From NCBI RefSeq assembly GCF_021204515.1, contig NZ_JAJPZH010000037.1: DNA of 63,539 nucleotides, one strand, 5' to 3'. The notes below the pieces were generated by a model. The model saw nothing but the letters and a program-made list of their open reading frames with translations. It had not been told where the DNA came from and did no database searches. Made by a program: the position numbers and the translations under genes. This document shows, piece after piece, positions 1 through 63,539 of the stretch (position 1 is the first letter of the stretch; each line of letters begins with the position of its first letter). This DNA is from Alistipes sp. (GTDB lineage Bacteria; Bacteroidota; Bacteroidia; Bacteroidales; Rikenellaceae).

Positions 1-94
1 CTGTTTCCCGGACTGCGGCCTGACGACTAAACCCCTGGCGGCAATCCCGGCCTACCGCTTTTCGGAGTAAGGGCTTCTCCCGTTCGGAGGGGTG

Positions 95-2302
95 TTATTC
101 GGCTTCGAGCACGAATACGGCGCTGTCGTAAATCTTGCACAGATTGGGATTGACGCCCGCATGGGTGAGATATTCGCCCGTAAAAGTGCCGCCGTCGAAC
201 CAGAACCGTTTTTTATCGACGTTCTGCTCCTCGATCCGGTAGCGGGTCTGCGCATCGAGTCCGTAAAGCCGGAATTTCGGAACCAGCGTGCGGCTCTGGT
301 AGTGGGTGCAGTAGGTGAACAGCACGGCTTTTTTCTTGTCTTTCGACACGTACATCACCCCGTAATAACCCGTATCGTCGTAAGGCGTGCCGATGCGGTA
401 GAGGTCGCCTTCCATGATGATATCGCGGTAGCCCTTGTAGCTTTCGATGGCCCTGCGCGCGAAGACCTTCTCCTCGTCGTCCATCTGTTTGGGCTGCAAT
501 TCCATGCCCAGACGGCCCGCGCAGGCCATGTCGAAGCGGAATTTGATCGGCGTGATGTTGCGGGTCTGGTGGTTGGGCGTGGCCGAAACGTGCGAACCCA
601 TGACCGTCGCCGGATAGAACAGGCTGGTGCCGTACTGGATGCGGGCGCGCGAAAGCGCTTCGGTATTGTCGCTGGTCCACACCTCGTTGAAGTACTTCAT
701 CGCGCCGTACTCCACACGGCCGCCGCCCGAAGCGCAGGCTTGGATCAGCACGTCGGGATATTTGGCGCGGATGCGCTCCATGATTTTGTAGAATCCCTGC
801 ACATAGTCGATCCAGAAGTGCGACTGCCTGTCTTTGGGCAGGTATTCCGACCCGGCGTTCTCCGCATGGCGGTTGGCGTCCCATTTGATGTAGTCGATGT
901 TGGGCGAGAGCTTCATCGTGTTGTCGAATACCGAGAATACGAAGTCCTGCACCTTGGGGTTGGTCAGGTCCAGCAGCCACTGACTGCGCATCTGGGGTAT
1001 TTCGCGGTCGCCCGACCTGACGATCCAGTCGGGATGCTTCTCGGCCAGTTCGCTCTTGGGATTGACCATTTCCGGCTCGATCCAGATGCCGAATTTCAGT
1101 CCCTTCCCGTGTGCGTACGAAGCGATGTAGTCGATGCCTTCGGGGAGCTTCTTGGCATTGACCTGCCAGTCGCCGAGTCCGGCCTTCGCCTCGTTGCGGG
1201 GATATTTGTTGCCGAACCATCCGTCGTCCAGCACGAACATTTCCAGTCCCATGTCCGCCGCGTCGTCGATCATGTCCGTCAGGGTCTTGGCGTCGAACGT
1301 GAAGTAGGCGCCTTCCCAGCTGTTGAGCAGCGTCGGGGCGTACGTGTGGCCGTGCCATACGCCGTAGTTGCGCGCCCAGTCGTGCAGGTTGCGGCTCGCG
1401 CCTCCCGCGCCTTCGAAGCTGTACGTATAGATCATTTCGGGCGTGGTGAACGATTCGCCTTCGGCGAGCGTGTAATCCGAAGCGTAGGGATTGGCTCCCG
1501 CGAGGATGTTGAGCACGTTGAATTCATCGACCTCGAAGTTGAGCCGGAAGTTGCCGCTCCACGCCAGCGCTCCTGCGATCACCTCGCCGTAATTCTCGTC
1601 GAACGCTTCGCTGTCGAGCGTCACCATGAAAGCCGGGTTCTCGGTGTGCGTCGTGCGCACCAGTTTGCGCGACTCGATGCTCTTCGAACCGTGGGTGAGC
1701 AGCGTGTGATCGGTCTGGCTCTCCCGCGCCCATGCGCCGTAGAGGTGGGTCAGCAGGTAACTGCGCGCCTTTACGGGCAGCGACGACGAATAGAAGGCGT
1801 GCAGTACGGCGTCGCCCTTCTCGCGGTTGCGGATCACGGTATGCGTCGTGATGACGTTCTCTTTGGCGTAGGCCGTGTAGACCAGTTCGACGTCCAGCGC
1901 CTGATCGGTGTCGGTGAGTTTGACGACCGTCTCGGTAACGTTCCTGTCGGCCAGCGTACGCGAGGCGTGCGAGACATAACGCAGTTCGGTGTTCATGTCC
2001 CCGTCGGCATGGGTCACGCGCAGCGCGGGTTCGCGGAAGTTGCGGCCGCCCATCGTCGAATAGGCGAGGTTGTCGGTGCCGTGGTCCGTGCGGCGGTAGC
2101 TCTTGATGCCGGCGGCGGGCGATGCGTCGTCGATGCGCCCTCCGAAGTGGTGGAACAGCACTTCGCCGTTCGGGGCGACGCTCATGACCATCGACAGGTC
2201 GTTCGTGCGGATGTTGATAACCTGCGGTTCGGCGGCCGTCGCGCCGATGCAGACCGTGCCCGCGAGCAGGGCCGTAAAGAGAGGTTTCAGCAGTTTTTTC
2301 AT
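95..2302 (-). CDS. alpha-galactosidase, glycoside hydrolase family 36
   Basis: Signal peptide; GH36 motifs LLNSWEG, FVLDDGWFG, KFGIWIEPEMVN, YIKWDANR, CASGGGR, WTSDNT. Confidence 0.93.
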   Translation of the reverse strand: MKKLLKPLFTALLAGTVCIGATAAEPQVINIRTNDLSMVMSVAPNGEVLFHHFGGRIDDASPAAGIKSYRRTDHGTDNLAYSTMGGRNFREPALRVTHADGDMNTELRYVSHASRTLADRNVTETVVKLTDTDQALDVELVYTAYAKENVITTHTVIRNREKGDAVLHAFYSSSLPVKARSYLLTHLYGAWARESQTDHTLLTHGSKSIESRKLVRTTHTENPAFMVTLDSEAFDENYGEVIAGALAWSGNFRLNFEVDEFNVLNILAGANPYASDYTLAEGESFTTPEMIYTYSFEGAGGASRNLHDWARNYGVWHGHTYAPTLLNSWEGAYFTFDAKTLTDMIDDAADMGLEMFVLDDGWFGNKYPRNEAKAGLGDWQVNAKKLPEGIDYIASYAHGKGLKFGIWIEPEMVNPKSELAEKHPDWIVRSGDREIPQMRSQWLLDLTNPKVQDFVFSVFDNTMKLSPNIDYIKWDANRHAENAGSEYLPKDRQSHFWIDYVQGFYKIMERIRAKYPDVLIQACASGGGRVEYGAMKYFNEVWTSDNTEALSRARIQYGTSLFYPATVMGSHVSATPNHQTRNITPIKFRFDMACAGRLGMELQPKQMDDEEKVFARRAIESYKGYRDIIMEGDLYRIGTPYDDTGYYGVMYVSKDKKKAVLFTYCTHYQSRTLVPKFRLYGLDAQTRYRIEEQNVDKKRFWFDGGTFTGEYLTHAGVNPNLCKIYDSAVFVLEAE

Positions 2303-2531
2303 AGGTTTGAGTCGGTTACGTTAGGAAAATGCGCTGAACACACATACAGCGCATTTTCGTTGTACGGGGATAAAGTTACGAAAAAATTACGTTGCGATCA
2401 AAAAAGCGGCAAATAATCTTTCGTTGTGAAACTTTCGACCCTGTAACAGTTATTTCGATATTTCGGATCGAATCTCTGGCAGTTCGCCACGCAGCGCACG
2501 TCGTTCGCGGTGCCGGCTTCGCCGGGTAATG

Positions 2532-2561
2532 AAAAAATCCCCGCACAAAGCCGTGCGGGGA
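2532..2561 (-). terminator. intrinsic terminator closing the lipid biosynthesis operon
   Basis: Stem tccccgcac/gtgcgggga with 6-nt loop, followed on the minus strand by T6, ~20 nt past the stop at 2584. Confidence 0.75.
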
Positions 2562-2583
2562 GTGTTTCCGGAAGCGATTTTCC

Positions 2584-3156
2584 CTATTTGGTCAGGTATC
2601 TTCCCTGTTTTTTGAGGGCGTTGTAAACCGAGCCTGCCCAATAGTTGCGCAGTCCGAAGCCCTTGGGCTTGCCGCTCATGTCCATTTGGGTAATTATCTC
2701 GTGTGTCGCGGGATCGAACAGCACGGCGACGTAGTAGCCCATACCGTTGCCCTTGTCGAGCGTCGTGGCGACCAGCACCAGTCCTTTGTTGCCCGAGCCG
2801 TTGTCGTAGCGGGCGACGATCTGCGGAAGCTGCGTCTGCCAGTCGATCGCGGCGCTGCGGGGCGTGAACTGCTCCGCGGCCAGTGCGCCGAGCGATTCGG
2901 TGGCCTGCCCGACGCCGGTCGAGAGGATGTCGATGCCGGTGAACCCGGCCACGTCGTATTTCTTCGGTTCGCTCAGGAAGAGCTTGTTAATGGCCTCGAA
3001 CGCCTTGATGAAGGCGCCCGGCTCCTCGTCGGCGCCCTTGACGTCTACGCAGCTGTAATCCACGCCGTAAAAATCGGCTGCGATCTTCTCTTTTCCCTTC
3101 TGCGCGTAGCCGCTGACGGCGACGAGGCACAATGCTATGGCCAGTAACTTTTTCAT
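2584..3156 (-). CDS. exported hypothetical protein, last gene of the lipid cluster
   Basis: Clean signal peptide MKKLLAIALCLVAVSGYAQ; 11 nt from upstream gene and followed by a terminator; no recognisable catalytic motif. Confidence 0.8.
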   Translation of the reverse strand: MKKLLAIALCLVAVSGYAQKGKEKIAADFYGVDYSCVDVKGADEEPGAFIKAFEAINKLFLSEPKKYDVAGFTGIDILSTGVGQATESLGALAAEQFTPRSAAIDWQTQLPQIVARYDNGSGNKGLVLVATTLDKGNGMGYYVAVLFDPATHEIITQMDMSGKPKGFGLRNYWAGSVYNALKKQGRYLTK

Positions 3157-3167
3157 GGTACGAATTT

Positions 3168-4475
3168 TTATTTGGTTTGTTCGCGTAAATCTACGAATTT
3201 AATTTGTTTCCGGCTCATCTGGGGCATCTGTTTTTTTGCAATATACTCCACGGGTTCGAAAACGACCTCCGGGGCGACGCGCACTTTCGAACGGAACGTG
3301 TCCTTTATCTCCTTCTCGAAGGCTTCGTCGCGGCGCGTGCTGCCGATGCGCAGCACGATCTGGTCGGTGCCCAGACTGCCCGTGAAGACCTCGATGATGT
3401 AGTTGCTCACGCCGGGGATGTTTTCCAGTATGTCGTACAGCGCGGGCGGATAGAGCGTCGTGCCCTTGAATTTGATCATCTGTCCCTTTCGGCCGATGAC
3501 CGACGACAGCCGCATCGTGCCGCGTCCGCAGGCGCACCGCTCCGTGTACCCGATGCAGATGTCGCCCGTGCGGAAGCGCAGCAGCGGCATGCCCCGCACG
3601 CCGAGCGTCGTAATGACGACTTCGCCCTCGGTGCCTTCGGGAACGGGGTTGTTCTGCTCGTCGAGCAGCTCCACCAGAATCAGATCGGCCGGGACGTGGC
3701 CGCCGCAGTGGTGCCCGCACTCGGTGATCGAGGTCTGCATCTCGGTCGAAGCGTAGGTCGAGAACAGCTCCAGTTCGGGCCACAGTTCGGTAATCTTGGC
3801 TCCCAGCGTGTTGTTGCCGAAGTCGGTGTCGCGCAGCGCTTCGCCGATGCAGATCGCGCGGCGCAGCGACGAACGGCGGTAGTCGATGCCGTGCTCCTCG
3901 GCATAGGCGACCAGTTTTGTCAGGAACGACGGCACGACGATACAGCCCGTGGGACCTATGCGCCGTATGGTGTCCCACTGCAGTTCGGGAATGCCGTTGC
4001 CGACGCGGATCACGCCGCACCGGAGTTTCCGCGCACCCAGAAAATAGGCCAGCCCCGCCATGAAACGGCGGTCGATGGTGGTCATCAGCTGCAGCACGTC
4101 GTCCGGCGTGCATCCCGCCGTGGTGAAGGATTCGGCTTCGTTGTAGGCCAGCCGGTCGAGGTCCTCCTCCGTGAGGGCGAACGTCACCGGGTCGCCGAGC
4201 GTTCCCGAAGTGGTCACGTAATCGACGATGCGGCTGCGGGGTACGCAGACGAAATCCTGCGGGTGGAGCTGCAGGTCCGTCTTGGTGGTCACGGGCAGCC
4301 GCCGCAGGTCCTCCTGCGTGCGGATGTCGCCCGGACGCGCGCCGCAGTGGTCGAACATGCGCCGGTAGTAGGGTGAATTTTCGTACAGATACGCGATCTC
4401 TTCGCGCAGGCGTTCCTGCTGGAACGCGGCGATCGCATCCGCCGATGCGAATTGTATTTCCGGATTTCTTATCAT
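3168..4475 (-). CDS. phenylacetate--CoA ligase family adenylate-forming enzyme (aryl-CoA/ACP ligase)
   Basis: TTSGTLGDP P-loop, STYASTE, PLLRFRTGD, GRKGQMIKFKG; start at 4475 chosen from ATGA overlap with upstream stop. Confidence 0.88.
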   Translation of the reverse strand: MIRNPEIQFASADAIAAFQQERLREEIAYLYENSPYYRRMFDHCGARPGDIRTQEDLRRLPVTTKTDLQLHPQDFVCVPRSRIVDYVTTSGTLGDPVTFALTEEDLDRLAYNEAESFTTAGCTPDDVLQLMTTIDRRFMAGLAYFLGARKLRCGVIRVGNGIPELQWDTIRRIGPTGCIVVPSFLTKLVAYAEEHGIDYRRSSLRRAICIGEALRDTDFGNNTLGAKITELWPELELFSTYASTEMQTSITECGHHCGGHVPADLILVELLDEQNNPVPEGTEGEVVITTLGVRGMPLLRFRTGDICIGYTERCACGRGTMRLSSVIGRKGQMIKFKGTTLYPPALYDILENIPGVSNYIIEVFTGSLGTDQIVLRIGSTRRDEAFEKEIKDTFRSKVRVAPEVVFEPVEYIAKKQMPQMSRKQIKFVDLREQTK

Positions 4476-6130
4476 GGCTTGCATTCCGATTTTAGTCTTT
4501 CAACAGCTTCCCGCTCGTCGGCGCGCGGGATTCCGCTTTGCAGCGCGCTGTCGAAACATTGCGCCGCCCGGACGTCGTCGCCCTGCGAGCGGTAGTATTC
4601 TCCCAGCAGTTTCCATGTATGGAAATTCTGCGGATTGGTCCGTTCGAAACGGTCGAGCGTCGCGGCGTCGGCGGGGGTCTTTTCCCGCATGGCTTTGCGG
4701 ATTTCTCCGCTCAGCCGTCTGTATGCCACCACGCGCGGATAGTCGTGTGCGAGGTAGGCCGTGTCGGCGGCTATCTCCTGCGCCGCGTCGCAAAGCTCTC
4801 CGGCCGGATCGGGATCGCGCATGACGGCCCCCAGATCGTAGCAGATGTACGCGCCGCCCTGCCACGGCGAGGTCGAAACCCACATTTTCAACGCCGAGGG
4901 CTGGAATACCACCGAGTGGTGGGCGATCGACTGATTGACCGAGCAGTCGTTTCCGACGCCGATGTCCGCGCCGCCCTCGCCCTGCTGGTCGCGCAGCATG
5001 GCTACGGCCGCGGAAGGGGTGAGCGGCGCATTTGCCGCCGTCAGCTCCTCCAGCCGTGCGAAGCGGCAGGGGCTGTCCGTTCGGGCGAGGTTGTCGAGGT
5101 TGTATTCGTCGCCGGACAGTTCGGCCGACTGGTAATGGTTCGTACAGACGAGGTATTCGCCACCGCTTTCGTACAGGGCGGTTTTGCGGGGCGTCTTCTC
5201 GATGATTGCGGCCCGCCCGTCGCGCGCCGAGGCGATGAGCAGCGATTCGCTGACGAAGGTGTCGCGGCTGCGGGCGATTTCGAGCGCTTCGCCGATGGTC
5301 GCCGCGTGCTGCAGGATTTCGCGCGCGAGGATCGAAATCGGAGTCGCCGCCGAGAGCGGAACGGGACCTTTGGCGGCGTTGATCGTCACGGTCAGCCCCT
5401 TGTCGTTCATGCCCGACAGTACGCCGATCATCCCGGCCCAGCCGATGCTGACGAAGGGATGCCCGGCCTGCGGACGGCAGAAGGTGACGATTTTGTGGCG
5501 GGCGAAGTCGTCGCCCATGTAGAAGTCGAAATTGCGGCCTACCACCAGCTCCCCGTCGGCGCTCATGCCGCCCCACGCCGCGAACGAACTGCACCCGACG
5601 AGCATGTACTGGCTCATGGCGTGCCCGATGTCGTGCGCCGCATGGTAGTTGAGCTGACGCTCGTAAGGGGTGCCTATGGCGTCGAAGTCGTGCGAGCAGT
5701 AGAGCGACCGGGCGTATATCTCGCGCCGGTACTCTTCGGGGACGTGCCGTCCCAGATTGCGGTTGAAGATCACGATCATGCCGCGCAGGAACTTCAGGTA
5801 GCCGTCCGAGGGGATGAATTCGCGGATCCGGTCCACGAAAACCTGCTCCTGATAGCGCATCAGCCCGGCCGTGAGCGCTCCCGCCGCCGCTCCCGACTCT
5901 TCGGGCGATCCGGCCGTGTAAAGCTCCCAGAGACCGTACTTGTTTTGGCGCAGGAAACTCCCGCGGCACGAGGTGTAGCCGCCGTGGTCCGCGACGCGGT
6001 AATCCGCCGTGTCGATGGTCATCACGGGCTGCTCCATGTCGGCCGTGAGGTAGAGGCCCCAGAGGAACGCCGCCGCGAGGAGCGGAAGCGCAAGGAGCGT
6101 GATGAGCGTGTATTTGAGAAATCGTTTCAT
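4472..6130 (-). CDS. C45 family Ntn-hydrolase/acyltransferase with N-terminal membrane anchor and TPR-like C-terminus
   Basis: GCSSFAAWG (processing-site Cys), GRNFDF, SGMNDKGL, CTNHY. Confidence 0.82.
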   Translation of the reverse strand: MKRFLKYTLITLLALPLLAAAFLWGLYLTADMEQPVMTIDTADYRVADHGGYTSCRGSFLRQNKYGLWELYTAGSPEESGAAAGALTAGLMRYQEQVFVDRIREFIPSDGYLKFLRGMIVIFNRNLGRHVPEEYRREIYARSLYCSHDFDAIGTPYERQLNYHAAHDIGHAMSQYMLVGCSSFAAWGGMSADGELVVGRNFDFYMGDDFARHKIVTFCRPQAGHPFVSIGWAGMIGVLSGMNDKGLTVTINAAKGPVPLSAATPISILAREILQHAATIGEALEIARSRDTFVSESLLIASARDGRAAIIEKTPRKTALYESGGEYLVCTNHYQSAELSGDEYNLDNLARTDSPCRFARLEELTAANAPLTPSAAVAMLRDQQGEGGADIGVGNDCSVNQSIAHHSVVFQPSALKMWVSTSPWQGGAYICYDLGAVMRDPDPAGELCDAAQEIAADTAYLAHDYPRVVAYRRLSGEIRKAMREKTPADAATLDRFERTNPQNFHTWKLLGEYYRSQGDDVRAAQCFDSALQSGIPRADEREAVERLKSECKP

Positions 6131-7626
6131 GCGTCGCCTATTTTTTTAGCCAGATATTCCGTGCCCAGCAGCTCGGCGCAGGTCGCCGCCGCCGAGAGCG
6201 TCACCCCGATCGCGCCGTGAACGGTCAGGTTCTGCCCCGTGAGCAGCAGGTTTTCGAATTTCGTCCGTACGGGGATGCAGGTCGCCATGACGTTGCGGCA
6301 GTCCTTTTGCAGTCCGTAAGCCTCCCCGTGCGGGATTCCGGTATAATGGCGGTAAGTGAGCGGCGTGGCCGCGTACGTCTGTTCGATCGCCGCCCGCAGG
6401 CCGGGATGGCGCTCGCAGGCGAAGTCCGTCAATCGCTCCGCGACGGCCGTTTTCAGCGCCGTATACGCTTCGGGCCGGTGTCCCGGCGCCGAGTCCTCCC
6501 ATGCCGACCAGATGTTGGTGGCGATCGGTGTCATCAGCGTCACCACCTCGCTCCACGCCGGATCGGCGCACGGCGGCTGCGCGCTGAACAGCACCATTTT
6601 CGGGTGCATGCCCTCCGTGTCGAAGAGCGTGTCCCAGACGTCCCCGCCCCCGGCGTAATAATAGAGGTTGCGGTTGATATAGGGAAAACTTTGCGGCCTG
6701 AGCAGCAGGTATACCGAGAAAAACCCGTATGTGCCCGGCATGCCGGCCATCCGGTCGCGGAAGGCCCGGCGGAGCACCGGCGTCGGCCCGATCAGGCCGA
6801 ACGTCGCCGCCGGATGGATGGCCGAAATGACGCTCTTCGCCCGCAGGCTTCTTCCGTCGGCGAGTTCCACGCCCGTAACGCGCCTGCCTTCGGTGTGCAG
6901 CGCGCTTGCCCGGCATCCGGCGAGGATCGTGCCGCCGTGCTCGCGGATTTTGGCCGCCAGTGCGTCGGCGATATGCTGCGTCCCGCCGGCGAAACGGCAG
7001 GCGCCTTCGATGTTCGAATGGTTTATCATGGCGTGGTGGTAGAGCGGCGAACTCTCCCGAACCCCGCCGTAGAGGGGGTTGGTCCCGGCCAGAACGCTGC
7101 GCAGCAGCGGATCGGCGACGCATTCGCCGATAAACTCCGCCGCCGCTACGCCCAGATATTTCGCCCCGCCGGACGACAGCCGTCCCGAACGGTGCACTTC
7201 GACTCCGATGCTGTCGCCTATCTCCCTGATTTTGGCGCAGTAGCGGGCGATTCCCGCCGCTTCGCGGGGAAAGAGGGAGGTCAGGTGCCGCCGGAATTCG
7301 TCGTAGCCGTGCATGTAGGCGAACTCTCCGGCTCCGCCCGGCGATACGATGTCGAACGCTTCGTCGAGCGGCCGTATTTCGAGCGAATCCCCGATGCCGA
7401 AATAGTCGAAGTACCGGCGCATGATGCCGCCCTGCTGCATGCTGCCCACGTAGTGCATTCCCGTATCGATCGCGTGGCCGCCGCGGCGGAACGACTGCAG
7501 GCAGCCGCCGAGGACCGCCGCCTGTTCGACTACGCAGACGTTCAGCCCTTCGCGGCTCAGCATGACGCCGCATTCCAGTCCGCCCAGCCCGCTGCCGATG
7601 ACGATTATGTCGAACTCCTCCTGCAT
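6127..7626 (-). CDS. phytoene desaturase/retinol saturase family FAD-dependent oxidoreductase
   Basis: DIIVIGSGLGGL dinucleotide fold, DTGMHYVG, TPLTY..YTG, NLLLTGQ..HG..GV. Confidence 0.85.
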   Translation of the reverse strand: MQEEFDIIVIGSGLGGLECGVMLSREGLNVCVVEQAAVLGGCLQSFRRGGHAIDTGMHYVGSMQQGGIMRRYFDYFGIGDSLEIRPLDEAFDIVSPGGAGEFAYMHGYDEFRRHLTSLFPREAAGIARYCAKIREIGDSIGVEVHRSGRLSSGGAKYLGVAAAEFIGECVADPLLRSVLAGTNPLYGGVRESSPLYHHAMINHSNIEGACRFAGGTQHIADALAAKIREHGGTILAGCRASALHTEGRRVTGVELADGRSLRAKSVISAIHPAATFGLIGPTPVLRRAFRDRMAGMPGTYGFFSVYLLLRPQSFPYINRNLYYYAGGGDVWDTLFDTEGMHPKMVLFSAQPPCADPAWSEVVTLMTPIATNIWSAWEDSAPGHRPEAYTALKTAVAERLTDFACERHPGLRAAIEQTYAATPLTYRHYTGIPHGEAYGLQKDCRNVMATCIPVRTKFENLLLTGQNLTVHGAIGVTLSAAATCAELLGTEYLAKKIGDA

Positions 7627-7627
7627 C

Positions 7628-10600
7628 TTATTCCGGTCGGGTCAGTATGTAAACCGTATTCGATGTGCGCGCATCCCTGTACGCCGCGTGGATTTCCAGC
7701 CCCAGCCTGCGGGCCGTCTGCTGCAGTTCCGGCGTCGAGGTGAAGTGCAGTTCGCCGTCGGTCTTGTTGAATCCGACGATCTTCGTGGACCACACTTCGG
7801 TCAGGGCCGTCGTTTTGTGCCGTTCGGTCTTTCCGGCGTCGCCGTCGCGGATGACGATCCGCCCGCCCGTCTTGAGCCGCGCCGCACAGCGTGCGATCAG
7901 CCCGCGCTGCTCTTCGGGCTGCATGTAGTGCAGTACGTCGAGCAGCAGGAACGCATCGGCTTCGGGCAGCTCCGCCGTGCGCAGGTCGGCGTGGACGAAC
8001 TCCGTTTCGGGCCGCCGCAGGAAACTGTGCCGCGCCGTTTCGATCTTCTCCGCGTCGTAATCCATGCCCACGATGCGGCGGCGGTCCGAGAGCATGGCGA
8101 GCATGTAGCTCAGCGGCCCGTATCCGCAGCCGAGGTCCACGACGGTTCCTTCGCGCGGCACGATTCGGTCGAAGAGCGTGTAGCACTTCTCCAGCCGTAT
8201 CTTGACCCGCATGTACCACTCCAGCACGGGGCCCTTGTAGGTGTAGCTCTTGATGAGCATGTCGCGGAAGTAGGGGTTGCAGGGCCGGTTGTAGGTCTCG
8301 TAGAGTTTGCGGTACTCCCGGCGCATCTGGCGGCATGCGGACTTGGCCTGCGCGGAGTAGTCCGCGGGGTCGCCGCAGGCCGTGCGCGGCAGGATGCGGC
8401 TCACGACCAGTCCGTGTTTGATGTAGATGGGCTGGCGTTTGGACGAGATCATGCCGTTGCCGTAGAGACATATCGGCAGGATGTCCAGCCCTAACTCCGC
8501 CGCGAGGTAGAAGGCGCCCTTGTGGAAGCGTTTGATCTTCCCGTCGGCCGAGCGCGTGCCTTCGGGGAAGACGATGACGCTGTAACCTTCGGCGACCTTC
8601 TGCGCGAGTGCCGGGGCGAGGTGCTCGTATCCGTCTGCGGCGTGGTAGAAACCCAGATAGCGGACGATGCGTCCGAAGACCGGCGAACGCCACACCCAGC
8701 CGTTGGTCACCATCACCGCCTTGGGGCAGATGCTCAGCAGTACGAGGATGTCGATGAACGACTGGTGGTTGGCGATCACCACCGCCGGTTCGGCGAACGT
8801 CTCGCCCGCGTCGTTCAGGCGGATGGTTTTGGTGGTGACCATCGCCCGCAGGAATCCCCGTGTCATGTGGTGGATCGACCACTGCACGATGCGCTGTTTG
8901 CGGCGGCGCGCCATCGGCAGCGGCCAGAGCGTGAAGATCAGCGCCTGCAGCAGCTGGCATCCCGTCACGAACAGCCCGAATGCGTAGAGGGTGTTGATGA
9001 GGCTGCCCAGCGTGTAGGGCGCGCCGCCTTTTTCGGTCTGCGACGAGACGAGCATCCGGAACAGCACGGGCTGTACGGTGTAGGATACCAGTACCACGGC
9101 GACGATGCCGAAGAGCGAGATCAGCGCCAGCGAATGCAGCGCCGGATGCCGCGCGAAGATCAGCGCTCCGAGTCCCACGACGACCGTGAAGGCCGAGAAG
9201 AAGATGGCCGTCTTGTGCGTGTCGAGCATCCTGCGCCCGGTTTTGTATTCGCTCAGCAGGCCGTCCATGATGAAGATGCTGAAGTCGTCGCCGATGCCGA
9301 ATATGAAGGTCGAAAGGATGATCGTCACGATGTTGAATTCGATGCCCAGCATGGCCATCAGTCCGAGGATGATGACCCATCCGACGGCCATCGGCAGCAG
9401 CGACATCAGCGTCAGTTCGATCCGGCCGTAGCAGAGGAACAGCGCCGCGGTGACCAGTATCGACGAGATCGAGAGTATCAGATAGAAGTTGCGGTTCACG
9501 CTCCGCGCCATTTTCCCGGCGTAGAACGCCCGGTCGGCGACCACGATGTCGTCCGTAGCTGAAAATGCCGCGTACACTTCGTGTTTGCAGCTGTCTGCCA
9601 GCGTCACGTGGCTCAGGAAGATGGGAGATTTCTCCTGCCCGTCGATCCACTCGCGGAATACCTCGCGCGCCGCCGCGGACGAATAGTCGAGCATGCCATA
9701 TTCCTTTCCGGCCAGCGTCAGCGCGCCGTCGAACGCCCCTTCGGCGAAGCCGTACCGTTTTTCCGCCTCCCGAATCCCCGCGCGCACCGCTTCCCGCCGC
9801 TGCGGAGTCCAGAACCGGCGCCACCGCTCCAGCCGCCGCTGTTGTTCGGCGCTGTCCACCACGAACGACGTGATACCCGCATGGGAGTCGATTTTCCCGG
9901 CCTGTTCGAGCGAATCGAGCCGCCGGCCCATACGCAGGTAACTTGCGACGGCTTCGCCCGGCGTGTCGGCCGTGGTGATGAAGAGCACCTTCGAGCGCTC
10001 CCCTTCTTCGTTGGTCAGCCTGCTCAGCCGCTCCTGCGCGGCGGCCAGTCGGGGCGGGTCGTAGTTCAGGTGCATCATGTCGCTGTCGAAGCCGATGCGA
10101 TTGAAGAAGAAGAGACATATGAACGTGAGCAGCAGGATCGCCGCCACCAGCGGACGGTTCCGGTCGGGACGCATTCCCGTAAGCCGTTCCACCCGTTCCA
10201 GCACGGCGGACCCCCCCCCGCGGTTCTCTTTACGGATAAGGTGGGGGAGCAGCACCAGACTGAAAAGCGTCGTTCCGACCAGCGTCAGCGATGCGAACAG
10301 CCCGAAATCGCGCAGCAGCTGCGAGTCGGTGAAGAGCAGTCCCGCGAAGGCGCCGATGGTCGTTATGCTGCCGATGGTCAGCGGATAGGCCAGATCGCGG
10401 ATGATCTGCCGCGGGTCGTGGCAGTGGTTCGCATGGCAGAGTATATGGATCGAATAGCTCAGCGCGATACCCATCACGACGGTCCCTGCGCCTACGGCGA
10501 TCGACGAAATCGTATGGCACGTCAGCGACATGAGCGCCAGCGCGAACAGCGCGCCGAGCGCCACGGGAATCAGCGCCAGCAGGACCGCGAACTTGTTGCG

Positions 10601-11470
10601 GAACGAGAGGGTGATGAACGCCACGATGATCAGGATGGCGATGTTGAGCGTCAGCATCATGTCGCGCTTGATCTGACGGGCGTTGTAGGCCGCCACGGCA
10701 GGTCCGCCGTAATAATCCGCCGTGATTCCCGCGGCGGCGTATTCGGCGTTCAGCCCCTTCAGCACCAACTCGATCCGTTCGATCAGCCGGTCGCCGACGC
10801 CCGTGTCGCCGCTCTGGTAGTGCGGCGACAGGAAGACCAGCAGCGTGGTCATGTCCTTCGAAAAGAGATAGTCGTCGCAGAGCGTATAGTTGCCCCCGAT
10901 GTTCAGCTCCTGCAGCTTGTCCAGCGCGCCGAACGACAGCCCCAGCGGATCGTCGTAGATATATTCGTCGATGAATCCCCCGACGGGCGACAGCAGGCGG
11001 CGGTAGTTGCCCTCCATCGCCTGCGCGATGCCCCGCGGGGTGACGAGCGTGTCCATGCGGGCGTAATCCGCTTCCGAAAGCAGCAGCGGCAGGTTGCCCT
11101 GCAGGAACGACCGCATGCCGTCCGCCAGTTCACTGCCGAAGGTCGCTTCGACTTCGGCATAACGCCTGAAAAGCGTGTCGGCGTTGAGCCGCGCCGCCAG
11201 CGAATCGGCGCAGGCTATCATCTGGTCGGTCTTGCCGGCCGCATCCTCGCCGGCGTTTATCATCACGGCGATCTTGTCCTTGATCTTCAAGTTCGAGAAC
11301 GCCGCGGCAGCCTTCCGCTCCCCGTCGGGGAAGAATCCGGTGATGTTCTCGTTGAACCGCAGTTGCAGCGCTGCCGCACCCATCGCCACGACCAGCGCTC
11401 CCAGCAACGCATAGAGCAGTGCGCGGCGGGATTCGAAGAAGTCGTACAGGGCAATGAAGAACTTATTCAT
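7628..11470 (-). CDS. MMPL transporter / lysophospholipid acyltransferase / class I SAM methyltransferase fusion
   Basis: Two RND-like TM blocks (GIALSYSIH, GIGDDFSIF), PlsC motifs NHQSFID and FPEGTRS, C-terminal VVDLGCGYG. Confidence 0.9.
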   Translation of the reverse strand: MNKFFIALYDFFESRRALLYALLGALVVAMGAAALQLRFNENITGFFPDGERKAAAAFSNLKIKDKIAVMINAGEDAAGKTDQMIACADSLAARLNADTLFRRYAEVEATFGSELADGMRSFLQGNLPLLLSEADYARMDTLVTPRGIAQAMEGNYRRLLSPVGGFIDEYIYDDPLGLSFGALDKLQELNIGGNYTLCDDYLFSKDMTTLLVFLSPHYQSGDTGVGDRLIERIELVLKGLNAEYAAAGITADYYGGPAVAAYNARQIKRDMMLTLNIAILIIVAFITLSFRNKFAVLLALIPVALGALFALALMSLTCHTISSIAVGAGTVVMGIALSYSIHILCHANHCHDPRQIIRDLAYPLTIGSITTIGAFAGLLFTDSQLLRDFGLFASLTLVGTTLFSLVLLPHLIRKENRGGGSAVLERVERLTGMRPDRNRPLVAAILLLTFICLFFFNRIGFDSDMMHLNYDPPRLAAAQERLSRLTNEEGERSKVLFITTADTPGEAVASYLRMGRRLDSLEQAGKIDSHAGITSFVVDSAEQQRRLERWRRFWTPQRREAVRAGIREAEKRYGFAEGAFDGALTLAGKEYGMLDYSSAAAREVFREWIDGQEKSPIFLSHVTLADSCKHEVYAAFSATDDIVVADRAFYAGKMARSVNRNFYLILSISSILVTAALFLCYGRIELTLMSLLPMAVGWVIILGLMAMLGIEFNIVTIILSTFIFGIGDDFSIFIMDGLLSEYKTGRRMLDTHKTAIFFSAFTVVVGLGALIFARHPALHSLALISLFGIVAVVLVSYTVQPVLFRMLVSSQTEKGGAPYTLGSLINTLYAFGLFVTGCQLLQALIFTLWPLPMARRRKQRIVQWSIHHMTRGFLRAMVTTKTIRLNDAGETFAEPAVVIANHQSFIDILVLLSICPKAVMVTNGWVWRSPVFGRIVRYLGFYHAADGYEHLAPALAQKVAEGYSVIVFPEGTRSADGKIKRFHKGAFYLAAELGLDILPICLYGNGMISSKRQPIYIKHGLVVSRILPRTACGDPADYSAQAKSACRQMRREYRKLYETYNRPCNPYFRDMLIKSYTYKGPVLEWYMRVKIRLEKCYTLFDRIVPREGTVVDLGCGYGPLSYMLAMLSDRRRIVGMDYDAEKIETARHSFLRRPETEFVHADLRTAELPEADAFLLLDVLHYMQPEEQRGLIARCAARLKTGGRIVIRDGDAGKTERHKTTALTEVWSTKIVGFNKTDGELHFTSTPELQQTARRLGLEIHAAYRDARTSNTVYILTRPE

Positions 11471-12620
11471 GGCGGGGCGTGCGTTTACAGAAGACGAGCA
11501 GGGCGTAGCTGACCGCCGCGGCCGCGACCGCGCATACGGCGGCCATGACGAAACTGCCCACGACGTACTGGAACATGTCGGCGGCGGCCCTTTCGAGCGT
11601 GATCTCCGACAGCGACAGCGGCATTCCGCGCCGCAGTACCTGCGCGCCGGTCCAGTAGCTGCCGTAGAGGATGAAGGGGATCATCGGCGGGATGCTGATG
11701 TTCGAACTGAGGATCGCCACGGCCTTGTTGAGCCGTGTGAAATGGGCCGTAACCCCCGCCGCGATCATTTGGTAGCCCCACAGCGGGGCGATGCCGAAGA
11801 AGATCCCCAGCCCGATCGAGGCGGCCAGCTGCGGATTCGAATCCCGCGAACGGGTGATGTTGTCCGCCACGAAACGGCGGATATTCTCTTTGGTGAGCGA
11901 CCGCAGGAACCGCCACGGATAGTAGAACAGCAGTGCCCCCAGCACGAGGAACGTGTTGAGGATGCTGATGCGCGTGAAGTCCTTGCCCGGCCGGAAGTGC
12001 GTCACGCGTTCGCTCTTTTCGGGGTAGAAGACATCGACGGGGATGTTGCGCACGGCGATTCCCCGCCATGCGGCCCGCACCAGCACTTCGACTTCGAATT
12101 CGTAGCGGCGCGTCAGGAACCGCATGCCCTTCATCCGCCGTACGGGATAGAGCCTGAATCCCGACTGGGTGTCGTCGAGCCGGATGCCGGTCTCGACGCG
12201 GAACCAGAAGTTCGAGAATCTGTTGGCGAAGGTGTTCTTGCCCGGCATGTTGTCCGAGCGGAGGTTCCGGGCGCCGACCAGCAGTGCGTCGGGCGTCTTT
12301 TCGATCTCTTCGACGAACTTCGGGATGTCCGACGCGAAGTGCTGTCCGTCCGAGTCGATCGTTATCATGTAGCGGTAGCCGTGTTCGCCCGCATGGCGCA
12401 GCGCCCGGCGTATGGCGTACCCCTTGCCGCGGTTCGGGGCGTAGGAGATCGTCTCGACGCCCTCGGCGGCCAGTATCCGGGCCGTCGAATCGGTCGAGCC
12501 GTCGTTTACGACCAGCACGTGCGCGCAGTAGCGGCGCACGTCGGCGATCACGCGGGCGACGGTTTTTTCGTTGTTGTAGGTCGGGATCACCGCCAGTATG
12601 TCGTTCCGGTCGTTCGTCAT
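11463..12620 (-). CDS. GT2 glycosyltransferase with C-terminal DUF2062-like membrane domain
   Basis: VIPTYNNE, VNDGSTD, NRGKG, TIDSDGQH, DTQSGFRLY; start trimmed to MTNDRND (ATGA overlap). Confidence 0.88.
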   Translation of the reverse strand: MTNDRNDILAVIPTYNNEKTVARVIADVRRYCAHVLVVNDGSTDSTARILAAEGVETISYAPNRGKGYAIRRALRHAGEHGYRYMITIDSDGQHFASDIPKFVEEIEKTPDALLVGARNLRSDNMPGKNTFANRFSNFWFRVETGIRLDDTQSGFRLYPVRRMKGMRFLTRRYEFEVEVLVRAAWRGIAVRNIPVDVFYPEKSERVTHFRPGKDFTRISILNTFLVLGALLFYYPWRFLRSLTKENIRRFVADNITRSRDSNPQLAASIGLGIFFGIAPLWGYQMIAAGVTAHFTRLNKAVAILSSNISIPPMIPFILYGSYWTGAQVLRRGMPLSLSEITLERAAADMFQYVVGSFVMAAVCAVAAAAVSYALLVFCKRTPRHE

Positions 12621-12985
12621 GGTTCGGGGACGGCGGTCGCTTTGAGTTTGAGTGCCGTTTTTTCGTTGTTTGTGACGACGCAGGTCACTTTCTTCGCCGC
12701 CGTGCCGTCGTCGGCGAGGCGGATGTCTATGTCGAGCAGAGTGTCCGCCTGCGGGACGATCATGCCGAGGAACTTGCATTCGCGGATCGCCGTGAAGCGG
12801 TGCCTGCGTCCCGTGCCGCGCTCCAGACACTCCCGGACGATCTGCAGCGTGCAGACGCCCGGCAGCACGGGGTTGCCGGGGAAGTGCCCTGCGTAGACCG
12901 GATGCGCCGCATTGAGCCGGACCCGGAAGGCAAGGCGGCCGTCTGCCGAGAGGTAGTTGTCTATGTCGCTGTACAGTTTCTGCAT
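12617..12985 (-). CDS. FabA/FabZ-like 3-hydroxyacyl-ACP dehydratase (ApeI-like)
   Basis: HPVYAGHFPGNPVLPGV hotdog dehydratase motif. Confidence 0.85.
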   Translation of the reverse strand: MQKLYSDIDNYLSADGRLAFRVRLNAAHPVYAGHFPGNPVLPGVCTLQIVRECLERGTGRRHRFTAIRECKFLGMIVPQADTLLDIDIRLADDGTAAKKVTCVVTNNEKTALKLKATAVPEP

Positions 12986-13003
12986 CTGATTCGGATTTGC
13001 CGG

Positions 13004-13618
13004 TCAGGGATTGAATTTCGCAGGATCGACCGCGCGGTTGAATTGCTTGTTGCGGAATTCGTAGACCGAATGTCCGCCCTCGGTCTCGTTCAGTTCCATC
13101 CGGTCGAGCGTCATGTTCTCCATCTCGAAGCGGAGCGTGATCGAGTCGATGTATTTGCGGGCGCGGCGTGACAGGGGTACCATCCGTACGGTCCCCGCGC
13201 CCTCCGTTTCGTCGTAGCCGATCTGCCACCCCTCGCCGAACTGCGAGAGGTCGCCCGTCATGCTGGCGCGGATCATCAGCGCGACCTGCTGCAACATGGG
13301 ATTGGCCGAGGTGGCCGTTTCGGTCACCTGCCCGGCGGTCCTGAGGATGATGCGGTCGTCGCGGATGATGACCTTGTCGCCCGCAGGCTCGGTGTATTCG
13401 AGCGCCATGGCTTTGGCGTTGTCGTAGTAGAAACGGCCTTTAAGCTCGATTTCGTGCTTCATCCGGCGGACCTGCCGGTGCTGCGTGAAGTCGCACTGAA
13501 TGGTTTTGTTCTCGCGGCTGGCTTGGGCGAGCCGCTCCCGGAACGAGTCGGGCAGCTGTCCCCGGGCCGTCAGCGCCGCCAGCAGTGCGAAGGGGATTAG
13601 CAGGGAGGTTATTTTCAT
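13004..13618 (-). CDS. LolA-like periplasmic lipid/lipoprotein carrier
   Basis: Signal peptide; TIQCDFTQ, GRFYY, LEYTEP and C-terminal DPAKF typical of the LolA fold. Confidence 0.78.
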   Translation of the reverse strand: MKITSLLIPFALLAALTARGQLPDSFRERLAQASRENKTIQCDFTQHRQVRRMKHEIELKGRFYYDNAKAMALEYTEPAGDKVIIRDDRIILRTAGQVTETATSANPMLQQVALMIRASMTGDLSQFGEGWQIGYDETEGAGTVRMVPLSRRARKYIDSITLRFEMENMTLDRMELNETEGGHSVYEFRNKQFNRAVDPAKFNP

Positions 13619-14301
13619 GGTTTTTCGATTTTAAACAGTTCGCATACGGTCGCCGTTCCGTAGCCGCGCCGCTTCAGGTCGTCGAGAACCAGCCTTAGCA
13701 GGCGATCCGCGCCGGGACGGTCGTCGTGCAGCAGGATCACCTTGCCGTCGCCCAGCCGGCGGGCGATACGCTCCGCCACGGCTTCGCGGCTGCGGCGCAG
13801 GAGCGTGTCGAACGAGCGGACGCTCCACCCGATGCAGCGGCTCTGCGTCCGCTTCACGGCCCGCGCCACCATCGGGTTGGTGACTCCGAACGGCGGCCGG
13901 AAAAGGTGCGTCTCCACGCCGGCGGTTCGCCGGAGCGACTCCCTGCACCGCAGGATGTCGGCCGTCATCGCCCGGCTGCTCCGCATCGGGAACCCGGCGG
14001 CGTGATCCCAAGTGTGTATGCCCGTGTCGTGCCCTTCGGCGGCGATGCGGCGCACCAGTTCCGGATGCCGCTCGGCTTTTTCCCCGATCAGGAAAAAAGT
14101 CGCCCGTACGCCCCGTTCCCGGAGCAGGTCCAGCACGCGGGGCGTTATCTCCGGGTCCGGTCCGTCGTCGAACGTCAGTGCGACGACCCGTCCCGCGGCC
14201 CTATTGCGGCACAGCGTGCGGACATACGCCCCCAGCCGTATCTGGTAGGAGCAGTAGAACAGGACGAATCCCGCGGCGATTATGACGGCGGCTACATACA
14301 T
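13615..14301 (-). CDS. polysaccharide deacetylase (CE4/NodB domain), membrane anchored
   Basis: ALTFDDGP, ATFFLIG, HTWDH, LFRPPFG, ILLHD; start trimmed to MYVAAVII. Confidence 0.88.
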   Translation of the reverse strand: MYVAAVIIAAGFVLFYCSYQIRLGAYVRTLCRNRAAGRVVALTFDDGPDPEITPRVLDLLRERGVRATFFLIGEKAERHPELVRRIAAEGHDTGIHTWDHAAGFPMRSSRAMTADILRCRESLRRTAGVETHLFRPPFGVTNPMVARAVKRTQSRCIGWSVRSFDTLLRRSREAVAERIARRLGDGKVILLHDDRPGADRLLRLVLDDLKRRGYGTATVCELFKIEKP

Positions 14302-15152
14302 GTTAGTTCCATGGCCGATTCGGTGCGGCCCGAAAAGTCGTTGTAAAGCGTGATCTTGCGCCCGGCGTTCTCCGCGACCGCCTGCCGGAATACCTCGGCG
14401 ATCGCTGTAAAGTGCGGCTTGACGCCGGTTTGCGAAGCCCGTATCGCCCGGCCTTCGGACGCTTCCGCGCCGGCTTGCCCGATGCAGGCGTTTTCGTCTC
14501 CGGATGCCTTTCCGCAGATGCCTTCGGTATGGTTCTTTTCCCCGCCGTCTGCCGCCGGGGTTCCGGCCGGGATGCGGATTCCCGTGATCGCGGCGACCGA
14601 ACAGTCGAACCGCTCGGCCGTCAGCACGAAGAATACCGACGATTCGCCCCACATCCCCTCCCGTGCGACGCGGAGCCGCTGCAGCACTTTTTCGACCGAG
14701 GGCGTCGTCTCGTCGAATGCGCCGACCAGCACGGCCCGCGACCAGCCCGCGCCGATGCGCAGTGCGGCGTCCGTAAGCGCGTTCTCGAAACTCATCCAGC
14801 GGTGGGCGTAGGTGGTGTTGTAACAGTGCAGTCCGCGCAGCAGGGCGATCTGCGCGCCGACCGTGTTGAAGGTCGACTGGATGAACGGCGTGGGGTTGAG
14901 CATCGTCTCGTCGCCTGCGATCAGCCCGTCGAGGAATTTCTCGCTGTCGGCGATGCACCCCAGCCCCGTTGCGGTGATTATCGCGTCGATCGGCGCACGC
15001 ATGCCGAATTCCAGCAGCGATTCGATGCCCGCGGCCACGCCCGATTTCACGACACGGCTCATCCGCCGCCGCAGATTCATCTCGGGGATCAGGACCTTGA
15101 TGTCGCTGCGCAGCTCCGCGCCCGATGTTATGCAATTGACGTATACCTTCAT
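14292..15152 (-). CDS. beta-ketoacyl synthase chain-length-factor-like protein (non-catalytic KS partner)
   Basis: LRRRMSR, TATGLGC, PTPFIQSTFNT, NTTY; lacks KS His motifs; ATGA overlap with upstream KS. Confidence 0.8.
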   Translation of the reverse strand: MKVYVNCITSGAELRSDIKVLIPEMNLRRRMSRVVKSGVAAGIESLLEFGMRAPIDAIITATGLGCIADSEKFLDGLIAGDETMLNPTPFIQSTFNTVGAQIALLRGLHCYNTTYAHRWMSFENALTDAALRIGAGWSRAVLVGAFDETTPSVEKVLQRLRVAREGMWGESSVFFVLTAERFDCSVAAITGIRIPAGTPAADGGEKNHTEGICGKASGDENACIGQAGAEASEGRAIRASQTGVKPHFTAIAEVFRQAVAENAGRKITLYNDFSGRTESAMELTCM

Positions 15153-16312
15153 TTTGCGAATATCAGAGTGGAACAGTTTCCGCCGAACCCGAACGAATTG
15201 GACAGCACCGAATTTACGGCTGCGGATTCCGTCTCCGCGACGGGCCGCAGCCCCAGCTCCGGAATCGGCTCCGCGAATCCGGGATTGCCGTAGCGCAGTC
15301 CGTGCCCGATGGCCAGCGCTGACAGCACGGCTTCGATGCCGCCGGCCGCGGCCAGCGCGTGCCCGGTGAAGCCCTTCGTCGAACTGAACGGCGGCACCTG
15401 CTCGCCGAACAGCCGCCGCAGGGCGGTGCCTTCGGTCAGGTCGTTGTTCGGCGTCGCCGTGCCGTGGGCGTTGATGTAGTCCACGCGCTCCAGCCCGCTC
15501 CGGGCCAGCGCTTCGGCCATGGCGCGGTACGCCCCCTCGCCCGTCTCGGACGAAGCGGTCTGGTGGTGGGCGTCGTTGGCGTTGGCATACCCCGCAAGGC
15601 GGCAGTAGGAGCGCATGCCCGGCGCTTCGCGCGCAAGGACGACATATCCCGCCCCTTCGCCCAGATTCAGCCCTGCGCGCGTGGCGTCGAACGGGCGGCA
15701 CCGCTCCCGGTCGAGAATCGAGAGCGAGTTGAATCCGTTGAGCGTGAAGCGGCACAGCGCGTCGGTGCCTCCGGCCACCACGTAGTCGGCCATGTCGTTT
15801 TCGAGCAGCAGCGCGCCGGTGATGACGGCGTTCGCGGCCGACGAGCAGGCTGTGCTGACGGTCGCCGTGTAACCCGTGATGCCGCAGTACTCCGCGATCC
15901 GGCGGGTGCTGTCGGCGCAGTCGTGCCCCGCCACTGAGCGCAGGCGTCCTCTGCCGTTGTCCGACCTGAAGGCGCGGTAGAAATTCTCCGTGAGGTTCAT
16001 GCCGCCGACCGAGGTCCCCGAAACGAGTGCCACGCGCGCCGCGGCGGGAATCGCCGCATCGGCCACGGCCTGCGCCGCGGCGATCATCCCCAGCAGGGCC
16101 GTGCGCGAAGGGGTCTCGCGCGCCGGGATGCCGAGCAGTTCGCCGAGCGCCCGGTTGTCGTGCCGGACCTCGCCGACGGGCACGTCGACGGCCGAACGGA
16201 AAAGCGTCAGCTTCCCGATCCCGCTGCGTCCGGCCCGCAGGGCCGCCAGCGTCTCCCCGGCCCCGTTGCCGAGTGCCGAGATGATCCCTATGCCCCGGAC
16301 GGCTATGTTCAT
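15149..16312 (-). CDS. beta-ketoacyl-ACP synthase (Cys-His-His type)
   Basis: STACSSA, NAHGTAT, GHALAAAG, NSFGFGG. Confidence 0.92.
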   Translation of the reverse strand: MNIAVRGIGIISALGNGAGETLAALRAGRSGIGKLTLFRSAVDVPVGEVRHDNRALGELLGIPARETPSRTALLGMIAAAQAVADAAIPAAARVALVSGTSVGGMNLTENFYRAFRSDNGRGRLRSVAGHDCADSTRRIAEYCGITGYTATVSTACSSAANAVITGALLLENDMADYVVAGGTDALCRFTLNGFNSLSILDRERCRPFDATRAGLNLGEGAGYVVLAREAPGMRSYCRLAGYANANDAHHQTASSETGEGAYRAMAEALARSGLERVDYINAHGTATPNNDLTEGTALRRLFGEQVPPFSSTKGFTGHALAAAGGIEAVLSALAIGHGLRYGNPGFAEPIPELGLRPVAETESAAVNSVLSNSFGFGGNCSTLIFAK

Positions 16313-16563
16313 TTGCGGTTTTTACGGATATAGTCGGCCAGCGTGGCGACCGAGTGGAATATCGGTTTGGCTTCGGCCGGGTTGGCCAGCCGGATGCCGT
16401 AGTGTTTTTCGAGCAGGAGCGTGATTTCGAGGGCGTCGATCGAATCCAGTCCGAGTCCTTCGCCGAACAGCGGCGCGTCGGTGGCGATCTCTTCGGCGGT
16501 GATCTCCTCCAGATTCAGCGCTTCGATAATCTGCTGTTTGAGTTGCAGTTCCAGATTTTCCAT
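16309..16563 (-). CDS. acyl carrier protein
   Basis: 84 aa, acidic, GLGLDSIDALE phosphopantetheine site. Confidence 0.93.
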   Translation of the reverse strand: MENLELQLKQQIIEALNLEEITAEEIATDAPLFGEGLGLDSIDALEITLLLEKHYGIRLANPAEAKPIFHSVATLADYIRKNRK

Positions 16564-16568
16564 CGTAT

Positions 16569-18533
16569 CTATTCGAGTTTTTCGGTTAATGTCAGTTCAC
16601 AGTCGTACTCCCCGCCGCAGAGTTCGCACCAGCCCCACACGACGGCGTCCATGCGTCCTTGGGCGATCAGTCCTTCGGCGTATTTCCGGATAAAGTTACG
16701 GTTTTTGTCCGGGAACGCAAAAAAAGTGCTCTCGCCTTTCAGCCCGTGCTTGATCGCGATCTGGCCCAGCATGATGTTCGGGAGCGTGTAGACGAACACC
16801 GCCGGGGAGGCTCCGCTCCCGTCGGCGGCGTCGATGACGGCCTGATGGCGCATGTCGCTGTCGAGCGACGCGCTGCGGTTGGCCAGCACCACGCCGATCC
16901 GCTCGGCCGGGCAGTCGGGCCGTCGCCCGGCCAGCAGTTCGCACGATGCGACGTAGGCCAGCTTGCAGAGGTCGTCCATCTTCGAAAACTTCATGTTAGG
17001 GTCTGCCAGCGCGCGGTATCTCTCGCGGATGAAGACGCCGAACGGCACCTCCGGATGCCGCGTTATGGTCACGTGCGCCGTGTCGCGGGCGGCGCGTATC
17101 CGTCCGGCCTCGCTGCAGCCTGCCTGCCCGGCGTTTGTTATGACGTTGTTTCCGTTCGCTGCGGCGCACTCTTTCTGTCCGACGTTCGCTGCGGCGCTGC
17201 TTTCGTCCGCTCCGGTGAATCCGGGTTGTCCGCCGGCTGTTTCCTGCCTGCGTTTGTTCTGAGCGTCGTCCCGGTCGGTTTCGGCGCCGTTTGTCCCGTC
17301 CTGACGGGCGGGATTTTCTCCGTCGCAGTATCGTCCGCCGAAAACGTCGCTTCGCTCCGCCGCGGCATTCTCGTCCGTGCTGCCCGTCTCGTCCGTGCCG
17401 TATGCGTTCCGCCACGTCCCGCGCCGGAATACCGCCGCGGCGTTGCAGCCGCCGAATCCCGACGCCGTTTTCAGCGCGGCGTCCGTCCGGATAGTGCGGT
17501 GTTCCGCGCTTATGTTCAGCGGATAGGGCACCCCGCACTCCGCATAGCCTTTGACGCCGAAGACGCTCCCTTCGGCCAGTCCGTGCACCGTGACGATGCT
17601 TTCGATGACGCCCGAAGCGCCGAGCGTATGCCCGAAATAGGGTTTCAGCGAGTTGCAGGGCGTGCCGCACAGTCCTGCGAGATGCAGCGCCCGGCTCTCC
17701 ATCTCGTCGTTGTAGAGCGTCGCCGTGCCGTGGGGATTGACCATGCCGATCTCTGCGGCGCCGAGCGACGCTTCGCGGAGCGCCGCGCCGATTGCGAACG
17801 CGAGTCCGTCGCCCGTGCGCGACGGAGCCGATATGTGGTTCGCGTCGTTGGAGATGCCGCCTCCCGCCACGGTGACGCCCGTGGCCGAAAGCTCTCGATC
17901 GGTCGTGAGCAGCACCGCGCCGCCGGCTTCGCCCAGCGTCAGCCCGTCGCGCGCCGCGTCGTAGGGGCGGCAGAGCACGGGGCTTACCGATTTGAAGGCG
18001 TTGAATCCGCTGACGATGAAATCGCACAGCAGGTCGAATCCCGCGACGAAGACATGGTCGTACTCGCCGCTGCGGATCAGCCGCGACGCGACGACGATGG
18101 CCGAGAGGCCCGAAATGCAGGCGTTCGAGATCACCAGCGGCCGGTTCGCCGCCCCGAAATGCCTTCCGACGATCTCCGCCGTGTCGTTCAGATCGCATTT
18201 CGCCGGATCGCCGTTCAGCAGGCCGATATTGCCTTTGGTCGTGGAGAGAATGATGAGCGTCCGTTCGTCCGCGGGCGACACGCCCGACCGGGCGATCACC
18301 TCGCCCAGCGTCAGCAGCGCCAGTCGTTCCGCGGGCGTGTATTCCGTCAGTCTCCGCTCCGCCGCCAGCTGCGCGAACCGTTCCCTGTCGATCCGGCAGA
18401 CGGGCGTGCCGTCGTGCCATGCCGAGAGATTCGTCCTCCCGGCGCGCACGGCCTCCATATTCTCCCGCGTGCCGAATCCGAGCGCTGACAGGATGCTGTC
18501 GGGTCCCCACCAGACCGCTACTTCACGTCCCAT
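16569..18533 (-). CDS. beta-ketoacyl-ACP synthase fused via a long linker to a CLF-like domain
   Basis: SNACISG, NPHGTAT, GHTLGASG, SGFGG; ~115 aa low-complexity linker; then FSKMDDLCK and SPAVFVYTLPN; start trimmed to MGREVAV. Confidence 0.85.
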   Translation of the reverse strand: MGREVAVWWGPDSILSALGFGTRENMEAVRAGRTNLSAWHDGTPVCRIDRERFAQLAAERRLTEYTPAERLALLTLGEVIARSGVSPADERTLIILSTTKGNIGLLNGDPAKCDLNDTAEIVGRHFGAANRPLVISNACISGLSAIVVASRLIRSGEYDHVFVAGFDLLCDFIVSGFNAFKSVSPVLCRPYDAARDGLTLGEAGGAVLLTTDRELSATGVTVAGGGISNDANHISAPSRTGDGLAFAIGAALREASLGAAEIGMVNPHGTATLYNDEMESRALHLAGLCGTPCNSLKPYFGHTLGASGVIESIVTVHGLAEGSVFGVKGYAECGVPYPLNISAEHRTIRTDAALKTASGFGGCNAAAVFRRGTWRNAYGTDETGSTDENAAAERSDVFGGRYCDGENPARQDGTNGAETDRDDAQNKRRQETAGGQPGFTGADESSAAANVGQKECAAANGNNVITNAGQAGCSEAGRIRAARDTAHVTITRHPEVPFGVFIRERYRALADPNMKFSKMDDLCKLAYVASCELLAGRRPDCPAERIGVVLANRSASLDSDMRHQAVIDAADGSGASPAVFVYTLPNIMLGQIAIKHGLKGESTFFAFPDKNRNFIRKYAEGLIAQGRMDAVVWGWCELCGGEYDCELTLTEKLE

Positions 18534-18961
18534 CTCTCCTTCCATTTGCGGTAGAACTCCGGCGCGAGCAGCTGCAGCTCGCCGCGGGCGTCGAGAAACA
18601 CCTGCGTCGAGCTTCCCTCGGCGACGATTTCGCCGTCGGTGGCGCTGCGGATCGTGTATTCGAAACATATCTTCGCCGCTTCGGTGGCGATATAGCGGGT
18701 CTCGACCACGGCCGTGTCGTTTACGCGCAGCGGCTTTTTGTATTGCAGCTGCAGTTCGACGATCGGCGCGGTGTATCCGCTGGCATGGATGTCCATGTAG
18801 CCCAATCCCGCGAATTCGCGCCCGAAGGCCTCGCGTCCGTCCTCGAAATAGCGCACGTACTCGCCGTGCCATACGATCTGCATCGAGTCCACCTCGCTGA
18901 ACCTTACGCGCAGCGATGTCTTGCTGACAAGGCTCGCCTCGGCTGTTTTTCTGCGTACCAT
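18518..18961 (-). CDS. acyl-CoA/ACP thioesterase (4HBT/YbgC family)
   Basis: VRFSEVDSMQIVWHGEYVRYFE; start trimmed to MVRRKT. Confidence 0.88.
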   Translation of the reverse strand: MVRRKTAEASLVSKTSLRVRFSEVDSMQIVWHGEYVRYFEDGREAFGREFAGLGYMDIHASGYTAPIVELQLQYKKPLRVNDTAVVETRYIATEAAKICFEYTIRSATDGEIVAEGSSTQVFLDARGELQLLAPEFYRKWKERWDVK

Positions 18962-19401
18962 CACTCTTCCATGTATATTTTCATCCGGCACTCGGCGACG
19001 GGCTTTCCGCCGCATTCGGTCCGTGCCGAAAGCAGGGTTACGTTCATTACCGCCTGTTCGACGGCGATCGTCGTGACGAGCCGGCTGCCGACCGGGGGCA
19101 GCGCATGGATTTTCAGGTCGTTCACGGCTCCGATATACCCCAGCCGCACCTTTTCGCCGCGGCTGCGGTCCATATAGCCTGCGCGCAGGGCGGCCGACTG
19201 GGCGATATGCTCGATCAGGCCGCACTCGCTGAGCGCGCCCTCTTCGATGAAGATGTTGTCTTCGCGTACGGTCAGCCCGCTGCGGGCGCATCCGTCTTCG
19301 CCGATGCCGTAGAAGGCATCCGCCATGACGATCGGCGGCCGCTGCGGAATGTATTCCACTATTTCGTCCGCCGCAATCAGGGCTTTCTCAGGTACTCCCA
19401 T
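18961..19401 (-). CDS. hotdog-fold dehydratase partner (ApeP/FabZ-like)
   Basis: IPQRPPIVMAD, LIEHIAQSAA, GYIGAV. Confidence 0.8.
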   Translation of the reverse strand: MGVPEKALIAADEIVEYIPQRPPIVMADAFYGIGEDGCARSGLTVREDNIFIEEGALSECGLIEHIAQSAALRAGYMDRSRGEKVRLGYIGAVNDLKIHALPPVGSRLVTTIAVEQAVMNVTLLSARTECGGKPVAECRMKIYMEE

Positions 19402-20780
19402 AACGGTCCTTTTTTATTTCGTTTCAGCCGCAGCGTATCGACCAGTGCGCTCTGCTCGTCCTCGGGGAAAACCCACGCCTTGCCCGTCGCGGCGGCCGCG
19501 CTGCGGACCTCTTCCAAGTCGAAGTCCGGGGCGATGTAATAGGCCGGCGCCAGCAGGTCGTCGTTCGGGCCGACGACGCCTTCGCGTGCGGCCAGTTCAG
19601 CCAGCCGGGTGTGCGGATAGATGCGCATGCCCGCATAGGGGAACATGACGGTATATTCCAGCCGGCGCGAATTTTCGATCGTTTCGTGCACATTCCTCCG
19701 CGTGTCGCCGTACCCGCCCAGAATCAGGAAGTGGGCGTAGTAGACGCCGTTGTCCAGCGCCAGCCGGCTGGCCCGCACGACGTCGCCGAACGTAAAGCGT
19801 TTGCCGTAGGCTTCCAGTGTCCGGTCGCAGAACGACTCGGTGCCGAATTCGATGTGGGTCAGGCCCGAAGCCCTGAAGAGCCGCATCTGCTCGGCGTCGA
19901 TGCCCCGTGGCGAGAAGTAGGCGCCCCACTCGACGTTCGTCCCGCGCCGGATGAGCGTTTCGGCCAGCCGGACGTTGTATTCGGGACAAATGTTGAACAC
20001 CGAGTCGGTGAAGAACAGGTAGTTTATGCCGTAATCGCGCTTGGCGCGGAGGATGTTTTCTGCGATGATTTCGGGGTCCATCGTGCGCACGCACCGCCCG
20101 TCGATATGGGGATACGAACAGTAGATGCACTCGTAGGGGCAGCCCCGCTTGGTCTGGATGTTGAGCATGCCGCTCCGCTTCCAGTAATATCCGGTCAGCT
20201 CCGGCTCGAACTCCACTTCGATCGCCGGCAGGTAGCTGCGCCGTCCGTTTTCGGTGCATCCGTTTCCTGCGGGTCCGTTTTCGGTGCACCTGTTTCCCGT
20301 ACACCCGTCACGGGTGTAGACCGCCGGAATGCCGCTTCCGGTTTCGCCCCGCTCCAAGGCTCCGATCAGCTCCGCCAGCGGTCCTTCGCCCTCGCCGTGG
20401 ATGCCGTAATCGGCCCCCAGTTCCCGCATGAACGCCTGCGGATAGATCGAGAATCCCGCCCCGCCGATAATCACGGGTGCGTCGCTGGCCGCGCGTATGA
20501 CGTTGATCAGCGCCTTGTACTCCGGCAGGAATCCCCGCCGGTCGAGCGAATTGGCGCCGTCCACGTTGCGCAGCGACACCCCGATATAGCGGGGCGCGAG
20601 CGTGCCGATGCGTTCGGCCAGCTCTTCGTCCGTGAGTAGGTTGCAGTCGGCCGTATCGACACGTATCCCGCTTATCGTGCGCTCGAGGTAGGTTTTCAGG
20701 TAGGAAATTCCGAGCGGATAAACGGGGTAGGGCGACGTGTGGCGGTTTGCCGAAATGAGTAATATGCTACATGCGCTCAC
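19377..20780 (-). CDS. lipid-biosynthesis B12-binding radical SAM protein
   Basis: N-terminal PYPVYPLG..GVSLRNVD..IIGGAGFS cobalamin-binding domain; RGCPYECIYC CxxxCxxC; FTDSVFN; GTG start inferred from GTGA overlap. Confidence 0.88.
   Translation of the reverse strand: MSACSILLISANRHTSPYPVYPLGISYLKTYLERTISGIRVDTADCNLLTDEELAERIGTLAPRYIGVSLRNVDGANSLDRRGFLPEYKALINVIRAASDAPVIIGGAGFSIYPQAFMRELGADYGIHGEGEGPLAELIGALERGETGSGIPAVYTRDGCTGNRCTENGPAGNGCTENGRRSYLPAIEVEFEPELTGYYWKRSGMLNIQTKRGCPYECIYCSYPHIDGRCVRTMDPEIIAENILRAKRDYGINYLFFTDSVFNICPEYNVRLAETLIRRGTNVEWGAYFSPRGIDAEQMRLFRASGLTHIEFGTESFCDRTLEAYGKRFTFGDVVRASRLALDNGVYYAHFLILGGYGDTRRNVHETIENSRRLEYTVMFPYAGMRIYPHTRLAELAAREGVVGPNDDLLAPAYYIAPDFDLEEVRSAAAATGKAWVFPEDEQSALVDTLRLKRNKKGPLWEYLRKP
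20245..20304. repeat. four imperfect 15-bp tandem units in the radical SAM interdomain linker
   Basis: ccgttttcggtgcat / ccgtttcctgcgggt / ccgttttcggtgcac / ctgtttcccgtacac, in the stretch encoding GCTGNRCTENGPAGNGCTENG. Confidence 0.75.
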
Positions 20781-21658
20781 GACCAGAAACGATAGAAATT
20801 GAACCATTGCTGCGGATAGCGCCTTACCACGGCTTCGAGCGAGCGGACGTAGCTTCCGAGCACGGCGTTCGGGGTTTTGCCGTCCGGCGCTTCCGGGATG
20901 TCGAAGATGAAACGGTAACGCCTGCCGCGTTCGCGCATCGCATAGTAAAAGACCGCCGGCGCCCGGAATTTCTCGGCGACGACGAACGGTCCTGCCGGGA
21001 AGAGGGCCTCCCGGCCCATGAAAGTCATCGGCACCGTGGCGCCGCCTTCGACGAAGCGGTCGCCCTGAAAGCAGACGTACTCCCTGCGGTCGAGCACCTC
21101 CTTGATCCGCAGGATCGACTCGATGCCCCCTTCGTTCACCGGAATCACCTTGTAGCCCTCCTGCCTGCAGTGCTTGTCCATGACATTTTTGATCTGCCGG
21201 TATTCGGCGTCGTACATTACGAGGTGCATCCTGCGGGCGTAGTCGCCGAAGAATCCGGCTCCCGTGCCCCAGCAGCCGACGTGCGCGCCGATGATCACCG
21301 CGCCGCGCCCGCCGTCGAGCAGGCGCAGGAAAGCGTCGTAATTCTCGAATTCGAACTTGTACCGGTTGGCCATGCCGCTGCCGATGGCGACCCGGTCGAT
21401 GATGGTCTGTCCGAGCGCGTAATAGTGGGCATAGAGTTTGACCGCCGAACGCAAGACGCCGTAACGGAGTATGCGGCGGTTATAGAACCAGACGGCCCGC
21501 GTGGCGCGTGGCGCGAAAGGGATGAAATAGACGACTACCAGCGAGAGGAAAGCGTATGCGGCGCGTATTCCGAACACCCTCATCAGAAAGATGAAGAAAC
21601 TGTAGCCGAAACCTCCGCCGCGCGAGCGTCCGCTCCACCGTTTGTCGTTATTTGTCAT
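20777..21658 (-). CDS. LpxL/LpxP-family lipid acyltransferase
   Basis: WSGRSRGG N-terminus, IGAHVGCW, CFQGDR, YPQQWFNFY. Confidence 0.85.
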   Translation of the reverse strand: MTNNDKRWSGRSRGGGFGYSFFIFLMRVFGIRAAYAFLSLVVVYFIPFAPRATRAVWFYNRRILRYGVLRSAVKLYAHYYALGQTIIDRVAIGSGMANRYKFEFENYDAFLRLLDGGRGAVIIGAHVGCWGTGAGFFGDYARRMHLVMYDAEYRQIKNVMDKHCRQEGYKVIPVNEGGIESILRIKEVLDRREYVCFQGDRFVEGGATVPMTFMGREALFPAGPFVVAEKFRAPAVFYYAMRERGRRYRFIFDIPEAPDGKTPNAVLGSYVRSLEAVVRRYPQQWFNFYRFWS

Positions 21659-21896
21659 TGGTCCGGCTGATAATCAGGTCGTAGAAGTCCTGAAAGGTCT
21701 TCAGCTCCTTGAAGTCGGGACCCGTGAGCGTCACGCCGAAATTCTTATCGACGAGCACCACGACGTCCACCAGATCGAGGCTGTCGAGGTCGAGCGTTTC
21801 GAGCAGCGGCGCATCGGGGGTGATGACCTCCTGCTCCACTTCGAATTCGTCGGCCAAAACGGTATTGATCTTTTCGATAAGTTCCTGTTGTGTCAT
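21648..21896 (-). CDS. acyl carrier protein
   Basis: 82 aa, acidic, LDLDSLDLVD; start trimmed to MTQQEL. Confidence 0.92.
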   Translation of the reverse strand: MTQQELIEKINTVLADEFEVEQEVITPDAPLLETLDLDSLDLVDVVVLVDKNFGVTLTGPDFKELKTFQDFYDLIISRTNDK

Positions 21897-21910
21897 TGTC
21901 TGAGTGGGAT

Positions 21911-23134
21911 TTATTTGCATTTCTTGATAATGAGGGTCGAGTTGGTTCCGCCGAATCCGAACGAGTTCGACAGAAAGCGGTCGAAGGCGAGGTCCACCTT
22001 GCGGGCGGGAATGTTGAGCTTCGAGGTGGCTTCGTCTCCCTGCGCGAAATTGATGTTCGGGGCGATGAATCCGTGCTCCATCATCAGCATCGAGTAGACG
22101 ATTTCGCTGGCTCCCGCCATCCACATCTCGTGGCCGGTCATCGACTTGGTCGAGGCGACGTAGGGCCTGTTCGCGCCGAACACCTCGTCGATGGCCAGCG
22201 CTTCGTTGTAGTCGCCCAGCGGCGTCGAAGTGGCGTGGGCGTTGACGTAGGGGATCTCTTCGGGCCGCATGCCCGCGTCCGCCAGACAGCGCAGCAGCGA
22301 GCGGCGCGGCCCGTCCACGTTCGGCACGGAAATGTGCTCGCCGTTCGACGAGAATCCGTATCCGGCCACTTCGCCCAGTATCGCCGCGCCCCGGCGCACC
22401 GCCGAGTCGTAGCTTTCGAGAATCACGGTCGCCGCGCCTCCGCTCGGAACCAGCCCGTCGCGGTCCCTGTCGAAGGGGCGCGATGCCGCCGCGGGGTCCG
22501 ATTCGCGTTTCGAGAAGGCCCCCAGTCCGTCGAAACTGCCGACCGAATAGAGGTTCACCTCCTGCGCTCCGCCGCATACGATGCGCTCCTGCAGTCCCTG
22601 CCGGATCATCAGATACCCCATGCCGATCGCGTGCGAGCCGCTGGCGCAGGCAGCCGAGAGGGTGAGGTTGACGCCCCGCAGGTTGAAGATCACCGAGAGG
22701 TTCATCGTGACGGTCGAATTCATCGACTGGAAGATGTTTCCCGAACCGACCATCGCCGTATTCCGCTTGGCGCGGATGATGTCGATACCCTCGATCACCG
22801 GGGCCGCGCTGCTGTCGTTGCCGTAGATGATGCCGACCTCGTTGGCCGCCAGAAACGCTTCGTCCATTCCCGCATTGCGCATCGCTTCGGCCGTGGCCAT
22901 GTAGGCGAATTCGCCCTGTTGGGGCAGGCAGAGCCGCTTGCGGCGGTCGAGCGCCCCTTTCAGTTCGGGACGCTTGACGATGCCCGTCAGCGCCGATATG
23001 TATCCCAGCTCCCTGCGCGCCGGGTCCAGTCCGATGCCCGAACGCCCTTCGCGGAGCGATTCGGTCACTTCGCCGAGGCTGGTGCCGATCGAGGACCAGA
23101 TGCCCAGTCCGGTGATGACTACTCTGTTTTCCAT
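21911..23134 (-). CDS. beta-ketoacyl-ACP synthase (FabB/FabF-like)
   Basis: SAACASG, NAHATST, GHEMWMAG, NSFGFGG. Confidence 0.92.
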   Translation of the reverse strand: MENRVVITGLGIWSSIGTSLGEVTESLREGRSGIGLDPARRELGYISALTGIVKRPELKGALDRRKRLCLPQQGEFAYMATAEAMRNAGMDEAFLAANEVGIIYGNDSSAAPVIEGIDIIRAKRNTAMVGSGNIFQSMNSTVTMNLSVIFNLRGVNLTLSAACASGSHAIGMGYLMIRQGLQERIVCGGAQEVNLYSVGSFDGLGAFSKRESDPAAASRPFDRDRDGLVPSGGAATVILESYDSAVRRGAAILGEVAGYGFSSNGEHISVPNVDGPRRSLLRCLADAGMRPEEIPYVNAHATSTPLGDYNEALAIDEVFGANRPYVASTKSMTGHEMWMAGASEIVYSMLMMEHGFIAPNINFAQGDEATSKLNIPARKVDLAFDRFLSNSFGFGGTNSTLIIKKCK

Positions 23135-23138
23135 GGTG

Positions 23139-23879
23139 TCAGGTATATAATCCTCCGTTGATCGATATTACTTCCCCCGTGATGTAGGAGGCCTTGTCCG
23201 AGATAAGGAACATCGCCAGATCGGCGACCTCCGCCGCCTCGCAGAAGCGTCCGGCGGGTATCTGTTTCCTGAGTTCCGCTTCGTCGAGGTCCGCGGTCAT
23301 GTCCGTACGTACGAATCCCGGCGCGATGGCGTTTACCGTCACGCCTTTCTTGGCCACCTCCTGCGCCAGCGCCTTCGTCGCCGCGATCACGCCGCCTTTG
23401 GCCGCCGAATAGTTGGTCTGTCCGGGCAGTCCCTTGATTCCCGAGAGCGAGACGATATTGACGATGCGGCCGAAACGTTTGACCAGCATGTCCTTCAGCA
23501 GCGGGCGCGTGACGTTGTAGAATCCGCCTAGACCGGTATCCACGACCGAGTGCCACTGCTGCGGCTCCATCCACATCATCAGAGAGTCGCTGCGGATGCC
23601 CGCATTGTTCACCACCACCTCGATAACGGCTCCCCGGTGGCGCTCCTGCCATGCGGCGATCGCCGCCGCGGTCTCTTCGCCCGCGGCCACGTCGAACCGC
23701 AGGGTCTCTCCGTCGCCGCCCGCGGCGCGGACGCCTTCGAGCGTCCTTCGGGCTTCGTCGGCGTTCGAGCGGTAGTTGATGAGCACGTAGTAGCCGTGCC
23801 GGGCCAGCTTGAGACATATTTCGCGGCCTATGCCCCGGCTTCCGCCGGTGACGAGCGCATATTTTGTCGGTTCGGTCAT
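23139..23879 (-). CDS. fabG: 3-oxoacyl-ACP reductase
   Basis: TGGSRGIG, NNAGI, YSAAK, VNAIAPG; start trimmed to MTEPTK (ATGA overlap). Confidence 0.9.
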   Translation of the reverse strand: MTEPTKYALVTGGSRGIGREICLKLARHGYYVLINYRSNADEARRTLEGVRAAGGDGETLRFDVAAGEETAAAIAAWQERHRGAVIEVVVNNAGIRSDSLMMWMEPQQWHSVVDTGLGGFYNVTRPLLKDMLVKRFGRIVNIVSLSGIKGLPGQTNYSAAKGGVIAATKALAQEVAKKGVTVNAIAPGFVRTDMTADLDEAELRKQIPAGRFCEAAEVADLAMFLISDKASYITGEVISINGGLYT

Positions 23880-25390
23880 GCTTGCTCTTTCAGGAAGTTT
23901 TCGATGGCGGCGATTTCCCGGTATTTGGGCGTATCGTCGGCGAATTTCGGCACGATGCGGCGGATGTCGTCGTACAGCCTCCGGGTCTGGGACGACAGCT
24001 CTCCGGCGCACTCCAGACAATCGGCGGCCTGCACCAGCGCCAGCATCTCGATCGACAGCACCTGATAGCCGTTTTCGATCACCTGACGCGTCAGCATCGC
24101 GGCGTTGGTGCCCATGCTGACTATATCCTGATTGTCGTTGTTGTTGGGTATCGAGTGCACGTACATCGGATTCGAAAGCGTCTGCGATTCGGCCGTGGTC
24201 GAGGTCGCCGTGAACTGCGCCGCCTGCAGGCCGTAGTTGAGACCCAGCCGTCCGAGGTTCACGAACGGCGGCAGCGTCTCGTTGATACGGTCGTGGAAGA
24301 GGTAATTCAGCTGCCGTTCGGCGAGCATCGTCATCTTCGTGACGGCGATCTTGAGTTTGTCCATCTCCAGCGAAACGTAGTCGCCGTGGAAGTTGCCGCC
24401 GTGGTAGATGGTTCCCGTCGCCGGGTCCACCACCGGATTGTCGTCCACCGAATTGAACTCTTCGACCAGTATCTTCTCCGCATGTTCGAGCGTTTCGAGC
24501 ACCGGACCCAGTATCTGGGGTATGCAGCGCAGCGAATAGTAGGGCTGCACTTTGTGTTTGAAGGTCGGAGCCTCTCCCGTGTCGCCGCTGTAAAGTTCCG
24601 TTTCGCGCTTGCGCAGGCGGCGGCTCGACGCGCATATTTCGCGCATCCGGCGGGCGATTTCGATCTGCCCGGCGTGGAGCTTATAGGCGTTGAGCGCCTC
24701 GGCCATGAAGTCGTCGTACGATTCGACTATCTCGTTGAGCATTACCGAAGCCTTCACGGCCCAGTCCAGCAGGCGGCGGGTCTGGGCGAGGTTCACCAGC
24801 CCGATTCCCGTCATTACGGCCGTGCCGTTGGTCAGCGCCAGTCCGTCGCGGATGCGGAGCCTGAGCGGCGTTATGCCGCACGCCTTCATCGCTTCGGCCG
24901 CGGAGACGGTTTCGCCGTGGAACGAGACTTCCGATTCGCCGATCAGCGCCAGCGCGATGTGCGCCAACTGCACCAAGTCGCCGCTGGCGCCGACGCTGCC
25001 GTGGTGCGGCACGAGCGGATATATTTCGTTGTTGAGGAATCCGGCCAGAATCCGCACCACGTCGGGATGCACGCCCGATTTGGCGTTGAGGAAGGTCTGC
25101 AGGCGCGCAAGCATCGCCGCCCGTACGCAGATGTCGGGCAGCGTTTCGCCCGCGCCGCAGCTGTGCGAACGGATGATGTTGTATTGCAGGCTGTTCAGGT
25201 CGGCGTCGCCGATCCTGTACTGTGCCATGGGGCCGAAACCGGTGTTGATGCCGTATATTACCTTTCCCTGCTCGAAAACTTCGAGAAAACGGTAGCAGGC
25301 CTCGACTTCCCGGAGAGTCGCCTCGCCGACCGGAACTTCTGTCCGATTGAAAATCCAGCCGTTAATGGAGTCCAAGTCCGAATAGTGCAT
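23876..25390 (-). CDS. MIO-dependent aromatic amino acid ammonia-lyase, probably tyrosine ammonia-lyase
   Basis: YGINTGFG, GASGDL (MIO), YSLRC.PQ, HGGNFHG, NQDIVSMG; first gene of the lipid operon. Confidence 0.9.
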   Translation of the reverse strand: MHYSDLDSINGWIFNRTEVPVGEATLREVEACYRFLEVFEQGKVIYGINTGFGPMAQYRIGDADLNSLQYNIIRSHSCGAGETLPDICVRAAMLARLQTFLNAKSGVHPDVVRILAGFLNNEIYPLVPHHGSVGASGDLVQLAHIALALIGESEVSFHGETVSAAEAMKACGITPLRLRIRDGLALTNGTAVMTGIGLVNLAQTRRLLDWAVKASVMLNEIVESYDDFMAEALNAYKLHAGQIEIARRMREICASSRRLRKRETELYSGDTGEAPTFKHKVQPYYSLRCIPQILGPVLETLEHAEKILVEEFNSVDDNPVVDPATGTIYHGGNFHGDYVSLEMDKLKIAVTKMTMLAERQLNYLFHDRINETLPPFVNLGRLGLNYGLQAAQFTATSTTAESQTLSNPMYVHSIPNNNDNQDIVSMGTNAAMLTRQVIENGYQVLSIEMLALVQAADCLECAGELSSQTRRLYDDIRRIVPKFADDTPKYREIAAIENFLKEQA

Positions 25391-25412
25391 TTTTTGAACG
25401 GATTTATGACCC

Positions 25413-25420
25413 CAAAAATA
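25413..25420 (-). promoter_or_regulatory. Bacteroidota -7 promoter element for the lipid operon
   Basis: TATTTTTG matches TAnnTTTG, 22 nt upstream of the ammonia-lyase ATG; no clear -33 element. Confidence 0.5.
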
Positions 25421-25513
25421 CAAAAACTATCTCAATAATCCTTTATACGGTCACTTTTTTGTTTGCATTGTCCACTCCGGCTGTGCTCTTCGGACAGGGG
25501 CCGGATCCGCGGC

Positions 25514-25550
25514 AAAAAACGACGGAAGGCACCGCATGGTGTCTTCCGTC
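25514..25550 (-). terminator. intrinsic terminator after galM, separating the PUL operon from the lipid operon
   Basis: 13-bp stem gacggaaggcacc/ggtgtcttccgtc (one mismatch), 4-nt loop, T-run on the minus strand. Confidence 0.75.
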
Positions 25551-25573
25551 TGTAACAGAGCGTCGTCCGGACG

Positions 25574-26698
25574 CTATTTCGTGCCGAACCGGTAGATGCA
25601 GACCTGCGTATAGACTTCGCCGGGACGCAGTACCGTCGAGGGGAAATTCTCATGGTTGGGGCTGTCGGGATACTTCTGCGTTTCGAGCGCCAGCGATTCG
25701 CGGTAACGCTGCGGCTTGCCGTATTTGCCGTTTACCGTGCCGTCGAAAAAGTTGCCGCTGTAGAACTGCAGCGCGGGCTGGTCGCTCCACACTTCGACCG
25801 TGCGGCCCGAAGCGGGTTCCCACACCGTGGCGATCTCCTCGATGCCGTCTTCACTCCTGCGGTCGATCACCCAGTTGTGGTCGTATCCGCCGCCGTTCTT
25901 CAGCTGCGGATTCTCGTCGCCGATACGCTCGCCGATGGCGTGCGGCTCGCGGAAGTCGAACGGCGTGCCCGTCACGTCGGCGATCTCGCCCGTGGGAATC
26001 AGCACCGAATCGACCGGCGTGGTACGGCTTGCGTTGATCTTCAGCACATGGTCGAGGATCGTGCCGTTGCCTTCGCCCTTGAGGTTGAAGAAGGGATGGT
26101 GCGAAATGTTCACCACGGTCGGCTTGTCGGTTTCGGCCTCATAGTCGATGCGGAATTCGTTTTGGGGCGTGAGCGTGTAGGTCATCGTGATCTGCAGGTT
26201 GCCCGGGAATCCCTCTTCGCCGTCGGCGTGCGTGTAGTGCAGCACCAACTGGTTTTCCGTGGCCGAAACCACCTCCCATACTACGCGGTCCAGTCCGTTC
26301 AGTCCGCCGTGCAGCGTCTGCCCGTTGTTGTTCACCGGCAGGGTGTACTCCACGCCGTCGAGCGTGAAACGGCCTTTGGCGATGCGGTTGGCGTAAGGCC
26401 CTACGACAGCGCCGAGGAACCGTTCGCCGGGGTTGTCCAGATAGCGGTCGATCGACTCGTAGCCGAGTACGATGTCCTCGTAACGGCCCTCGCGGTCGGG
26501 CGTCCAAAGCGCCGCGACGCGGGCGCCGTAATTGGTGACCTGCATGGTTATTTCGCCTGCATGCAATGTGTAAAGTGCGACCTCTTTGCCGCCGACCGTG
26601 GCCTGAAAAGCCTCTTCGGGCAGCAGCCGGATGTCGGATTTCTGCGCACCGCAGGCCGCGAGCAGCAGCATGCCGAGTGCAAAAAGCGATTTTTTCAT
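25574..26698 (-). CDS. galM: aldose 1-epimerase (mutarotase), lipoprotein
   Basis: LLLAAC lipobox; YANRI, LHGG, GFPG, HHPFFNL, GYDHN, LETQ; start trimmed to MKKSLF. Confidence 0.9.
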   Translation of the reverse strand: MKKSLFALGMLLLAACGAQKSDIRLLPEEAFQATVGGKEVALYTLHAGEITMQVTNYGARVAALWTPDREGRYEDIVLGYESIDRYLDNPGERFLGAVVGPYANRIAKGRFTLDGVEYTLPVNNNGQTLHGGLNGLDRVVWEVVSATENQLVLHYTHADGEEGFPGNLQITMTYTLTPQNEFRIDYEAETDKPTVVNISHHPFFNLKGEGNGTILDHVLKINASRTTPVDSVLIPTGEIADVTGTPFDFREPHAIGERIGDENPQLKNGGGYDHNWVIDRRSEDGIEEIATVWEPASGRTVEVWSDQPALQFYSGNFFDGTVNGKYGKPQRYRESLALETQKYPDSPNHENFPSTVLRPGEVYTQVCIYRFGTK

Positions 26699-26754
26699 GA
26701 TTATCGGTTTTTCGGATTTTTCAATGCGTAAAGTTAAACGTTCTGCGGGAAATT

Positions 26755-29079
26755 CTAACGTTTGTTTCCGCTTTTTTGCACGACTTCGACCAGTCCTGCG
26801 TCGAACATTACGTTTTTCGACCGTTCCAGATCGGGATTCCGTTCGGCGTGCACGGCGATTACGTTTCTGCCGGGCCGAAGAATCCCGTCGGGCAGCGGCA
26901 GCAGGTCGCTGTGGTAGTAGTGCGGCTGACGGTTGCGGACGTCGGCCACCTTCCTGCCGTTCACGAAAACGGTGACGTTGCGGTCGTACCGCGGCCGGAC
27001 ATACACGTTGCCGGGAACCTCCTTCAGGTCGAATTCGCGCCATGCCCAGAGGTGCCGTCCCTTCCATTCGGTCCGGGCCAGATGCGCCGGGTCGGTGCGT
27101 TCGTAATAGGGGAAACTCAGCACGCCGTCGGGGTGGTTGAATCCGAACGGGGCTTCGCCCTGCTTCCATCCGGCCGGAGGAGCCGTGCTTTTCTGCCAGC
27201 CTTCCGCCGGTTTTTCCATGGTGTAATACCATTGCTGGGGTTTTCGCGCCGCATCTTCCAGTACGGTGCGCAGCGACAGATCGGGCGCATACAGCGGCTG
27301 GTGGAGTGCATACAGTTCTCCTTCGGGGAATTTCTCGACGGCGCGGTCGTAGGTCATCAGGCCGTTCACCTCGCCCTCGACGTCGGAGGTCTGGGTGTAG
27401 ATGGCGCCGCTCAATCCTTCCGAAATCATCGTGCGGAGCTGGAATACCATGTGTCTGTAAGCCTTCCTGAATTTTTCGGGGTCCTTGTACGTGGCATAGC
27501 CCCAGTTGTTCATGGCCGGATTCCAGAGGTGTCCCTCCGTCGGCAGGCCGAGTCCTCCGAATTCGCCCACGACGAATGCGCGGCCGGGTCCGGCGTTCTC
27601 CACGCGTCCCGGTCCGGGGTATTTGTGGATGTCGGCGATGTCGCCGTTGCCCATGTCCACCCAGCCGCTGACCTCGGCCAGCCGCGAAGGATCGTACTTT
27701 TTCACCCAGTCGATCAGCTGTTTGCCGCCGTACTGGCCCCAGCCCTCGTTGAACACGACCCAGTTCACGATCGACGGATAGTTGCGCAGCTGGTCGATCA
27801 TGGCTTTCAGTTCCTTCTCGTACCGGTGTGCGGCTTCGGGGTCCTTGTCGATGCCGTGCGGATAGTCTTTCAGGTTGTAGTCGTCGCCCGACACGGCGTC
27901 CTGCCATACCAGCACGCCCAGCCGGTCGCAGTGGTAGTAGAAACGGTCCGACTCTACTTTGATATGTTTGCGGATGGTGTTGAAACCGGCTTTCAGCGTG
28001 AATTCGATGTCATACAGCAACGCCTCTTCCGTCGGAGCGGTCAGCAGACCGTCGGGCCACCATCCCTGATCGAGCAGGCCGTATTGGAAGACGAATTCGC
28101 CGTTGAGCAGGATACGGTCGAATCCGTCGGCGTCTTTGCCGACCGAGATTTTGCGCATTCCGAAATAGGAATCCGCCGCGTCGGTCCGCTTTCCGTTTTC
28201 GAACACCGTCATTTTCAGGTCGTAAAGGAACGGCGATGCCGGCGACCAGAGCTTGGCGTCCGTTATGCGCAGGACGGCCTTTTCTCCCGGGCGGACGGTG
28301 GCCTCGGCGACCCGGCGGCCCTTGTCGTAAGCTTCGAACTTCACCTGCGTCGCAGCGGTGGCGTTCGGAACGTCGGCGCTGACGACGTATTGGCCGCGGT
28401 CGATGTCCGGCGTGCCGTGGTAGGAGGCGATGTACAGCGGATCGACGGCTTCCAGCCATACGGTTTTCCAGATGCCCGATACCGGGGTGTAGTGGATGCC
28501 TTTGGGGTTCAGCACCTGCTTGCCGCGCGGCTGACGTCCCTTGTCCGTGGGGTCGGTGACCTCCACTGAGACCTCCTGCGGGCCGTTTTCACGAAGCAGT
28601 TCCGTGATGTCGAACGTAAAGGCGTCGTTGCCGCCCTCGTGCGTCCCGGCTTCCCTGTCGTTGATGCGCACCGCCGCGGTATAATCCACGGCTCCGAAAT
28701 GCAGCAGAATGCGCTTTCCGCGCCATGCCGCGGGCACCTCGAACGAGCGCCGGTACCAGAGCTTTTCGGTCGGCAGGAACGTGCGCTGCACCCCCGAAAG
28801 CGACGATTCGATTCCGAACGGCACGAGGATTTTACCGTCGGCGCCGGCCGGCGCCGCAGCGCCGATCTCCGTCACGGCGTAGTCCCACAGGCCGTTGAGG
28901 TTCTGCCAGTGGGGGCGGACCAACTGCGGCCGCGGATATTCGGGCAGCGGGCAGCGCGGATCGACGCGGTCCGTCCAGCGGGTTTTGATTTTGTCTCCGG
29001 CAGGTTTCCACTCTGCTGAGACGGTCGTTGTGAGCAGGAGCGCTCCGGCGAGGAGCAGGTGTGAAAGTCGTCTGTTCAT
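26755..29079 (-). CDS. glycoside hydrolase family 2 with extra C-terminal beta-sandwich domain
   Basis: Signal peptide; YPRPQL..NLNGLW, LHFGAVD, LDQGWWPDG, RKHIKVE, FNEGWG, GEFGG. Confidence 0.88.
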   Translation of the reverse strand: MNRRLSHLLLAGALLLTTTVSAEWKPAGDKIKTRWTDRVDPRCPLPEYPRPQLVRPHWQNLNGLWDYAVTEIGAAAPAGADGKILVPFGIESSLSGVQRTFLPTEKLWYRRSFEVPAAWRGKRILLHFGAVDYTAAVRINDREAGTHEGGNDAFTFDITELLRENGPQEVSVEVTDPTDKGRQPRGKQVLNPKGIHYTPVSGIWKTVWLEAVDPLYIASYHGTPDIDRGQYVVSADVPNATAATQVKFEAYDKGRRVAEATVRPGEKAVLRITDAKLWSPASPFLYDLKMTVFENGKRTDAADSYFGMRKISVGKDADGFDRILLNGEFVFQYGLLDQGWWPDGLLTAPTEEALLYDIEFTLKAGFNTIRKHIKVESDRFYYHCDRLGVLVWQDAVSGDDYNLKDYPHGIDKDPEAAHRYEKELKAMIDQLRNYPSIVNWVVFNEGWGQYGGKQLIDWVKKYDPSRLAEVSGWVDMGNGDIADIHKYPGPGRVENAGPGRAFVVGEFGGLGLPTEGHLWNPAMNNWGYATYKDPEKFRKAYRHMVFQLRTMISEGLSGAIYTQTSDVEGEVNGLMTYDRAVEKFPEGELYALHQPLYAPDLSLRTVLEDAARKPQQWYYTMEKPAEGWQKSTAPPAGWKQGEAPFGFNHPDGVLSFPYYERTDPAHLARTEWKGRHLWAWREFDLKEVPGNVYVRPRYDRNVTVFVNGRKVADVRNRQPHYYHSDLLPLPDGILRPGRNVIAVHAERNPDLERSKNVMFDAGLVEVVQKSGNKR

Positions 29080-29086
29080 GCTGTAA

Positions 29087-30577
29087 TTACTGTTTGCGGT
29101 GTTTCTGTTTCGGTGCGGCTTCCGGATCGTTCGAGGGGGCTTTGTCCACTCCGAACGACATCGGAGGCGTCGGGCGGCCCGCTTCGCGTAGTTTCGCGCG
29201 GTATTTGTTCATCAGGGCGTGCCCGCTCAGACGGGCGTTGCCGCCCAGTGCGAGATCGGGTTCGCACGAGCCGATCCATGCGAGATAATCGTTGTACAGT
29301 TCTTCGAATTTCTCCGGATACCGCTCTTTCAGACCGTGTTTTTCGCCCGGGTCGGCTTCCAGATCGTAGAGGTCGCACGCTTTGACCCTCTTGGGATCGG
29401 AGACCAGTTTCCATTTGCCCTGACGAATGGCGAAACTGTTGCGGTTCACGCGCTGGGCGTTGTTCAGCGGCTCGCTCCAGTAGAGCGTCTCGTGGGGTGC
29501 GTCCTGCATATCGCCGCGGAAATAGGGAACGAGGTTCGTGCCCTGCAGTCCTTCGGCCTCGACGTTGGCCTGCGCCAGTACGGTCGGGACGATGTCGATG
29601 CTGATGAACGGTTCGTCGTAGACCTTTCCGGCCGGAATGACGCCCGGATAGCTCGCTATGAAGGGGACGCGGATACCGCCTTCGTAGTAGCTTCCCTTTT
29701 GTCCCCGCAGTCCGCTCAGGTCGCTTACGCCGCGTACGCCGCCGTTGTCGCTCAGGTAGAAAACGATCGTCTCGTTACGCAGGTTCAGGCTGTCGAGCGT
29801 CTGCATGACCTTTCCCACGCCTTGGTCCAGCGCCGCCGTCATGGCGCGCACCCGGTCTTTTTTTGTCGGGTTCGCCGGGTCGTCGGCATATTTTTGCAAC
29901 AACTCTTCGGGTACCTGATAGGGCGAGTGAATGGCGTTGTAGGCCAGATAGACGAAGAACGGCTTTCCCGCTTCGGCGCTGCTGCGGATGAAATCGACCG
30001 CCTGATCGGTATATTCGTACGTCGTGTAGTCCATGTCGATCGCAGGCTCCATGCCGTCGAGCGTAAACGCCAGTCCGGTGTAGGTTCCGTCCCACGAACC
30101 GCCCACCAGCGGGTCGAAATAGTCGTGCAGACCGTTGATGAAACCGTAGAATTTGTCGAATCCCCGGTTGACCGGGTGGTTGCGGATGTAATCGCCCACG
30201 TGCCACTTGCCGATGCAGGCCGTGGCGTAGCCCGCGTCGTGCAGGTATTCGCTCACCAGCCGCTGTTCGGCGGGAATGCCGCCCACGCTGGGCGATTCGA
30301 GCGAGTAGAAGCCGAAGCTCTGCTGGTATTTGCCCGTCAGCAGACCGGCGCGCGTGGGACTGCTGAGGCTTCCCGATGTGTAGCCCTGCATACACTGCAC
30401 GCCGCTGGCGGCCAGCGCGTCGATGTTGGGCGTATGGATACGGTCGGTATGCGGATAGCAGTTTACTCCGCCGTACCCTTGGTCGTCGGAGACGATCAGT
30501 ACGACGTTGGGCCGCTGTTGTGCGACGGCGGGGAGTGCGGCCAGCGCCGCGAACGGAATTACGGATATGGCTTTCAT
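29087..30577 (-). CDS. sulfatase (S1, Ser-type)
   Basis: RPNVVLIVSDDQG, SSPTRAGLLTG, GKWH, SDNGG; start trimmed to MKAISV. Confidence 0.92.
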   Translation of the reverse strand: MKAISVIPFAALAALPAVAQQRPNVVLIVSDDQGYGGVNCYPHTDRIHTPNIDALAASGVQCMQGYTSGSLSSPTRAGLLTGKYQQSFGFYSLESPSVGGIPAEQRLVSEYLHDAGYATACIGKWHVGDYIRNHPVNRGFDKFYGFINGLHDYFDPLVGGSWDGTYTGLAFTLDGMEPAIDMDYTTYEYTDQAVDFIRSSAEAGKPFFVYLAYNAIHSPYQVPEELLQKYADDPANPTKKDRVRAMTAALDQGVGKVMQTLDSLNLRNETIVFYLSDNGGVRGVSDLSGLRGQKGSYYEGGIRVPFIASYPGVIPAGKVYDEPFISIDIVPTVLAQANVEAEGLQGTNLVPYFRGDMQDAPHETLYWSEPLNNAQRVNRNSFAIRQGKWKLVSDPKRVKACDLYDLEADPGEKHGLKERYPEKFEELYNDYLAWIGSCEPDLALGGNARLSGHALMNKYRAKLREAGRPTPPMSFGVDKAPSNDPEAAPKQKHRKQ

Positions 30578-32166
30578 CGGATCTCGGATTGTGTGTGGTT
30601 GAACAGGTAGTTGTGCGGATTGCGTTTGAAACGGTAGCGGTGGCGCGGCATCGGCAGCGGGTCCTGCGTCGCAAGTTCCCATTGCAGCAGCTTGGCCGTC
30701 AGCCGGGCGCGAATGTCGGCGTATTTCTTCTCCCCTGCGAGGTTTTTCACCTCCGACGGGTCTTTTTTCAGGTCGTACAGCCAGCAGTTTCCGTCCATGT
30801 CGGCCACCAGCTTCCAGTCGCCGCTGCGCACCATGCGCATCGTGCCGCTCTGCGTCCATGTGTTGAGGCAGTCGAAGAATCCCGGCTTTTTGCCGACGGC
30901 CCCTTCCTGCTGATAATCGGTGCCGTCCTCTTTGGTGTAGTACATGCCGCCGTATCCGTCCTGCGCCATGACGCTTGCGAATTCGGCTTCGGGATAGGCT
31001 TTGCCGGTCAGCAGGGGCCACAGACTGCGGCCTTGTACGCCGTCGGGAATCGGCGCGCCGACGATCTCGCAGACCGTGGGCATGATGTCCGTCAGCGAGA
31101 CGTGCGCCGCATGGGGTTCGGCCGAAGCGCGGATGCCCGGCCCGGTCCACTGCATCGGCACGCGGGCCAGCGCGTCGTCGAGTCCCACGCCCTTCTTCAT
31201 CAGCCCGTATTCGCCCGCGAAATCGCCGTGGTCCGAGACGAAGACGATGATCGTATTGTCGTATACGCCCGTGCGTTTCAGCTCTTCGGTCAGGCGTCCC
31301 ACCTGATCGTCGATCATACGCAGCGTGCCGTGGTAGATCGACCGCAGTTTCTGCAGGTGTTCGGCATATCCCGGGTGCCCGACAGCCATCATTTCGTCGA
31401 GCAGTTCGTATTCGGCGCCCTTGGCCGCGCGGTCCGCCGCCGTGGTGCGGGGCGCCGGAAGGCTTTCGGGCGGAAACATCGAGAAGTAAGGCTCGCAGGT
31501 CTGATACGGGTTGTGCGGTTCGGGTATCGAGAACCACATCAGGAAGGGCTGGCCTTTGATGCTTTCGATCCACTGCGCGGCGTCGTCCACCATGCGGTAG
31601 GGCAGCTGCACTTCGACTCCTCCCGGCGACGGCTCCAGCCAGCGGTTCATGTTCAGGGTCTTGAGGAAACGGTCGTAAGCCGCCTCTTCGGGCGTGCGGC
31701 CCTCCTTCCCGATTTTGCCGGCATGCCCGTATTCGCACCAGAAGTCGGCTTTTTTGGCCGTCATATGGGAGTGGTTCTTGCCCACGAGCGCCGTTTTATA
31801 ACCGCTTTCGCGCGCTACGTCGAAGAGGTCCTTGGTGTAATACACGTCTTCGATATTGTGGTTGCTCCTCACGTGCGTCGCGCTCGGGAAGCGTCCCGTG
31901 AGCATCGCTACGCGCGCCGGACCGCTTGCGGGAGCGGGCGTGTAGGCCTTGTCGAACCAAGTGCCCTGCCGTGCCAGCGCATTGGTGCGCGGCATCGTTT
32001 CTAAGGGATACCCGTCGCGTCCCATCAGCTCCGTACGCAGCTGGTCGCACATGATTATTATTATATTGGGCCTTTCCGGCGCAGCGCTCTGCGCCTTTGC
32101 CGCGGGTGCGGCCGCCGCCGCGGCCATGCCGCAGCACAGGATCTGGCGTTTCATCGGGTATGTCAT
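30574..32166 (-). CDS. sulfatase (S1, Ser-type)
   Basis: RPNIIIIMCDQLR, SGPARVAMLTG, GKNH, SDHG; alternative start 32154. Confidence 0.9.
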   Translation of the reverse strand: MTYPMKRQILCCGMAAAAAAPAAKAQSAAPERPNIIIIMCDQLRTELMGRDGYPLETMPRTNALARQGTWFDKAYTPAPASGPARVAMLTGRFPSATHVRSNHNIEDVYYTKDLFDVARESGYKTALVGKNHSHMTAKKADFWCEYGHAGKIGKEGRTPEEAAYDRFLKTLNMNRWLEPSPGGVEVQLPYRMVDDAAQWIESIKGQPFLMWFSIPEPHNPYQTCEPYFSMFPPESLPAPRTTAADRAAKGAEYELLDEMMAVGHPGYAEHLQKLRSIYHGTLRMIDDQVGRLTEELKRTGVYDNTIIVFVSDHGDFAGEYGLMKKGVGLDDALARVPMQWTGPGIRASAEPHAAHVSLTDIMPTVCEIVGAPIPDGVQGRSLWPLLTGKAYPEAEFASVMAQDGYGGMYYTKEDGTDYQQEGAVGKKPGFFDCLNTWTQSGTMRMVRSGDWKLVADMDGNCWLYDLKKDPSEVKNLAGEKKYADIRARLTAKLLQWELATQDPLPMPRHRYRFKRNPHNYLFNHTQSEIR

Positions 32167-34196
32167 TTACTCCGGGTCGCAATGACCGGGAATTCGCAAA
32201 TACGCAGCGTGGTGCAGCCGTAGGGAATCAGCGTCACGGTTTCGGCCGGAACGCCCGGCAGTGCGACCGGTCCCCAAGGCAGCGGTCCCGTACTGCCGTT
32301 GTAACGGCTCCAGAACGGTATGCGTTTGGCCTGCGCCTTGATTTCGATCGGGGCGTTTTCCGTGTTCCACGGATAACTGCCGCGCGCTTTTTCCGGATCG
32401 ACGGTCACTTCGAACGCCTTTTCCGGATTGCGGAGGACCGTTTGCAGCAGTCCGTAATTCCAGTCGGTCGTGGGATGCACCTCCCAGTAATAGTCGCCCA
32501 TTCTGCCGCGCTCCTCCTCGGCGACCTCGATGCGCCGCCAATCTTCGCCGATCTTCAGCGCATAAACCAGCGGTCCGCGTTCCACGGCGACCGATTTCTC
32601 GTACCAGCGGCTCGTCGTGACTCTCATCGGCAGCACCAGCTCCACTTTGTCGCCGGGTTTCCAAGCGCGGTCGATCTTCACGACGGCCTGCTGTTTCCCG
32701 ACCGTCACGGTTTCGCCGTTTACCTTCACGACCGGCGTTTTGCACCACTCCGGGATGCGCAGGCTGAAGGGGAACTTCACCGACCCTCCTTTCTTGACGG
32801 AGGGCGTCACGGTGAATACGATCCGCTCTTCGAACGGATAGGAGGTCTCTTCGCGCACGGTTACCTCCGTACCTCCTGCGACGCGCGCCGTCACGCTCGA
32901 CGGCGAATAGACCATGGCGGCGATACCCCCGTCGGGCGTGGCGTACCACAAGTTCTGCACGAACTTGGGCCATCCCTGATGCAGGTTGGCCGTGCAGCAG
33001 GTGTAACCCGTCAGCAGGCCGAAGAGGTTGTCGTTGCCGTTGTGGTCGTTGGTGAAGTTGCGCTTGTCGCGCGAGCAGACGATCTGATTGGCCTGCTGGA
33101 AATACTGGCGCGTCATGAAATCGTCGGAGATCTGCGTCGGAAGCGCATTGAACGTGACTTTCTCCAGATAGTCGGCGTACGAACCGTCTCCCGTGATCTG
33201 GAATATCTCCTCGAGCGAAAGCATCAGTTCCACGACCGAGCATAGCTCGGTGCCCTGCGTCGGGTCGGCTCCGTGCAGCGACTCGTCGCCGCCGTACATG
33301 CCGTTGGGCCATCCGTTGAATTTACGCAGGTCGGCGAAGCCCTTCTTCACGGCTTCGAGGTGCTTCTTGTCGCCGCTCTGCTGGTAATAAATCACGGGTT
33401 CCTTGATGCCCTGCGCCAGATTCACGCAGTGTACCGAAAATTTGTTGCAGAGAAAATCGTCGCCGAGCAGTTTGCCCGTGAAGTCGAACGCCTGCCGGTG
33501 CAGCATTTCCGAGAGGTCCAGCAGGAATTTGTCGCCCGTGATGTTGTAGAGCCAGTAGACGGTCTGCAGGTTGTCGCAGACGCGGTAGAGCGACCAGAAC
33601 GACCAATGGTTCAGTTTCTTTTCGGGCAGCGTCTGAAGCTGGTAACGGAAGTATTTGGTCATGAAATTCGTAACGCGCCCGTCGCCCGTCGCCGAGTAAT
33701 ATTGCTTCAGTATCTTCAGTACCACCATTCGGGGCCACCAGTCTTCGGCGCGGTTGCGCTGCAGGCCCTTTTCTGCCGGGTAGTCCTTGTCGGGACCGAA
33801 CGAGCCGTCGGCTTTCTGGCTCGCCAGCGCCCATTCGATCCACGGCTGCACTTTCCGTTTCATGGCTTCGTCGCCGAGGATGTAGGCCAGCGGCAGCAGG
33901 CCGTCGATCCAGTACGGGCCGCGTTCCCACATGTCGCCGTCTCCGCCGAGCCAGCCGTTGCGCTGGCCCATCACCAGCGGATAGAGTTCGTCCATGTGCC
34001 CGGTCATGCCGTTGCGCTGCCGCTGGAGCATCTCCAGCAGCCAGCCTTCGGGTTTGATGCTGCCCAGCGGCAGTTCCAGATAGGGCTTTCCGACCAGCGG
34101 TTCGCGGTTCGGAACGTATTGGGATTGTTGTGCGCGGATCTCTCCCGTGAGCAGCAGACCCGTCAGGAGCGTTGCGAGAATAAGTCTGGTTTTCAT
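32163..34196 (-). CDS. GH127/GH146 beta-L-arabinofuranosidase-family protein
   Basis: LPLGSIKPEGWL, WERGPYW.DG, HCVN, TELC, YTCCTAN (Zn/Cys cluster), RGPLVY, TLIPYG. Confidence 0.85.
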   Translation of the reverse strand: MKTRLILATLLTGLLLTGEIRAQQSQYVPNREPLVGKPYLELPLGSIKPEGWLLEMLQRQRNGMTGHMDELYPLVMGQRNGWLGGDGDMWERGPYWIDGLLPLAYILGDEAMKRKVQPWIEWALASQKADGSFGPDKDYPAEKGLQRNRAEDWWPRMVVLKILKQYYSATGDGRVTNFMTKYFRYQLQTLPEKKLNHWSFWSLYRVCDNLQTVYWLYNITGDKFLLDLSEMLHRQAFDFTGKLLGDDFLCNKFSVHCVNLAQGIKEPVIYYQQSGDKKHLEAVKKGFADLRKFNGWPNGMYGGDESLHGADPTQGTELCSVVELMLSLEEIFQITGDGSYADYLEKVTFNALPTQISDDFMTRQYFQQANQIVCSRDKRNFTNDHNGNDNLFGLLTGYTCCTANLHQGWPKFVQNLWYATPDGGIAAMVYSPSSVTARVAGGTEVTVREETSYPFEERIVFTVTPSVKKGGSVKFPFSLRIPEWCKTPVVKVNGETVTVGKQQAVVKIDRAWKPGDKVELVLPMRVTTSRWYEKSVAVERGPLVYALKIGEDWRRIEVAEEERGRMGDYYWEVHPTTDWNYGLLQTVLRNPEKAFEVTVDPEKARGSYPWNTENAPIEIKAQAKRIPFWSRYNGSTGPLPWGPVALPGVPAETVTLIPYGCTTLRICEFPVIATRSK

Positions 34197-35668
34197 TTAT
34201 TCTTGGTTTTTGCCTGTTTTTTCTTCTTGGGCTGGGGTGCGTTGTCTGCGTCGTGTTTGGGCATATGTTCGAGCGCTTCCATTTCCGTCTGCTGGCCTTT
34301 GTCGCCCTGCTGCCGCATCCATTCGAGCAGTTTGGCGCGCAGGGCGGCCTTCTCCTTGGCGTAAGCCGGGTCATCGGCCAGATTGCGGGTCTGGAACGGG
34401 TCTTTCACGATGTCGTAAAGCTCCTCGGCCGGACGTTTCTGATAACGCTCGACCTGCCGGCGTGCGAATTCGTCCGAGGCGGCTTTCTCCTTCCACGAAT
34501 TCCACCACTGTTTTTTGGGATTCGTGGACATACACTTGAACGTCGCTTCGGGCGTCAGGTTCATGATATAGGCGAACCGTTCGTCGCGCACCGAGCGGAT
34601 GGCGTAATATTCCGGACCGGCGTGGATGCCGCGGCTGGTCTGTATGCCGTATACCTCTTTCTTGAACTTGTCCGTCTTTCCTTCGATGACGGGCAGGAAA
34701 CTGCGTCCGTCGAGTTTTCCGGGTATCTTTCCGCCCGCGATGTCCACCAGCGTCGGAGTCACGTCCACGTATTCGCACATGGCGTCGGTCGTCGTTCCGG
34801 GCTTCACGACTCCGGGCCAGCGGATCAGGAATCCCGTCTGCAGTCCTTCGTCATAGCAGGTCCACTTGGCGAACGGGAACGAATAGCCCTGTTTGCTGGT
34901 GAAGATGAAGACCGTGTTTTCGTCGAGTCCGTATTTGTGCAGCAGCGCGTCCACCGCTCCGACCTGATTGTCCAATACGTTGATCTCCGCCAGATAGTTG
35001 CGGAACTGTTTGCGCGTTTCGGGCGTATCGACCAGATTGTCCGGCAGCGTGAGATTCTTCGGGTCCCACAGGCTTTGGTCGCCGAGGTTCCACGGGTCGT
35101 GCGGCTCGGTCGAACCGACGTAGAGGAAGAACGGTTCGCCCGTTTCGGCCACATTTGCAAGGAACGGCTCTATCTTTTCGGGGCGCACGCTGCGTTCGCC
35201 CTTCTCGTCTTCCGAGAGGTACTCGAACGGGAAGGCTTCGAGCGGGGCGATATGACGCTTGCCCTGCAGCGCGACGCGGTAACCCGCATTTTTGAGGTAT
35301 TCGGGCAGCGTTCCGACGCCGTCGTTTATCCGCGTATGGTTGGGATAAGCGCCCGACCGCACGGGATAGAGTCCCGTTAGCAGACAGTGGCGCGTGGCCG
35401 AACTCATGGCCGTCGCCTGAAAGAAGCGTTCGAACCGCACGCCCTCGGCCGCAATGCGGTCGATGTTGGGCGTAATGGCGTCGGGACTTCCGTAACATCC
35501 GAGGTCGTAATGGCGGCAGTCGTCGGCGATTATCAGCACGATATTGGGGCGTTTGGCGGATTGCTGTCCGGCCGGTTTTGCCGGGCGTGCGGCCTGCGCG
35601 CTCTGGCAGACTCCGCCCGCGGTGAGAGCCAGCGAGACTCCCAGTCCTATTTTCGGGAAGGTATTCAT
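34193..35668 (-). CDS. sulfatase, N-sulfoglucosamine sulfohydrolase-like (Ser-type, atypical motifs)
   Basis: RPNIVLIIADD, SSATRHCLLTG, GKRH, PHDPW, FAKWTCY; start trimmed to MNTFPK. Confidence 0.85.
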   Translation of the reverse strand: MNTFPKIGLGVSLALTAGGVCQSAQAARPAKPAGQQSAKRPNIVLIIADDCRHYDLGCYGSPDAITPNIDRIAAEGVRFERFFQATAMSSATRHCLLTGLYPVRSGAYPNHTRINDGVGTLPEYLKNAGYRVALQGKRHIAPLEAFPFEYLSEDEKGERSVRPEKIEPFLANVAETGEPFFLYVGSTEPHDPWNLGDQSLWDPKNLTLPDNLVDTPETRKQFRNYLAEINVLDNQVGAVDALLHKYGLDENTVFIFTSKQGYSFPFAKWTCYDEGLQTGFLIRWPGVVKPGTTTDAMCEYVDVTPTLVDIAGGKIPGKLDGRSFLPVIEGKTDKFKKEVYGIQTSRGIHAGPEYYAIRSVRDERFAYIMNLTPEATFKCMSTNPKKQWWNSWKEKAASDEFARRQVERYQKRPAEELYDIVKDPFQTRNLADDPAYAKEKAALRAKLLEWMRQQGDKGQQTEMEALEHMPKHDADNAPQPKKKKQAKTKNK

Positions 35669-35679
35669 CGTTTTTCGGA

Positions 35680-37353
35680 TTATTTTTCGTTGTAAATCTT
35701 CAGTTTGCGGCCGGCGTACTGGTTCATCAGCTGGGGATAGGGCAGGACGTTGTTCTGATCGGCCCATTCGAAATAGAGCTTCTCCATCTGGGCGACCTTC
35801 TTGGGGTATTTCTCCGCCAGATCGTGCTGCTCGGTGCGGTCTTCGGCGATGTTGTAAAGCTCCCATTTCTGACCGTTGTAGTAAGAGGCCACGAGTTTCC
35901 AGTCGCCGACGCGCACCATGCGGTTGCCTTCGTGCTCGGCGAATATCGGACGGCTTTCGATCTTTTTGCCCTCGGCGATCGGCAGGATCGAAACGCCTTT
36001 CAGGGGCAGCAGTTTGCGTTTTTCGTACTTCTTGGGATATTTCGTGCCGGAAGCCGCCAGACAGGTGGTCATGATGTCGGTGAAGTGGCAGGGCTGATTG
36101 TCGATACTGCCCTTGTTCTTCACCTTGTCGCCCCACCATAGGATGCTCGGTGTCGAGATGCCGCCTTCGTGCGCGAAGTGCTTGTAGAGGTTGAACGGCG
36201 CGCAGCAGACGTTGGCCCAGCCGGTTCCGTAATGGTGATAGGTGCCTTTCTGGCCCATGCCGTCCAGCTCGTCGCCCACATGCGTATGGTATTTCAGGCC
36301 GGAGTGGCCGTCGAATCCGAACTCGTGCCACTCGGCGCAGGCGCCGTTGTCCGACATGAAGATTATGAGCGTGTTGTCCAGCTGTCCGTTTTCACGCAGC
36401 GCAGTCAGGAACCGGCCGATATTTTCGTCCATGATGTCTACCATTGCGGCGTAAATCGCCATGCGGCGCGCGAGGTCCTTCTGCTGGTCCGCGGTCAGCG
36501 AATCCCATGCCGGAAGAGCGTGCGGCTGTTTGAGGAAGAGGCTGCCCGGCGCTTCGCCGCGGGGGCCCATCTGCTGACCTTCGGGCAGCAGTCCCAGTTT
36601 GCGCAGACGCTGTTCGCGTTCGGCGCGGATCGTATCCCAGCCTTTCATGTAGGTATCCATGTATTTGTCGATGCGCTCCTTCGGGGCGTGCAGCGGGAAG
36701 TGCGGCGCATTGTAGGAGAGATAGAGGAAGAGCGGCTTATGCTGCTCTTTGGCTTTGCCGGCGAATTCGACCGCGTAATCGGTAATGGCGTCGGTCGAAT
36801 AGTATTCGTCTTCGGGATAGATGCGCACGGTTTCGGGATTGGGCAGGCGCGTGTATTTCGACTGTTCCCAGAAGGTGGTGAACCCGCCCAGCAGGCCGTA
36901 GAAATCCTCGAATCCGCGGTCTACGGGCGTCGGTTTGTCGCCGAGGTGCCATTTTCCCGCCATGGCCGTATAGTACCCGTTGGTACGCAGGGCTTCGGCG
37001 ATGGTGAGGTTGTTGTCGTCGCGGAATCCGCTGTACCCTTCGGGCCAGAGTTTCTTCTTCGGGCCGCCGATCATCTCGCCGACGCCGACCTGATGCGGAT
37101 AGAGGCCCGTCATCAGGCATGCGCGCGACGGACAGCTGCGCGCCGAGTTGTACATCTGCGTGAAACGGACGCCTTCGGTCGCCAGCCGGTCGAGGTTCGG
37201 AGTCCGGATTTCGCCGCCGTAACAGCCGGGGTCCGAAAAACCGAGGTCGTCGGTCAGGATTATCACGATGTTGGGCTGCGCCTGCTGGGCCTGCGCCGTG
37301 CCTGCGGCGGCTCCGCAGAGGGCCAGCGGCATGAGGATACGTTTGGAGTTCAT
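35680..37353 (-). CDS. arylsulfatase (S1, Ser-type)
   Basis: PNIVIILTDDLG, SCPSRACLMTG, GKWH, SDNG, HEGGISTP. Confidence 0.92.
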   Translation of the reverse strand: MNSKRILMPLALCGAAAGTAQAQQAQPNIVIILTDDLGFSDPGCYGGEIRTPNLDRLATEGVRFTQMYNSARSCPSRACLMTGLYPHQVGVGEMIGGPKKKLWPEGYSGFRDDNNLTIAEALRTNGYYTAMAGKWHLGDKPTPVDRGFEDFYGLLGGFTTFWEQSKYTRLPNPETVRIYPEDEYYSTDAITDYAVEFAGKAKEQHKPLFLYLSYNAPHFPLHAPKERIDKYMDTYMKGWDTIRAEREQRLRKLGLLPEGQQMGPRGEAPGSLFLKQPHALPAWDSLTADQQKDLARRMAIYAAMVDIMDENIGRFLTALRENGQLDNTLIIFMSDNGACAEWHEFGFDGHSGLKYHTHVGDELDGMGQKGTYHHYGTGWANVCCAPFNLYKHFAHEGGISTPSILWWGDKVKNKGSIDNQPCHFTDIMTTCLAASGTKYPKKYEKRKLLPLKGVSILPIAEGKKIESRPIFAEHEGNRMVRVGDWKLVASYYNGQKWELYNIAEDRTEQHDLAEKYPKKVAQMEKLYFEWADQNNVLPYPQLMNQYAGRKLKIYNEK

Positions 37354-37374
37354 GGGTTTGTTATTTTTAATCGG

Positions 37375-38469
37375 TTATTTCTTTTTGGGCGTTCCTGCCG
37401 GCTTGGGCCGTTCGGCCGAAAGCGGCAGCGGTTCGCCGATTACCGGATAATCCCCGTCCCAGCTGATTTTCTGGGCGCGCGGCGAACGGGCCGAGCCGTG
37501 TCCGCGCGTGGCCGTGACGGACCGGGCGTGGTAGAGTATGTAGGTCTCCGAGCCGTCGGGCGACGGGAAGAAACTGTTGTGTCCCGTGCAGAAGACCTTG
37601 TTTTCGGGCGACTGTTTCAGGATCGGCTGCGGCGCCTTGCTCCACGACGCCGGATCGAGCAGGTCCGCATCGGCGTCGGCCGTAAGCAGTCCGAGGCAGT
37701 AATAGGCCGTCCAGACGCCGCTGGCCGAGTAGGCGATATGTATGCGGCGGCCCGAGGGGGCTGCCAGCGGCTGCGGACCTTCGTTCACGTAGACGATGTG
37801 TCCCAGCCGTGTGCCGTCGTCGTTGATGTAGCGGCGTTCCCAGTCGTATTCGGGCTGCGAGATCAGCACGCGTTCCGACGCCAATGTCCACGGGTTTTCC
37901 ATGCGTGCGATGTAGATGCACTGCGTTTCGGTTTTGATGCGCTGCGTTTTCCATCCGGACCAGACCATGTAAAGCGTTCCGCGGTGGCGGAAAACCGAGG
38001 CGTCGATGGACCAGTTGTCGTCCGGATCGGTGACGATTTTTCCCTTTACCGAGAATTTTCCCTTCATCGGGTCGGGATTCGCGTTCTCCAGCACATACGT
38101 CCGGTGGTTGTCCGTGTTTCCGTCGTCGGCCGTGAAATAGACGTACCATTTGCCGTCGATGCGGTGTATTTCCGGGGCCCAGATATGCTGGAACCAAGAA
38201 GGTGCGTCCGGTTTCCAGATCGTCTTCCGTTCGGCATTCCGGAGGTCGGTGATGTCGTCCGTAACCCACAGGTCGATACGGTTGCCCAGCGTGTGCATGT
38301 AGTAATACAGTCCGTCGTGGAAGGTCGCCCACGGATCGCCGCCGCCGTCGAGCAGCGGATTGACGAACGTTTCGCTGGTCTCTTTTTGCGGCGTCCGGCA
38401 GCAACCGCCGGCCGGCGGAACCGCCGCGGCGGCCGCCAGCAGGAGTGTCAGTATGCGGAGGAGTTTCAT
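37375..38469 (-). CDS. glycoside hydrolase family 43 (arabinofuranosidase-like), probable lipoprotein
   Basis: GDPW (base), WAPEI, SIDAS (pKa modulator), VNEGP (acid), GHNSF. Confidence 0.9.
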   Translation of the reverse strand: MKLLRILTLLLAAAAAVPPAGGCCRTPQKETSETFVNPLLDGGGDPWATFHDGLYYYMHTLGNRIDLWVTDDITDLRNAERKTIWKPDAPSWFQHIWAPEIHRIDGKWYVYFTADDGNTDNHRTYVLENANPDPMKGKFSVKGKIVTDPDDNWSIDASVFRHRGTLYMVWSGWKTQRIKTETQCIYIARMENPWTLASERVLISQPEYDWERRYINDDGTRLGHIVYVNEGPQPLAAPSGRRIHIAYSASGVWTAYYCLGLLTADADADLLDPASWSKAPQPILKQSPENKVFCTGHNSFFPSPDGSETYILYHARSVTATRGHGSARSPRAQKISWDGDYPVIGEPLPLSAERPKPAGTPKKK

Positions 38470-38482
38470 TTTTTACGGAGCG

Positions 38483-39883
38483 TTATTTCTGTGCGGGGAT
38501 TCGGGGGCGGCGGTCCCACCATGCGAGCACCGTTTTCGAAAGTTCGCCTACGAGCGCCGGATTTTCGGCGGCGAGGTTCGTCTTCTCGTTCGGGTCCTCG
38601 ACGATGTCGTAAAGCTCCGCACCCGAACCGTCGGGATTCACGAGCAGTTTCCAGTCGCCGCGGCGGATCGCCAGCGAAGGACTGCGGTGGTATTCGTCGC
38701 GCGGGAATGAGAACGAGCCGTTGCGTCCGAAGTCCCACATCAGGTCGCCTTTGCGTTCGGTCGCCCGGCCCAGCAGGGCCTCGCTCATATCCTCGCCGCT
38801 CGAACGGTAACCTTCGGGCAGTTTGGCTCCGGCGATGCGGCAGAGCGACGGCAGCAGGTCTACGGCGCAGACGACGGTCCGGTTGTCCACCTTGCCCGCT
38901 TCGATCACGCCCGGCCAGCGGATGATGAACGGCATGCGGATACCGCCTTCATACAGGCTGTTCTTGGTGCCGCGCATCCCGTTCGTGCGCAGCTGGCGGA
39001 AACTCGGCGCAGGACCGTTGTCCGAGGTGAAGATGACGATGGTGTTGTCGCTCAGCCCCCGCTCGTCGAGCTGCTGCAGGAAGCGGCCGATCTGACGGTC
39101 GTATTCAGTCAGCACCTCCGTGAAATTGGGCCGCGATCCGAATGCGGCTTTCCTGTTCTGCGACTCTTCGTCGGGCACCCATGGCGTGTGCATGTCGTCG
39201 GGCCAGAGATTCACGAAACAGGGCGTCCCCTTGTGGCGCGTCATGAAGTCGAGCGTCTTATCGACGAAATAGGCCGTGCGTTCCCAGCGTTTCACCTCGT
39301 CGTCCTTGCACCAGATCCAGTCCGAAGCGGTCAGTTCGGGGGCCGGATCGGGACTTTCCCACGTCGAGCAGTATTCGTCGAATCCGTAGTCGGTGATCTG
39401 GGGTGCGTCCGTCACGTCACGTCCGCCGCCCATGTGCCATTTGCCGAAATGCCCCGTGGCGTAGCCTGCGTCGCGGAGGATGCGGGCCATCGACGGAGCG
39501 TCGCCCGCAAGGAAGTCGGCCTGCTCGCATGCGGCGTTGCCCTTGCGGGAATGCAGGTAGGTGTTGATGCCCCATTCCATCGGGAATATGCCCGTGGTCA
39601 GTCCCACCCGCGAGGGCGAACTCACGGGCGCCGCCGAGTAGTAGCTGTTCATGACGAGTCCCTGTGCCGCCAGCCGGTCGATGCCGGGGGTCTCGACCCA
39701 GCCCGTGTTGGTGCACGAGAGGTCGCCGATGCCCATGTCGTCGGTGTAGATGATAACGATGTTGGGGCGGGTCTTTGGAGCCTGCGCTTTTGCCGGAGCC
39801 TGCGCTTTTGCCGGGGCCTGCGCTGCGGCCGACGCTGCGGTGCTTACGCCCAGCAGTCCGGTGAGAATGGTGCGGTTATTCAT
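38483..39883 (-). CDS. sulfatase (S1, Ser-type)
   Basis: RPNIVIIYTDDMG, SSPSRVGLTTG, GKWH, SDNGP, LYEGGIRMP. Confidence 0.92.
   Translation of the reverse strand: MNNRTILTGLLGVSTAASAAAQAPAKAQAPAKAQAPKTRPNIVIIYTDDMGIGDLSCTNTGWVETPGIDRLAAQGLVMNSYYSAAPVSSPSRVGLTTGIFPMEWGINTYLHSRKGNAACEQADFLAGDAPSMARILRDAGYATGHFGKWHMGGGRDVTDAPQITDYGFDEYCSTWESPDPAPELTASDWIWCKDDEVKRWERTAYFVDKTLDFMTRHKGTPCFVNLWPDDMHTPWVPDEESQNRKAAFGSRPNFTEVLTEYDRQIGRFLQQLDERGLSDNTIVIFTSDNGPAPSFRQLRTNGMRGTKNSLYEGGIRMPFIIRWPGVIEAGKVDNRTVVCAVDLLPSLCRIAGAKLPEGYRSSGEDMSEALLGRATERKGDLMWDFGRNGSFSFPRDEYHRSPSLAIRRGDWKLLVNPDGSGAELYDIVEDPNEKTNLAAENPALVGELSKTVLAWWDRRPRIPAQK
39777..39824. repeat. 18-bp tandem repeat (~2.7 copies) encoding AQAPAK after the signal peptide
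   Basis: ggagcctgcgcttttgcc x2 followed by ggggcctgcgct. Confidence 0.85.
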
Positions 39884-41633
39884 GTTTCGAAGTTTTTGGA
39901 GTTTGCTTTTTTGCGGGTGCTTTGGCCGCCTGCGGCGTCGGCCACGGTTTCACCTGACAGCGTTTGGCGAACGCGTCCCATTTCGCGGCCAGTTCCTTGA
40001 CCTTCTCGGGGTGTTTCGCTGCGACGTCGCAGCACTCCGTCCGGTCGGTTTCGAGGTCGTAAAGCTCCCATGCCGCCAGCGGAATGTCCTGTTCGCGTCC
40101 GGGCGCGGCCTTGTAGACCAGTTTCCAGCGGCCCGAACGTACGGCGCGGTTGCCTTCGTGCTCCCAGTAAAGACAGCGTCCCGGCTGAGCCCGGTCGGCG
40201 GCGAACGATCCCGTCAGGCTCACGCCCTCGCAGGCCGGAATCGGCTTGCCGTCGTGTTGTTCGGGATACTGCGCCCCAGCCAGATCGGTGCAGGTCGCCA
40301 TGATGTCCGGAAGCTGTCCCGGCGTTTTGCGCATCTCGCCCCGCGCGGCGATTCCCGCCGGCCAGTGGACGATCAGGGGCGTGGCGATGCCGCCTTCGTG
40401 CACCCAGTGTTTGTATTCGCGGAAGGGGGTGTCGCTTAGATGCGCCCAGCCTTTTCCGTAAGCTACGTATGTGTCGGCGTCTCCCGCCGCGACCTGTCCG
40501 CGGCGCATCGGACGTCCGTCGCGCGATTTGAAGGGAATCAGGCGGGTCTGCAGTTCGTCGGGACCCATCGGCGCGAGCGTTTCGCCTTCCGGGATGCGGA
40601 CCGTGAACGGTTTTCTCATGCGCTCCATCGGTTCGGCGCAGCCGCCGTTGTCCTGCAGGAACAGGATAACCGTATTGTCGAGCATTCCCTGCTCCCGCAG
40701 CCACCCGACCACCCGGCCGATATTGCGGTCCATGCGCGAGACGACGCCTGCGTAAACCTCCATGCAGCGGGTCTCGAACTCCTTGTTTTCCACCGTCCGC
40801 CACGGCGTTACCGTTTCGTCGGTCGAAAGCGACCAGCGCGGGTCGATAAGTCCTCTGCGGATCATCTCCCGATATTTCGCGCGCCGCAGTTCGTCCCAGC
40901 CGTTGTCGAAGGCGCCGTAATAGGGTTCGACCTCCTCTTCGGGAACCTGCATGGGCCAGTGGGCCGCCGTGAAGGCCATATACATAAAGAACGGCTTGCC
41001 GTTCTGCGCTTTCTTGTGCTCGCCGAGAAACTTTACCGCGTTGTCGGCGATAGCGTCGGTATAATAGAATTTTTCGGGACGGTATTCGGGGTCGTTTTCG
41101 GGCGTGACGTAGTCGTTGCCGCGGCAGAGCGTCGCCGGGTCGTAATAGCTGCCTCCGCCCATGATGGTTCCGTAGAAATGGTCGAATCCCCGCTGCAGGG
41201 GCCAGTTGTGCTTCGAACCTGCGGGGTCTATGTTCTTCGCCACGTGCCATTTGCCGACGGCGAAGGTTTCGTAACCCGCCGTGCGGAGCGCTTCGCCCAG
41301 CGTTACGCAGCGGTCGTTCAGTTCGCCGCGGTATCCCTCCTGTCCGCGGTCCTGCGTCATGTGGCCCATGCCCGCTTGGTGGGGGTGGAGTCCCGTCAGC
41401 AGACTCGCCCGCGAAGGACAGCTGCGTGCTGTATTATAGAATTGGGTGTAACGAAGTCCGTTTGCGGCGAGACTGTCCAGATTGGGCGTGCGGATTACTC
41501 CTCCGTAACAGCCGATATCGGAATAGCCCATGTCGTCGGCCAGTATGACGAGGATGTTGGGCCGCTGCTGCGCCGCAGCCGGAGCCGCACTCGCCGCTCC
41601 GCCGAGAACGGTCAGGATGATCGCGTTTTTCAT
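39876..41633 (-). CDS. arylsulfatase (S1, Ser-type)
   Basis: RPNILVILADDMG, SCPSRASLLTG, GKWH, QDNGG, HEGGIATP. Confidence 0.92.
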   Translation of the reverse strand: MKNAIILTVLGGAASAAPAAAQQRPNILVILADDMGYSDIGCYGGVIRTPNLDSLAANGLRYTQFYNTARSCPSRASLLTGLHPHQAGMGHMTQDRGQEGYRGELNDRCVTLGEALRTAGYETFAVGKWHVAKNIDPAGSKHNWPLQRGFDHFYGTIMGGGSYYDPATLCRGNDYVTPENDPEYRPEKFYYTDAIADNAVKFLGEHKKAQNGKPFFMYMAFTAAHWPMQVPEEEVEPYYGAFDNGWDELRRAKYREMIRRGLIDPRWSLSTDETVTPWRTVENKEFETRCMEVYAGVVSRMDRNIGRVVGWLREQGMLDNTVILFLQDNGGCAEPMERMRKPFTVRIPEGETLAPMGPDELQTRLIPFKSRDGRPMRRGQVAAGDADTYVAYGKGWAHLSDTPFREYKHWVHEGGIATPLIVHWPAGIAARGEMRKTPGQLPDIMATCTDLAGAQYPEQHDGKPIPACEGVSLTGSFAADRAQPGRCLYWEHEGNRAVRSGRWKLVYKAAPGREQDIPLAAWELYDLETDRTECCDVAAKHPEKVKELAAKWDAFAKRCQVKPWPTPQAAKAPAKKQTPKTSKHE

Positions 41634-41746
41634 AAGTCGGTTTTTGGGTTGGGTTCTGACTGCAAGGTACGCATTAAGCCGCGTACGGGGTTTAAAATTT
41701 TACCCAAAAAAGCCGGAGAAAATATTCAAAAACATACAAAAGCCGT

Positions 41747-41813
41747 TTGGTTAAATTTTTATAGTCGTTGGTTATATTGTAAAAATCCGCCCCGGAGTAT
41801 TTGCCTACATTTG
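41747..41813 (+). promoter_or_regulatory. candidate HTCS-type direct repeat plus -7 promoter element upstream of the GH2/GH5 operon
   Basis: TTGGTTAAATTTTTA (41747) and TTGGTTATATTGTAA (41768), 21 bp apart; TACATTTG at 41806-41813. Confidence 0.5.
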
Positions 41814-41925
41814 TATCGGTCCCGTTTCCCGGACGAACGTGCGCCGCTTTTATTTATAGGTGTTTCCGGTTCCTTCGGACCGCGATTCTTTCCGCAGACA
41901 AATTTTAACTACTATAATTCCGACA

Positions 41926-43746
41926 ATGAAAAAACTCTTTCTTGCCTTTTCCCTCCTGCTCGCCGTGTGCGGCACGGCGGTTCGTGCCCAGTGGCGTCCC
42001 GCAGGCGACAAGATCAAAACCAAATGGGCCGCCGAGGTCGATCCCGCCTGCGTGCTGCCCGAATACCCGCGCCCGCAGCTGGTGCGCGACGCATGGTGCA
42101 GCCTGAACGGTCTGTGGGATTTCGCCATGACCCCGGCCGGCGCCGCCGAACCCGCCGAATACGCCGAACGGATTTTGGTGCCGTTCGCCGTCGAATCTTC
42201 GCTTTCGGGCATCCAGCGTACGGTCACCGAAAACGACCTGATGTGGTATAAGCGCACGTTCGAAGTTCCCGCCGACTGGAAGGGCCGCGACGTGCTGCTG
42301 CATTTCGGCGCCGTGGACTGGCGGACCGACGTTTACGTCAATGACCGGCTGGTCGGCCGTCACGAAGGCGGATTCACCCCTTTCTCGTTCAATATCACGC
42401 CTTACCTGACGGGCAAAGGCGCGCAGAAACTCGTCGTCCGCGTCTGGGATCCCACCGACAAGGGCTATCAGCCGATCGGCAAACAGGTGCGTAAGCCCCG
42501 CGGTATCTGGTATACGGCCGTGAGCGGTATCTGGCAGACCGTGTGGATGGAACCGGTGGCCGCGAATTATATCGCCGCAGTGAAGTCCGTGCCCGATCTC
42601 GATGCTCATGCTGTCGCCGTGACGGTCGCCGCGCCCGCGGCGCAGGCCGGCGACCGGGTGGAGATCACTCTGCTCGACGGCGGGAAGGCGGTCGCTCAGG
42701 CCGCAGGCGCGCCGGACGTCCCGGTTTACGTGCGGCTGGAAAACGCCAAACTGTGGAGTCCCGATTCTCCGTTCCTCTACGATATGAAGGTCGTGCTGAA
42801 GCGTAACGGCAAAGTCTCCGACGAAGTGGCGTCCTATACGGCGATGCGCAAGATTTCCTTTGCGGAGGACGCCCGCGGCATCCAGCGCATGTACCTGAAC
42901 GACGAACCGCTGTTCCACTTCGGTCCGCTGGATCAGGGCTGGTGGCCCGACGGTCTTTATACGGCTCCGACCGACGAAGCGCTGGCGTACGACATCGTCA
43001 AGACCAAGGAGTTAGGCTACAACATGATCCGCAAACACGTGAAGGTGGAGCCTGCGCGCTGGTACTACCACTGCGACCGTCTCGGCATGCTCGTATGGCA
43101 GGATATGCCCAGCGGCGACGGCGGCAACAAGTGGGAGCCGAACGTTTACGGCGGCGGAACGGACCGCGACCGCACGGCCGAATCGAAGGCCTGCTACCGG
43201 AAGGAGTGGCGTGAGATCATGGATTTCTGCATGTCCAATCCCTGTGTCGTGATGTGGGTTCCGTTCAATGAGGCATGGGGTCAGTTCGATACCGAGGCCG
43301 TGGCCGAATGGACCAAGCAGTACGATCCTTCGCGTCTGGTGAGTCCCGCCAGCGGTGGCAACCACCGGGCCTGCGGCGACGTGCTTGACATCCACAGCTA
43401 TCCTGCGCCCCGGTTCAAGGCTTTCGACCCGCTGCGCGTGACGGTGCTGGGCGAGTACGGCGGCATCGGCCTTCCGCTCGACGGTCATACGTGGGTGAAG
43501 AACCGCAACTGGGGCTATATCCAGTTCAAGAGCATCGAAGAGGTGACCGCCGAATATGTGAAATACGCCGAACTGCTCGAATGTTACGTGAAATGCGGAT
43601 TCTCGGCGGCGGTCTATACCCAGACTACCGACGTGGAGGTCGAGGTGAACGGCCTGATGACCTACGACCGCAAAGTCGTTAAAGTCGATGAACAGCGTAT
43701 CCGCGAGGCGAACCGCAGCGTCATCGCGTCGATGACCGAAGAGTAA
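41926..43746 (+). CDS. glycoside hydrolase family 2
   Basis: Signal peptide MKKLFLAF; YPRPQL, LHFGAVD, LDQGWWPDG, FNEAWG, GEYGG; paralog of 26755-29079. Confidence 0.9.
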   Translation: MKKLFLAFSLLLAVCGTAVRAQWRPAGDKIKTKWAAEVDPACVLPEYPRPQLVRDAWCSLNGLWDFAMTPAGAAEPAEYAERILVPFAVESSLSGIQRTVTENDLMWYKRTFEVPADWKGRDVLLHFGAVDWRTDVYVNDRLVGRHEGGFTPFSFNITPYLTGKGAQKLVVRVWDPTDKGYQPIGKQVRKPRGIWYTAVSGIWQTVWMEPVAANYIAAVKSVPDLDAHAVAVTVAAPAAQAGDRVEITLLDGGKAVAQAAGAPDVPVYVRLENAKLWSPDSPFLYDMKVVLKRNGKVSDEVASYTAMRKISFAEDARGIQRMYLNDEPLFHFGPLDQGWWPDGLYTAPTDEALAYDIVKTKELGYNMIRKHVKVEPARWYYHCDRLGMLVWQDMPSGDGGNKWEPNVYGGGTDRDRTAESKACYRKEWREIMDFCMSNPCVVMWVPFNEAWGQFDTEAVAEWTKQYDPSRLVSPASGGNHRACGDVLDIHSYPAPRFKAFDPLRVTVLGEYGGIGLPLDGHTWVKNRNWGYIQFKSIEEVTAEYVKYAELLECYVKCGFSAAVYTQTTDVEVEVNGLMTYDRKVVKVDEQRIREANRSVIASMTEE

Positions 43747-43777
43747 TTTTCATACCTTTGCAACCAAACCGACCGAT

Positions 43778-44992
43778 ATGAAACGACTGATAAGTTTTCT
43801 GATTCTTTGCGCCGCCGTGCTGACCGCCGGAGCGCAGACCCCCGCCCGTACCGAGGCCGACTTCCCCGAAGTTCCCGGCCGCTGGAGCGTCGAGCGCATC
43901 AACGCTTGGTACGATCGGCTCCCGTGGCTCGTGGGCTGCAACTACTATCCCGCCACGGCCATCAACCAGATCGAGATGTGGCAGGCTTCGACGTGGGACC
44001 CTGCGACCATCGACAAGGAGCTGGGCTGGGCCGAAGGCATCGGCTTCAATACGCTCCGCGTCTACCTGCACGATCTGGTGTGGGCCGACGACGAACAGGG
44101 CCTTTACAAACGCATGGATCAGTTCCTCGACATCTGTTCCCGCCACGGCATCCGTCCCTTTTTCGTCTTCTTCGACGACTGCCATTTCCCCAAACCCCAG
44201 CTGGGCGAGCAGCCGCTTCCCGTCCGCAACTACCACAATTCGGGGTGGGTGAACTCTCCGGCCCGCGACGTGGCGATCCGTTATGCCGAGGGTAAGGCGA
44301 CGCCCGAAGAGGCAGCCCGTCTGAAAGGCTACGTACAGCGTACGATGACCCGTTTCAAGGATGACGGGCGCGTACTCTGCTGGGAGCTTTACAACGAACC
44401 GGGGCGCGGCGCCGGCGAGAACGGCAACATGGGCAACGCCGAAGGTTCGAAGCAGAGCATCGGCGACTTGTCGAACCGCCTGCTGTACGATGCGTGGAAA
44501 TGGGCGCGCGAGGTAAACCCCTCCCAGCCGGTGATGTCCACTTCGCACGGCGCCGTGGGAAAACTCAATACCTACATCAGCCGCACCAACAGCGACATGC
44601 AGTCGGTCCACTCCTACGAGAAACCCGAAGTGGTCGAACGCATCGTCAAAAATTACGGCGCCGACGGCCGTCCCGTCTTCATGACCGAATGGCTGGCCCG
44701 TCCGCGCGGCAGCCGTGTCGCCAACTGTCTTCCGCTGATGAAAAAACTGCGCGTGGCGGCTATCAACTGGGGTTTGGTCGCAGGCAAGAGCGGCACCAAC
44801 TGGCCGTGGAGCAGCCGCCGTATTCCGGGGCCTACGCTGGCCGAACGGCGCGCCTCGGGCGACGTGGTCCGTCCGGGCGAACCTTTCCCCGAACCGGAAG
44901 TCTGGTTCCACGATATTTTCCGCACCGACGGTACGCCTTTCGATGCCGGGGAAATCGAAATATTCCGCAAGTGGACCGGAAAAACGAAATAA
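43778..44992 (+). CDS. glycoside hydrolase family 5 (GH5_13-like)
   Basis: GCNYYPATAINQIEMWQ, GFNTLRVYLH, WELYNEP, MTEWLAR, NWGLVAGK, WFHDIF. Confidence 0.8.
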   Translation: MKRLISFLILCAAVLTAGAQTPARTEADFPEVPGRWSVERINAWYDRLPWLVGCNYYPATAINQIEMWQASTWDPATIDKELGWAEGIGFNTLRVYLHDLVWADDEQGLYKRMDQFLDICSRHGIRPFFVFFDDCHFPKPQLGEQPLPVRNYHNSGWVNSPARDVAIRYAEGKATPEEAARLKGYVQRTMTRFKDDGRVLCWELYNEPGRGAGENGNMGNAEGSKQSIGDLSNRLLYDAWKWAREVNPSQPVMSTSHGAVGKLNTYISRTNSDMQSVHSYEKPEVVERIVKNYGADGRPVFMTEWLARPRGSRVANCLPLMKKLRVAAINWGLVAGKSGTNWPWSSRRIPGPTLAERRASGDVVRPGEPFPEPEVWFHDIFRTDGTPFDAGEIEIFRKWTGKTK

Positions 44993-45001
44993 AACGCCAC
45001 G

Positions 45002-45037
45002 ATCCCCGTTCCGGTTTTCGGAGCGGGGATTTTTTTT
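45002..45037 (+). terminator. intrinsic terminator
   Basis: Stem atccccgttccg/cggagcggggat followed by a T-run. Confidence 0.8.
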
Positions 45038-45159
45038 CGCGCGAAACCTGCTGTCCGGCAGCCGATACCGAATTCCGTTGCGTGTAAACGGCCTTTTTTG
45101 TATGTTTTCCCGCCGGATTTTTTGTATATTGCATAACTTTTAAAGTAAGGAACCGCGAT

Positions 45160-48100
45160 ATGTTGAAACGGGGAAGGGTGATTGTGCTGACTGTCCTGAT
45201 GCTGTTCTGCTGGGCATACGGACGGGCCGAACGGTTTGCGTTTCTGAAATACGAGGTGGACGACGGCCTTTCGAACAACACGGTGCGCTGCGTCGTGCAG
45301 GACAGTCTCGGCTTTATGTGGTTCGGTACTGCCGACGGACTTACGCGTTTCGACGGCAGACATTACCGCTGCTATTACGGCGGCGACGGTCCCGCGGCGC
45401 TGGGTAACAGTGCGGTCTATTCGCTCTACGTGGACGCCGGCGGCTTCGTTTGGGTCGGAACCGGCAGCGGCGTCTATATTTACGATCCCGGCCGCGACGC
45501 TTTCCGGCGTTTCACCCTCGAAACCGAAGATCGCGTGCCGGTCAGCAGCCGTGTCAATACGATCGCCGGCGGCGATGGCGGGCGGATCTGGATCGGCACG
45601 CAGGGGCAGGGCGTTTTCGTCTGCGATCCCGCGGCCGGAACCCTGCGCCAGTCGAGCCGCCATGCGTCGATGGTCTCCGTGATCAGACGAATGTCCGACG
45701 GCGGCATGCTCATCGGCTCGGAGGTCGGGACCCTTTCTCTGTTTACGGCGCAGGGCGATTTTGTCCGCACTCTTTTCTCCGACACCGATTTCGGCGACAT
45801 CCGCAACGCCGAGATTTCGGCGCTTTATGTGCGTGGCGATGCGCTTTGGTTCGGCATGGGGGTTCGGGGATTCTGGGAACTCGCGCCCGGCGGCCCGGTC
45901 CGGAGCTATGCTCCCGGCGATGCCTCCGGGACATTCGACGTGCGTGCGCTTTACCCCTTTTCCGAGCGGGAACTGCTGGTCGGCACCAACAGCGGGCTTT
46001 TCCTCTTCGACACCGTCGGCAAGACCTTTACGCAGGCCGCCGACGCCTCCACGCCTTTCGGAACCTACCACCATTCGGTCAATGACATCTGCCGCGACCG
46101 CGAGGGCGGCATCTGGATCGCCACCGAATACGGCGGCGTGCATTACCTGCCGCGTCACCTCAAGACGTTCGAACAATACCTCTCGGTCAATTCGCCCGAA
46201 ACGCGCGGCGGCATGATCGTCACCGGTTTCTGCGAGGACAAGGGCCGCAACGTCTGGGTCGGTACCGTGGACGGCGGGCTTTTCTGTTTCCACGCTCCGA
46301 CCGGAGAGCAGGTTCCTCTGCCGAAGATTCCTTATATTGCCAATATCCGGTGTCTGATGCTCGACGGTCCGCGGCTCTGGGTCGGTACGGCGGCCGACGG
46401 CCTTTACATCGTCGATACCCGTACGGGCGCCGTCGAGAATCACCGTCACAAACGCTATGACTCTTCGACGATCGGCGATAACTGCGTCACGGCGCTGCTG
46501 CGCGACCGCAAAGGGCGTATTTATGTCGGCACGGCGTGGGGGCTGAACCGTTATGACCGGGCGACCGGGCGTTTCCTGCAGGAAGCCCGGGCCAACAATC
46601 AGGCCAACGTCTCGGACATCATCGAGGACCGGCGCGGCAATATCTGGATCGCCACCCGCAACATCGGGGTTTTCCGTTATACGCCCGAGCAGGATGCTTG
46701 GCGTAAGTTCGCCTATAATTCGTCGCAGCCCGAGTCGCTGCGCAGCAACAGCGTCGTGACGCTGTTCGAGGACCGCCGCGGCCGCATCTGGTTCGGCACC
46801 GAGAACGGACTCTGCTATTTCAGCTATAAAACCAACGCCTTCGTGCGGTTCGACCCCGAAGGTCTCGGCCCCAACAGCCAGATGATCGCCGGCATCGAGC
46901 AGGACCGCAGCGGCCGGTTGTGGGTGTCGGGCAATACGGGCATCAGCTGCATCGACATGCCCGCATGCCGCGTGGTGAACCGCTTCGGACGGGTAGACGG
47001 TCTGCAAAGCAACCAGTTCAATCCCCGCGCCTGCTTCAAATCGAAGGGCGGCAAACTCTTTTTCGGCGGGGTCAATGGGTTCAACGTCTTCAACCCCGAC
47101 CGTTTTCAGGACAACGACCGCCGTCCCGAAGTGCGGCTGACCAACCTTTATGTCAACAGCCGCGAAGTGACCGTCGGCGGAGAGGATTCGCCGCTCGAAC
47201 GCGCGGTGTACGAGACACAGCGGGTGAGGCTCCGCTATTTCCAGAATTCCGTGGGCTTCGATTACGCGGCTTTCAGTTACCAGTCGCCGCGTAAAAACCG
47301 CTACCGCTACCGGCTTGCAGGCTGGGATTCCGACTGGATCGAGGCCGGCAGCCGGACGCAGGCGTCCTACAGCAATCTGCCGCCCGGCAAATACCGTTTC
47401 GAGGTGACCGGTTCGAACAACGACGGCATTTGGAGCGATCTCCCGGCGGCCGTCGATCTGACGATCGTTCCGCCGTTCTACCGTACGACCGCGGCTTATA
47501 TTTTCTATGTCCTGCTGTTCGCTGCGGCGCTGGTGCAGTTTCTCGTGATGCAGAACCGCCGCCACCACCGCCGTCTGCGGGAGTACGCCGCCGAGCAGGA
47601 GAAGGCGACCTACCGGGCCAAGATCGAATTCTTTACCAACCTCGCGCATGAGATCCGTACGCCGCTGACGCTTATCAAGGCGCCGCTGGAGAGTATCGTC
47701 AAATCCGGCGACGGCAATATCCAGACCCGCAATTATCTGGAGATCATGAACCGCAATGTGGTCAATCTGCTCAATCTGATCAACCAACTCCTCGATTTCC
47801 GTAAGATGGAGGAGATCAACTATTCGCTGCAGCTCGCGTCGTGCGACGTCACGGCGTTGGTGCAGGATATCTGCATCCGCTTCCGTGCGGCGGTCGAGAC
47901 CAGCGGCCTGCAGCTCGAAACGCACCTTCCCGACGGGCCGGTGATTTTCAACATCGACCGGGATGCGATGACCAAAATCGTCAATAACGTACTGGTCAAT
48001 GCCGTCAAATACGCTTCGTCGCAGGTCGTCGTTTCCCTTACGCAGGAACCCGGAACTTTCCGCATCGTGATCGCTGACGACGGACCCGGCGTAGACAGCA

Positions 48101-49197
48101 AGATGCAGTCCGATATTTTCAAGGTTTTCTACCGCGCCGGCGACCACAAGACCGGCACGGGGCTGGGACTGCCGCTGGCCCGTCTGCTGGCCGAGAAACA
48201 CGGCGGCACGCTGCGGCTGCTCCCTTCGGAGCGGGGTGCGAAGTTCGAAATCGTGATTCTGCAGAACGAAGCCGCCGAGCAGGTTCCGGCGCCGCTTTCC
48301 GGGACGATTCTCCCGGGTGCGGCCGTTTCCTCCGCTCCCGTCGCTCCTGCCGCGGCCGCTGCGAAGCCCGCTCCTGCGGAGACGGAGAAGGATGCGCAGA
48401 CCGTCGTGCTCGTTGTCGAGGACAACGACGAACTGCGCGGCGTCGTTGCGGACATCGTTTCGGGCAGCTACGGCGTGCTGACGGCACGTACCGGCCGCGA
48501 GGCGCTGGAAGTGCTCGCCGCCGAGACGGTCGATCTGATCGTCAGCGACTTGATGATGCCCGAAATGGACGGCTACGAACTGTGCGAATTCGTCAAGTCG
48601 GATATGCGTTACAGCCATATTCCGGTGATCCAGCTGACGGCGAAGGCATCGGTCGAGGACCGTATCAAAGGGCTGGAAAACGGCGCCGACGCCTATATTG
48701 AGAAACCCTTCTCGTCGGATCACCTGCTGGTCCAGATCCGCAATATTATGGACAACCGCCGCCGTCTGCGGGCAGCCTACGGCGCGCTTCCCCAGATGGG
48801 AAGTTCCCATATCGCGGGCGCTTCGCGCAAGGACAGCGAATTCATGGAGAAGCTCAATTCCGAGATTCTGGCCAATATCGGCAACGAGAATTTCTATATC
48901 GAGAGTCTGGCCGAGAATATGTATATGAGCCGTTCGAACTTCTACCGCAAGGTAAAAGCGCTGCTGGGCGTCTCTCCCAACGAATACCTGCGTACGTTCC
49001 GGCTCGAACAGGCCGCTTCGCTGCTCCGCACCGGCGAATATGCCGTCAGCGATATCTACATGCACGTCGGATTCAGTTCGATCTCCTATTTCTCTTCCTG
49101 TTTCAAGAAACACTTCGGCGTGGCTCCGACCAAATATATCGAGGACCATGCGCAGCCGGCCGGTCCGGATTCCGGCGATGCCGTTGCAGGGGAGTGA
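45160..49197 (+). CDS. hybrid two-component system sensor/regulator (HTCS)
   Basis: Reg_prop propeller repeats, Y_Y_Y domain, TM, HEIRTPL HisKA, HATPase GTGLGL, REC (SDLMMPEMDG), C-terminal AraC HTH. Confidence 0.95.
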   Translation: MLKRGRVIVLTVLMLFCWAYGRAERFAFLKYEVDDGLSNNTVRCVVQDSLGFMWFGTADGLTRFDGRHYRCYYGGDGPAALGNSAVYSLYVDAGGFVWVGTGSGVYIYDPGRDAFRRFTLETEDRVPVSSRVNTIAGGDGGRIWIGTQGQGVFVCDPAAGTLRQSSRHASMVSVIRRMSDGGMLIGSEVGTLSLFTAQGDFVRTLFSDTDFGDIRNAEISALYVRGDALWFGMGVRGFWELAPGGPVRSYAPGDASGTFDVRALYPFSERELLVGTNSGLFLFDTVGKTFTQAADASTPFGTYHHSVNDICRDREGGIWIATEYGGVHYLPRHLKTFEQYLSVNSPETRGGMIVTGFCEDKGRNVWVGTVDGGLFCFHAPTGEQVPLPKIPYIANIRCLMLDGPRLWVGTAADGLYIVDTRTGAVENHRHKRYDSSTIGDNCVTALLRDRKGRIYVGTAWGLNRYDRATGRFLQEARANNQANVSDIIEDRRGNIWIATRNIGVFRYTPEQDAWRKFAYNSSQPESLRSNSVVTLFEDRRGRIWFGTENGLCYFSYKTNAFVRFDPEGLGPNSQMIAGIEQDRSGRLWVSGNTGISCIDMPACRVVNRFGRVDGLQSNQFNPRACFKSKGGKLFFGGVNGFNVFNPDRFQDNDRRPEVRLTNLYVNSREVTVGGEDSPLERAVYETQRVRLRYFQNSVGFDYAAFSYQSPRKNRYRYRLAGWDSDWIEAGSRTQASYSNLPPGKYRFEVTGSNNDGIWSDLPAAVDLTIVPPFYRTTAAYIFYVLLFAAALVQFLVMQNRRHHRRLREYAAEQEKATYRAKIEFFTNLAHEIRTPLTLIKAPLESIVKSGDGNIQTRNYLEIMNRNVVNLLNLINQLLDFRKMEEINYSLQLASCDVTALVQDICIRFRAAVETSGLQLETHLPDGPVIFNIDRDAMTKIVNNVLVNAVKYASSQVVVSLTQEPGTFRIVIADDGPGVDSKMQSDIFKVFYRAGDHKTGTGLGLPLARLLAEKHGGTLRLLPSERGAKFEIVILQNEAAEQVPAPLSGTILPGAAVSSAPVAPAAAAAKPAPAETEKDAQTVVLVVEDNDELRGVVADIVSGSYGVLTARTGREALEVLAAETVDLIVSDLMMPEMDGYELCEFVKSDMRYSHIPVIQLTAKASVEDRIKGLENGADAYIEKPFSSDHLLVQIRNIMDNRRRLRAAYGALPQMGSSHIAGASRKDSEFMEKLNSEILANIGNENFYIESLAENMYMSRSNFYRKVKALLGVSPNEYLRTFRLEQAASLLRTGEYAVSDIYMHVGFSSISYFSSCFKKHFGVAPTKYIEDHAQPAGPDSGDAVAGE

Positions 49198-49270
49198 TTC
49201 TGCGCTTTACCTCCGTAGGAACTCTGCCCGGAAATGATTCCGTTCCGGTGTTTGATTTCTCCCGGAAACT

Positions 49271-49306
49271 AAAAACGAGAGCGGCGTCCGCAAAGGACGC
49301 CGCTCT
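49271..49306 (-). terminator. intrinsic terminator of the susCD operon (possibly bidirectional)
   Basis: Perfect 12-bp stem agagcggcgtcc/ggacgccgctct between convergent genes; T-run on the minus strand. Confidence 0.78.
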
Positions 49307-49327
49307 GTCGTTTCGGTATGACCGCCG

Positions 49328-51574
49328 TTATTGCGCGGGCTCTCCGGATTCCGGCTGTACGTAGGGATTTTTCTTCAGTTGCGGATAGGGGTATCCGGCG
49401 TCGCCGGCCTGCCACTCTTCCTCGGGCCATGCCGAGAAGGTCGAGAAGTCCTTCATCGCCGCATCGTCTTTTGCTTCGAAGCCGGTCGTGATCGTGACGG
49501 GCGCGCCCGTTTGGGCCGTCGTGTTCAGGTAGAAGCATTCTTCGATGACCGTGTCGTAATTCTGCGTTTGGGCCGACTGTCCGATAAGTCCCGCGCCGTT
49601 CGTGATCGCACCGACGTTGTAGCAATTCACGATCATCCGGGGCGAAGCGGCTTTGGGGATGATGTAGGCGATTATTCCGCCCGCCTGATTCGCCGCCTTG
49701 GCGGCTCCGGTGTTGTAACAGTTCGCAATATAGACCTGCGGGTTGGACAGCGTGCCGCCGATTCCGCCTGCCGATGCGCCCGATGTGGTTACCGATCCGG
49801 CGTTCCAGCAGCCTGTGACGTACGAAGAAGCTTTGGCCGAACTCAGGCCGCGGCCGTAAATGCCGCCGCACTCTTTGGTGCCCGTTACCGTTCCGAGGTT
49901 GTAGGAGTAGCGGATGGTCATGCCTACTGCGAGCGTGCCGCAAATACCTCCCGCCCAGTTGGCGCCTGTCACCGTGCCGGTGTTGTAGCAGTATTCGAGA
50001 ACGGTCTCTATGCCGTTGGTCGCCTGCCCCAGAATACCGCCCGTGTTGTTGTTCGATCCGAATACGCTGCAGCCTTCGTTGCCGCAGCGGGCGATGTAGG
50101 TATAGGACTCCGCATCGCCGAGCAGACTGCCCACGCGGGCGCCCGCATTGCGGACTTCGCCGCCCGATACGACGCAGCCGGTGACCGAGCCGTACTGGTT
50201 CAGCAGGCCGAGCAGCGCTCCGCAGCCGCCGACTTCGGTCGATGCGCGTTCGACGTAGGGCGATACGATCCGGATATTCTGCAGCGAGACCTGTTTTGCC
50301 TCGGTTCCGATCGCCGTCTGCGAGAAGAGTCCCACGGTCTGCGCCCCGAGCGTAGCGCTGTTGATGATCCGCAGTCCGCTGATCGAGTGTCCGCCGCCGT
50401 CGTACGTTCCGGCGAAATCGGCGATCGGCGTGAAGTTGCCGTTGGTTTCGAGCTGGTCGTCGTCCCGGCCTGCGAGGTCTATGTCGGCCGTTTGCACGAA
50501 GTAACCGGAAAGCATGTAGCGGACGTTGCCCAGATGACGCGGCGAGCTGATCCTGAACGGAGACGCTGCATCCGATCCGTCGCCGCTTTCGTTGTCGAAC
50601 ATCGGATGGAGCCGGATCGTTTCGCTTTGCGTATCGTAGGCCTCTTCTGCCGTCAGGGCTTTGACATAAATATCCAGCAGCTTGGTGCTGTTGCTGATGC
50701 CGTCGCTGCTGGCGGGCAGGAACAGATAGGCGGTGTCCTGCTCCTGAAGCGTAACTTCGCCTACCGGAGTCGAGCCGCCCGCTTCGAGGGCGATGACCCT
50801 GTAACTCGTGGCTCCGAGCAGTTTCTTCCATTTCAGGCTGAGCGTGTCGGCATCCTCGACCCGTACGACGAATTCGTCCATCGCGCTCTTCTGCGTTACG
50901 GTCAGCTCGTCCGAAATCGTATATTCGCCGGTTTCATCCAGCCCGGTTTTGAAAATGACCGTCGCGGGCCGTTCTGCGCCGGTTCCGTTCGTGGAGCAGC
51001 CGATCGAAACGGTCGAAGGTCCCGTTCCTTCGGTTTCGGAGAGGTAGAACCACTCTCCGCCTTCGGTGATTTCGGCGATCCAATCCTCTCCTTCGGGAGC
51101 GTTGACCGTCAGCTGCTGCGTGGAGCGCACCATGGCCATTACCGTCGAATTCATGCTCAGCAGGGGCGTGCCCTCCTGCGCAATGGTTATCGTTCGGCTG
51201 ATTTTATCGCTGCATGCGACGGTGATCGTCGCTTCGCGCGGGCGGATCGTGGTATGGGCCATCACGCGGATCATCATGCGCGAATTGCCGCGGTTGCTCG
51301 GGGGATTGACCGTGCACCACAACTTCGCCTCCTCATTGACCGTGGCGGTCCATGCGGTATTGGAATTGACGCGCAGCGTGATGTATTCGCCCTGATAGAC
51401 GGCCGATACCTCTTCGACGGGCTGTTCGGCGGTATCGACGATCTCTACATAGGGATTTTTTACCGTGTTGTCCGGCTCTTCGAACCAGTCGAGTTCCTCG
51501 TTGCAGGAAGTCAGCGGGGCCGCGAGCAGGAACAGGAGCAGATATTTCAGGCTGTTGGGTTTCATAATATTCAT
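49328..51574 (-). CDS. surface lipoprotein with BACON domains and a GLUG-like repeat region (SGBP position)
   Basis: LTSC lipobox; BACON-like VNSNTAW..REATITV and W..RPATVIF; GDGS..PFRI..TADIDL..YDGGGH; repeated CYN.G.V..GGI.G; alternative start 51565. Confidence 0.8.
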   Translation of the reverse strand: MNIMKPNSLKYLLLFLLAAPLTSCNEELDWFEEPDNTVKNPYVEIVDTAEQPVEEVSAVYQGEYITLRVNSNTAWTATVNEEAKLWCTVNPPSNRGNSRMMIRVMAHTTIRPREATITVACSDKISRTITIAQEGTPLLSMNSTVMAMVRSTQQLTVNAPEGEDWIAEITEGGEWFYLSETEGTGPSTVSIGCSTNGTGAERPATVIFKTGLDETGEYTISDELTVTQKSAMDEFVVRVEDADTLSLKWKKLLGATSYRVIALEAGGSTPVGEVTLQEQDTAYLFLPASSDGISNSTKLLDIYVKALTAEEAYDTQSETIRLHPMFDNESGDGSDAASPFRISSPRHLGNVRYMLSGYFVQTADIDLAGRDDDQLETNGNFTPIADFAGTYDGGGHSISGLRIINSATLGAQTVGLFSQTAIGTEAKQVSLQNIRIVSPYVERASTEVGGCGALLGLLNQYGSVTGCVVSGGEVRNAGARVGSLLGDAESYTYIARCGNEGCSVFGSNNNTGGILGQATNGIETVLEYCYNTGTVTGANWAGGICGTLAVGMTIRYSYNLGTVTGTKECGGIYGRGLSSAKASSYVTGCWNAGSVTTSGASAGGIGGTLSNPQVYIANCYNTGAAKAANQAGGIIAYIIPKAASPRMIVNCYNVGAITNGAGLIGQSAQTQNYDTVIEECFYLNTTAQTGAPVTITTGFEAKDDAAMKDFSTFSAWPEEEWQAGDAGYPYPQLKKNPYVQPESGEPAQ

Positions 51575-51586
51575 TGTTGGCGTTTT

Positions 51587-53395
51587 TTATTCTTCTTCTT
51601 CCGTGGGGGTGTCGTCCTCGATGTCGGCCGTCTTCCAACCCGGATTCTGCGGGTAATCCGCATTGTGGATGATGTTCATTTCGTACTGCGGGATGGGCAG
51701 CAATACGTGGTAGGGCAGCAGGTTGGTCTCGTACATGGTATAGGTGATGTCGCCTTCGACCATCCGCGCCCGTACTTCGGTGAAATCCGTGTCCGGTTTG
51801 GCCGGGTCGCTGTAATTGCGGTCCGTATAGGCCATGCGGTTGATCGTGCTGAACAGACGGCCCGTGCGCAGCAGGTCGGGCCGGCGGTGTCCCTCGAAGC
51901 AGAGTTCGCGCATGCGTTCGTCGAGAACCGCATCGACGAAATCATCGACCGAAGCGAAATTCGCCGCGGACCAGTCCGCGAGGTATTCCGGCACCTGCGC
52001 GTTGTCCAGTCTGGCCCGTGCACGCACCTTGTTGATCGCGTCGTAAGCCGTTGCATCGCCCAGATTGAGCATGCCGGCCGCTTCGCCGTAGATAAGCAGG
52101 ATGTCCGCATAACGGATCAGCGGGAAATTGACCGGACGGTTGAAACGGCCGAACGTCGATTGGTCGGGCGTCTTCATGGCGAACTTGGCGATCGTCCACT
52201 CTATGGTGCTGTTGGTGGCGTTCATCAGCTCCGGGATGTCGGCGTCGATATTGCCGCTGTAAACGTATTTGGCGCCGATCTTCCAGTGCGCGATGTTGTG
52301 TATGAAGCGCGTGTCTTCCGAGCGGATTTTCGTGACGTTTCCGTTCGTCTGGTCGAATGTCGTTTCGTCGGTATGCCCGTAGATATGCAGCGCCAGATAC
52401 GCCGTGGGACGCAGGTCGCCTCCGCCCGTGAGCGCGGATTTCATGAAGTACCACGGATTGTTGTTGCCGCCGGCCATCGGGCCGCCTTTCTGGGGATAGG
52501 TAGATCCGGTTCCTCCCACGACGAACGATACCTCGAAGAGGTTCTCCTTGTTGTATTTGTGATCGACCGAGAAAATGTCGCGGTAGTTCTCCATCAGCCC
52601 GACCAGACCCGTCTGATCGGCGTAATCCATCACCGCCTTGGCGTTCTCTTTCGCCAGCCGGTAATAGGTCGCCGGGTCGAAACTTTCGTATCCGGCCACT
52701 CCGAACTGCGATCCCGACGCCATCGTCAGGTAGATTTTCGCGGCCAGTCCGTATGCGGCATAGAGACTGGCGCGCCCCTGCTGGGGTGCCGTTTCCGCCA
52801 GATAGCTCTTTGCGAATTCGATGTCCTCGACGATCTGTTCGTAGACTTCGGCTACCGAAGCCCGCTTGACGTCGGTGCGCACGACCTCGTTGAACGACGG
52901 CTCCACGATGTTCAGACGCACGCCGCCCCACATCTGCACGAGGTTGAAGTAGAACAGCGACCGCAGGAACGTCGTTTCGGCCTGAAGCTTTAGCTTTCCC
53001 TCTTCGGAAATGGCGTCGCCGGCCATTTTGCCGATCTTGTGGTAGGTGTCGTTGCAGCGGTAAATGCCTTTGTAGAGGTTGGTCCAGACGGACTGGATGT
53101 TCTTGTCGCCGGCCGTAAGCGAATAGTTGCTCAGGCGTGTGCGCGAGGACTGCGGCGCGCGGTCGATCATTTCGTCCGTTCCGACCGAGTTGAGCGTCTG
53201 CAGCAGCCAGCCGTAGAGGTCGTCGTGAAGTACCGAATAGCAGTTCTTGACGGACATTTCGGCTTCGCTGTAGTTCTTGAATATCTTTTCCGTATTCACT
53301 TCGGAATACATCTTCTCCTCGAGGAATTTTTCGCACGAGACGAGCGGCATGGCTGTAATTGCCGTGAACAACAAAATCAGTATCTTGCTTTTCAT
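51587..53395 (-). CDS. susD: SusD/RagB family lipoprotein
   Basis: LVSC lipobox; FLRSLFYFNLVQMWGGV, IRYADILL, ERMRELCFEGHR, QNPGW. Confidence 0.93.
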   Translation of the reverse strand: MKSKILILLFTAITAMPLVSCEKFLEEKMYSEVNTEKIFKNYSEAEMSVKNCYSVLHDDLYGWLLQTLNSVGTDEMIDRAPQSSRTRLSNYSLTAGDKNIQSVWTNLYKGIYRCNDTYHKIGKMAGDAISEEGKLKLQAETTFLRSLFYFNLVQMWGGVRLNIVEPSFNEVVRTDVKRASVAEVYEQIVEDIEFAKSYLAETAPQQGRASLYAAYGLAAKIYLTMASGSQFGVAGYESFDPATYYRLAKENAKAVMDYADQTGLVGLMENYRDIFSVDHKYNKENLFEVSFVVGGTGSTYPQKGGPMAGGNNNPWYFMKSALTGGGDLRPTAYLALHIYGHTDETTFDQTNGNVTKIRSEDTRFIHNIAHWKIGAKYVYSGNIDADIPELMNATNSTIEWTIAKFAMKTPDQSTFGRFNRPVNFPLIRYADILLIYGEAAGMLNLGDATAYDAINKVRARARLDNAQVPEYLADWSAANFASVDDFVDAVLDERMRELCFEGHRRPDLLRTGRLFSTINRMAYTDRNYSDPAKPDTDFTEVRARMVEGDITYTMYETNLLPYHVLLPIPQYEMNIIHNADYPQNPGWKTADIEDDTPTEEEE

Positions 53396-53407
53396 AGGGT
53401 TGTCGGA

Positions 53408-56400
53408 TTAAAAGTTGAAGTTAAGGCCGCAGGTAATCATTTTGCTGCGCGGATAAGCGTCGAAGTCGTATCCGGCGACGATGGAGCCTGCTCCCTGCGA
53501 GCTCATGCTCACTTCGGGGTCGCTTCCCGTATAGTCGGTCCAGAGCCAGAGGTTCTGTCCCGAAAGATAGACACTGGCATTGCGGATGCCGATCTTCTTG
53601 CAGAATTTGGCGGGCAGCTGGTACGTGAGCTTGATATTGCTCAGACGCAGGAACGAACCGTCTTCCAAGTAGGTGTCCTGCAGGTTGTAGGTGCTCGTGT
53701 ATCCGGCGCGCGGAAGCTGGGCGTCGGGGTTGCCCGTCCCCGGCACGGCGATCGGCTGGCCGTTTTCGAGAATCACGTTTCCGGCGCCGTCGGTCTCCCA
53801 GTCGGGACCCACCCAGCGGTTGGTCATCGTGCGCATGCCGTTGGTGGACGTACTCATGTTTTCGCAGAAAACGCGCGTGGCGTTGAGCAGCTTGCCGCCG
53901 TAACTGTACTGGAACAGCAGCCGCAGACTCAGCGGGCCGTAGGAGAGCGTGGTGCCGAAGCCGCCGTAGAAGTCGGGATTGGCGTTGCCCAGAATCACGC
54001 GGTCGTCTTCGTTGATGACGTTGTCGCCGTTTTGGTCGATGTATTTCCAGTCTCCGGCCGCCGGGGTGTTGCCCATGACCGACTTGATGTGGTTCAGGTC
54101 CTCGTCCCCGTACTGGAAGAATCCGTCGGTCTTGTATCCGTACCACGTGCCCAGCGGTTCTCCCACCTGTACGATGATCTGGTCCTTTGCCGAGTTGCGG
54201 TAATTCACCGTGCGATAGAAGTTGTTGGTCGTGCCGAGCGAAAGCACTTTGTTGGCGTTGGTGGCGATATTGAAGTCCATGGTCCAGCCCACTTTACGGC
54301 TTCCGCTGCGGAGGATTTCGGCGTAGACGCTCGCTTCGAATCCCCGGTTGCGTATGCGGCCCAGATTCATCAGCTGCGAGGTGTTGCCGCTGCCCGACGG
54401 GGCTACGGGGACATTGAGCAGCAGGTCCTTGGAGATTTTGTAGTAGTAATCCAGCACCAGCGAGATTCTGTTTTTCAGGAACGATATTTCAATACCTGCG
54501 TCGAATTGCGTGGTCGTCTCCCACGAGAGGTTCTCATTGGCGATATTGGTGAGGTAGAAACCCTTGTCCACGGCGTCGCCGAAATTGACCGATCCGATTC
54601 CGTACGTCTGCATCGACTTGTAGAGACCGATGGCCTGATTACCGGTCTGGCCCCAGCTGGTGCGGACTTTGAGGTTCGAAATCACGCGGCTGTTTTTGAG
54701 GAACTTCTCCTCCGACACGCGCCATGCCAGCGCTCCCGAGGGAAAATAGCCCCACTTGGCGCCTTTGGCGAAGCGCGACGAACCGTCGGCGCGGAGCGAC
54801 GCCGTCACGAGGTACTTGCCTTTGTAGTTGTAGTTGATACGCGCCAGCGCCGACATGATGCTCCACTCCTGCATGTAGGAACTCGGAGCCTGCAGGTCGG
54901 TTCCTGCGCCGATGTTGCCCAGTCCCAGACCTTCGTAGGGGAAGTAGCGGGCGTTGGCCACCACGCGTTCCATTTTGTTGTTTTCGAACGTGAGACCCGC
55001 CATGACGTTGAGGCTGTGTTTGCCGAATTTGCGGTCGTAGGTCAGTGTGTTCTCGTTCAGCAGGTCCACCATGTCGATACTTCCCACCCGGGCGCGTCCG
55101 TGGCTCTGGCGGCCGGGACCGGAATTGTAGCCGTAAAACTGGCTCTGCTTGACGTTGTTCACCTTGGCGGCGAACGATGAGCGGAGCGTCAGGTATTTCA
55201 TCGGACGGATGGTCAGCGCCGTCATCACATTGAGGCCTTTGCTGATCTTCTCCAGCACCGAGTTCTCGATCAGCGAGAGCGGATTGCTGATCTGTACCAC
55301 CTCCTCGGCGTCGAGGTCTTCGTCGTCGCTGTTGTCGTACCGCGATTTATTGGGGCTGTACGAGAGCGTTTTGATAAACAGACCGGTGTCGTTGCCCACG
55401 CCCGACGCCTGCGTCAGGCCGTTGTGTTCGTTCCAGTTGGCCGAGGCATTGACGTTGATGCTGAGCCACTTCTTGATTTCGTGATCCATGTTGATACGCC
55501 CGGTGATGCGCGACAGGTCGGTGTTCTCCACCACGCCCCACATCTTGTAATAGTTGAGCGTGGCGATGTACTTCGACTTCTCCGAGCCGCCCGTAAGGGT
55601 GACCTGATGGTTGTGCGTCAGACCGATGCGCGTGATTTCGTCCTGCCAGTTGGTGTTGTTCTGTTTGCGCCAGTCCACCCGGTTGGTCAGGCTGTCGAGT
55701 CCCTTCATGTAATTGTTCCAGCGGGTTTCGTCGTACAGGTTGTTGCCCACGACCGTAGCGGGGTAGCGTTTCTTCTCGTTGTTGAAGAGCTGCAGCTCCT
55801 TGTTCGACATCACCTCGTATTCGGTGGGGCGGACCGCAACCGTCACATACCCCGAATAGGAGACCTTCATGGCGCCCTTCTGAGCCTGCTTGGTGGTGAT
55901 GAGCACCACGCCGTTGGCGCCGCGCGAACCGTAGATGGCCGTTGCCGAAGCGTCTTTGAGCACTTCGATCGACTCGATGTCCTCGGGGTTGAGTTCGGCC
56001 AGCGGACTGGTGTAGATACCCTGATTGCTTCCCGACAGCGAACCGATGTTCATTTCCGTCGCGTCTGCGATCATGGGGAATCCGTCGATGACATAAAGCG
56101 GTTCCGAGCTGGCGTTGATCGAGCTTCCGCCGCGGATGCGGATGCTGGCCGCAGCGCCCGGGGCGCCGTCCTGCGTCATCACCTGCACGCCCGCGATACG
56201 GCCTTTGAGCAGGTCCTCGACCGTGGTTCCGGCGCGTCCCTCGACATCCTCGCCCGAAAGGCTCTGCACCGATCCCGTGACGTCGCTGCGTTTGGCGTGT
56301 CCGTAACCGATGTTCACGACCACCTCGTCGATCATCTGCGAATCCTCGACGAGTTTGATTTCGATCCGCGTTTTGCTGCGGATTTCTACTGTCTGGGCCT

Positions 56401-56644
56401 TGTAGCCCAGAAATGAGACGTACAGCAGGTTTCTTCCTTTGGGTACGTCGAGCGAGAACTGTCCCTTGCTGTCGGTGGTCGTGCCGCGCTGCGTGCCGTC
56501 CACCAGTACGGTCGCGCCGGCGATGGGTTGGGAGTCGGAGGCCGCGATGACCGTTCCGGTGACTTTCGTGGGCTGGGCGTACGCCGCGATCGAGAACAGG
56601 GCGAAGAGCGCCGGCAACAAAAGTCTTACGTAGATTTTTGTCAT
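53408..56644 (-). CDS. susC: SusC/RagA TonB-dependent transporter
   Basis: IRIRGGSS, PLYVIDG, IEVLKDASATAIYGSRGANGVVLITTK, LSWETT, DGSFLRL, C-terminal F. Confidence 0.96.
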   Translation of the reverse strand: MTKIYVRLLLPALFALFSIAAYAQPTKVTGTVIAASDSQPIAGATVLVDGTQRGTTTDSKGQFSLDVPKGRNLLYVSFLGYKAQTVEIRSKTRIEIKLVEDSQMIDEVVVNIGYGHAKRSDVTGSVQSLSGEDVEGRAGTTVEDLLKGRIAGVQVMTQDGAPGAAASIRIRGGSSINASSEPLYVIDGFPMIADATEMNIGSLSGSNQGIYTSPLAELNPEDIESIEVLKDASATAIYGSRGANGVVLITTKQAQKGAMKVSYSGYVTVAVRPTEYEVMSNKELQLFNNEKKRYPATVVGNNLYDETRWNNYMKGLDSLTNRVDWRKQNNTNWQDEITRIGLTHNHQVTLTGGSEKSKYIATLNYYKMWGVVENTDLSRITGRINMDHEIKKWLSINVNASANWNEHNGLTQASGVGNDTGLFIKTLSYSPNKSRYDNSDDEDLDAEEVVQISNPLSLIENSVLEKISKGLNVMTALTIRPMKYLTLRSSFAAKVNNVKQSQFYGYNSGPGRQSHGRARVGSIDMVDLLNENTLTYDRKFGKHSLNVMAGLTFENNKMERVVANARYFPYEGLGLGNIGAGTDLQAPSSYMQEWSIMSALARINYNYKGKYLVTASLRADGSSRFAKGAKWGYFPSGALAWRVSEEKFLKNSRVISNLKVRTSWGQTGNQAIGLYKSMQTYGIGSVNFGDAVDKGFYLTNIANENLSWETTTQFDAGIEISFLKNRISLVLDYYYKISKDLLLNVPVAPSGSGNTSQLMNLGRIRNRGFEASVYAEILRSGSRKVGWTMDFNIATNANKVLSLGTTNNFYRTVNYRNSAKDQIIVQVGEPLGTWYGYKTDGFFQYGDEDLNHIKSVMGNTPAAGDWKYIDQNGDNVINEDDRVILGNANPDFYGGFGTTLSYGPLSLRLLFQYSYGGKLLNATRVFCENMSTSTNGMRTMTNRWVGPDWETDGAGNVILENGQPIAVPGTGNPDAQLPRAGYTSTYNLQDTYLEDGSFLRLSNIKLTYQLPAKFCKKIGIRNASVYLSGQNLWLWTDYTGSDPEVSMSSQGAGSIVAGYDFDAYPRSKMITCGLNFNF

Positions 56645-56670
56645 GGAATTATGGAATTAAAGTAGTTAGG

Positions 56671-57777
56671 TTATTTGTCTGCCGTCCGTAGTCCCGAGGG
56701 TTTGGGCAGCGGAACGCCGCGGGCGACGGCTTCGCCGATTTCGGGCGCGCCGTCGTCGCCGAAAGCGATTTTTTGCATGTAAATCCCGAAGGAGGTGTTG
56801 CCGTGCATGTTGATTTCATTGCTCCGGGCCATATATACAAGGTAATACTCCGTGCTGTCGGGCGACGGAATGATGAAGGGATACCCCGGGCCGTAAATGT
56901 CCTCCTCGCGGTTCTGCGCCAGCACCGGCTTGGGCCGCTTGGTCCACGACGCCGGGTCGAGCAGATCGCTCCCCTTGGGGGCCGAGAGCTGCCCGATGGA
57001 GTAGTAGGGAGTCCAGCTGGCGCTGGCCGAATAATAGAGATAGGCTTTGTCCGTGCTGTCGTTGCAGAAGAAGAACGGCGACTCGTTCACCATCAGCGGA
57101 TAGGCGATGCGGGTGCTGCCGTCGGGGTTGATCCACTGGCATTCCCACTCGTATTCGGGTTTCGAGATCAGCATCCGCGGCGTGTCGAGCGTCCACGGGT
57201 TCTTCATGCGCGCGATGTAGAGACACTGCGTCTCGGCGAAGATGCGCCGGGTCTCCCACCCCGACCATGCCATGTACCACGCCCCTTCGTAGGGAAATAC
57301 GTGCGCATGGATGGCCCAGTTGTTCTCCGGATCGGTGCTGATACGGCCCTTCATGCGGAATTTTCCGCGCGTGGGGTCCGGCGATGGATTCTCCAGTACG
57401 TAGAGCTGATGATTGTCGGTATTGCCGTCGTCGGCCGCGAAGTAAATGTACCACGTACCGTCGATGGGCACGATCTGCGGGTGCCAGTGGTGGTGGAGGT
57501 TGTAATCCTTCGGCACGTCGCAGATCACGTGGCGTTCCTTGCCGTCGAAATCGGTCGGATCCTCCGAGACGTAGAGCAGCAGTTTGTCGCGGGTGTCCTG
57601 CAGATAATAGTAGAGTCCCTCGTGATAGGTGATCGAGGTGTTGCTGTTCTGGGTGTAGACCGGATTTGTGTAAACGGCGTCCGGCGCGGTTTTCTTAGCG
57701 GGTGCGAACCGGCAGGATTCCCCCCCCCACATGCACAGGACGGGGATTACGAGCCGGAGTATAGACGATCGGTTCAC
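56671..57777 (-). CDS. GH43-fold protein with degenerate catalytic residues, probable lipoprotein
   Basis: Colinear with 37375-38469 (ADDGNTDNH, ETQC.YIARM.NPWTL, PEYEWE) but GDPW is SNTS and SIDAS is AIHAH; GTG start inferred (alternative 57819). Confidence 0.82.
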   Translation of the reverse strand: MNRSSILRLVIPVLCMWGGESCRFAPAKKTAPDAVYTNPVYTQNSNTSITYHEGLYYYLQDTRDKLLLYVSEDPTDFDGKERHVICDVPKDYNLHHHWHPQIVPIDGTWYIYFAADDGNTDNHQLYVLENPSPDPTRGKFRMKGRISTDPENNWAIHAHVFPYEGAWYMAWSGWETRRIFAETQCLYIARMKNPWTLDTPRMLISKPEYEWECQWINPDGSTRIAYPLMVNESPFFFCNDSTDKAYLYYSASASWTPYYSIGQLSAPKGSDLLDPASWTKRPKPVLAQNREEDIYGPGYPFIIPSPDSTEYYLVYMARSNEINMHGNTSFGIYMQKIAFGDDGAPEIGEAVARGVPLPKPSGLRTADK

Positions 57778-57972
57778 GGTTTCGGATTTTTTCGGTTTGT
57801 GGGTTTTCGGTTGAAACAAAATTCCAAAAAATGTCCGCTCCGTGTTTGTTATTTATGTTCAAAACCATTAAAAAATAGCCAATTTTAAAAAATCATACAT
57901 TTTGGACGAAAAACGAAAGCGTTTTCATCCGGGAACGAATACCTTGCACCTGCCAAACTTAAAACAACGACA

Positions 57973-59379
57973 ATGAACTGCAAACCCCTTTGTAAAGGTC
58001 TTCTGGGAACGGGCGTCTGTCTGGCCGCCGCCCTGCCGGCCGCCGCTGCGGGAGATTCCGGGCGGCCCAACATCCTTTTTATCGTCGCCGACGATCTGGG
58101 CTGGGGCGATGTCGGCTACCACGGCAGCGTGATCCCCACGCCCAATATCGATTCGCTCGCCCGCCGGGGCGTTGAAATGGACCGCTTCTATTCGGCTCCC
58201 GTCAGTTCTCCCGCCCGCGCGGGTTTGCTGACCGGCCGTTATCCCAGCCGTTTCGGCATCCGCGAGACGGTGATTCCTCCGTGGCGCGATTACGGACTCG
58301 ACCCTGCCGAGCAGACGCTTGCCGACCTGCTGGCGGCCAACGGCTACGCCAACCGCGCGATGGTCGGCAAATGGCATCTGGGCCACGGCCGGCTGGCCTA
58401 TCACCCGCTCAACCGCGGATTCAACCATTTCTACGGCTGCCTGAACGGGGCGATCGACTATTTTTCGCACGAGCGCGAAAACGAACTCGACTGGCACCGC
58501 GACTGGGAGCCGTGCTACGACAAAGGCTATTCGACCGACCTGATCGCCGACGAGGCGGTTCGCTGCATCGGGGAATACGCGCACGCGGACGAACCTTATT
58601 TCCTCTACGTGGCGTTCAACGCTCCGCATGGACCCTGTCAGGCTCCCGAAGAGGAGATCGCCGAACATATCTCGCTCGAACAGTTCGCAAAACTCAAACC
58701 CCGCCAGAAAGCGGCGTATACCTACCGCGCGATGGTGTCGCGCATGGACAAGGGCATCGGTCGGATTCTCGAAGCGCTGGACCGCAGCGGCGAACTGGAA
58801 AACACGCTGATTCTCTTTATGAGCGACAACGGCGGAGTCCCCAACCTGCCCGGCGGTTCGACCTGCAGTCCGCTGCGCGGCCATAAGTTTCAGGAGTGGG
58901 ACGGCGGCGTGCGTGTTCCGGCCCTCCTTTGCTGGAAAGGCCGTTTCCTGAGCGGCGTCCGGCTTCCGCAGGTCGCTGCGTTCGTCGATCTGGCGCCGAC
59001 CGTCGCCGCGCTGATCGGCGCCGGGGAACCCGCCCGCCCGTACGACGGTGTGAGCCTGCTGCCGGTGCTTACGGGCCGGGAGCCGGTTTTCCCCCGCGAT
59101 CTCTATCTCGGCTGCGGCGCTGCGGTCTGCGACGATTACAAACTGGTGCTCGAAGGGCGCAATCCGAAGATGAAGATCGACTCCGATTTTCTGGTCTATT
59201 ATCCCGAAGACGCCTATGAGACGACCAACCGGATCGCCGAACACGCCGTCGAGGCCGAACGCCTGCGCAGTTTCATCCGCTGTTACGACACGATCCGTCC
59301 TGCCCACGAAGAACTGCCCTACGGCTATGGCAAGGAGGGATTCAAGGCGCCCAAGGAGTGGCGCGTAACCAAACCCTGA
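57973..59379 (+). CDS. arylsulfatase (S1, Ser-type, arylsulfatase B-like)
   Basis: RPNILFIVADDLG, SSPARAGLLTG, GKWH, FNAPH, SDNGG. Confidence 0.92.
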   Translation: MNCKPLCKGLLGTGVCLAAALPAAAAGDSGRPNILFIVADDLGWGDVGYHGSVIPTPNIDSLARRGVEMDRFYSAPVSSPARAGLLTGRYPSRFGIRETVIPPWRDYGLDPAEQTLADLLAANGYANRAMVGKWHLGHGRLAYHPLNRGFNHFYGCLNGAIDYFSHERENELDWHRDWEPCYDKGYSTDLIADEAVRCIGEYAHADEPYFLYVAFNAPHGPCQAPEEEIAEHISLEQFAKLKPRQKAAYTYRAMVSRMDKGIGRILEALDRSGELENTLILFMSDNGGVPNLPGGSTCSPLRGHKFQEWDGGVRVPALLCWKGRFLSGVRLPQVAAFVDLAPTVAALIGAGEPARPYDGVSLLPVLTGREPVFPRDLYLGCGAAVCDDYKLVLEGRNPKMKIDSDFLVYYPEDAYETTNRIAEHAVEAERLRSFIRCYDTIRPAHEELPYGYGKEGFKAPKEWRVTKP

Positions 59380-59398
59380 TCTTAAAAACAGAACCGAT

Positions 59399-60496
59399 AT
59401 GAAAAAATTCATTCTCTGCGCCGCGGCCGCCTTTATGCTGTTTCCCGCGCCCCGCGCCGCAGCCCAGAGCCGCAAGGCGAAACTGGCGGCTGTCGAAGCC
59501 CACCGGCAGGCCGTCCATATCAAGACCGACGGCTGGATCCGCGATCCCTACATCATTCTCGGACCCGACGGCATGTACTACCTGACCGGCACCACGCCCC
59601 GTCCGGGCGACCCGCGGGAGAAGTCCGACAAATACAACACCGGTCTGGGCGACGCTTCGATCGTCGGCCCTGCGGTTCAGTTGTGGCGCAGTCCCGATCT
59701 GGTGGACTGGGAGTACCTCGGAACGCCCTATACGCTCGACGACGCTTCGTCTTGGGCCAAGGAGCGCAACAAATCCCCGATGCGGCTGATCTGGGCGCCG
59801 GAACTGCACTGGGACGCCGATAACGGGCGCTGGATGCTGGTGCACTGTCCCCGCAACGTGAGCTGTCTGGCCGTGACCCGAGGAGCCGACATCCGCGGTC
59901 CGTGGACGCATCCCGCTCCCAAAGCCTTCTACCAGAAACACGATCCCTCGCTCTTCCGCGACGACGACGGCACTTGGTACTTCCTCTTCGCCAACACGAA
60001 AATCGCTCCCGTCAAGTCCGATTTCAGCGGACTGGCCGCCGAACCGGTGCGGATCGATCCGTCGAACCGGGTGATCGGCCACGAGGGGGCCACGATGCGT
60101 AAAATCGGGAACAAATACGTGCATTTCGGCACGGCGTGGTCCACCGACAAAGGCCGCCACGGCTCCTACAACCTTTATTACTGTACTTCCGACAAATCGA
60201 CCGGTCCCTACTCCGAGCGCCGTTTCGCGGGGCGTTTCCTCGGTCACGGCACTCCGTTTCAGGACAAGGCGGGCAACTGGTGGTGTACGGCGTTCTTCAA
60301 CGGCAACGTGCCGCCGCTGGACAGCCGCGGCATCCAGACCCGCGATCTGAGCGAAGACGCCCAGACCATCAATCCGCAGGGCGTAACCATCGTTCCGCTC
60401 GAAGTGAAAGTGCTCGACGACGGCGACGTCCGTATCCGGGCCGTCGATCCGCGTTACGGCACTCCGGGACCCGACGAAGTGCAGCAATTCGACTGA
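59399..60496 (+). CDS. glycoside hydrolase family 43
   Basis: Signal peptide; IRDPYI, IWAPEL, HDPSLF, GHEGA, GHGTPF. Confidence 0.87.
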   Translation: MKKFILCAAAAFMLFPAPRAAAQSRKAKLAAVEAHRQAVHIKTDGWIRDPYIILGPDGMYYLTGTTPRPGDPREKSDKYNTGLGDASIVGPAVQLWRSPDLVDWEYLGTPYTLDDASSWAKERNKSPMRLIWAPELHWDADNGRWMLVHCPRNVSCLAVTRGADIRGPWTHPAPKAFYQKHDPSLFRDDDGTWYFLFANTKIAPVKSDFSGLAAEPVRIDPSNRVIGHEGATMRKIGNKYVHFGTAWSTDKGRHGSYNLYYCTSDKSTGPYSERRFAGRFLGHGTPFQDKAGNWWCTAFFNGNVPPLDSRGIQTRDLSEDAQTINPQGVTIVPLEVKVLDDGDVRIRAVDPRYGTPGPDEVQQFD

Positions 60497-60524
60497 ACGG
60501 AATTTTCCGTCTCTGCATTCCCGT

Positions 60525-60561
60525 CTGCGAATTGTCCTCCGGGGCGGTTCGCAGCTTTTTT
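60525..60561 (+). terminator. intrinsic terminator
   Basis: Stem ctgcgaattgtcc/gggcggttcgcag (G-U pairs) followed by T6. Confidence 0.7.
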
Positions 60562-60609
60562 CTGCAACGAACCGGTTCAATGCGGTCTGGTTTTATTCCA
60601 TATTTTTAT

Positions 60610-60617
60610 TACTTTTG
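60610..60617 (+). promoter_or_regulatory. Bacteroidota -7 promoter element for anSME
   Basis: TACTTTTG matches TAnnTTTG, 21 nt upstream of the ATG. Confidence 0.55.
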
Positions 60618-60638
60618 TCCGGACTTTCCTGCTGACCT

Positions 60639-61901
60639 ATGAAATCAAAAGATATCTTTACCTTCCGCGACGCCGAGAAACAGGCCGGCCCCGTGGCTTT
60701 TTCGACGATGCTCAAACCGGCCGGTTCGGCCTGTAAGCTCGACTGCCACTACTGCTACTACCTCGACAAGGCGGTGCAGTACGGCGGACGGCAGGCCGTG
60801 ATGAGCGACGAACTGCTGGAACTTTACGTCAAACAATATATCGAGGCCAACGAGGTCGATACCGTCCAGTTCTGCTGGCACGGCGGCGAACCGCTGCTGC
60901 TGGGCGTCGGCTTCTACCGCCGGGCCATGGAGCTGCAGCAGAAATACGCCGACGGCAAACGCATCGAAAATATCCTTCAGACCAACGGCACGCTGGTCGA
61001 TGAAGCGTGGTGCGACCTGTTTGCATCCAACAATTTTCTGGTGGGCGTCTCGCTCGACGGTCCCGAAGACATCCACGACGCTTTCCGCCTTACCAAAGGC
61101 GGCAAGCCGACCTTCGCGCGCGTCATGGAGACCGTGCGGATGTTCGAGCGCAGCGGCGTGGAATTCAATACGCTGAGCGTGGTGAACCGCCGCTGCGAAG
61201 GCCGCGGCGCCGAGATCTACCGCTTCTTCCGCGACACGGTCCACAGCAAATACATGCAGTTCCTGCCCGCCGTGGAGCATGTCGTCGATAAACCGGGCTT
61301 CCACCGTCCGCTAATCGTCTCCCCCGACCGCGAAGGTGCGCGGCTGGCCGAATGGTCCGTCACGGCCGAAGGCTACGGGCGTTTCCTGTGCGACGTTTTC
61401 GACCAGTGGGTCGTGGGCGACGTGGGACGCTATTACGTCCAGATGTTCGACGCCTCGCTGGCCCAGTGGTGCGGCGTGCAGCCGGGCGTCTGCTCGATGG
61501 GCGAGACGTGCGGCGATGCGCTGGTCGTCGAGCACAACGGCGACGTCTACTCCTGCGACCACTTCGTCTATCCCGAATACAAACTGGGCAATATCGCCCA
61601 GACGCCGTTGGATAAGATTTACCGTACGGCCAAACGCCGCGAATTCGGACTCAACAAGCGCAACACGCTGCCCTCGGAATGCCTGCGCTGCAAATTCTAC
61701 TTCGCCTGCCGGGGCGAATGTCCCAAGCACCGCTTCGACCGCGGCGCCGACGGAAGTCCCAAAAACTCGCTCTGCGAAGGGCTGAAAATCTACTTCCGCC
61801 ACGTGGAACCCTACATGGAATACATGCGCGACCTGCTTTCGAAACAGCAGGCTCCGGCGTGGGTCATGCCCTTCGCCCGCAAACGCATGGGGCTGGAATA
61901 A
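60639..61901 (+). CDS. anaerobic sulfatase-maturating enzyme (anSME/ChuR, radical SAM-SPASM)
   Basis: KPAGSACKLDCHYCYY, WHGGEP, QTNGT, SLDG, EHNGDVYSCDHFVY, C..C.....C...CPKHR. Confidence 0.93.
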   Translation: MKSKDIFTFRDAEKQAGPVAFSTMLKPAGSACKLDCHYCYYLDKAVQYGGRQAVMSDELLELYVKQYIEANEVDTVQFCWHGGEPLLLGVGFYRRAMELQQKYADGKRIENILQTNGTLVDEAWCDLFASNNFLVGVSLDGPEDIHDAFRLTKGGKPTFARVMETVRMFERSGVEFNTLSVVNRRCEGRGAEIYRFFRDTVHSKYMQFLPAVEHVVDKPGFHRPLIVSPDREGARLAEWSVTAEGYGRFLCDVFDQWVVGDVGRYYVQMFDASLAQWCGVQPGVCSMGETCGDALVVEHNGDVYSCDHFVYPEYKLGNIAQTPLDKIYRTAKRREFGLNKRNTLPSECLRCKFYFACRGECPKHRFDRGADGSPKNSLCEGLKIYFRHVEPYMEYMRDLLSKQQAPAWVMPFARKRMGLE

Positions 61902-61922
61902 CCCTGCCCGGCATACGAATAC

Positions 61923-61954
61923 GCCTGCATCCTTCTCCGGGTGCAGGCTTATTT
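61923..61954. terminator. hairpin between convergent anSME and MFS genes, candidate terminator
   Basis: Stem gcctgcatcc/gggtgcaggc followed by ttattt. Confidence 0.55.
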
Positions 61955-61973
61955 GTGTCCGGCGGACGCCGCC

Positions 61974-63494
61974 CTATTCGGGTTTTGTCCGGTAAGTGGT
62001 CGTCTTATCGGTTTTTCCGGAGACGGCCTCATCCGGCGAAGGGGTTGCCGTGCCTTTCAGTCCGCTTTTTTCCGGCCGTTTTTTCCGGAATACCCCCAGC
62101 AGCAGCAGCGCCGCCAGCGTGATGACCGCCACCACGCGCAGGGCGTCCGTGACCCCTTCGACGTAGGTCTGCGCCGCGGAGATGGTCTCGTGTGCGGCGT
62201 GGTAGGAGGTCCGTGCCGAGAAGATCACCGTCAGGAGGGCGATTCCGATGCTCCCGGCCAGCTGTTTGATGCTGTTCGAAATGCCGGCCGCCGCGGCCAT
62301 GTCCTGCTGGGTGAGATTCTTGAGCGAGAAGAGGTTGAGCGGCGCGAACGTGAGTCCCATGCCGAAGCCGCGCAGATAGAGTATGAAGAGAATGTGCCCG
62401 TGCGTGGTGTGGAGGGTGAACCGGCTGGCGAGCCAGAAACTCAGCGCCATGACCAGAATGCCCGCCGCGCTCAGCAGCAGCGGTCTGACGTAGCGGGTCA
62501 GATAGCCCGAAACGGCCGAGAGCACGCCCTGAATCACACCCACGGGCAGAAACATGCTTCCCGCCGCCAGCGCCGTATACCCCAGCCCCCGCTGCATGTA
62601 GAGCGGCAGCAGGTAGGTGCCGCCGAGCATGCCGACGGCGAAGAGCGTCAGCACGGCCATCGAAATTCCGAAATTGCGCTCCGCGAGCAGCCGGATTTGC
62701 AGCAGCGGCGCGGGATTGCGCAGTTCCGCGGCGATGAACCACGCCAGCGCTGCCCCCGCGACGATGAAACAGCCGATCACCTCGGGCGCGCTCCAGCCGC
62801 CGGGATTCGACGGCGAATTGCCCCGCGCCAGCGCGTAGATCGCCAGCGGCATGAAGAGCACGATGGCCGCGAACCCCTGCCAGTCGAACGGGCTGCGCGT
62901 CTGGTCCTTCCACTCCTTCTGGACGAATGCCGCGAGCAGGATGGCCAGCAGCCCCACCGGCACGTTTACGTCGAATATCCTGTGCCAGCTGTACGCATCG
63001 ACCAGATAGCCGCCCAGCAGCGGCCCGAACGAGATCGAAGCCGCCGCGGCCATCGACCACAGACCCAGCGCCAGACCACGCTCTTCGGGTTTGAATTCGC
63101 GTGTCACGATCGCCAGTCCCAGCGCTTGGATAATGCCGCTTCCTACGCCCTGCAAGGCCCGCGCCCCGATCAGGAACGGGTCGCTCGAAGCCTTGCCGCA
63201 GAGCCACGAGCCGAGCGTGAACAGCACCAGTCCGAGGATATAGACACGTTTGTTGCCGAACCGGTCCGCAAACCACCCCGCCGAAGGGAGCATGATCGTC
63301 ATCGTAATCATGTAGGCCGTGATGACCCACTCGGCCGACGAGATGCCGATGCCGAACGCCGACATGATCGCCGGCAGTCCGACGTTCACCACCGTCACGT
63401 CCAGTACGGCCATGAACGTTCCGAGCATGATCATGCCCAGAATCCACCATATGTAGCCGCTGCACCGTCGTATGAGTTCGCGCACGTTTGCCAT
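61974..63494 (-). CDS. DHA2 (EmrB/QacA) family MFS efflux transporter
   Basis: LDVTVVNVGLP, WVITAY, GWFADRFGNKR, GPLLGG, WHRIFDVNVP; many hydrophobic segments; start uncertain (63494 or 63524). Confidence 0.9.
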   Translation of the reverse strand: MANVRELIRRCSGYIWWILGMIMLGTFMAVLDVTVVNVGLPAIMSAFGIGISSAEWVITAYMITMTIMLPSAGWFADRFGNKRVYILGLVLFTLGSWLCGKASSDPFLIGARALQGVGSGIIQALGLAIVTREFKPEERGLALGLWSMAAAASISFGPLLGGYLVDAYSWHRIFDVNVPVGLLAILLAAFVQKEWKDQTRSPFDWQGFAAIVLFMPLAIYALARGNSPSNPGGWSAPEVIGCFIVAGAALAWFIAAELRNPAPLLQIRLLAERNFGISMAVLTLFAVGMLGGTYLLPLYMQRGLGYTALAAGSMFLPVGVIQGVLSAVSGYLTRYVRPLLLSAAGILVMALSFWLASRFTLHTTHGHILFILYLRGFGMGLTFAPLNLFSLKNLTQQDMAAAAGISNSIKQLAGSIGIALLTVIFSARTSYHAAHETISAAQTYVEGVTDALRVVAVITLAALLLLGVFRKKRPEKSGLKGTATPSPDEAVSGKTDKTTTYRTKPE

Positions 63495-63539
63495 CGCGCG
63501 GCAATGCGTCAAAAAAAATGCCACCCTGCGGCAGCGGAC

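Follow-up and report, generated by a model that had tools for sequence, protein, structure and literature searches.

A B12-binding radical SAM protein of the TIGR04072 family as a probable head-group methylase in a flexirubin/aryl-polyene-type gene cluster of Alistipes sp.

The window, i.e., the whole analyzed stretch of DNA from Alistipes sp., was 63,539 bp in length. The gene encoding a B12-binding radical SAM protein (hereafter, the rSAM protein) was located in it within a 23-kb cluster of the flexirubin/aryl-polyene type, including the genes of FlxA, FlxB, LolA2, and FlxY. The first-pass annotation had described these neighbors as fatty-acid-type genes; this description is corrected here, as they are not merely of the fatty-acid type. 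The features of the cluster are as follows:

23876..25390, minus strand: flxA, tyrosine ammonia-lyase family (start at 25390 or 25423; NF053541, 829.7 bits, cut-off 700)
23139..23879, minus strand: flxB, ketoreductase (NF053542, 399.6 bits, cut-off 340)
21911..23134, minus strand: ketosynthase in the flxC position (Pfam KS domains)
21648..21896, minus strand: acyl carrier protein 1 (PF00550)
20777..21658, minus strand: lipid-A-type acyltransferase, upstream neighbor of the rSAM gene (PF03279)
19377..20780, minus strand: B12-binding radical SAM protein of TIGR04072, predicted aryl-ring C-methyltransferase (467 aa from GTG 20780; alternative ATG 20807)
20367..20747, minus strand: its cobalamin-binding domain with G67-x-S69-x-R71 (equivalent to G65-x-T67-x-R69 of TsrM), GG106-107, and EG130-131
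20118..20141, minus strand: its CxxxCxxC sequence motif (C214, C218, C221), followed by Y223
18961..19401, minus strand: hot-dog dehydratase-like protein, downstream neighbor of the rSAM gene (weak FabZ matches, E 5.5e-5)
18518..18961, minus strand: thioesterase (PF13279, PF03061)
16569..18533, minus strand: ketosynthase fused to a chain-length-factor-like domain (domain search)
16309..16563, minus strand: acyl carrier protein 2 (profile/domain search)
15149..16312, minus strand: ketosynthase (domain search)
14292..15152, minus strand: ketosynthase N-terminal/chain-length-factor-like protein (PF13723)
13615..14301, minus strand: polysaccharide deacetylase (PF01522)
13004..13618, minus strand: LolA2 flexirubin carrier (NF053544, 206.5 bits, cut-off 125)
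12617..12985, minus strand: second dehydratase-like protein, 122 aa (open reading frame; the gene in the same position of locus L059 matches a FabA-like Pfam family)
11463..12620, minus strand: GT2 glycosyltransferase with DUF2062 (domain search)
7628..11470, minus strand: MMPL exporter fused to acyltransferase and class I methyltransferase domains (domain search)
6127..7626, minus strand: phytoene-dehydrogenase-like flavoprotein (profile/domain search)
4472..6130, minus strand: C45-family autoproteolytic acyltransferase (NF040521, 229.7 bits, cut-off 85)
3168..4484, minus strand: flxY, aryl-CoA ligase family (NF053551, 688 bits, cut-off 520)
2584..3156, minus strand: 190-aa protein without a family match, last gene of the cluster (position kept in relatives)
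2538..2561, minus strand: terminator-like hairpin and T run after the last cluster gene (consensus match only; chance expectation 0.7)

The rSAM gene ended with a stop at 19377 and could start from GTG 20780, yielding the 467-aa protein, or, equally possibly, from the in-frame ATG 20807, yielding 476 aa. The GTG codon overlapped the TGA of the upstream acyltransferase gene (shared GTGA), and the end of the rSAM gene overlapped the ATG (19401) of the hot-dog gene by 25 nt. These overlaps suggest translational coupling with both neighbors. The first-pass annotation had the gene coupled between an acyltransferase and a dehydratase; the overlaps on both sides and the acyltransferase agree with it, while the downstream protein is likely, not firmly, a dehydratase because of its weak FabZ matches.

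The encoded protein contained an N-terminal B12-binding domain (residues 12–138; Pfam, 56.4 bits, cut-off 32.1) and a Radical_SAM domain (residues 210–369; Pfam, 73.2 bits, cut-off 29.5) with the complete C214-x3-C218-x2-C221 motif; the N-terminal domain and the intact motif had been read from the sequence before. The motif was invariant in all 45 aligned orthologues. Residues 162–180 formed an insert with low model confidence. The suggested resemblance to TIGR04072 (rSAM_ladder_B12) was borne out by the HMM search named as its check (397.1 bits, curated cut-off 360); the features defining this family—a B12-binding N-terminus, a radical SAM domain with CxxxCxxC, and a lipid-biosynthesis context—were all present.

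The FlxA/FlxY aryl starter genes and the type II KS/ACP core, by which flexirubin clusters are recognized, were found in the Alistipes cluster. Judged against the ape gene table, it also contained the aryl-polyene-type set: ketosynthases/chain-length factors, acyl carrier proteins, dehydratases, thioesterase, acyltransferase, GT2, LolA, and MMPL proteins. Both this cluster type and the TIGR04072 family are already known. Neither darA nor darB was found in the Alistipes genome (97% complete), the best matches having 21–23% identity, and the FlxJ methyltransferase was not found in this genome either. Contigs of four RNA-library runs from two studies, belonging to a relative of about 96% identity, covered the cluster; such contigs cannot show transcription. 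A flanking control stretch was mostly missing from these four runs, and the relative perhaps lacks it.

The best PDB match of the rSAM protein by sequence was TsrM (E 2.9e-32), and fold comparison gave TM values of 0.83 with TsrM, 0.71 with OxsB, 0.66 with TokK, and 0.64 with CysS. Among the named families, the highest scores were below the cut-offs: 180.6 bits with the BzaD model (TIGR04385, cut-off 450) and 131.3 bits with the TsrM model (TIGR04428, cut-off 500). By these matches, the closest named families and structures appear to be sp2-carbon methylases, the activity of BzaD being itself only predicted. TsrM uses polar chemistry for methylation; reviews link its Arg69, a residue on the lower axial side of cobalamin, to methyl-cation transfer. 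In radical methylases of known structure, the lower-axial residue is hydrophobic. Arg71 of the rSAM protein aligned with this arginine and was kept in 45 of 45 orthologues. On the other hand, Glu273 of TsrM, the fourth cluster ligand and the presumed block on radical chemistry, corresponded to Val261 (V/I/L in 45 of 45 orthologues), and Glu236 corresponded to Tyr223, a position that is also aromatic in the radical methylase TokK. The word "radical" in the first-pass annotation is not established: the closest structure is that of a polar enzyme and its arginine is invariant, while its cluster-ligating glutamate is absent.

The occurrence of the rSAM gene was compared with that of FlxJ, scored by PF21212, in 401 Bacteroidales genomes, 102 of which were FlxA-positive. 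TIGR04072 alone was found in 31 of these 102, FlxJ alone in 67, both in 1, and neither in 3; about 21 genomes with both would be expected under independence. The initial search scored four candidates per genome. Hidden rSAM orthologues in FlxJ-only genomes were ruled out by a repeated search with an orthologue profile, in which all candidates were scored: none was found in 67 of 67 genomes, the best score being 166 bits vs. 734–757 bits in three of three positive controls. In the genome with both genes (G523), FlxJ was located on a separate contig amid unrelated genes; in one of the three with neither gene (G301), the cluster was cut at a contig end. In the family of the host (151 genomes), all three PF21212-bearing genomes were FlxA-positive and had no TIGR04072 match.

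The same pattern was observed within the operon. Among 88 loci spanning both the acyltransferase and the dehydratase, the slot between them held the rSAM gene in 33, FlxJ in 26, and both in none; in 18 loci it was empty but FlxJ lay at another place in the locus, in 8 it held darAB alone, and in 3 it was empty. FlxJ was also absent from all 80 metagenome loci bearing the rSAM gene, many of which are short (41 span FlxC to the dehydratase). In a tree built from the FlxC proteins of 104 clusters, both traits changed at least 13 times each. Along its well-supported branches, about six of seven independent pairs changed in opposite directions and none in the same direction (sign test, p ~0.03), this being a quick one-gene tree with only seven such pairs. 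The mutual exclusion shows that the two genes compete for a single step or site; it does not show that their products are identical. The simplest explanation of repeated in-place swaps in otherwise identical operons is that both enzymes do the same job. Judging from these distributions, the rSAM protein and FlxJ appear to be a case of repeated displacement by a non-homologous enzyme in one operon slot. No published statement of this swap was found in the literature searched, which left out most subscription journals.

FlxJ of locus L049 scored 588 bits on NF053543 and had 44.7% identity, with 98% coverage, to the protein in the apeB position of Escherichia coli. Deletion of apeB in Xenorhabdus is reported to give desmethyl pigments (10.1101/2020.12.19.423268), and the ring methyl of flexirubin derives from methionine (PMC3992019). 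No experimental test of FlxJ was found in the literature searched. Among the loci that extend to the MMPL-acyltransferase gene, 12 of the 14 with rSAM and 16 of the 23 with FlxJ encoded the class I methyltransferase domain fused to the MMPL exporter. Since this domain accompanies both locus types, it was rejected as a substitute for FlxJ, and it could still be an alternative ring methylase.

Taken together, the rSAM protein probably methylates the hydroxyphenyl head group in a cobalamin-dependent manner, acting in place of FlxJ/ApeB. The aromatic ring is favored over the chain as the site of methylation because the rSAM gene swaps with the gene of the FlxJ/ApeB methyltransferase; the aryl/polyene substrate proposed earlier is supported in kind, with the ring, not the chain, indicated as the target. 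In the predicted pathway, FlxA would convert tyrosine to 4-coumarate and FlxY would activate it; the ketosynthases, FlxB, and dehydratases would elongate it on the acyl carrier protein to a polyene; and the acyltransferase, glycosyltransferase, MMPL, and LolA proteins would transfer the polyene onto a lipid anchor and export it. The rSAM protein would methylate the 4-hydroxyphenyl ring of the predicted aryl-polyene lipid at a position adjacent to the hydroxyl. In a TsrM-like step, Arg71 beneath base-off cobalamin may weaken the Co–methyl bond, the methyl would pass as a cation to the phenol(ate) ring, and cob(I)alamin would be re-methylated by SAM. We lean only slightly toward this polar route over a radical one, since the equivalent of Glu273 is absent and Tyr223 is TokK-like. 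The Alistipes genome contained eight cobalamin riboswitches, with no match to CbiC or CobS; it is plausible that the structure of the lipid depends on cobalamin. No product was reported for any such anaerobic cluster in the literature searched.

The rSAM protein may instead take the same ring step with a product unlike that of FlxJ, for example one carrying two methyl groups, an iteratively built ethyl, or a methyl placed on a different carbon of the ring. This would explain the exclusion equally well, the genes competing for one site, and would account for the retention of a costly B12/Fe–S enzyme; without a Glu273 equivalent, canonical SAM binding is unblocked, and iterative B12 methylases exist. 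We nevertheless consider it unlikely in view of the repeated in-place swaps and of a fold that resembles TsrM more closely than the iterative enzymes TokK and CysS. Radical methylation, the main reading of the first-pass annotation, here of an unactivated carbon of the ACP-bound polyene or the lipid anchor with no involvement of the ring, seems still less probable: it does not explain why, in 98 of 102 genomes, the gene and the ring methylase family exclude each other, and Arg71 is invariant where the structurally known radical methylases have a hydrophobic residue, even though the intact CxxxCxxC, Tyr223, the lack of a cluster-blocking glutamate, and the position of the gene amid chain-building genes agree with it, and sp3 carbons are the target of most B12 radical SAM enzymes.

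Radical cyclization of the polyene or the formation of rings on it, as in the proposed ladderane chemistry, is suggested by the family name and by reviews that put forward a B12 radical SAM enzyme as the maker of cyclobutane rings in anammox bacteria. It is very improbable here: Desulfotalea has syntenic clusters without ladderanes; TIGR04072 exceeded its cut-off in 36 of the 401 Bacteroidales genomes and in 20 of the 91 from the Syntrophus phylum, and the five loci read among the 20-odd of the latter were aryl-polyene-like or related KS/ACP clusters; and the swap with FlxJ is left unexplained. The first-pass ranking of C-methylation above cyclization is supported. The poorest candidate of all is replacement of the dialkylresorcinol module (DarAB), with the rSAM protein building or modifying the anchor of the polyene. 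The lack of darAB in the Alistipes genome, the occurrence of darAB in the same slot, and the absence of the rSAM gene from all 14 genome loci with darA or darB fit it; most FlxJ clusters, however, have no darAB and no rSAM gene replacing it. It was rejected on metagenome locus L231, where the rSAM gene directly precedes a DarA-like gene, with DarB (604 bits, cut-off 550) next in line, an order mirroring FlxJ-darA-darB of locus L141.

The ladderane link of the rSAM protein is a family label only, because TIGR04072 also occurs in aryl-polyene-type clusters of Bacteroidales and of sulfate-reducer relatives. No protein named as anammox was among the best 120 matches of two protein searches, most of which are nameless, and neither the metagenome scan nor the Atlas gave an anammox TIGR04072 member by name. 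No reaction was found to be assigned to TIGR04072 in the literature searched. PF21212 was found in none of 91 Syntrophus-phylum genomes, which is weak evidence of absence, as no control genome scored either. As a tentative extension, for which we put the chances at somewhat below even, TIGR04072 across anaerobes, the anammox member included, may be a head-group methylase of aryl polyenes and not a ring builder, carrying out TsrM-like phenol methylation without the blocking glutamate. In that case, several clusters long listed as ladderane candidates would in fact serve pigment-lipid synthesis, and the completion of an outer-membrane pigment in gut Alistipes would require vitamin B12 obtained by scavenging.

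An uncharacterized, widespread B12 radical SAM family gains a specific predicted reaction that is testable by gene swap or in a gut bacterium that can be cultured; no genetics is available for anammox bacteria. The finding could remove one gene from the list of ladderane candidates, and the operon slot is a clear example of repeated mutual displacement between a B12 enzyme and an ordinary SAM methyltransferase. If the prediction is true, a phenol methylase joins the few sp2-carbon B12 methylases, and its mix of TsrM-like and TokK-like residues bears on the choice between polar and radical chemistry.

Compared with known systems, the Alistipes cluster shares with the flexirubin clusters of Chitinophaga pinensis and Flavobacterium johnsoniae FlxA, FlxB, LolA2, and FlxY above the cut-offs, as well as the KS, ACP, dehydratase, deacetylase, GT2, and exporter set. 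It differs in that its genome lacks darAB and FlxJ; therefore, the product cannot be a classical flexirubin. The candidate ladderane clusters of Kuenenia (kuste2802-2805, 3335-3352, and 3603-3608) resemble it in the gene types listed for them: ketosynthase paralogues whose active sites are altered, phenylacetyl-CoA ligase, phytoene-desaturase-like protein, deacetylase, glycosyltransferase, and B12 radical SAM protein, of which radical SAM candidates Kuenenia has four. The cluster called exclusive to ladderane producers (amxACP, amxFabZ) is a separate one. Within TIGR04072, the Bacteroidales branch, to which the Alistipes protein belongs, has about 35–39% identity with members from the sulfate-reducer phylum. 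The tryptophan C2-methyltransferase TsrM (PDB 6WTE/6WTF) has 22% identity with the rSAM protein and the same G-x-S/T-x-R cobalamin motif with the lower-axial arginine; the rSAM protein is about 100 residues shorter, with valine and tyrosine replacing Glu273 and Glu236, and its predicted substrate is a phenol instead of an indole. BzaD, a predicted benzimidazole C-methylase, is similar in the predicted methylation of an aromatic carbon beside an oxygen-bearing one and differs by its role in the synthesis of the B12 lower ligand. The class I methyltransferases FlxJ (NF053543) and ApeB have an unrelated fold and neither cobalamin nor an Fe–S cofactor, yet occupy the same operon slot as the rSAM gene with a complementary distribution.

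The rSAM gene, encoding a putative B12-binding radical SAM protein, was a minus-strand open frame with its stop end at 19377. Translation from the GTG at 20780, which overlaps the stop codon of the acyltransferase gene upstream (GTGA), gave a protein of 467 aa; the ATG at 20807, in the same frame, was an alternative start. At its 3' end, the frame shared 25 nt with the beginning of the following gene. B12-binding (residues 12–138) and radical SAM (residues 210–369) domains were identified above the Pfam cut-offs, which, together with the frame, confirmed the gene as observed in the first-pass annotation. The family proposed there, TIGR04072, was also correct, since the profile match was 397.1 bits (cut-off 360), and the next-best models, BzaD (180.6 bits) and TsrM (131.3 bits), were each below their own cut-offs. 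The founding description of this family is presumably that of a Kuenenia/Desulfotalea island.

The rSAM gene was the sixth among 22 co-oriented genes (~25390 to 2584). FlxA, FlxB, LolA2_flexi, and FlxY passed flexirubin-specific cut-offs. The other genes encoded three ketosynthases (KS) that include chain-length-factor-like portions, as well as two ACPs, a pair of dehydratase-like proteins, a thioesterase, a deacetylase, GT2, a C45 acyltransferase, a phytoene-dehydrogenase-like protein, and a fusion of MMPL, acyltransferase, and methyltransferase parts. The gene order was kept in the closest named relatives, Alistipes genomes at 94% and 86% identity, which makes Alistipes the probable host. 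Genes for carbohydrate utilisation (aldose epimerase, GH2, sulfatase, GH36) lay on either side of the cluster, at 95-2302 and 25574-63539. The RNA-library contigs of a close relative covered the cluster and little of 25500-45000, hinting at a strain-to-strain difference in the flank. Neither FlxJ, the class I methyltransferase of sister clusters (NF053543; PF21212), nor a darA/darB match above 23% identity was found in the window's genome, which is 97% complete. The genome contained eight cobalamin riboswitches and no match for CbiC or CobS, suggesting that B12 is taken up rather than made by the host.

In the family of the window's genome, TIGR04072 was found over its cut-off in 16 and FlxA in 19 of 151 genomes. 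Among these 19, the rSAM gene was present in 15, cut at a contig end in one, and missing from three; these three carried a class I methyltransferase within the cluster instead and were the only ones of the 151 with PF21212. The two class I methyltransferases scanned scored 588 and 584 bits with the FlxJ model (cut-off 560). A wider count covered 401 genomes of the order, of which 102 had FlxA: 31 with TIGR04072 only, 67 with PF21212 only, one with both (about 21 expected if independent), and three with neither. The Fisher p of 1e-21 for this exclusion is overstated, as related genomes are not independent. Four genomes with the rSAM gene and 11 with the methyltransferase gave no FlxA match and were excluded from this count. 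Because the first TIGR04072 search of the order scored four candidates per genome, the 67 FlxJ-only genomes were searched again with a profile built from 45 orthologues; none had an rSAM orthologue (best 166 bits; three positive controls, 734–757 bits). Counting against a replacement of one gene by the other were the three genomes without either gene and genome G523, whose FlxJ (530, slightly below the cut-off) was located on a separate contig amid unrelated genes.

A TIGR04072 paralogue (280–350 bits) was detected in 17 of the 401 genomes (including G263, G458, G372, and G201), 15 of which also had the main gene and none FlxJ. It could add a second methyl; the Arg motif was present in the one copy checked, and in some genomes the paralogue was within a multi-rSAM insert inside the cluster. 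Its loci included:
L169:8838-10259, TIGR04072 paralogue
L170, L172, L173, TIGR04072 paralogue

We fetched 97 of 101 other flxA regions as well as family and extra loci, and compared 88 loci spanning acyltransferase to dehydratase. The slot between these genes was occupied by the rSAM gene in 33, FlxJ in 26, both together in none, and the dialkylresorcinol module darAB alone in eight; it was empty in 18 with FlxJ elsewhere within the locus and in three with FlxJ elsewhere in the genome. Some near-identical gene orders differed in this gene, for example FlxJ in loci L081, L094, and L107 versus the rSAM gene in the window, L076, and L082. None of the 80 metagenome loci carrying the rSAM gene, 41 of which reach from FlxC to the dehydratase, had FlxJ. 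In a quick, unrooted tree built from the FlxC of 104 clusters, restricted to loci whose retrieved region included FlxC, each trait changed at least 13 times; among seven independent, well-supported pairs differing in the rSAM gene, FlxJ differed in the opposite direction in about six and in the same direction in none (p ~0.03). Being unrooted, the tree does not give the order of arrival of the two genes. Two loci were interrupted: dndC/dndD phosphorothioation genes broke the cluster directly after the acyltransferase at L080:5583-9027 (genome G193, rSAM gene on another contig), and a group II intron reverse transcriptase split it two genes past the rSAM gene at L021:12280-13680.

The rSAM gene was also considered as a replacement of darAB, which can fill the same slot and never occurred together with it in 14 genome loci. 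This was ruled out by metagenome locus L231, where the order rSAM, darA-like, darB mirrors FlxJ, darA-like, darB in locus L141. The class I methyltransferase domain of the MMPL-acyltransferase fusion (window 7628-8230) was common to both types and missing from a minority of clusters of each (present in 12 of 14 rSAM loci and 16 of 23 FlxJ loci), which speaks against this domain as the FlxJ substitute.

The PDB neighbours of FlxJ were 3DP7 and SibL, the latter methylating an aromatic carbon adjacent to a phenol. The FlxJ of locus L049 had 44.7% identity over 98% of its length with an E. coli protein at the apeB position of an aryl-polyene cluster. ApeB is the sole methyltransferase in the portion of the ape gene table considered, and is called the likely head-group methylase (PMC8253772). 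Deletion of apeB in Xenorhabdus reportedly led to desmethyl lipids, the parent pigment having a 4-hydroxy-3-methylphenyl head (10.1101/2020.12.19.423268), and methionine was the source of the flexirubin ring methyl, with one ring hydrogen lost (PMC3992019). The rSAM protein probably methylates the aryl head group in a cobalamin-dependent manner, displacing FlxJ/ApeB. The first-pass interpretation, radical C-methylation or, less likely, cyclisation of an ACP-bound aryl/polyene chain, held in part: the family stood, and the displacement makes the aryl head group the favoured target. An ordinary SAM methyltransferase would suffice for the ortho carbon of a phenol, given its nucleophilicity, which would make such an enzyme and a B12 enzyme interchangeable.

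Regarding ladderanes, four radical SAM candidates across three clusters are reported in Kuenenia (PMC4790861, PMC2649909) and syntenic clusters without ladderanes in Desulfotalea (PMC2649909). The cluster termed exclusive to ladderane producers carries its own B12 enzyme, whose role, according to PMC10139942 and PMC13459092, is backed by no experiment. Protein searches (best 120 hits, most of them without a name) and a metagenome scan revealed no anammox member of TIGR04072 by name. In the Syntrophus phylum, TIGR04072 was over the cut-off in 20 of 91 genomes and PF21212 in none, though control genomes gave no match either. Among five search loci examined (one marginally below the TIGR04072 cut-off), two clearly resembled aryl-polyene clusters in carrying genes for KS/chain-length factor, ACP, thioesterase, GT2, acyltransferase, LolA, and MMPL, and one of the two also had a FlxY-like ligase; the other three were related KS/ACP or ACP/thioesterase clusters. 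The Arg motif was retained in four of the five, by pattern match.

Some clusters of both types contained a second radical-SAM-like protein (~420 aa, CxxxCxPC motif), highly conserved (60–81% identity between Bacteroidales and the Syntrophus phylum), with no NCBIfam match near any cut-off and missing from the window's genome. Its gene was close to those for the phytoene-dehydrogenase-like protein and FlxY, or immediately ahead of TIGR04072:
L063:2-1018 (-), running on into L064, ~420-aa CxxxCxPC protein
L140:17713-18990, ~420-aa CxxxCxPC protein
L101, L108, L112, L129, ~420-aa CxxxCxPC protein
L270:8421-9683, ~420-aa CxxxCxPC protein
L271:7123-8364, ~420-aa CxxxCxPC protein
L274:2498-3757, ~420-aa CxxxCxPC protein

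The AlphaFold model of the rSAM protein (pLDDT 90.5) was confident outside an insert at residues 162–180. This low-complexity, repeat-like insert (window 20240-20300), located between the two domains, differed in length among close strains and was missing from distant orthologues; a similar linker was present in the KS-CLF fusion gene (16569-18533). TsrM was the best match both by sequence (E 2.9e-32) and by fold (TM 0.83, versus 0.71 for OxsB, 0.66 for TokK, and 0.64 for CysS). Two reviews list TsrM, CloN6/CouN6, and BzaD as sp2-carbon methylases, and Arg69, Glu236, and Glu273 as key TsrM residues (PMC12931638, PMC9204698). Arg69 aligned to Arg71 of the rSAM protein, conserved in 45 of 45 orthologues, whereas Glu236 was replaced by Tyr223 (Tyr in 45 of 45) and Glu273 by Val261 (V 42, I 2, L 1). 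Judged from the sequence, Arg71 makes the cobalamin side TsrM-like and speaks for methyl-cation transfer, whereas the cluster side resembles that of a conventional radical enzyme; we lean slightly towards the polar route over the radical one. TIGR04072, a known family, would gain a specific reaction open to testing, in a variant of an already known cluster type.

What the first reader, a model, noticed from the sequence alone, without database searches (positions are those of the whole stretch)
25574..60496. Seven-sulfatase PUL whose glycosidases point to a sulfated furanose-rich glycan
Seen: 7 sulfatases, 3 GH43, 2 paralogous GH2, GH127/146, a GH5_13-like enzyme, a mutarotase, SusCD and an HTCS. 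No lyases, GH88, GH20, GH29, GH33 or GH16 are recognisable. Known: GH43, GH127/146 and GH5_13 include arabinofuranosidases and galactofuranosidases, while GAG, mucin and carrageenan PULs rely on the missing families. Inference: the substrate is a heavily sulfated arabinan/galactan (e.g. from green algae) or a microbial furanose glycan, a specificity I do not recognise among characterised gut PULs.
Basis: partly seen in the sequence, partly recalled or inferred. Interest (0 to 1): 0.7.

Follow-up and report, generated by a model that had tools for sequence, protein, structure and literature searches.

The report
Sulfated furanose glycan utilization locus
A gut bacterium carries a 35-kb gene cluster with a sugar importer, seven sulfatases and enzymes closest to furanose-sugar cutters, which likely lets it feed on a sulfated, galactofuranose-bearing glycan whose source is still unknown.

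Summary
Gene content is confirmed: 19 genes, with 7 Ser-type sulfatases, 3 GH43, 2 GH2, GH127-like, GH5, mutarotase, HTCS, SusC/D and a BACON lipoprotein; no lyase, GH88, GH20, GH29, GH33 or GH16. Both GH2s keep all eight active-site residues of the Galf-specific enzyme ORF1110. Two S1_4-like sulfatases keep the galactose-binding R72/E335 of BT4683. Homologues of six of the enzymes recur, probably in one locus, in a distant congener. A sulfated Galf/Araf substrate is therefore the best reading (0.55). Against it: five relatives keep the sulfatase core at about 80% identity without the furanosidases, two of them beside a heparinase-like PUL, and no backbone-cutting enzyme is recognisable. A green-algal source is unsupported; sister loci pair the same enzymes with alpha-mannanases. 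New: the GH43 beside SusC lacks two of three catalytic carboxylates, as do three orthologues. The adjacent anSME is a core flank, not part of the PUL. No matching characterised PUL was found in 10 searches; B. thetaiotaomicron PUL59 could not be compared by sequence.

The parts
25574..26698 (-). Aldose 1-epimerase (GalM-like), 374 aa
   Evidence: PF01263 E 3e-89; orthologue at 79-81% after S3 in G610, G453, G537
26755..29079 (-). GH2a, GH2_18-like predicted beta-D-galactofuranosidase, 774 aa
   Evidence: 9J6M/9J6N E 1e-140, 7SF2 E 1e-177; all 8 ORF1110 site residues kept
29087..30577 (-). Sulfatase S1, 496 aa, Ser-type
   Evidence: PF00884; 56% paralogue also just upstream of a GH2a paralogue on own contig C158
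30574..32166 (-). Sulfatase S2, 530 aa, no close solved relative
   Evidence: PF00884; best PDB E 3e-39; 59-61% homologue in the alpha-mannan/Galf sister PUL
32163..34196 (-). GH127/146-like cysteine glycosidase, 677 aa; Glu317, Cys319, Cys400, Cys401 present; distant from characterised members
   Evidence: PF07944+PF20736; best PDB E 1e-20; motifs; clade in 41 of 400 order genomes
34193..35668 (-). Sulfatase S3, S1_8-like, 491 aa; Lys259 in this assembly where homologues have Glu
   Evidence: best PDB S1_8A E 6e-43; Glu in 8 of 8 homologues; the 3 runs that cover the site read the Glu codon
35680..37353 (-). Sulfatase S4, S1_4-like, 557 aa
   Evidence: 7ALL E 1.5e-106, R72/E335 equivalents kept
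37375..38469 (-). GH43a, GH43_26-like predicted alpha-L-arabinofuranosidase, full Asp45/Asp156/Glu230 triad, possible lipoprotein
   Evidence: 9NXG, 5M8B, 3AKF at E 1e-53 to 1e-60; triad
38483..39883 (-). Sulfatase S5, 466 aa; nearest solved relatives are Gal/GalNAc-6- and -4-sulfatases, at low score
   Evidence: best PDB E 7e-54; 82-85% orthologues in 5 of 258 congeners
39876..41633 (-). Sulfatase S6, S1_4-like, 585 aa
   Evidence: 38% to S4; motifs; 79% orthologue in G458, deletion scar in G453
41926..43746 (+). GH2b, GH2_18-like predicted beta-D-galactofuranosidase, 606 aa
   Evidence: 7SF2 E 1e-259, 9J6N E 1e-161; motifs
43778..44992 (+). GH5 enzyme, GH5_13-like by recall; NEP and TEW glutamates present
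   Evidence: PF00150 E 1e-4; Atlas 0.99; motifs; no PDB hit
45160..49197 (+). Hybrid two-component sensor/regulator, 1345 aa
   Evidence: Reg_prop, Y_Y_Y, HisKA, HATPase_c, Response_reg, HTH_18; closest seen 42-44%, in the sister PUL
49328..51574 (-). BACON/GLUG surface lipoprotein (predicted glycan-binding protein), 748 aa
   Evidence: PF13004, PF07581; 30-33% homologues follow the SusD relatives
51587..53395 (-). SusD, rare clade
   Evidence: PF07980/PF14322; 0 of 60 relatives at E 1e-40; 15 homologues at 42-73%
53408..56644 (-). SusC TonB-dependent transporter
   Evidence: TIGR04056 878 bits
56671..57777 (-). GH43b, GH43_26-like fold without the catalytic base (Asp to Asn) and pKa modulator (Asp to His), acid Glu kept; start probably GTG at 57777; predicted lipoprotein
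   Evidence: alignment; model pLDDT 88; best Foldseek hits are arabinofuranosidases 9NXJ/5M8B/3AKF, TM 0.76-0.78
57973..59379 (+). Sulfatase S7, 468 aa
   Evidence: PF00884; 77-80% orthologues divergent from S5 in G610, G453, G537, G011
59399..60496 (+). GH43c, full triad, clade rare in Bacteroidota
   Evidence: PF04616; 0 of 400 phylum genomes at E 1e-80; named relatives include Pontiella desulfatans (60%), Pirellulaceae, Verrucomicrobia
60525..60554 (+). Terminator-like hairpin (13 pairs) between GH43c and anSME; similar hairpins at 45001-45031 (+) and 49278-49306 (-)
   Evidence: the scan as a whole is not clearly enriched (28 found against 21.4 +/- 4.1)
60639..61901 (+). anSME sulfatase maturase: needed by the Ser-type sulfatases, but a core flanking gene, not part of the PUL
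   Evidence: TIGR03942 above cut-off; only hit in the genome; 86-88% orthologues beside other genes in 5 of 5 relatives

Best explanation
This is a SusC/D polysaccharide utilization locus that likely imports and dismantles a sulfated glycan carrying beta-D-galactofuranose and probably arabinofuranose residues. Shown: the gene set, the conserved Galf pocket in both GH2s, the galactose-contacting residues in two S1_4-like sulfatases, and the recurrence of these enzymes together elsewhere. Inferred steps: (1) SusD, the BACON lipoprotein and the catalytically altered GH43b bind oligosaccharide at the surface, and SusC imports it. (2) In the periplasm the seven sulfatases, activated by anSME, remove sulfate from different positions. 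(3) GH2a, GH2b and the GH5 trim Galf, GH43a trims alpha-L-Araf, and the GH127-like enzyme and GH43c cut other terminal linkages; desulfation and trimming alternate, because exo-enzymes stall at sulfated ends. (4) GalM anomerises the freed galactose. (5) The HTCS senses an intermediate and turns on the divergent operons. No endo-enzyme is recognisable, so the locus probably works on short side chains or fragments released by other loci or other microbes. A microbial or micro-eukaryotic surface glycan seems more likely than a macroalgal wall polymer.
For: GH2s: next to the uncharacterised 7SF2, the best PDB hits are the Galf-ase 9J6M/N (E 1e-161, 1e-141); the remaining GH2s other than 7XYR score E 1e-21 or worse. 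K212, Y228, H401, N463, E464, E530, Y551 and E594 of ORF1110 all have counterparts. GH2_18 has 5 characterised Galf-ases, one also active on Araf. S4 keeps R72/E335 of 7ALL, the residues reported to bind Gal O2 in BT4683; S6 has the same motifs. In the distant congener G603, homologues of GH43c (61%), S4 (62%), GH2a (48%), S7 (55%), S5 (56%) and GH127-like (52%) lie with an HTCS on two contigs whose ends overlap inside the GH2 gene over 35 bases with one mismatch. Own contig C158 has GH43a (67%), S1 (56%), GH2a (64%), an S1_4-like sulfatase, HTCS and SusC/D. An S1_4-like sulfatase lies within the 20-kb region in 6 of 40 GH2_18 regions (three independent arrangements). G453 carries a deletion scar of S6, so the short cassettes of relatives are at least partly remnants. 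Sulfated polymers with Galf or Araf exist.
Against: Five congeners keep S5 and S3 with S7 or S6 at 77-85% identity without any of the furanosidases. In two of them the cassette adjoins a PUL with two heparinase II/III-like proteins (plus a GH88-like gene in G610), and in one a GH115/GH105 PUL. The closest S4 relatives (66-67%) sit in a PUL with two BNR sialidase-like proteins. 31 of 40 GH2_18 regions and 16 of 20 GH127-like regions show no sulfatase hit. The two long SusD-clade loci have sulfatases and GH36 but no furanosidase homologue within 10 kb. No sulfatase could be assigned a linkage; five of the seven have no solved relative better than about E 1e-54, or were not searched. A shared operator between the two divergent promoters was only weakly seen (16 of 20 bases, against 14-15 in 12 shuffles). 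No expression or activity data.
Confidence: 0.55

Rival explanations
1. The locus is a mosaic of two functions: an inherited sulfatase cassette (S7, S6, S5, S3, GalM) that desulfates galactose or hexosamine sulfates from various glycans, and furanosidase and SusC/D blocks for an unsulfated Galf/Araf glycan.
For: The cassette stands alone in 5 congeners, beside three different neighbourhoods. The furanosidase blocks interrupt it at three places (blastn). SusD relatives travel with different enzymes. The site between GH36 and anSME is variable: 6-22 kb in 5 relatives, 58 kb here.
Against: The extra blocks themselves carry sulfatases (S4, S2, S1). G603 links S7, S5 and S4 with GH2_18, GH127-like and GH43c. 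G453 shows loss by deletion. Genes within the long operon abut or overlap, and GC3 is uniform at 0.75-0.82.
Confidence: 0.25
2. The substrate is specifically a green-algal (Cladophorales-type) sulfated xylogalactoarabinan eaten by the host.
For: These polymers have sulfate, beta-D-Galf side chains and terminal xylose, occur in fresh water, and one Chaetomorpha fraction has sulfated 5-linked alpha-L-Araf. GH43c's named relatives are in sulfated-polysaccharide degraders. SusD-clade loci carry GH36 and a melibiase-C-domain protein, which could cut beta-L-Arap.
Against: The backbone is 4-linked beta-L-arabinopyranose and no GH27/GH36-type or endo-acting enzyme is in the locus. The window's GH36 is 23 kb away and is a core gene. 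Host diet is unknown; holders are recorded only as animal gut or unlabelled metagenomes and one coded organism.
Confidence: 0.12
3. It is a glycosaminoglycan or mucin locus whose lyases and hexosaminidases are encoded elsewhere.
For: S1_4, S1_8 and S1_15-like sulfatases include host-glycan enzymes. The cassette adjoins a heparinase-like PUL in G610 and G011.
Against: That adjacency holds in 2 of 5 cassette carriers only. Heparinase-like, GH88 and GH105 queries found nothing in this genome at E 1e-10 (not found with these queries, assembly 97% complete). Mammals do not make Galf (abstracts), so the glycosidases would have no target.
Confidence: 0.06

Closest known systems
B. thetaiotaomicron PUL59 region (BT3481-BT3490 and neighbours)
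   Same: SusC/D with four clustered sulfatases, one of them the S1_4 enzyme BT3487 (6S-Gal); inducer unidentified (passages). Nearby locus tags include GH43 BT3467/BT3515/BT3516, GH76 BT3521, GH92 BT3527 and GH127/146 BT3531, a mix like the sister loci found here.
   Different: Controlled by ECF sigma SigW-1, not shown to use an HTCS; neighbours include alpha-mannanases, absent here. Orthology untested: no handle for that genome was found. That those neighbours belong to PUL59 is recalled.
GH2_18 beta-D-galactofuranosidase ORF1110 of Streptomyces sp. JHA19 (PDB 9J6M)
   Same: All eight active-site residues, three-domain core, E 1e-140 to 1e-161.
   Different: A lone secreted enzyme with CBM42 that acts on fungal galactomannan; no sulfatase context. 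Activity of the window's GH2s not measured.
GH43_26-type exo-alpha-L-arabinofuranosidases (3AKF, 5M8B, 9NXG; subfamily label recalled)
   Same: GH43a has the full triad; GH43b has the same predicted fold.
   Different: GH43b lacks two of three catalytic carboxylates and the conserved His and Arg of the pocket.
S1_4 sulfatase BT4683 (3S-Gal; PDB 7ALL, identified by recall and by matching residue numbers)
   Same: S4 at E 1e-106 with R72/E335 equivalents; S6 has the same motifs.
   Different: BT4683 acts on mucin-type LacNAc; S1_4 members differ in the position they cleave, so the linkage cannot be transferred.
Alpha-mannan PULs (GH76/GH92/GH125)
   Same: Sister loci in G610, G453, G458, G634 and G639 combine alpha-mannan enzymes (GH76, GH125 or GH92, by locus) with GH2_18 and S1_4-like sulfatases.
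   Different: The window's locus has no mannanase; this genome encodes GH76, GH125 and many GH92 elsewhere.

Membership tests
Bacteroidota polysaccharide utilization locus | Adjacent susC-susD pair | tested here: met
   TIGR04056 and PF07980/PF14322, 13 bases apart
Bacteroidota polysaccharide utilization locus | Linked CAZymes or sulfatases and a sensor-regulator | tested here: met
   15 enzymes and an HTCS
Bacteroidota polysaccharide utilization locus | Co-induction by one glycan | not testable with these tools
   No RNA holder listed
GH2_18 beta-D-galactofuranosidase | ORF1110 active-site residues, including the C5-C6 glycol grip (K212, Y228, Y551, E594) | tested here: met
   8 of 8 in GH2a by alignment, 8 of 8 in GH2b by motif
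GH2_18 beta-D-galactofuranosidase | NE acid/base motif (TV in the GH2_19 structure 7XYR) and higher score to 9J6M than to 7XYR | tested here: met
   FNEGW and FNEAW; E 1e-161 against 1e-92
GH2_18 beta-D-galactofuranosidase | Activity on beta-D-Galf | not testable with these tools
   Needs an assay
GH5_13 | Clusters with characterised GH5_13 enzymes | not tested
   No reference sequence or subfamily model at hand; only GH5 membership and both glutamates seen; the label is recalled
GH127/GH146 cysteine glycosidase | Cys3-Glu zinc site | tested here: met
   E317, C319, C400, C401 align with the site in solved GH127
GH127/GH146 cysteine glycosidase | Close kinship to a characterised beta-L-arabinofuranosidase | tested here: not met
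   Best E 1e-20, to the entry scored as aceric acid hydrolase-like by NCBIfam below cut-off; 22% to a typical GH127
Catalytic GH43 (GH43a, GH43c) | Base Asp, modulator Asp, acid Glu | tested here: met
Catalytic GH43 (GH43b) | Base Asp, modulator Asp, acid Glu | tested here: not met
   Asn, His, Glu in GH43b and 3 of 3 orthologues; Asp, Asp, Glu in 120 of 120 GH43a homologues
S1 formylglycine sulfatase | C/S-x-P/A-x-R motif and a maturase | tested here: met
   7 of 7 Ser-type; anSME present
S1 formylglycine sulfatase | SulfAtlas subfamily and linkage | tested here: inconclusive
   S4 and S6 S1_4-like, S3 S1_8-like; S2 and S5 weak hits only; S1 and S7 not searched against PDB
GAG or mucin PUL | Lyase plus GH88, or GH20/GH29/GH33/GH16, in the locus | tested here: not met
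   None among 19 genes
B. thetaiotaomicron PUL59 | Orthologous SusC/D, sulfatases and synteny | not tested

The most novel reading that the evidence does not exclude
A gut Bacteroidota pathway dedicated to a sulfated galactofuranose/arabinofuranose glycan that has not been described in the intestine. Sulfatases act on sulfated furanoses, and a His-substituted GH43 clade either binds the glycan or uses a new chemistry. The HTCS sensor and SusD would be baits to identify the glycan, perhaps also the unknown inducer of B. thetaiotaomicron PUL59.
Probability: 0.3. Interest if true: 0.72.

Novelty: new variant of a known kind. Interest (0 to 1): 0.45.

Why it matters
Characterised gut sulfatases act on host glycans or red-algal galactans (recalled; the papers read cover host glycans). 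Galf is made by fungi, protozoa, bacteria and some green algae, not by mammals. A locus that joins seven sulfatases to Galf-ases points to an unrecognised sulfated, non-mammalian glycan in animal guts. It gives a compact enzyme set for finding that glycan, candidate furanose-sulfate sulfatases, an uncharacterised GH127-like clade, and a GH43 with a rebuilt active site. The architecture itself is an ordinary PUL, and uncharacterised sulfatase-rich PULs are common in this genus.

Tried and rejected
anSME as a PUL member: rejected; it is a core gene at this site, with a hairpin in front of it. Window GH36 as a displaced PUL member: not supported; 77-79% orthologues flank anSME in 5 of 5 relatives. 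S3 as a dead enzyme: the Lys is private to this assembly; the 3 of 4 runs that cover the site read the Glu codon. Heparinase-like PUL as the ancestral partner: seen in 2 of 5 cassette carriers only. A full syntenic copy of the locus: not found among 258 congeners by GH2b, GH43b and S5 searches (40 of about 85 GH2b places were fetched) nor among 160 SusD loci, of which only 3 were close. Sequence comparison with B. thetaiotaomicron: no handle found. Single-sequence fold of the GH5: pLDDT 39, unusable. Promoter scans: sigma-70 sites 4 against 6.0 expected; TAnnTTTG (recalled consensus) 10 against 10.4 expected. Expression: no RNA holder listed. Earlier scan findings: none returned. No tRNA in the window. 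Literature: 10 searches listed no paper on a PUL for a sulfated furanose glycan; most subscription papers and all bioRxiv supplements are outside the search, and the supplement of PMC12596196 could not be read.
Full report
Setting. The window is the whole of contig C119 of a 3.54-Mb, 57% GC assembly. No call names the organism; from the gene repertoire, the size of its genus (259 genomes) and a Rikenellaceae relative of SusD I infer Alistipes. The DNA occurs in at least three studies, among them animal gut metagenomes.

Observation. All 19 genes in 25574-60496 were assigned. They form four blocks: S6-S5-GH43a-S4-S3-GH127like-S2-S1-GH2a-GalM (minus), GH2b-GH5-HTCS (plus), GH43b-SusC-SusD-BACON (minus) and S7-GH43c (plus).

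The glycosidases. The strongest evidence is from the two GH2s. After the uncharacterised 7SF2, their best solved relative is the Galf-specific ORF1110 (9J6M/9J6N). I read parts 2 and 3 of 4 of the structure paper (PMC11627007). Its eight active-site residues map, with a constant offset of 23 checked on four metal-site residues, onto identical residues in GH2a and onto the same motifs in GH2b. These include the residues that hold the C5-C6 glycol and distinguish Galf from Araf. The GH2 subfamily paper (PMC12243196, passages and supplement rows) places 9J6M in GH2_18, with five characterised Galf-ases, one also active on Araf. GH43a is closest to exo-arabinofuranosidases at E about 1e-53 to 1e-60 and has the full triad. 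The GH5 has both glutamates. Its GH5_13 label is recalled, not tested; characterised GH5_13 enzymes cut Galf or Araf (PMC6442616 and PMC12290620, passages). The GH127-like protein has the Cys3-Glu site (PMC10850190, passages) but is only about 22% identical to a typical GH127, so beta-L-arabinofuranosidase is a guess. GH43c belongs to a clade not found in 400 sampled Bacteroidota genomes, whose named members include Pontiella desulfatans, Pirellulaceae and Verrucomicrobia.

GH43b. The GH43 that leads the susC operon is 46% identical to GH43a and folds the same way (pLDDT 88; best matches are arabinofuranosidases). It has Asn for the general base and His for the pKa modulator, and keeps the acid Glu. 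All 3 orthologues found among 258 congeners share these changes, while 120 of 120 GH43a homologues are canonical. Among the best 150 cluster representatives, 16 have His and 130 Asp at the modulator position, so this is a small, conserved clade. Its place and a probable lipoprotein cysteine (read by eye) suggest a surface binding protein; an altered chemistry is not excluded. One search listed no paper on it.

The sulfatases. All seven are Ser-type and need anSME. S4 and S6 are S1_4-like and keep the R72/E335 pair that contacts galactose in BT4683 (bioRxiv 2020.11.20.392076, passages). S1_4 members cleave 3S- or 6S-Gal, so the position cannot be predicted. S3 is S1_8-like. S2 and S5 have only distant solved relatives. 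S1 and S7 were not searched against PDB.

Do sulfatases and furanosidases belong together? For: G603, a distant congener, has homologues of GH43c, S4, GH2a, S7, S5 and the GH127-like enzyme at 48-62%, with an HTCS, on two contigs whose ends overlap within the GH2 gene (35 bases, one mismatch); no SusC/D was seen in the stretches fetched. This genome's contig C158 repeats GH43a-S1-GH2a with an S1_4-like gene and SusC/D. G610, G453 and G458 have a PUL with GH43b, GH2b (69%), S2-like (60%) and S3-like (65%) genes, two S1_4-like genes and the HTCS closest to this one (42-44%), together with GH76, GH125 and a GtaA-like protein. In all, 6 of 40 GH2_18 regions hold an S1_4-like gene and 9 of 40 any sulfatase; kin are not independent. 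Against: five congeners keep only S7/S5/S3 (with GalM where seen) or S6/S5/S3 at about 80% identity. Their neighbours differ: a heparinase-like PUL in G610 and G011, a GH115/GH105 PUL in G458, an S8 peptidase in G453 and G537. G453 retains the first 20-odd codons of S6 between S7 and S5, which shows that at least some shortening was by deletion; it does not show that the furanosidase blocks were ancestral. The nearest S4 relatives sit with BNR sialidase-like proteins. The SusC/D-BACON module has few relatives, and the two long loci that carry them have sulfatases and GH36 but no furanosidases within 10 kb. The locus has plainly been shuffled; a common substrate is likely but not shown.

Boundaries. 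GH36 (95-2302) and anSME are 6-22 kb apart in five relatives and 58 kb apart here. The flexirubin/aryl-polyene-like cluster and the PUL fill this variable site. anSME is therefore a flank, and a hairpin separates it from GH43c.

Substrate. Cladophorales make sulfated arabinans with Galf and xylose branches, in fresh water too (PMC5694217 and PMC9695659, abstracts; PMC7550628, passages). Their backbone is beta-L-arabinopyranose, for which the locus has no evident enzyme. The sister loci instead tie Galf-ases and sulfatases to alpha-mannanases, and this genome has GH76, GH125 and many GH92 genes elsewhere. I therefore favour a microbial or micro-eukaryotic sulfated Galf-bearing glycan, trimmed from the ends, over a specific algal polymer.

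Comparison with what is known. The nearest described system is B. thetaiotaomicron PUL59, with four sulfatases and an unidentified inducer (PMC12596196, passages); nearby locus tags encode GH43, GH76, GH92 and GH127/146 (PMC12834350 and PMC10850190, passages). I could not test orthology. The Maribacter arabinogalactan PULs have other contents (PMC11036162, passages). Ten searches listed no characterised PUL of this composition.

Verdict. A real PUL of ordinary architecture with an unusual and partly well-supported predicted specificity: new variant of a known kind, interest 0.45. The chance that it serves an undescribed sulfated furanose glycan with new enzyme activities is about 0.3.

Noticed in passing
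window 2584-25423: About 23-kb flexirubin/aryl-polyene-like biosynthetic cluster (label recalled): aromatic amino acid lyase, four ketosynthase-like genes, FabG, acyltransferases, MMPL-acyltransferase-methyltransferase fusion, B12 radical SAM, CoA ligase. A 46-69% syntenic copy is in G456 at another site. It starts 151 bases after GalM on the same strand.
   Followed up: partly
window 34892-34894: S3 codon reads Lys here, Glu in 8 of 8 homologues and in the 3 runs that cover it: an assembly error or a strain-private allele at a predicted metal ligand.
   Followed up: yes
window 61974-63524: EmrB/DHA2-type MFS transporter convergent with anSME (TIGR00711); 82-83% orthologues at the same place in G610 and G453.
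   Followed up: partly
G000 contig C158, 12356-33539 (L292): Paralogous PUL with GH43a, S1, GH2a, an S1_4-like gene, HTCS, BACON, SusC/D and a 748-aa protein with only weak GH127/GH76-like hits; a candidate new glycosidase.
   Followed up: partly
G000 contig C124, 907-14673 (L294): Another cluster with four full sulfatases, a GH43, a GH51-like enzyme, two GalM and a GntR regulator.
   Followed up: partly
L188, L228, L239 (G610) and kin G453, G458: Sister PUL with at least seven sulfatases, GH76 x2, GH125, GH2_18, the altered GH43, an M60-like protein, two SusC/D pairs and fasciclin lipoproteins; G011 keeps little more than the GH2.
   Followed up: partly
window 41634-41925; L286 and L281 upstream of S6: A TTTTGAAyAT-like motif with a weaker repeat about 22 bases on is seen upstream of S6 in three species (read by eye); possible regulator site, not tested statistically.
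   Followed up: no
window 39777 and 43767: Other strains differ by an 18-base deletion near the start of S5 (2 runs) and a 4-base insertion between GH2b and GH5 (4 runs).
   Followed up: no
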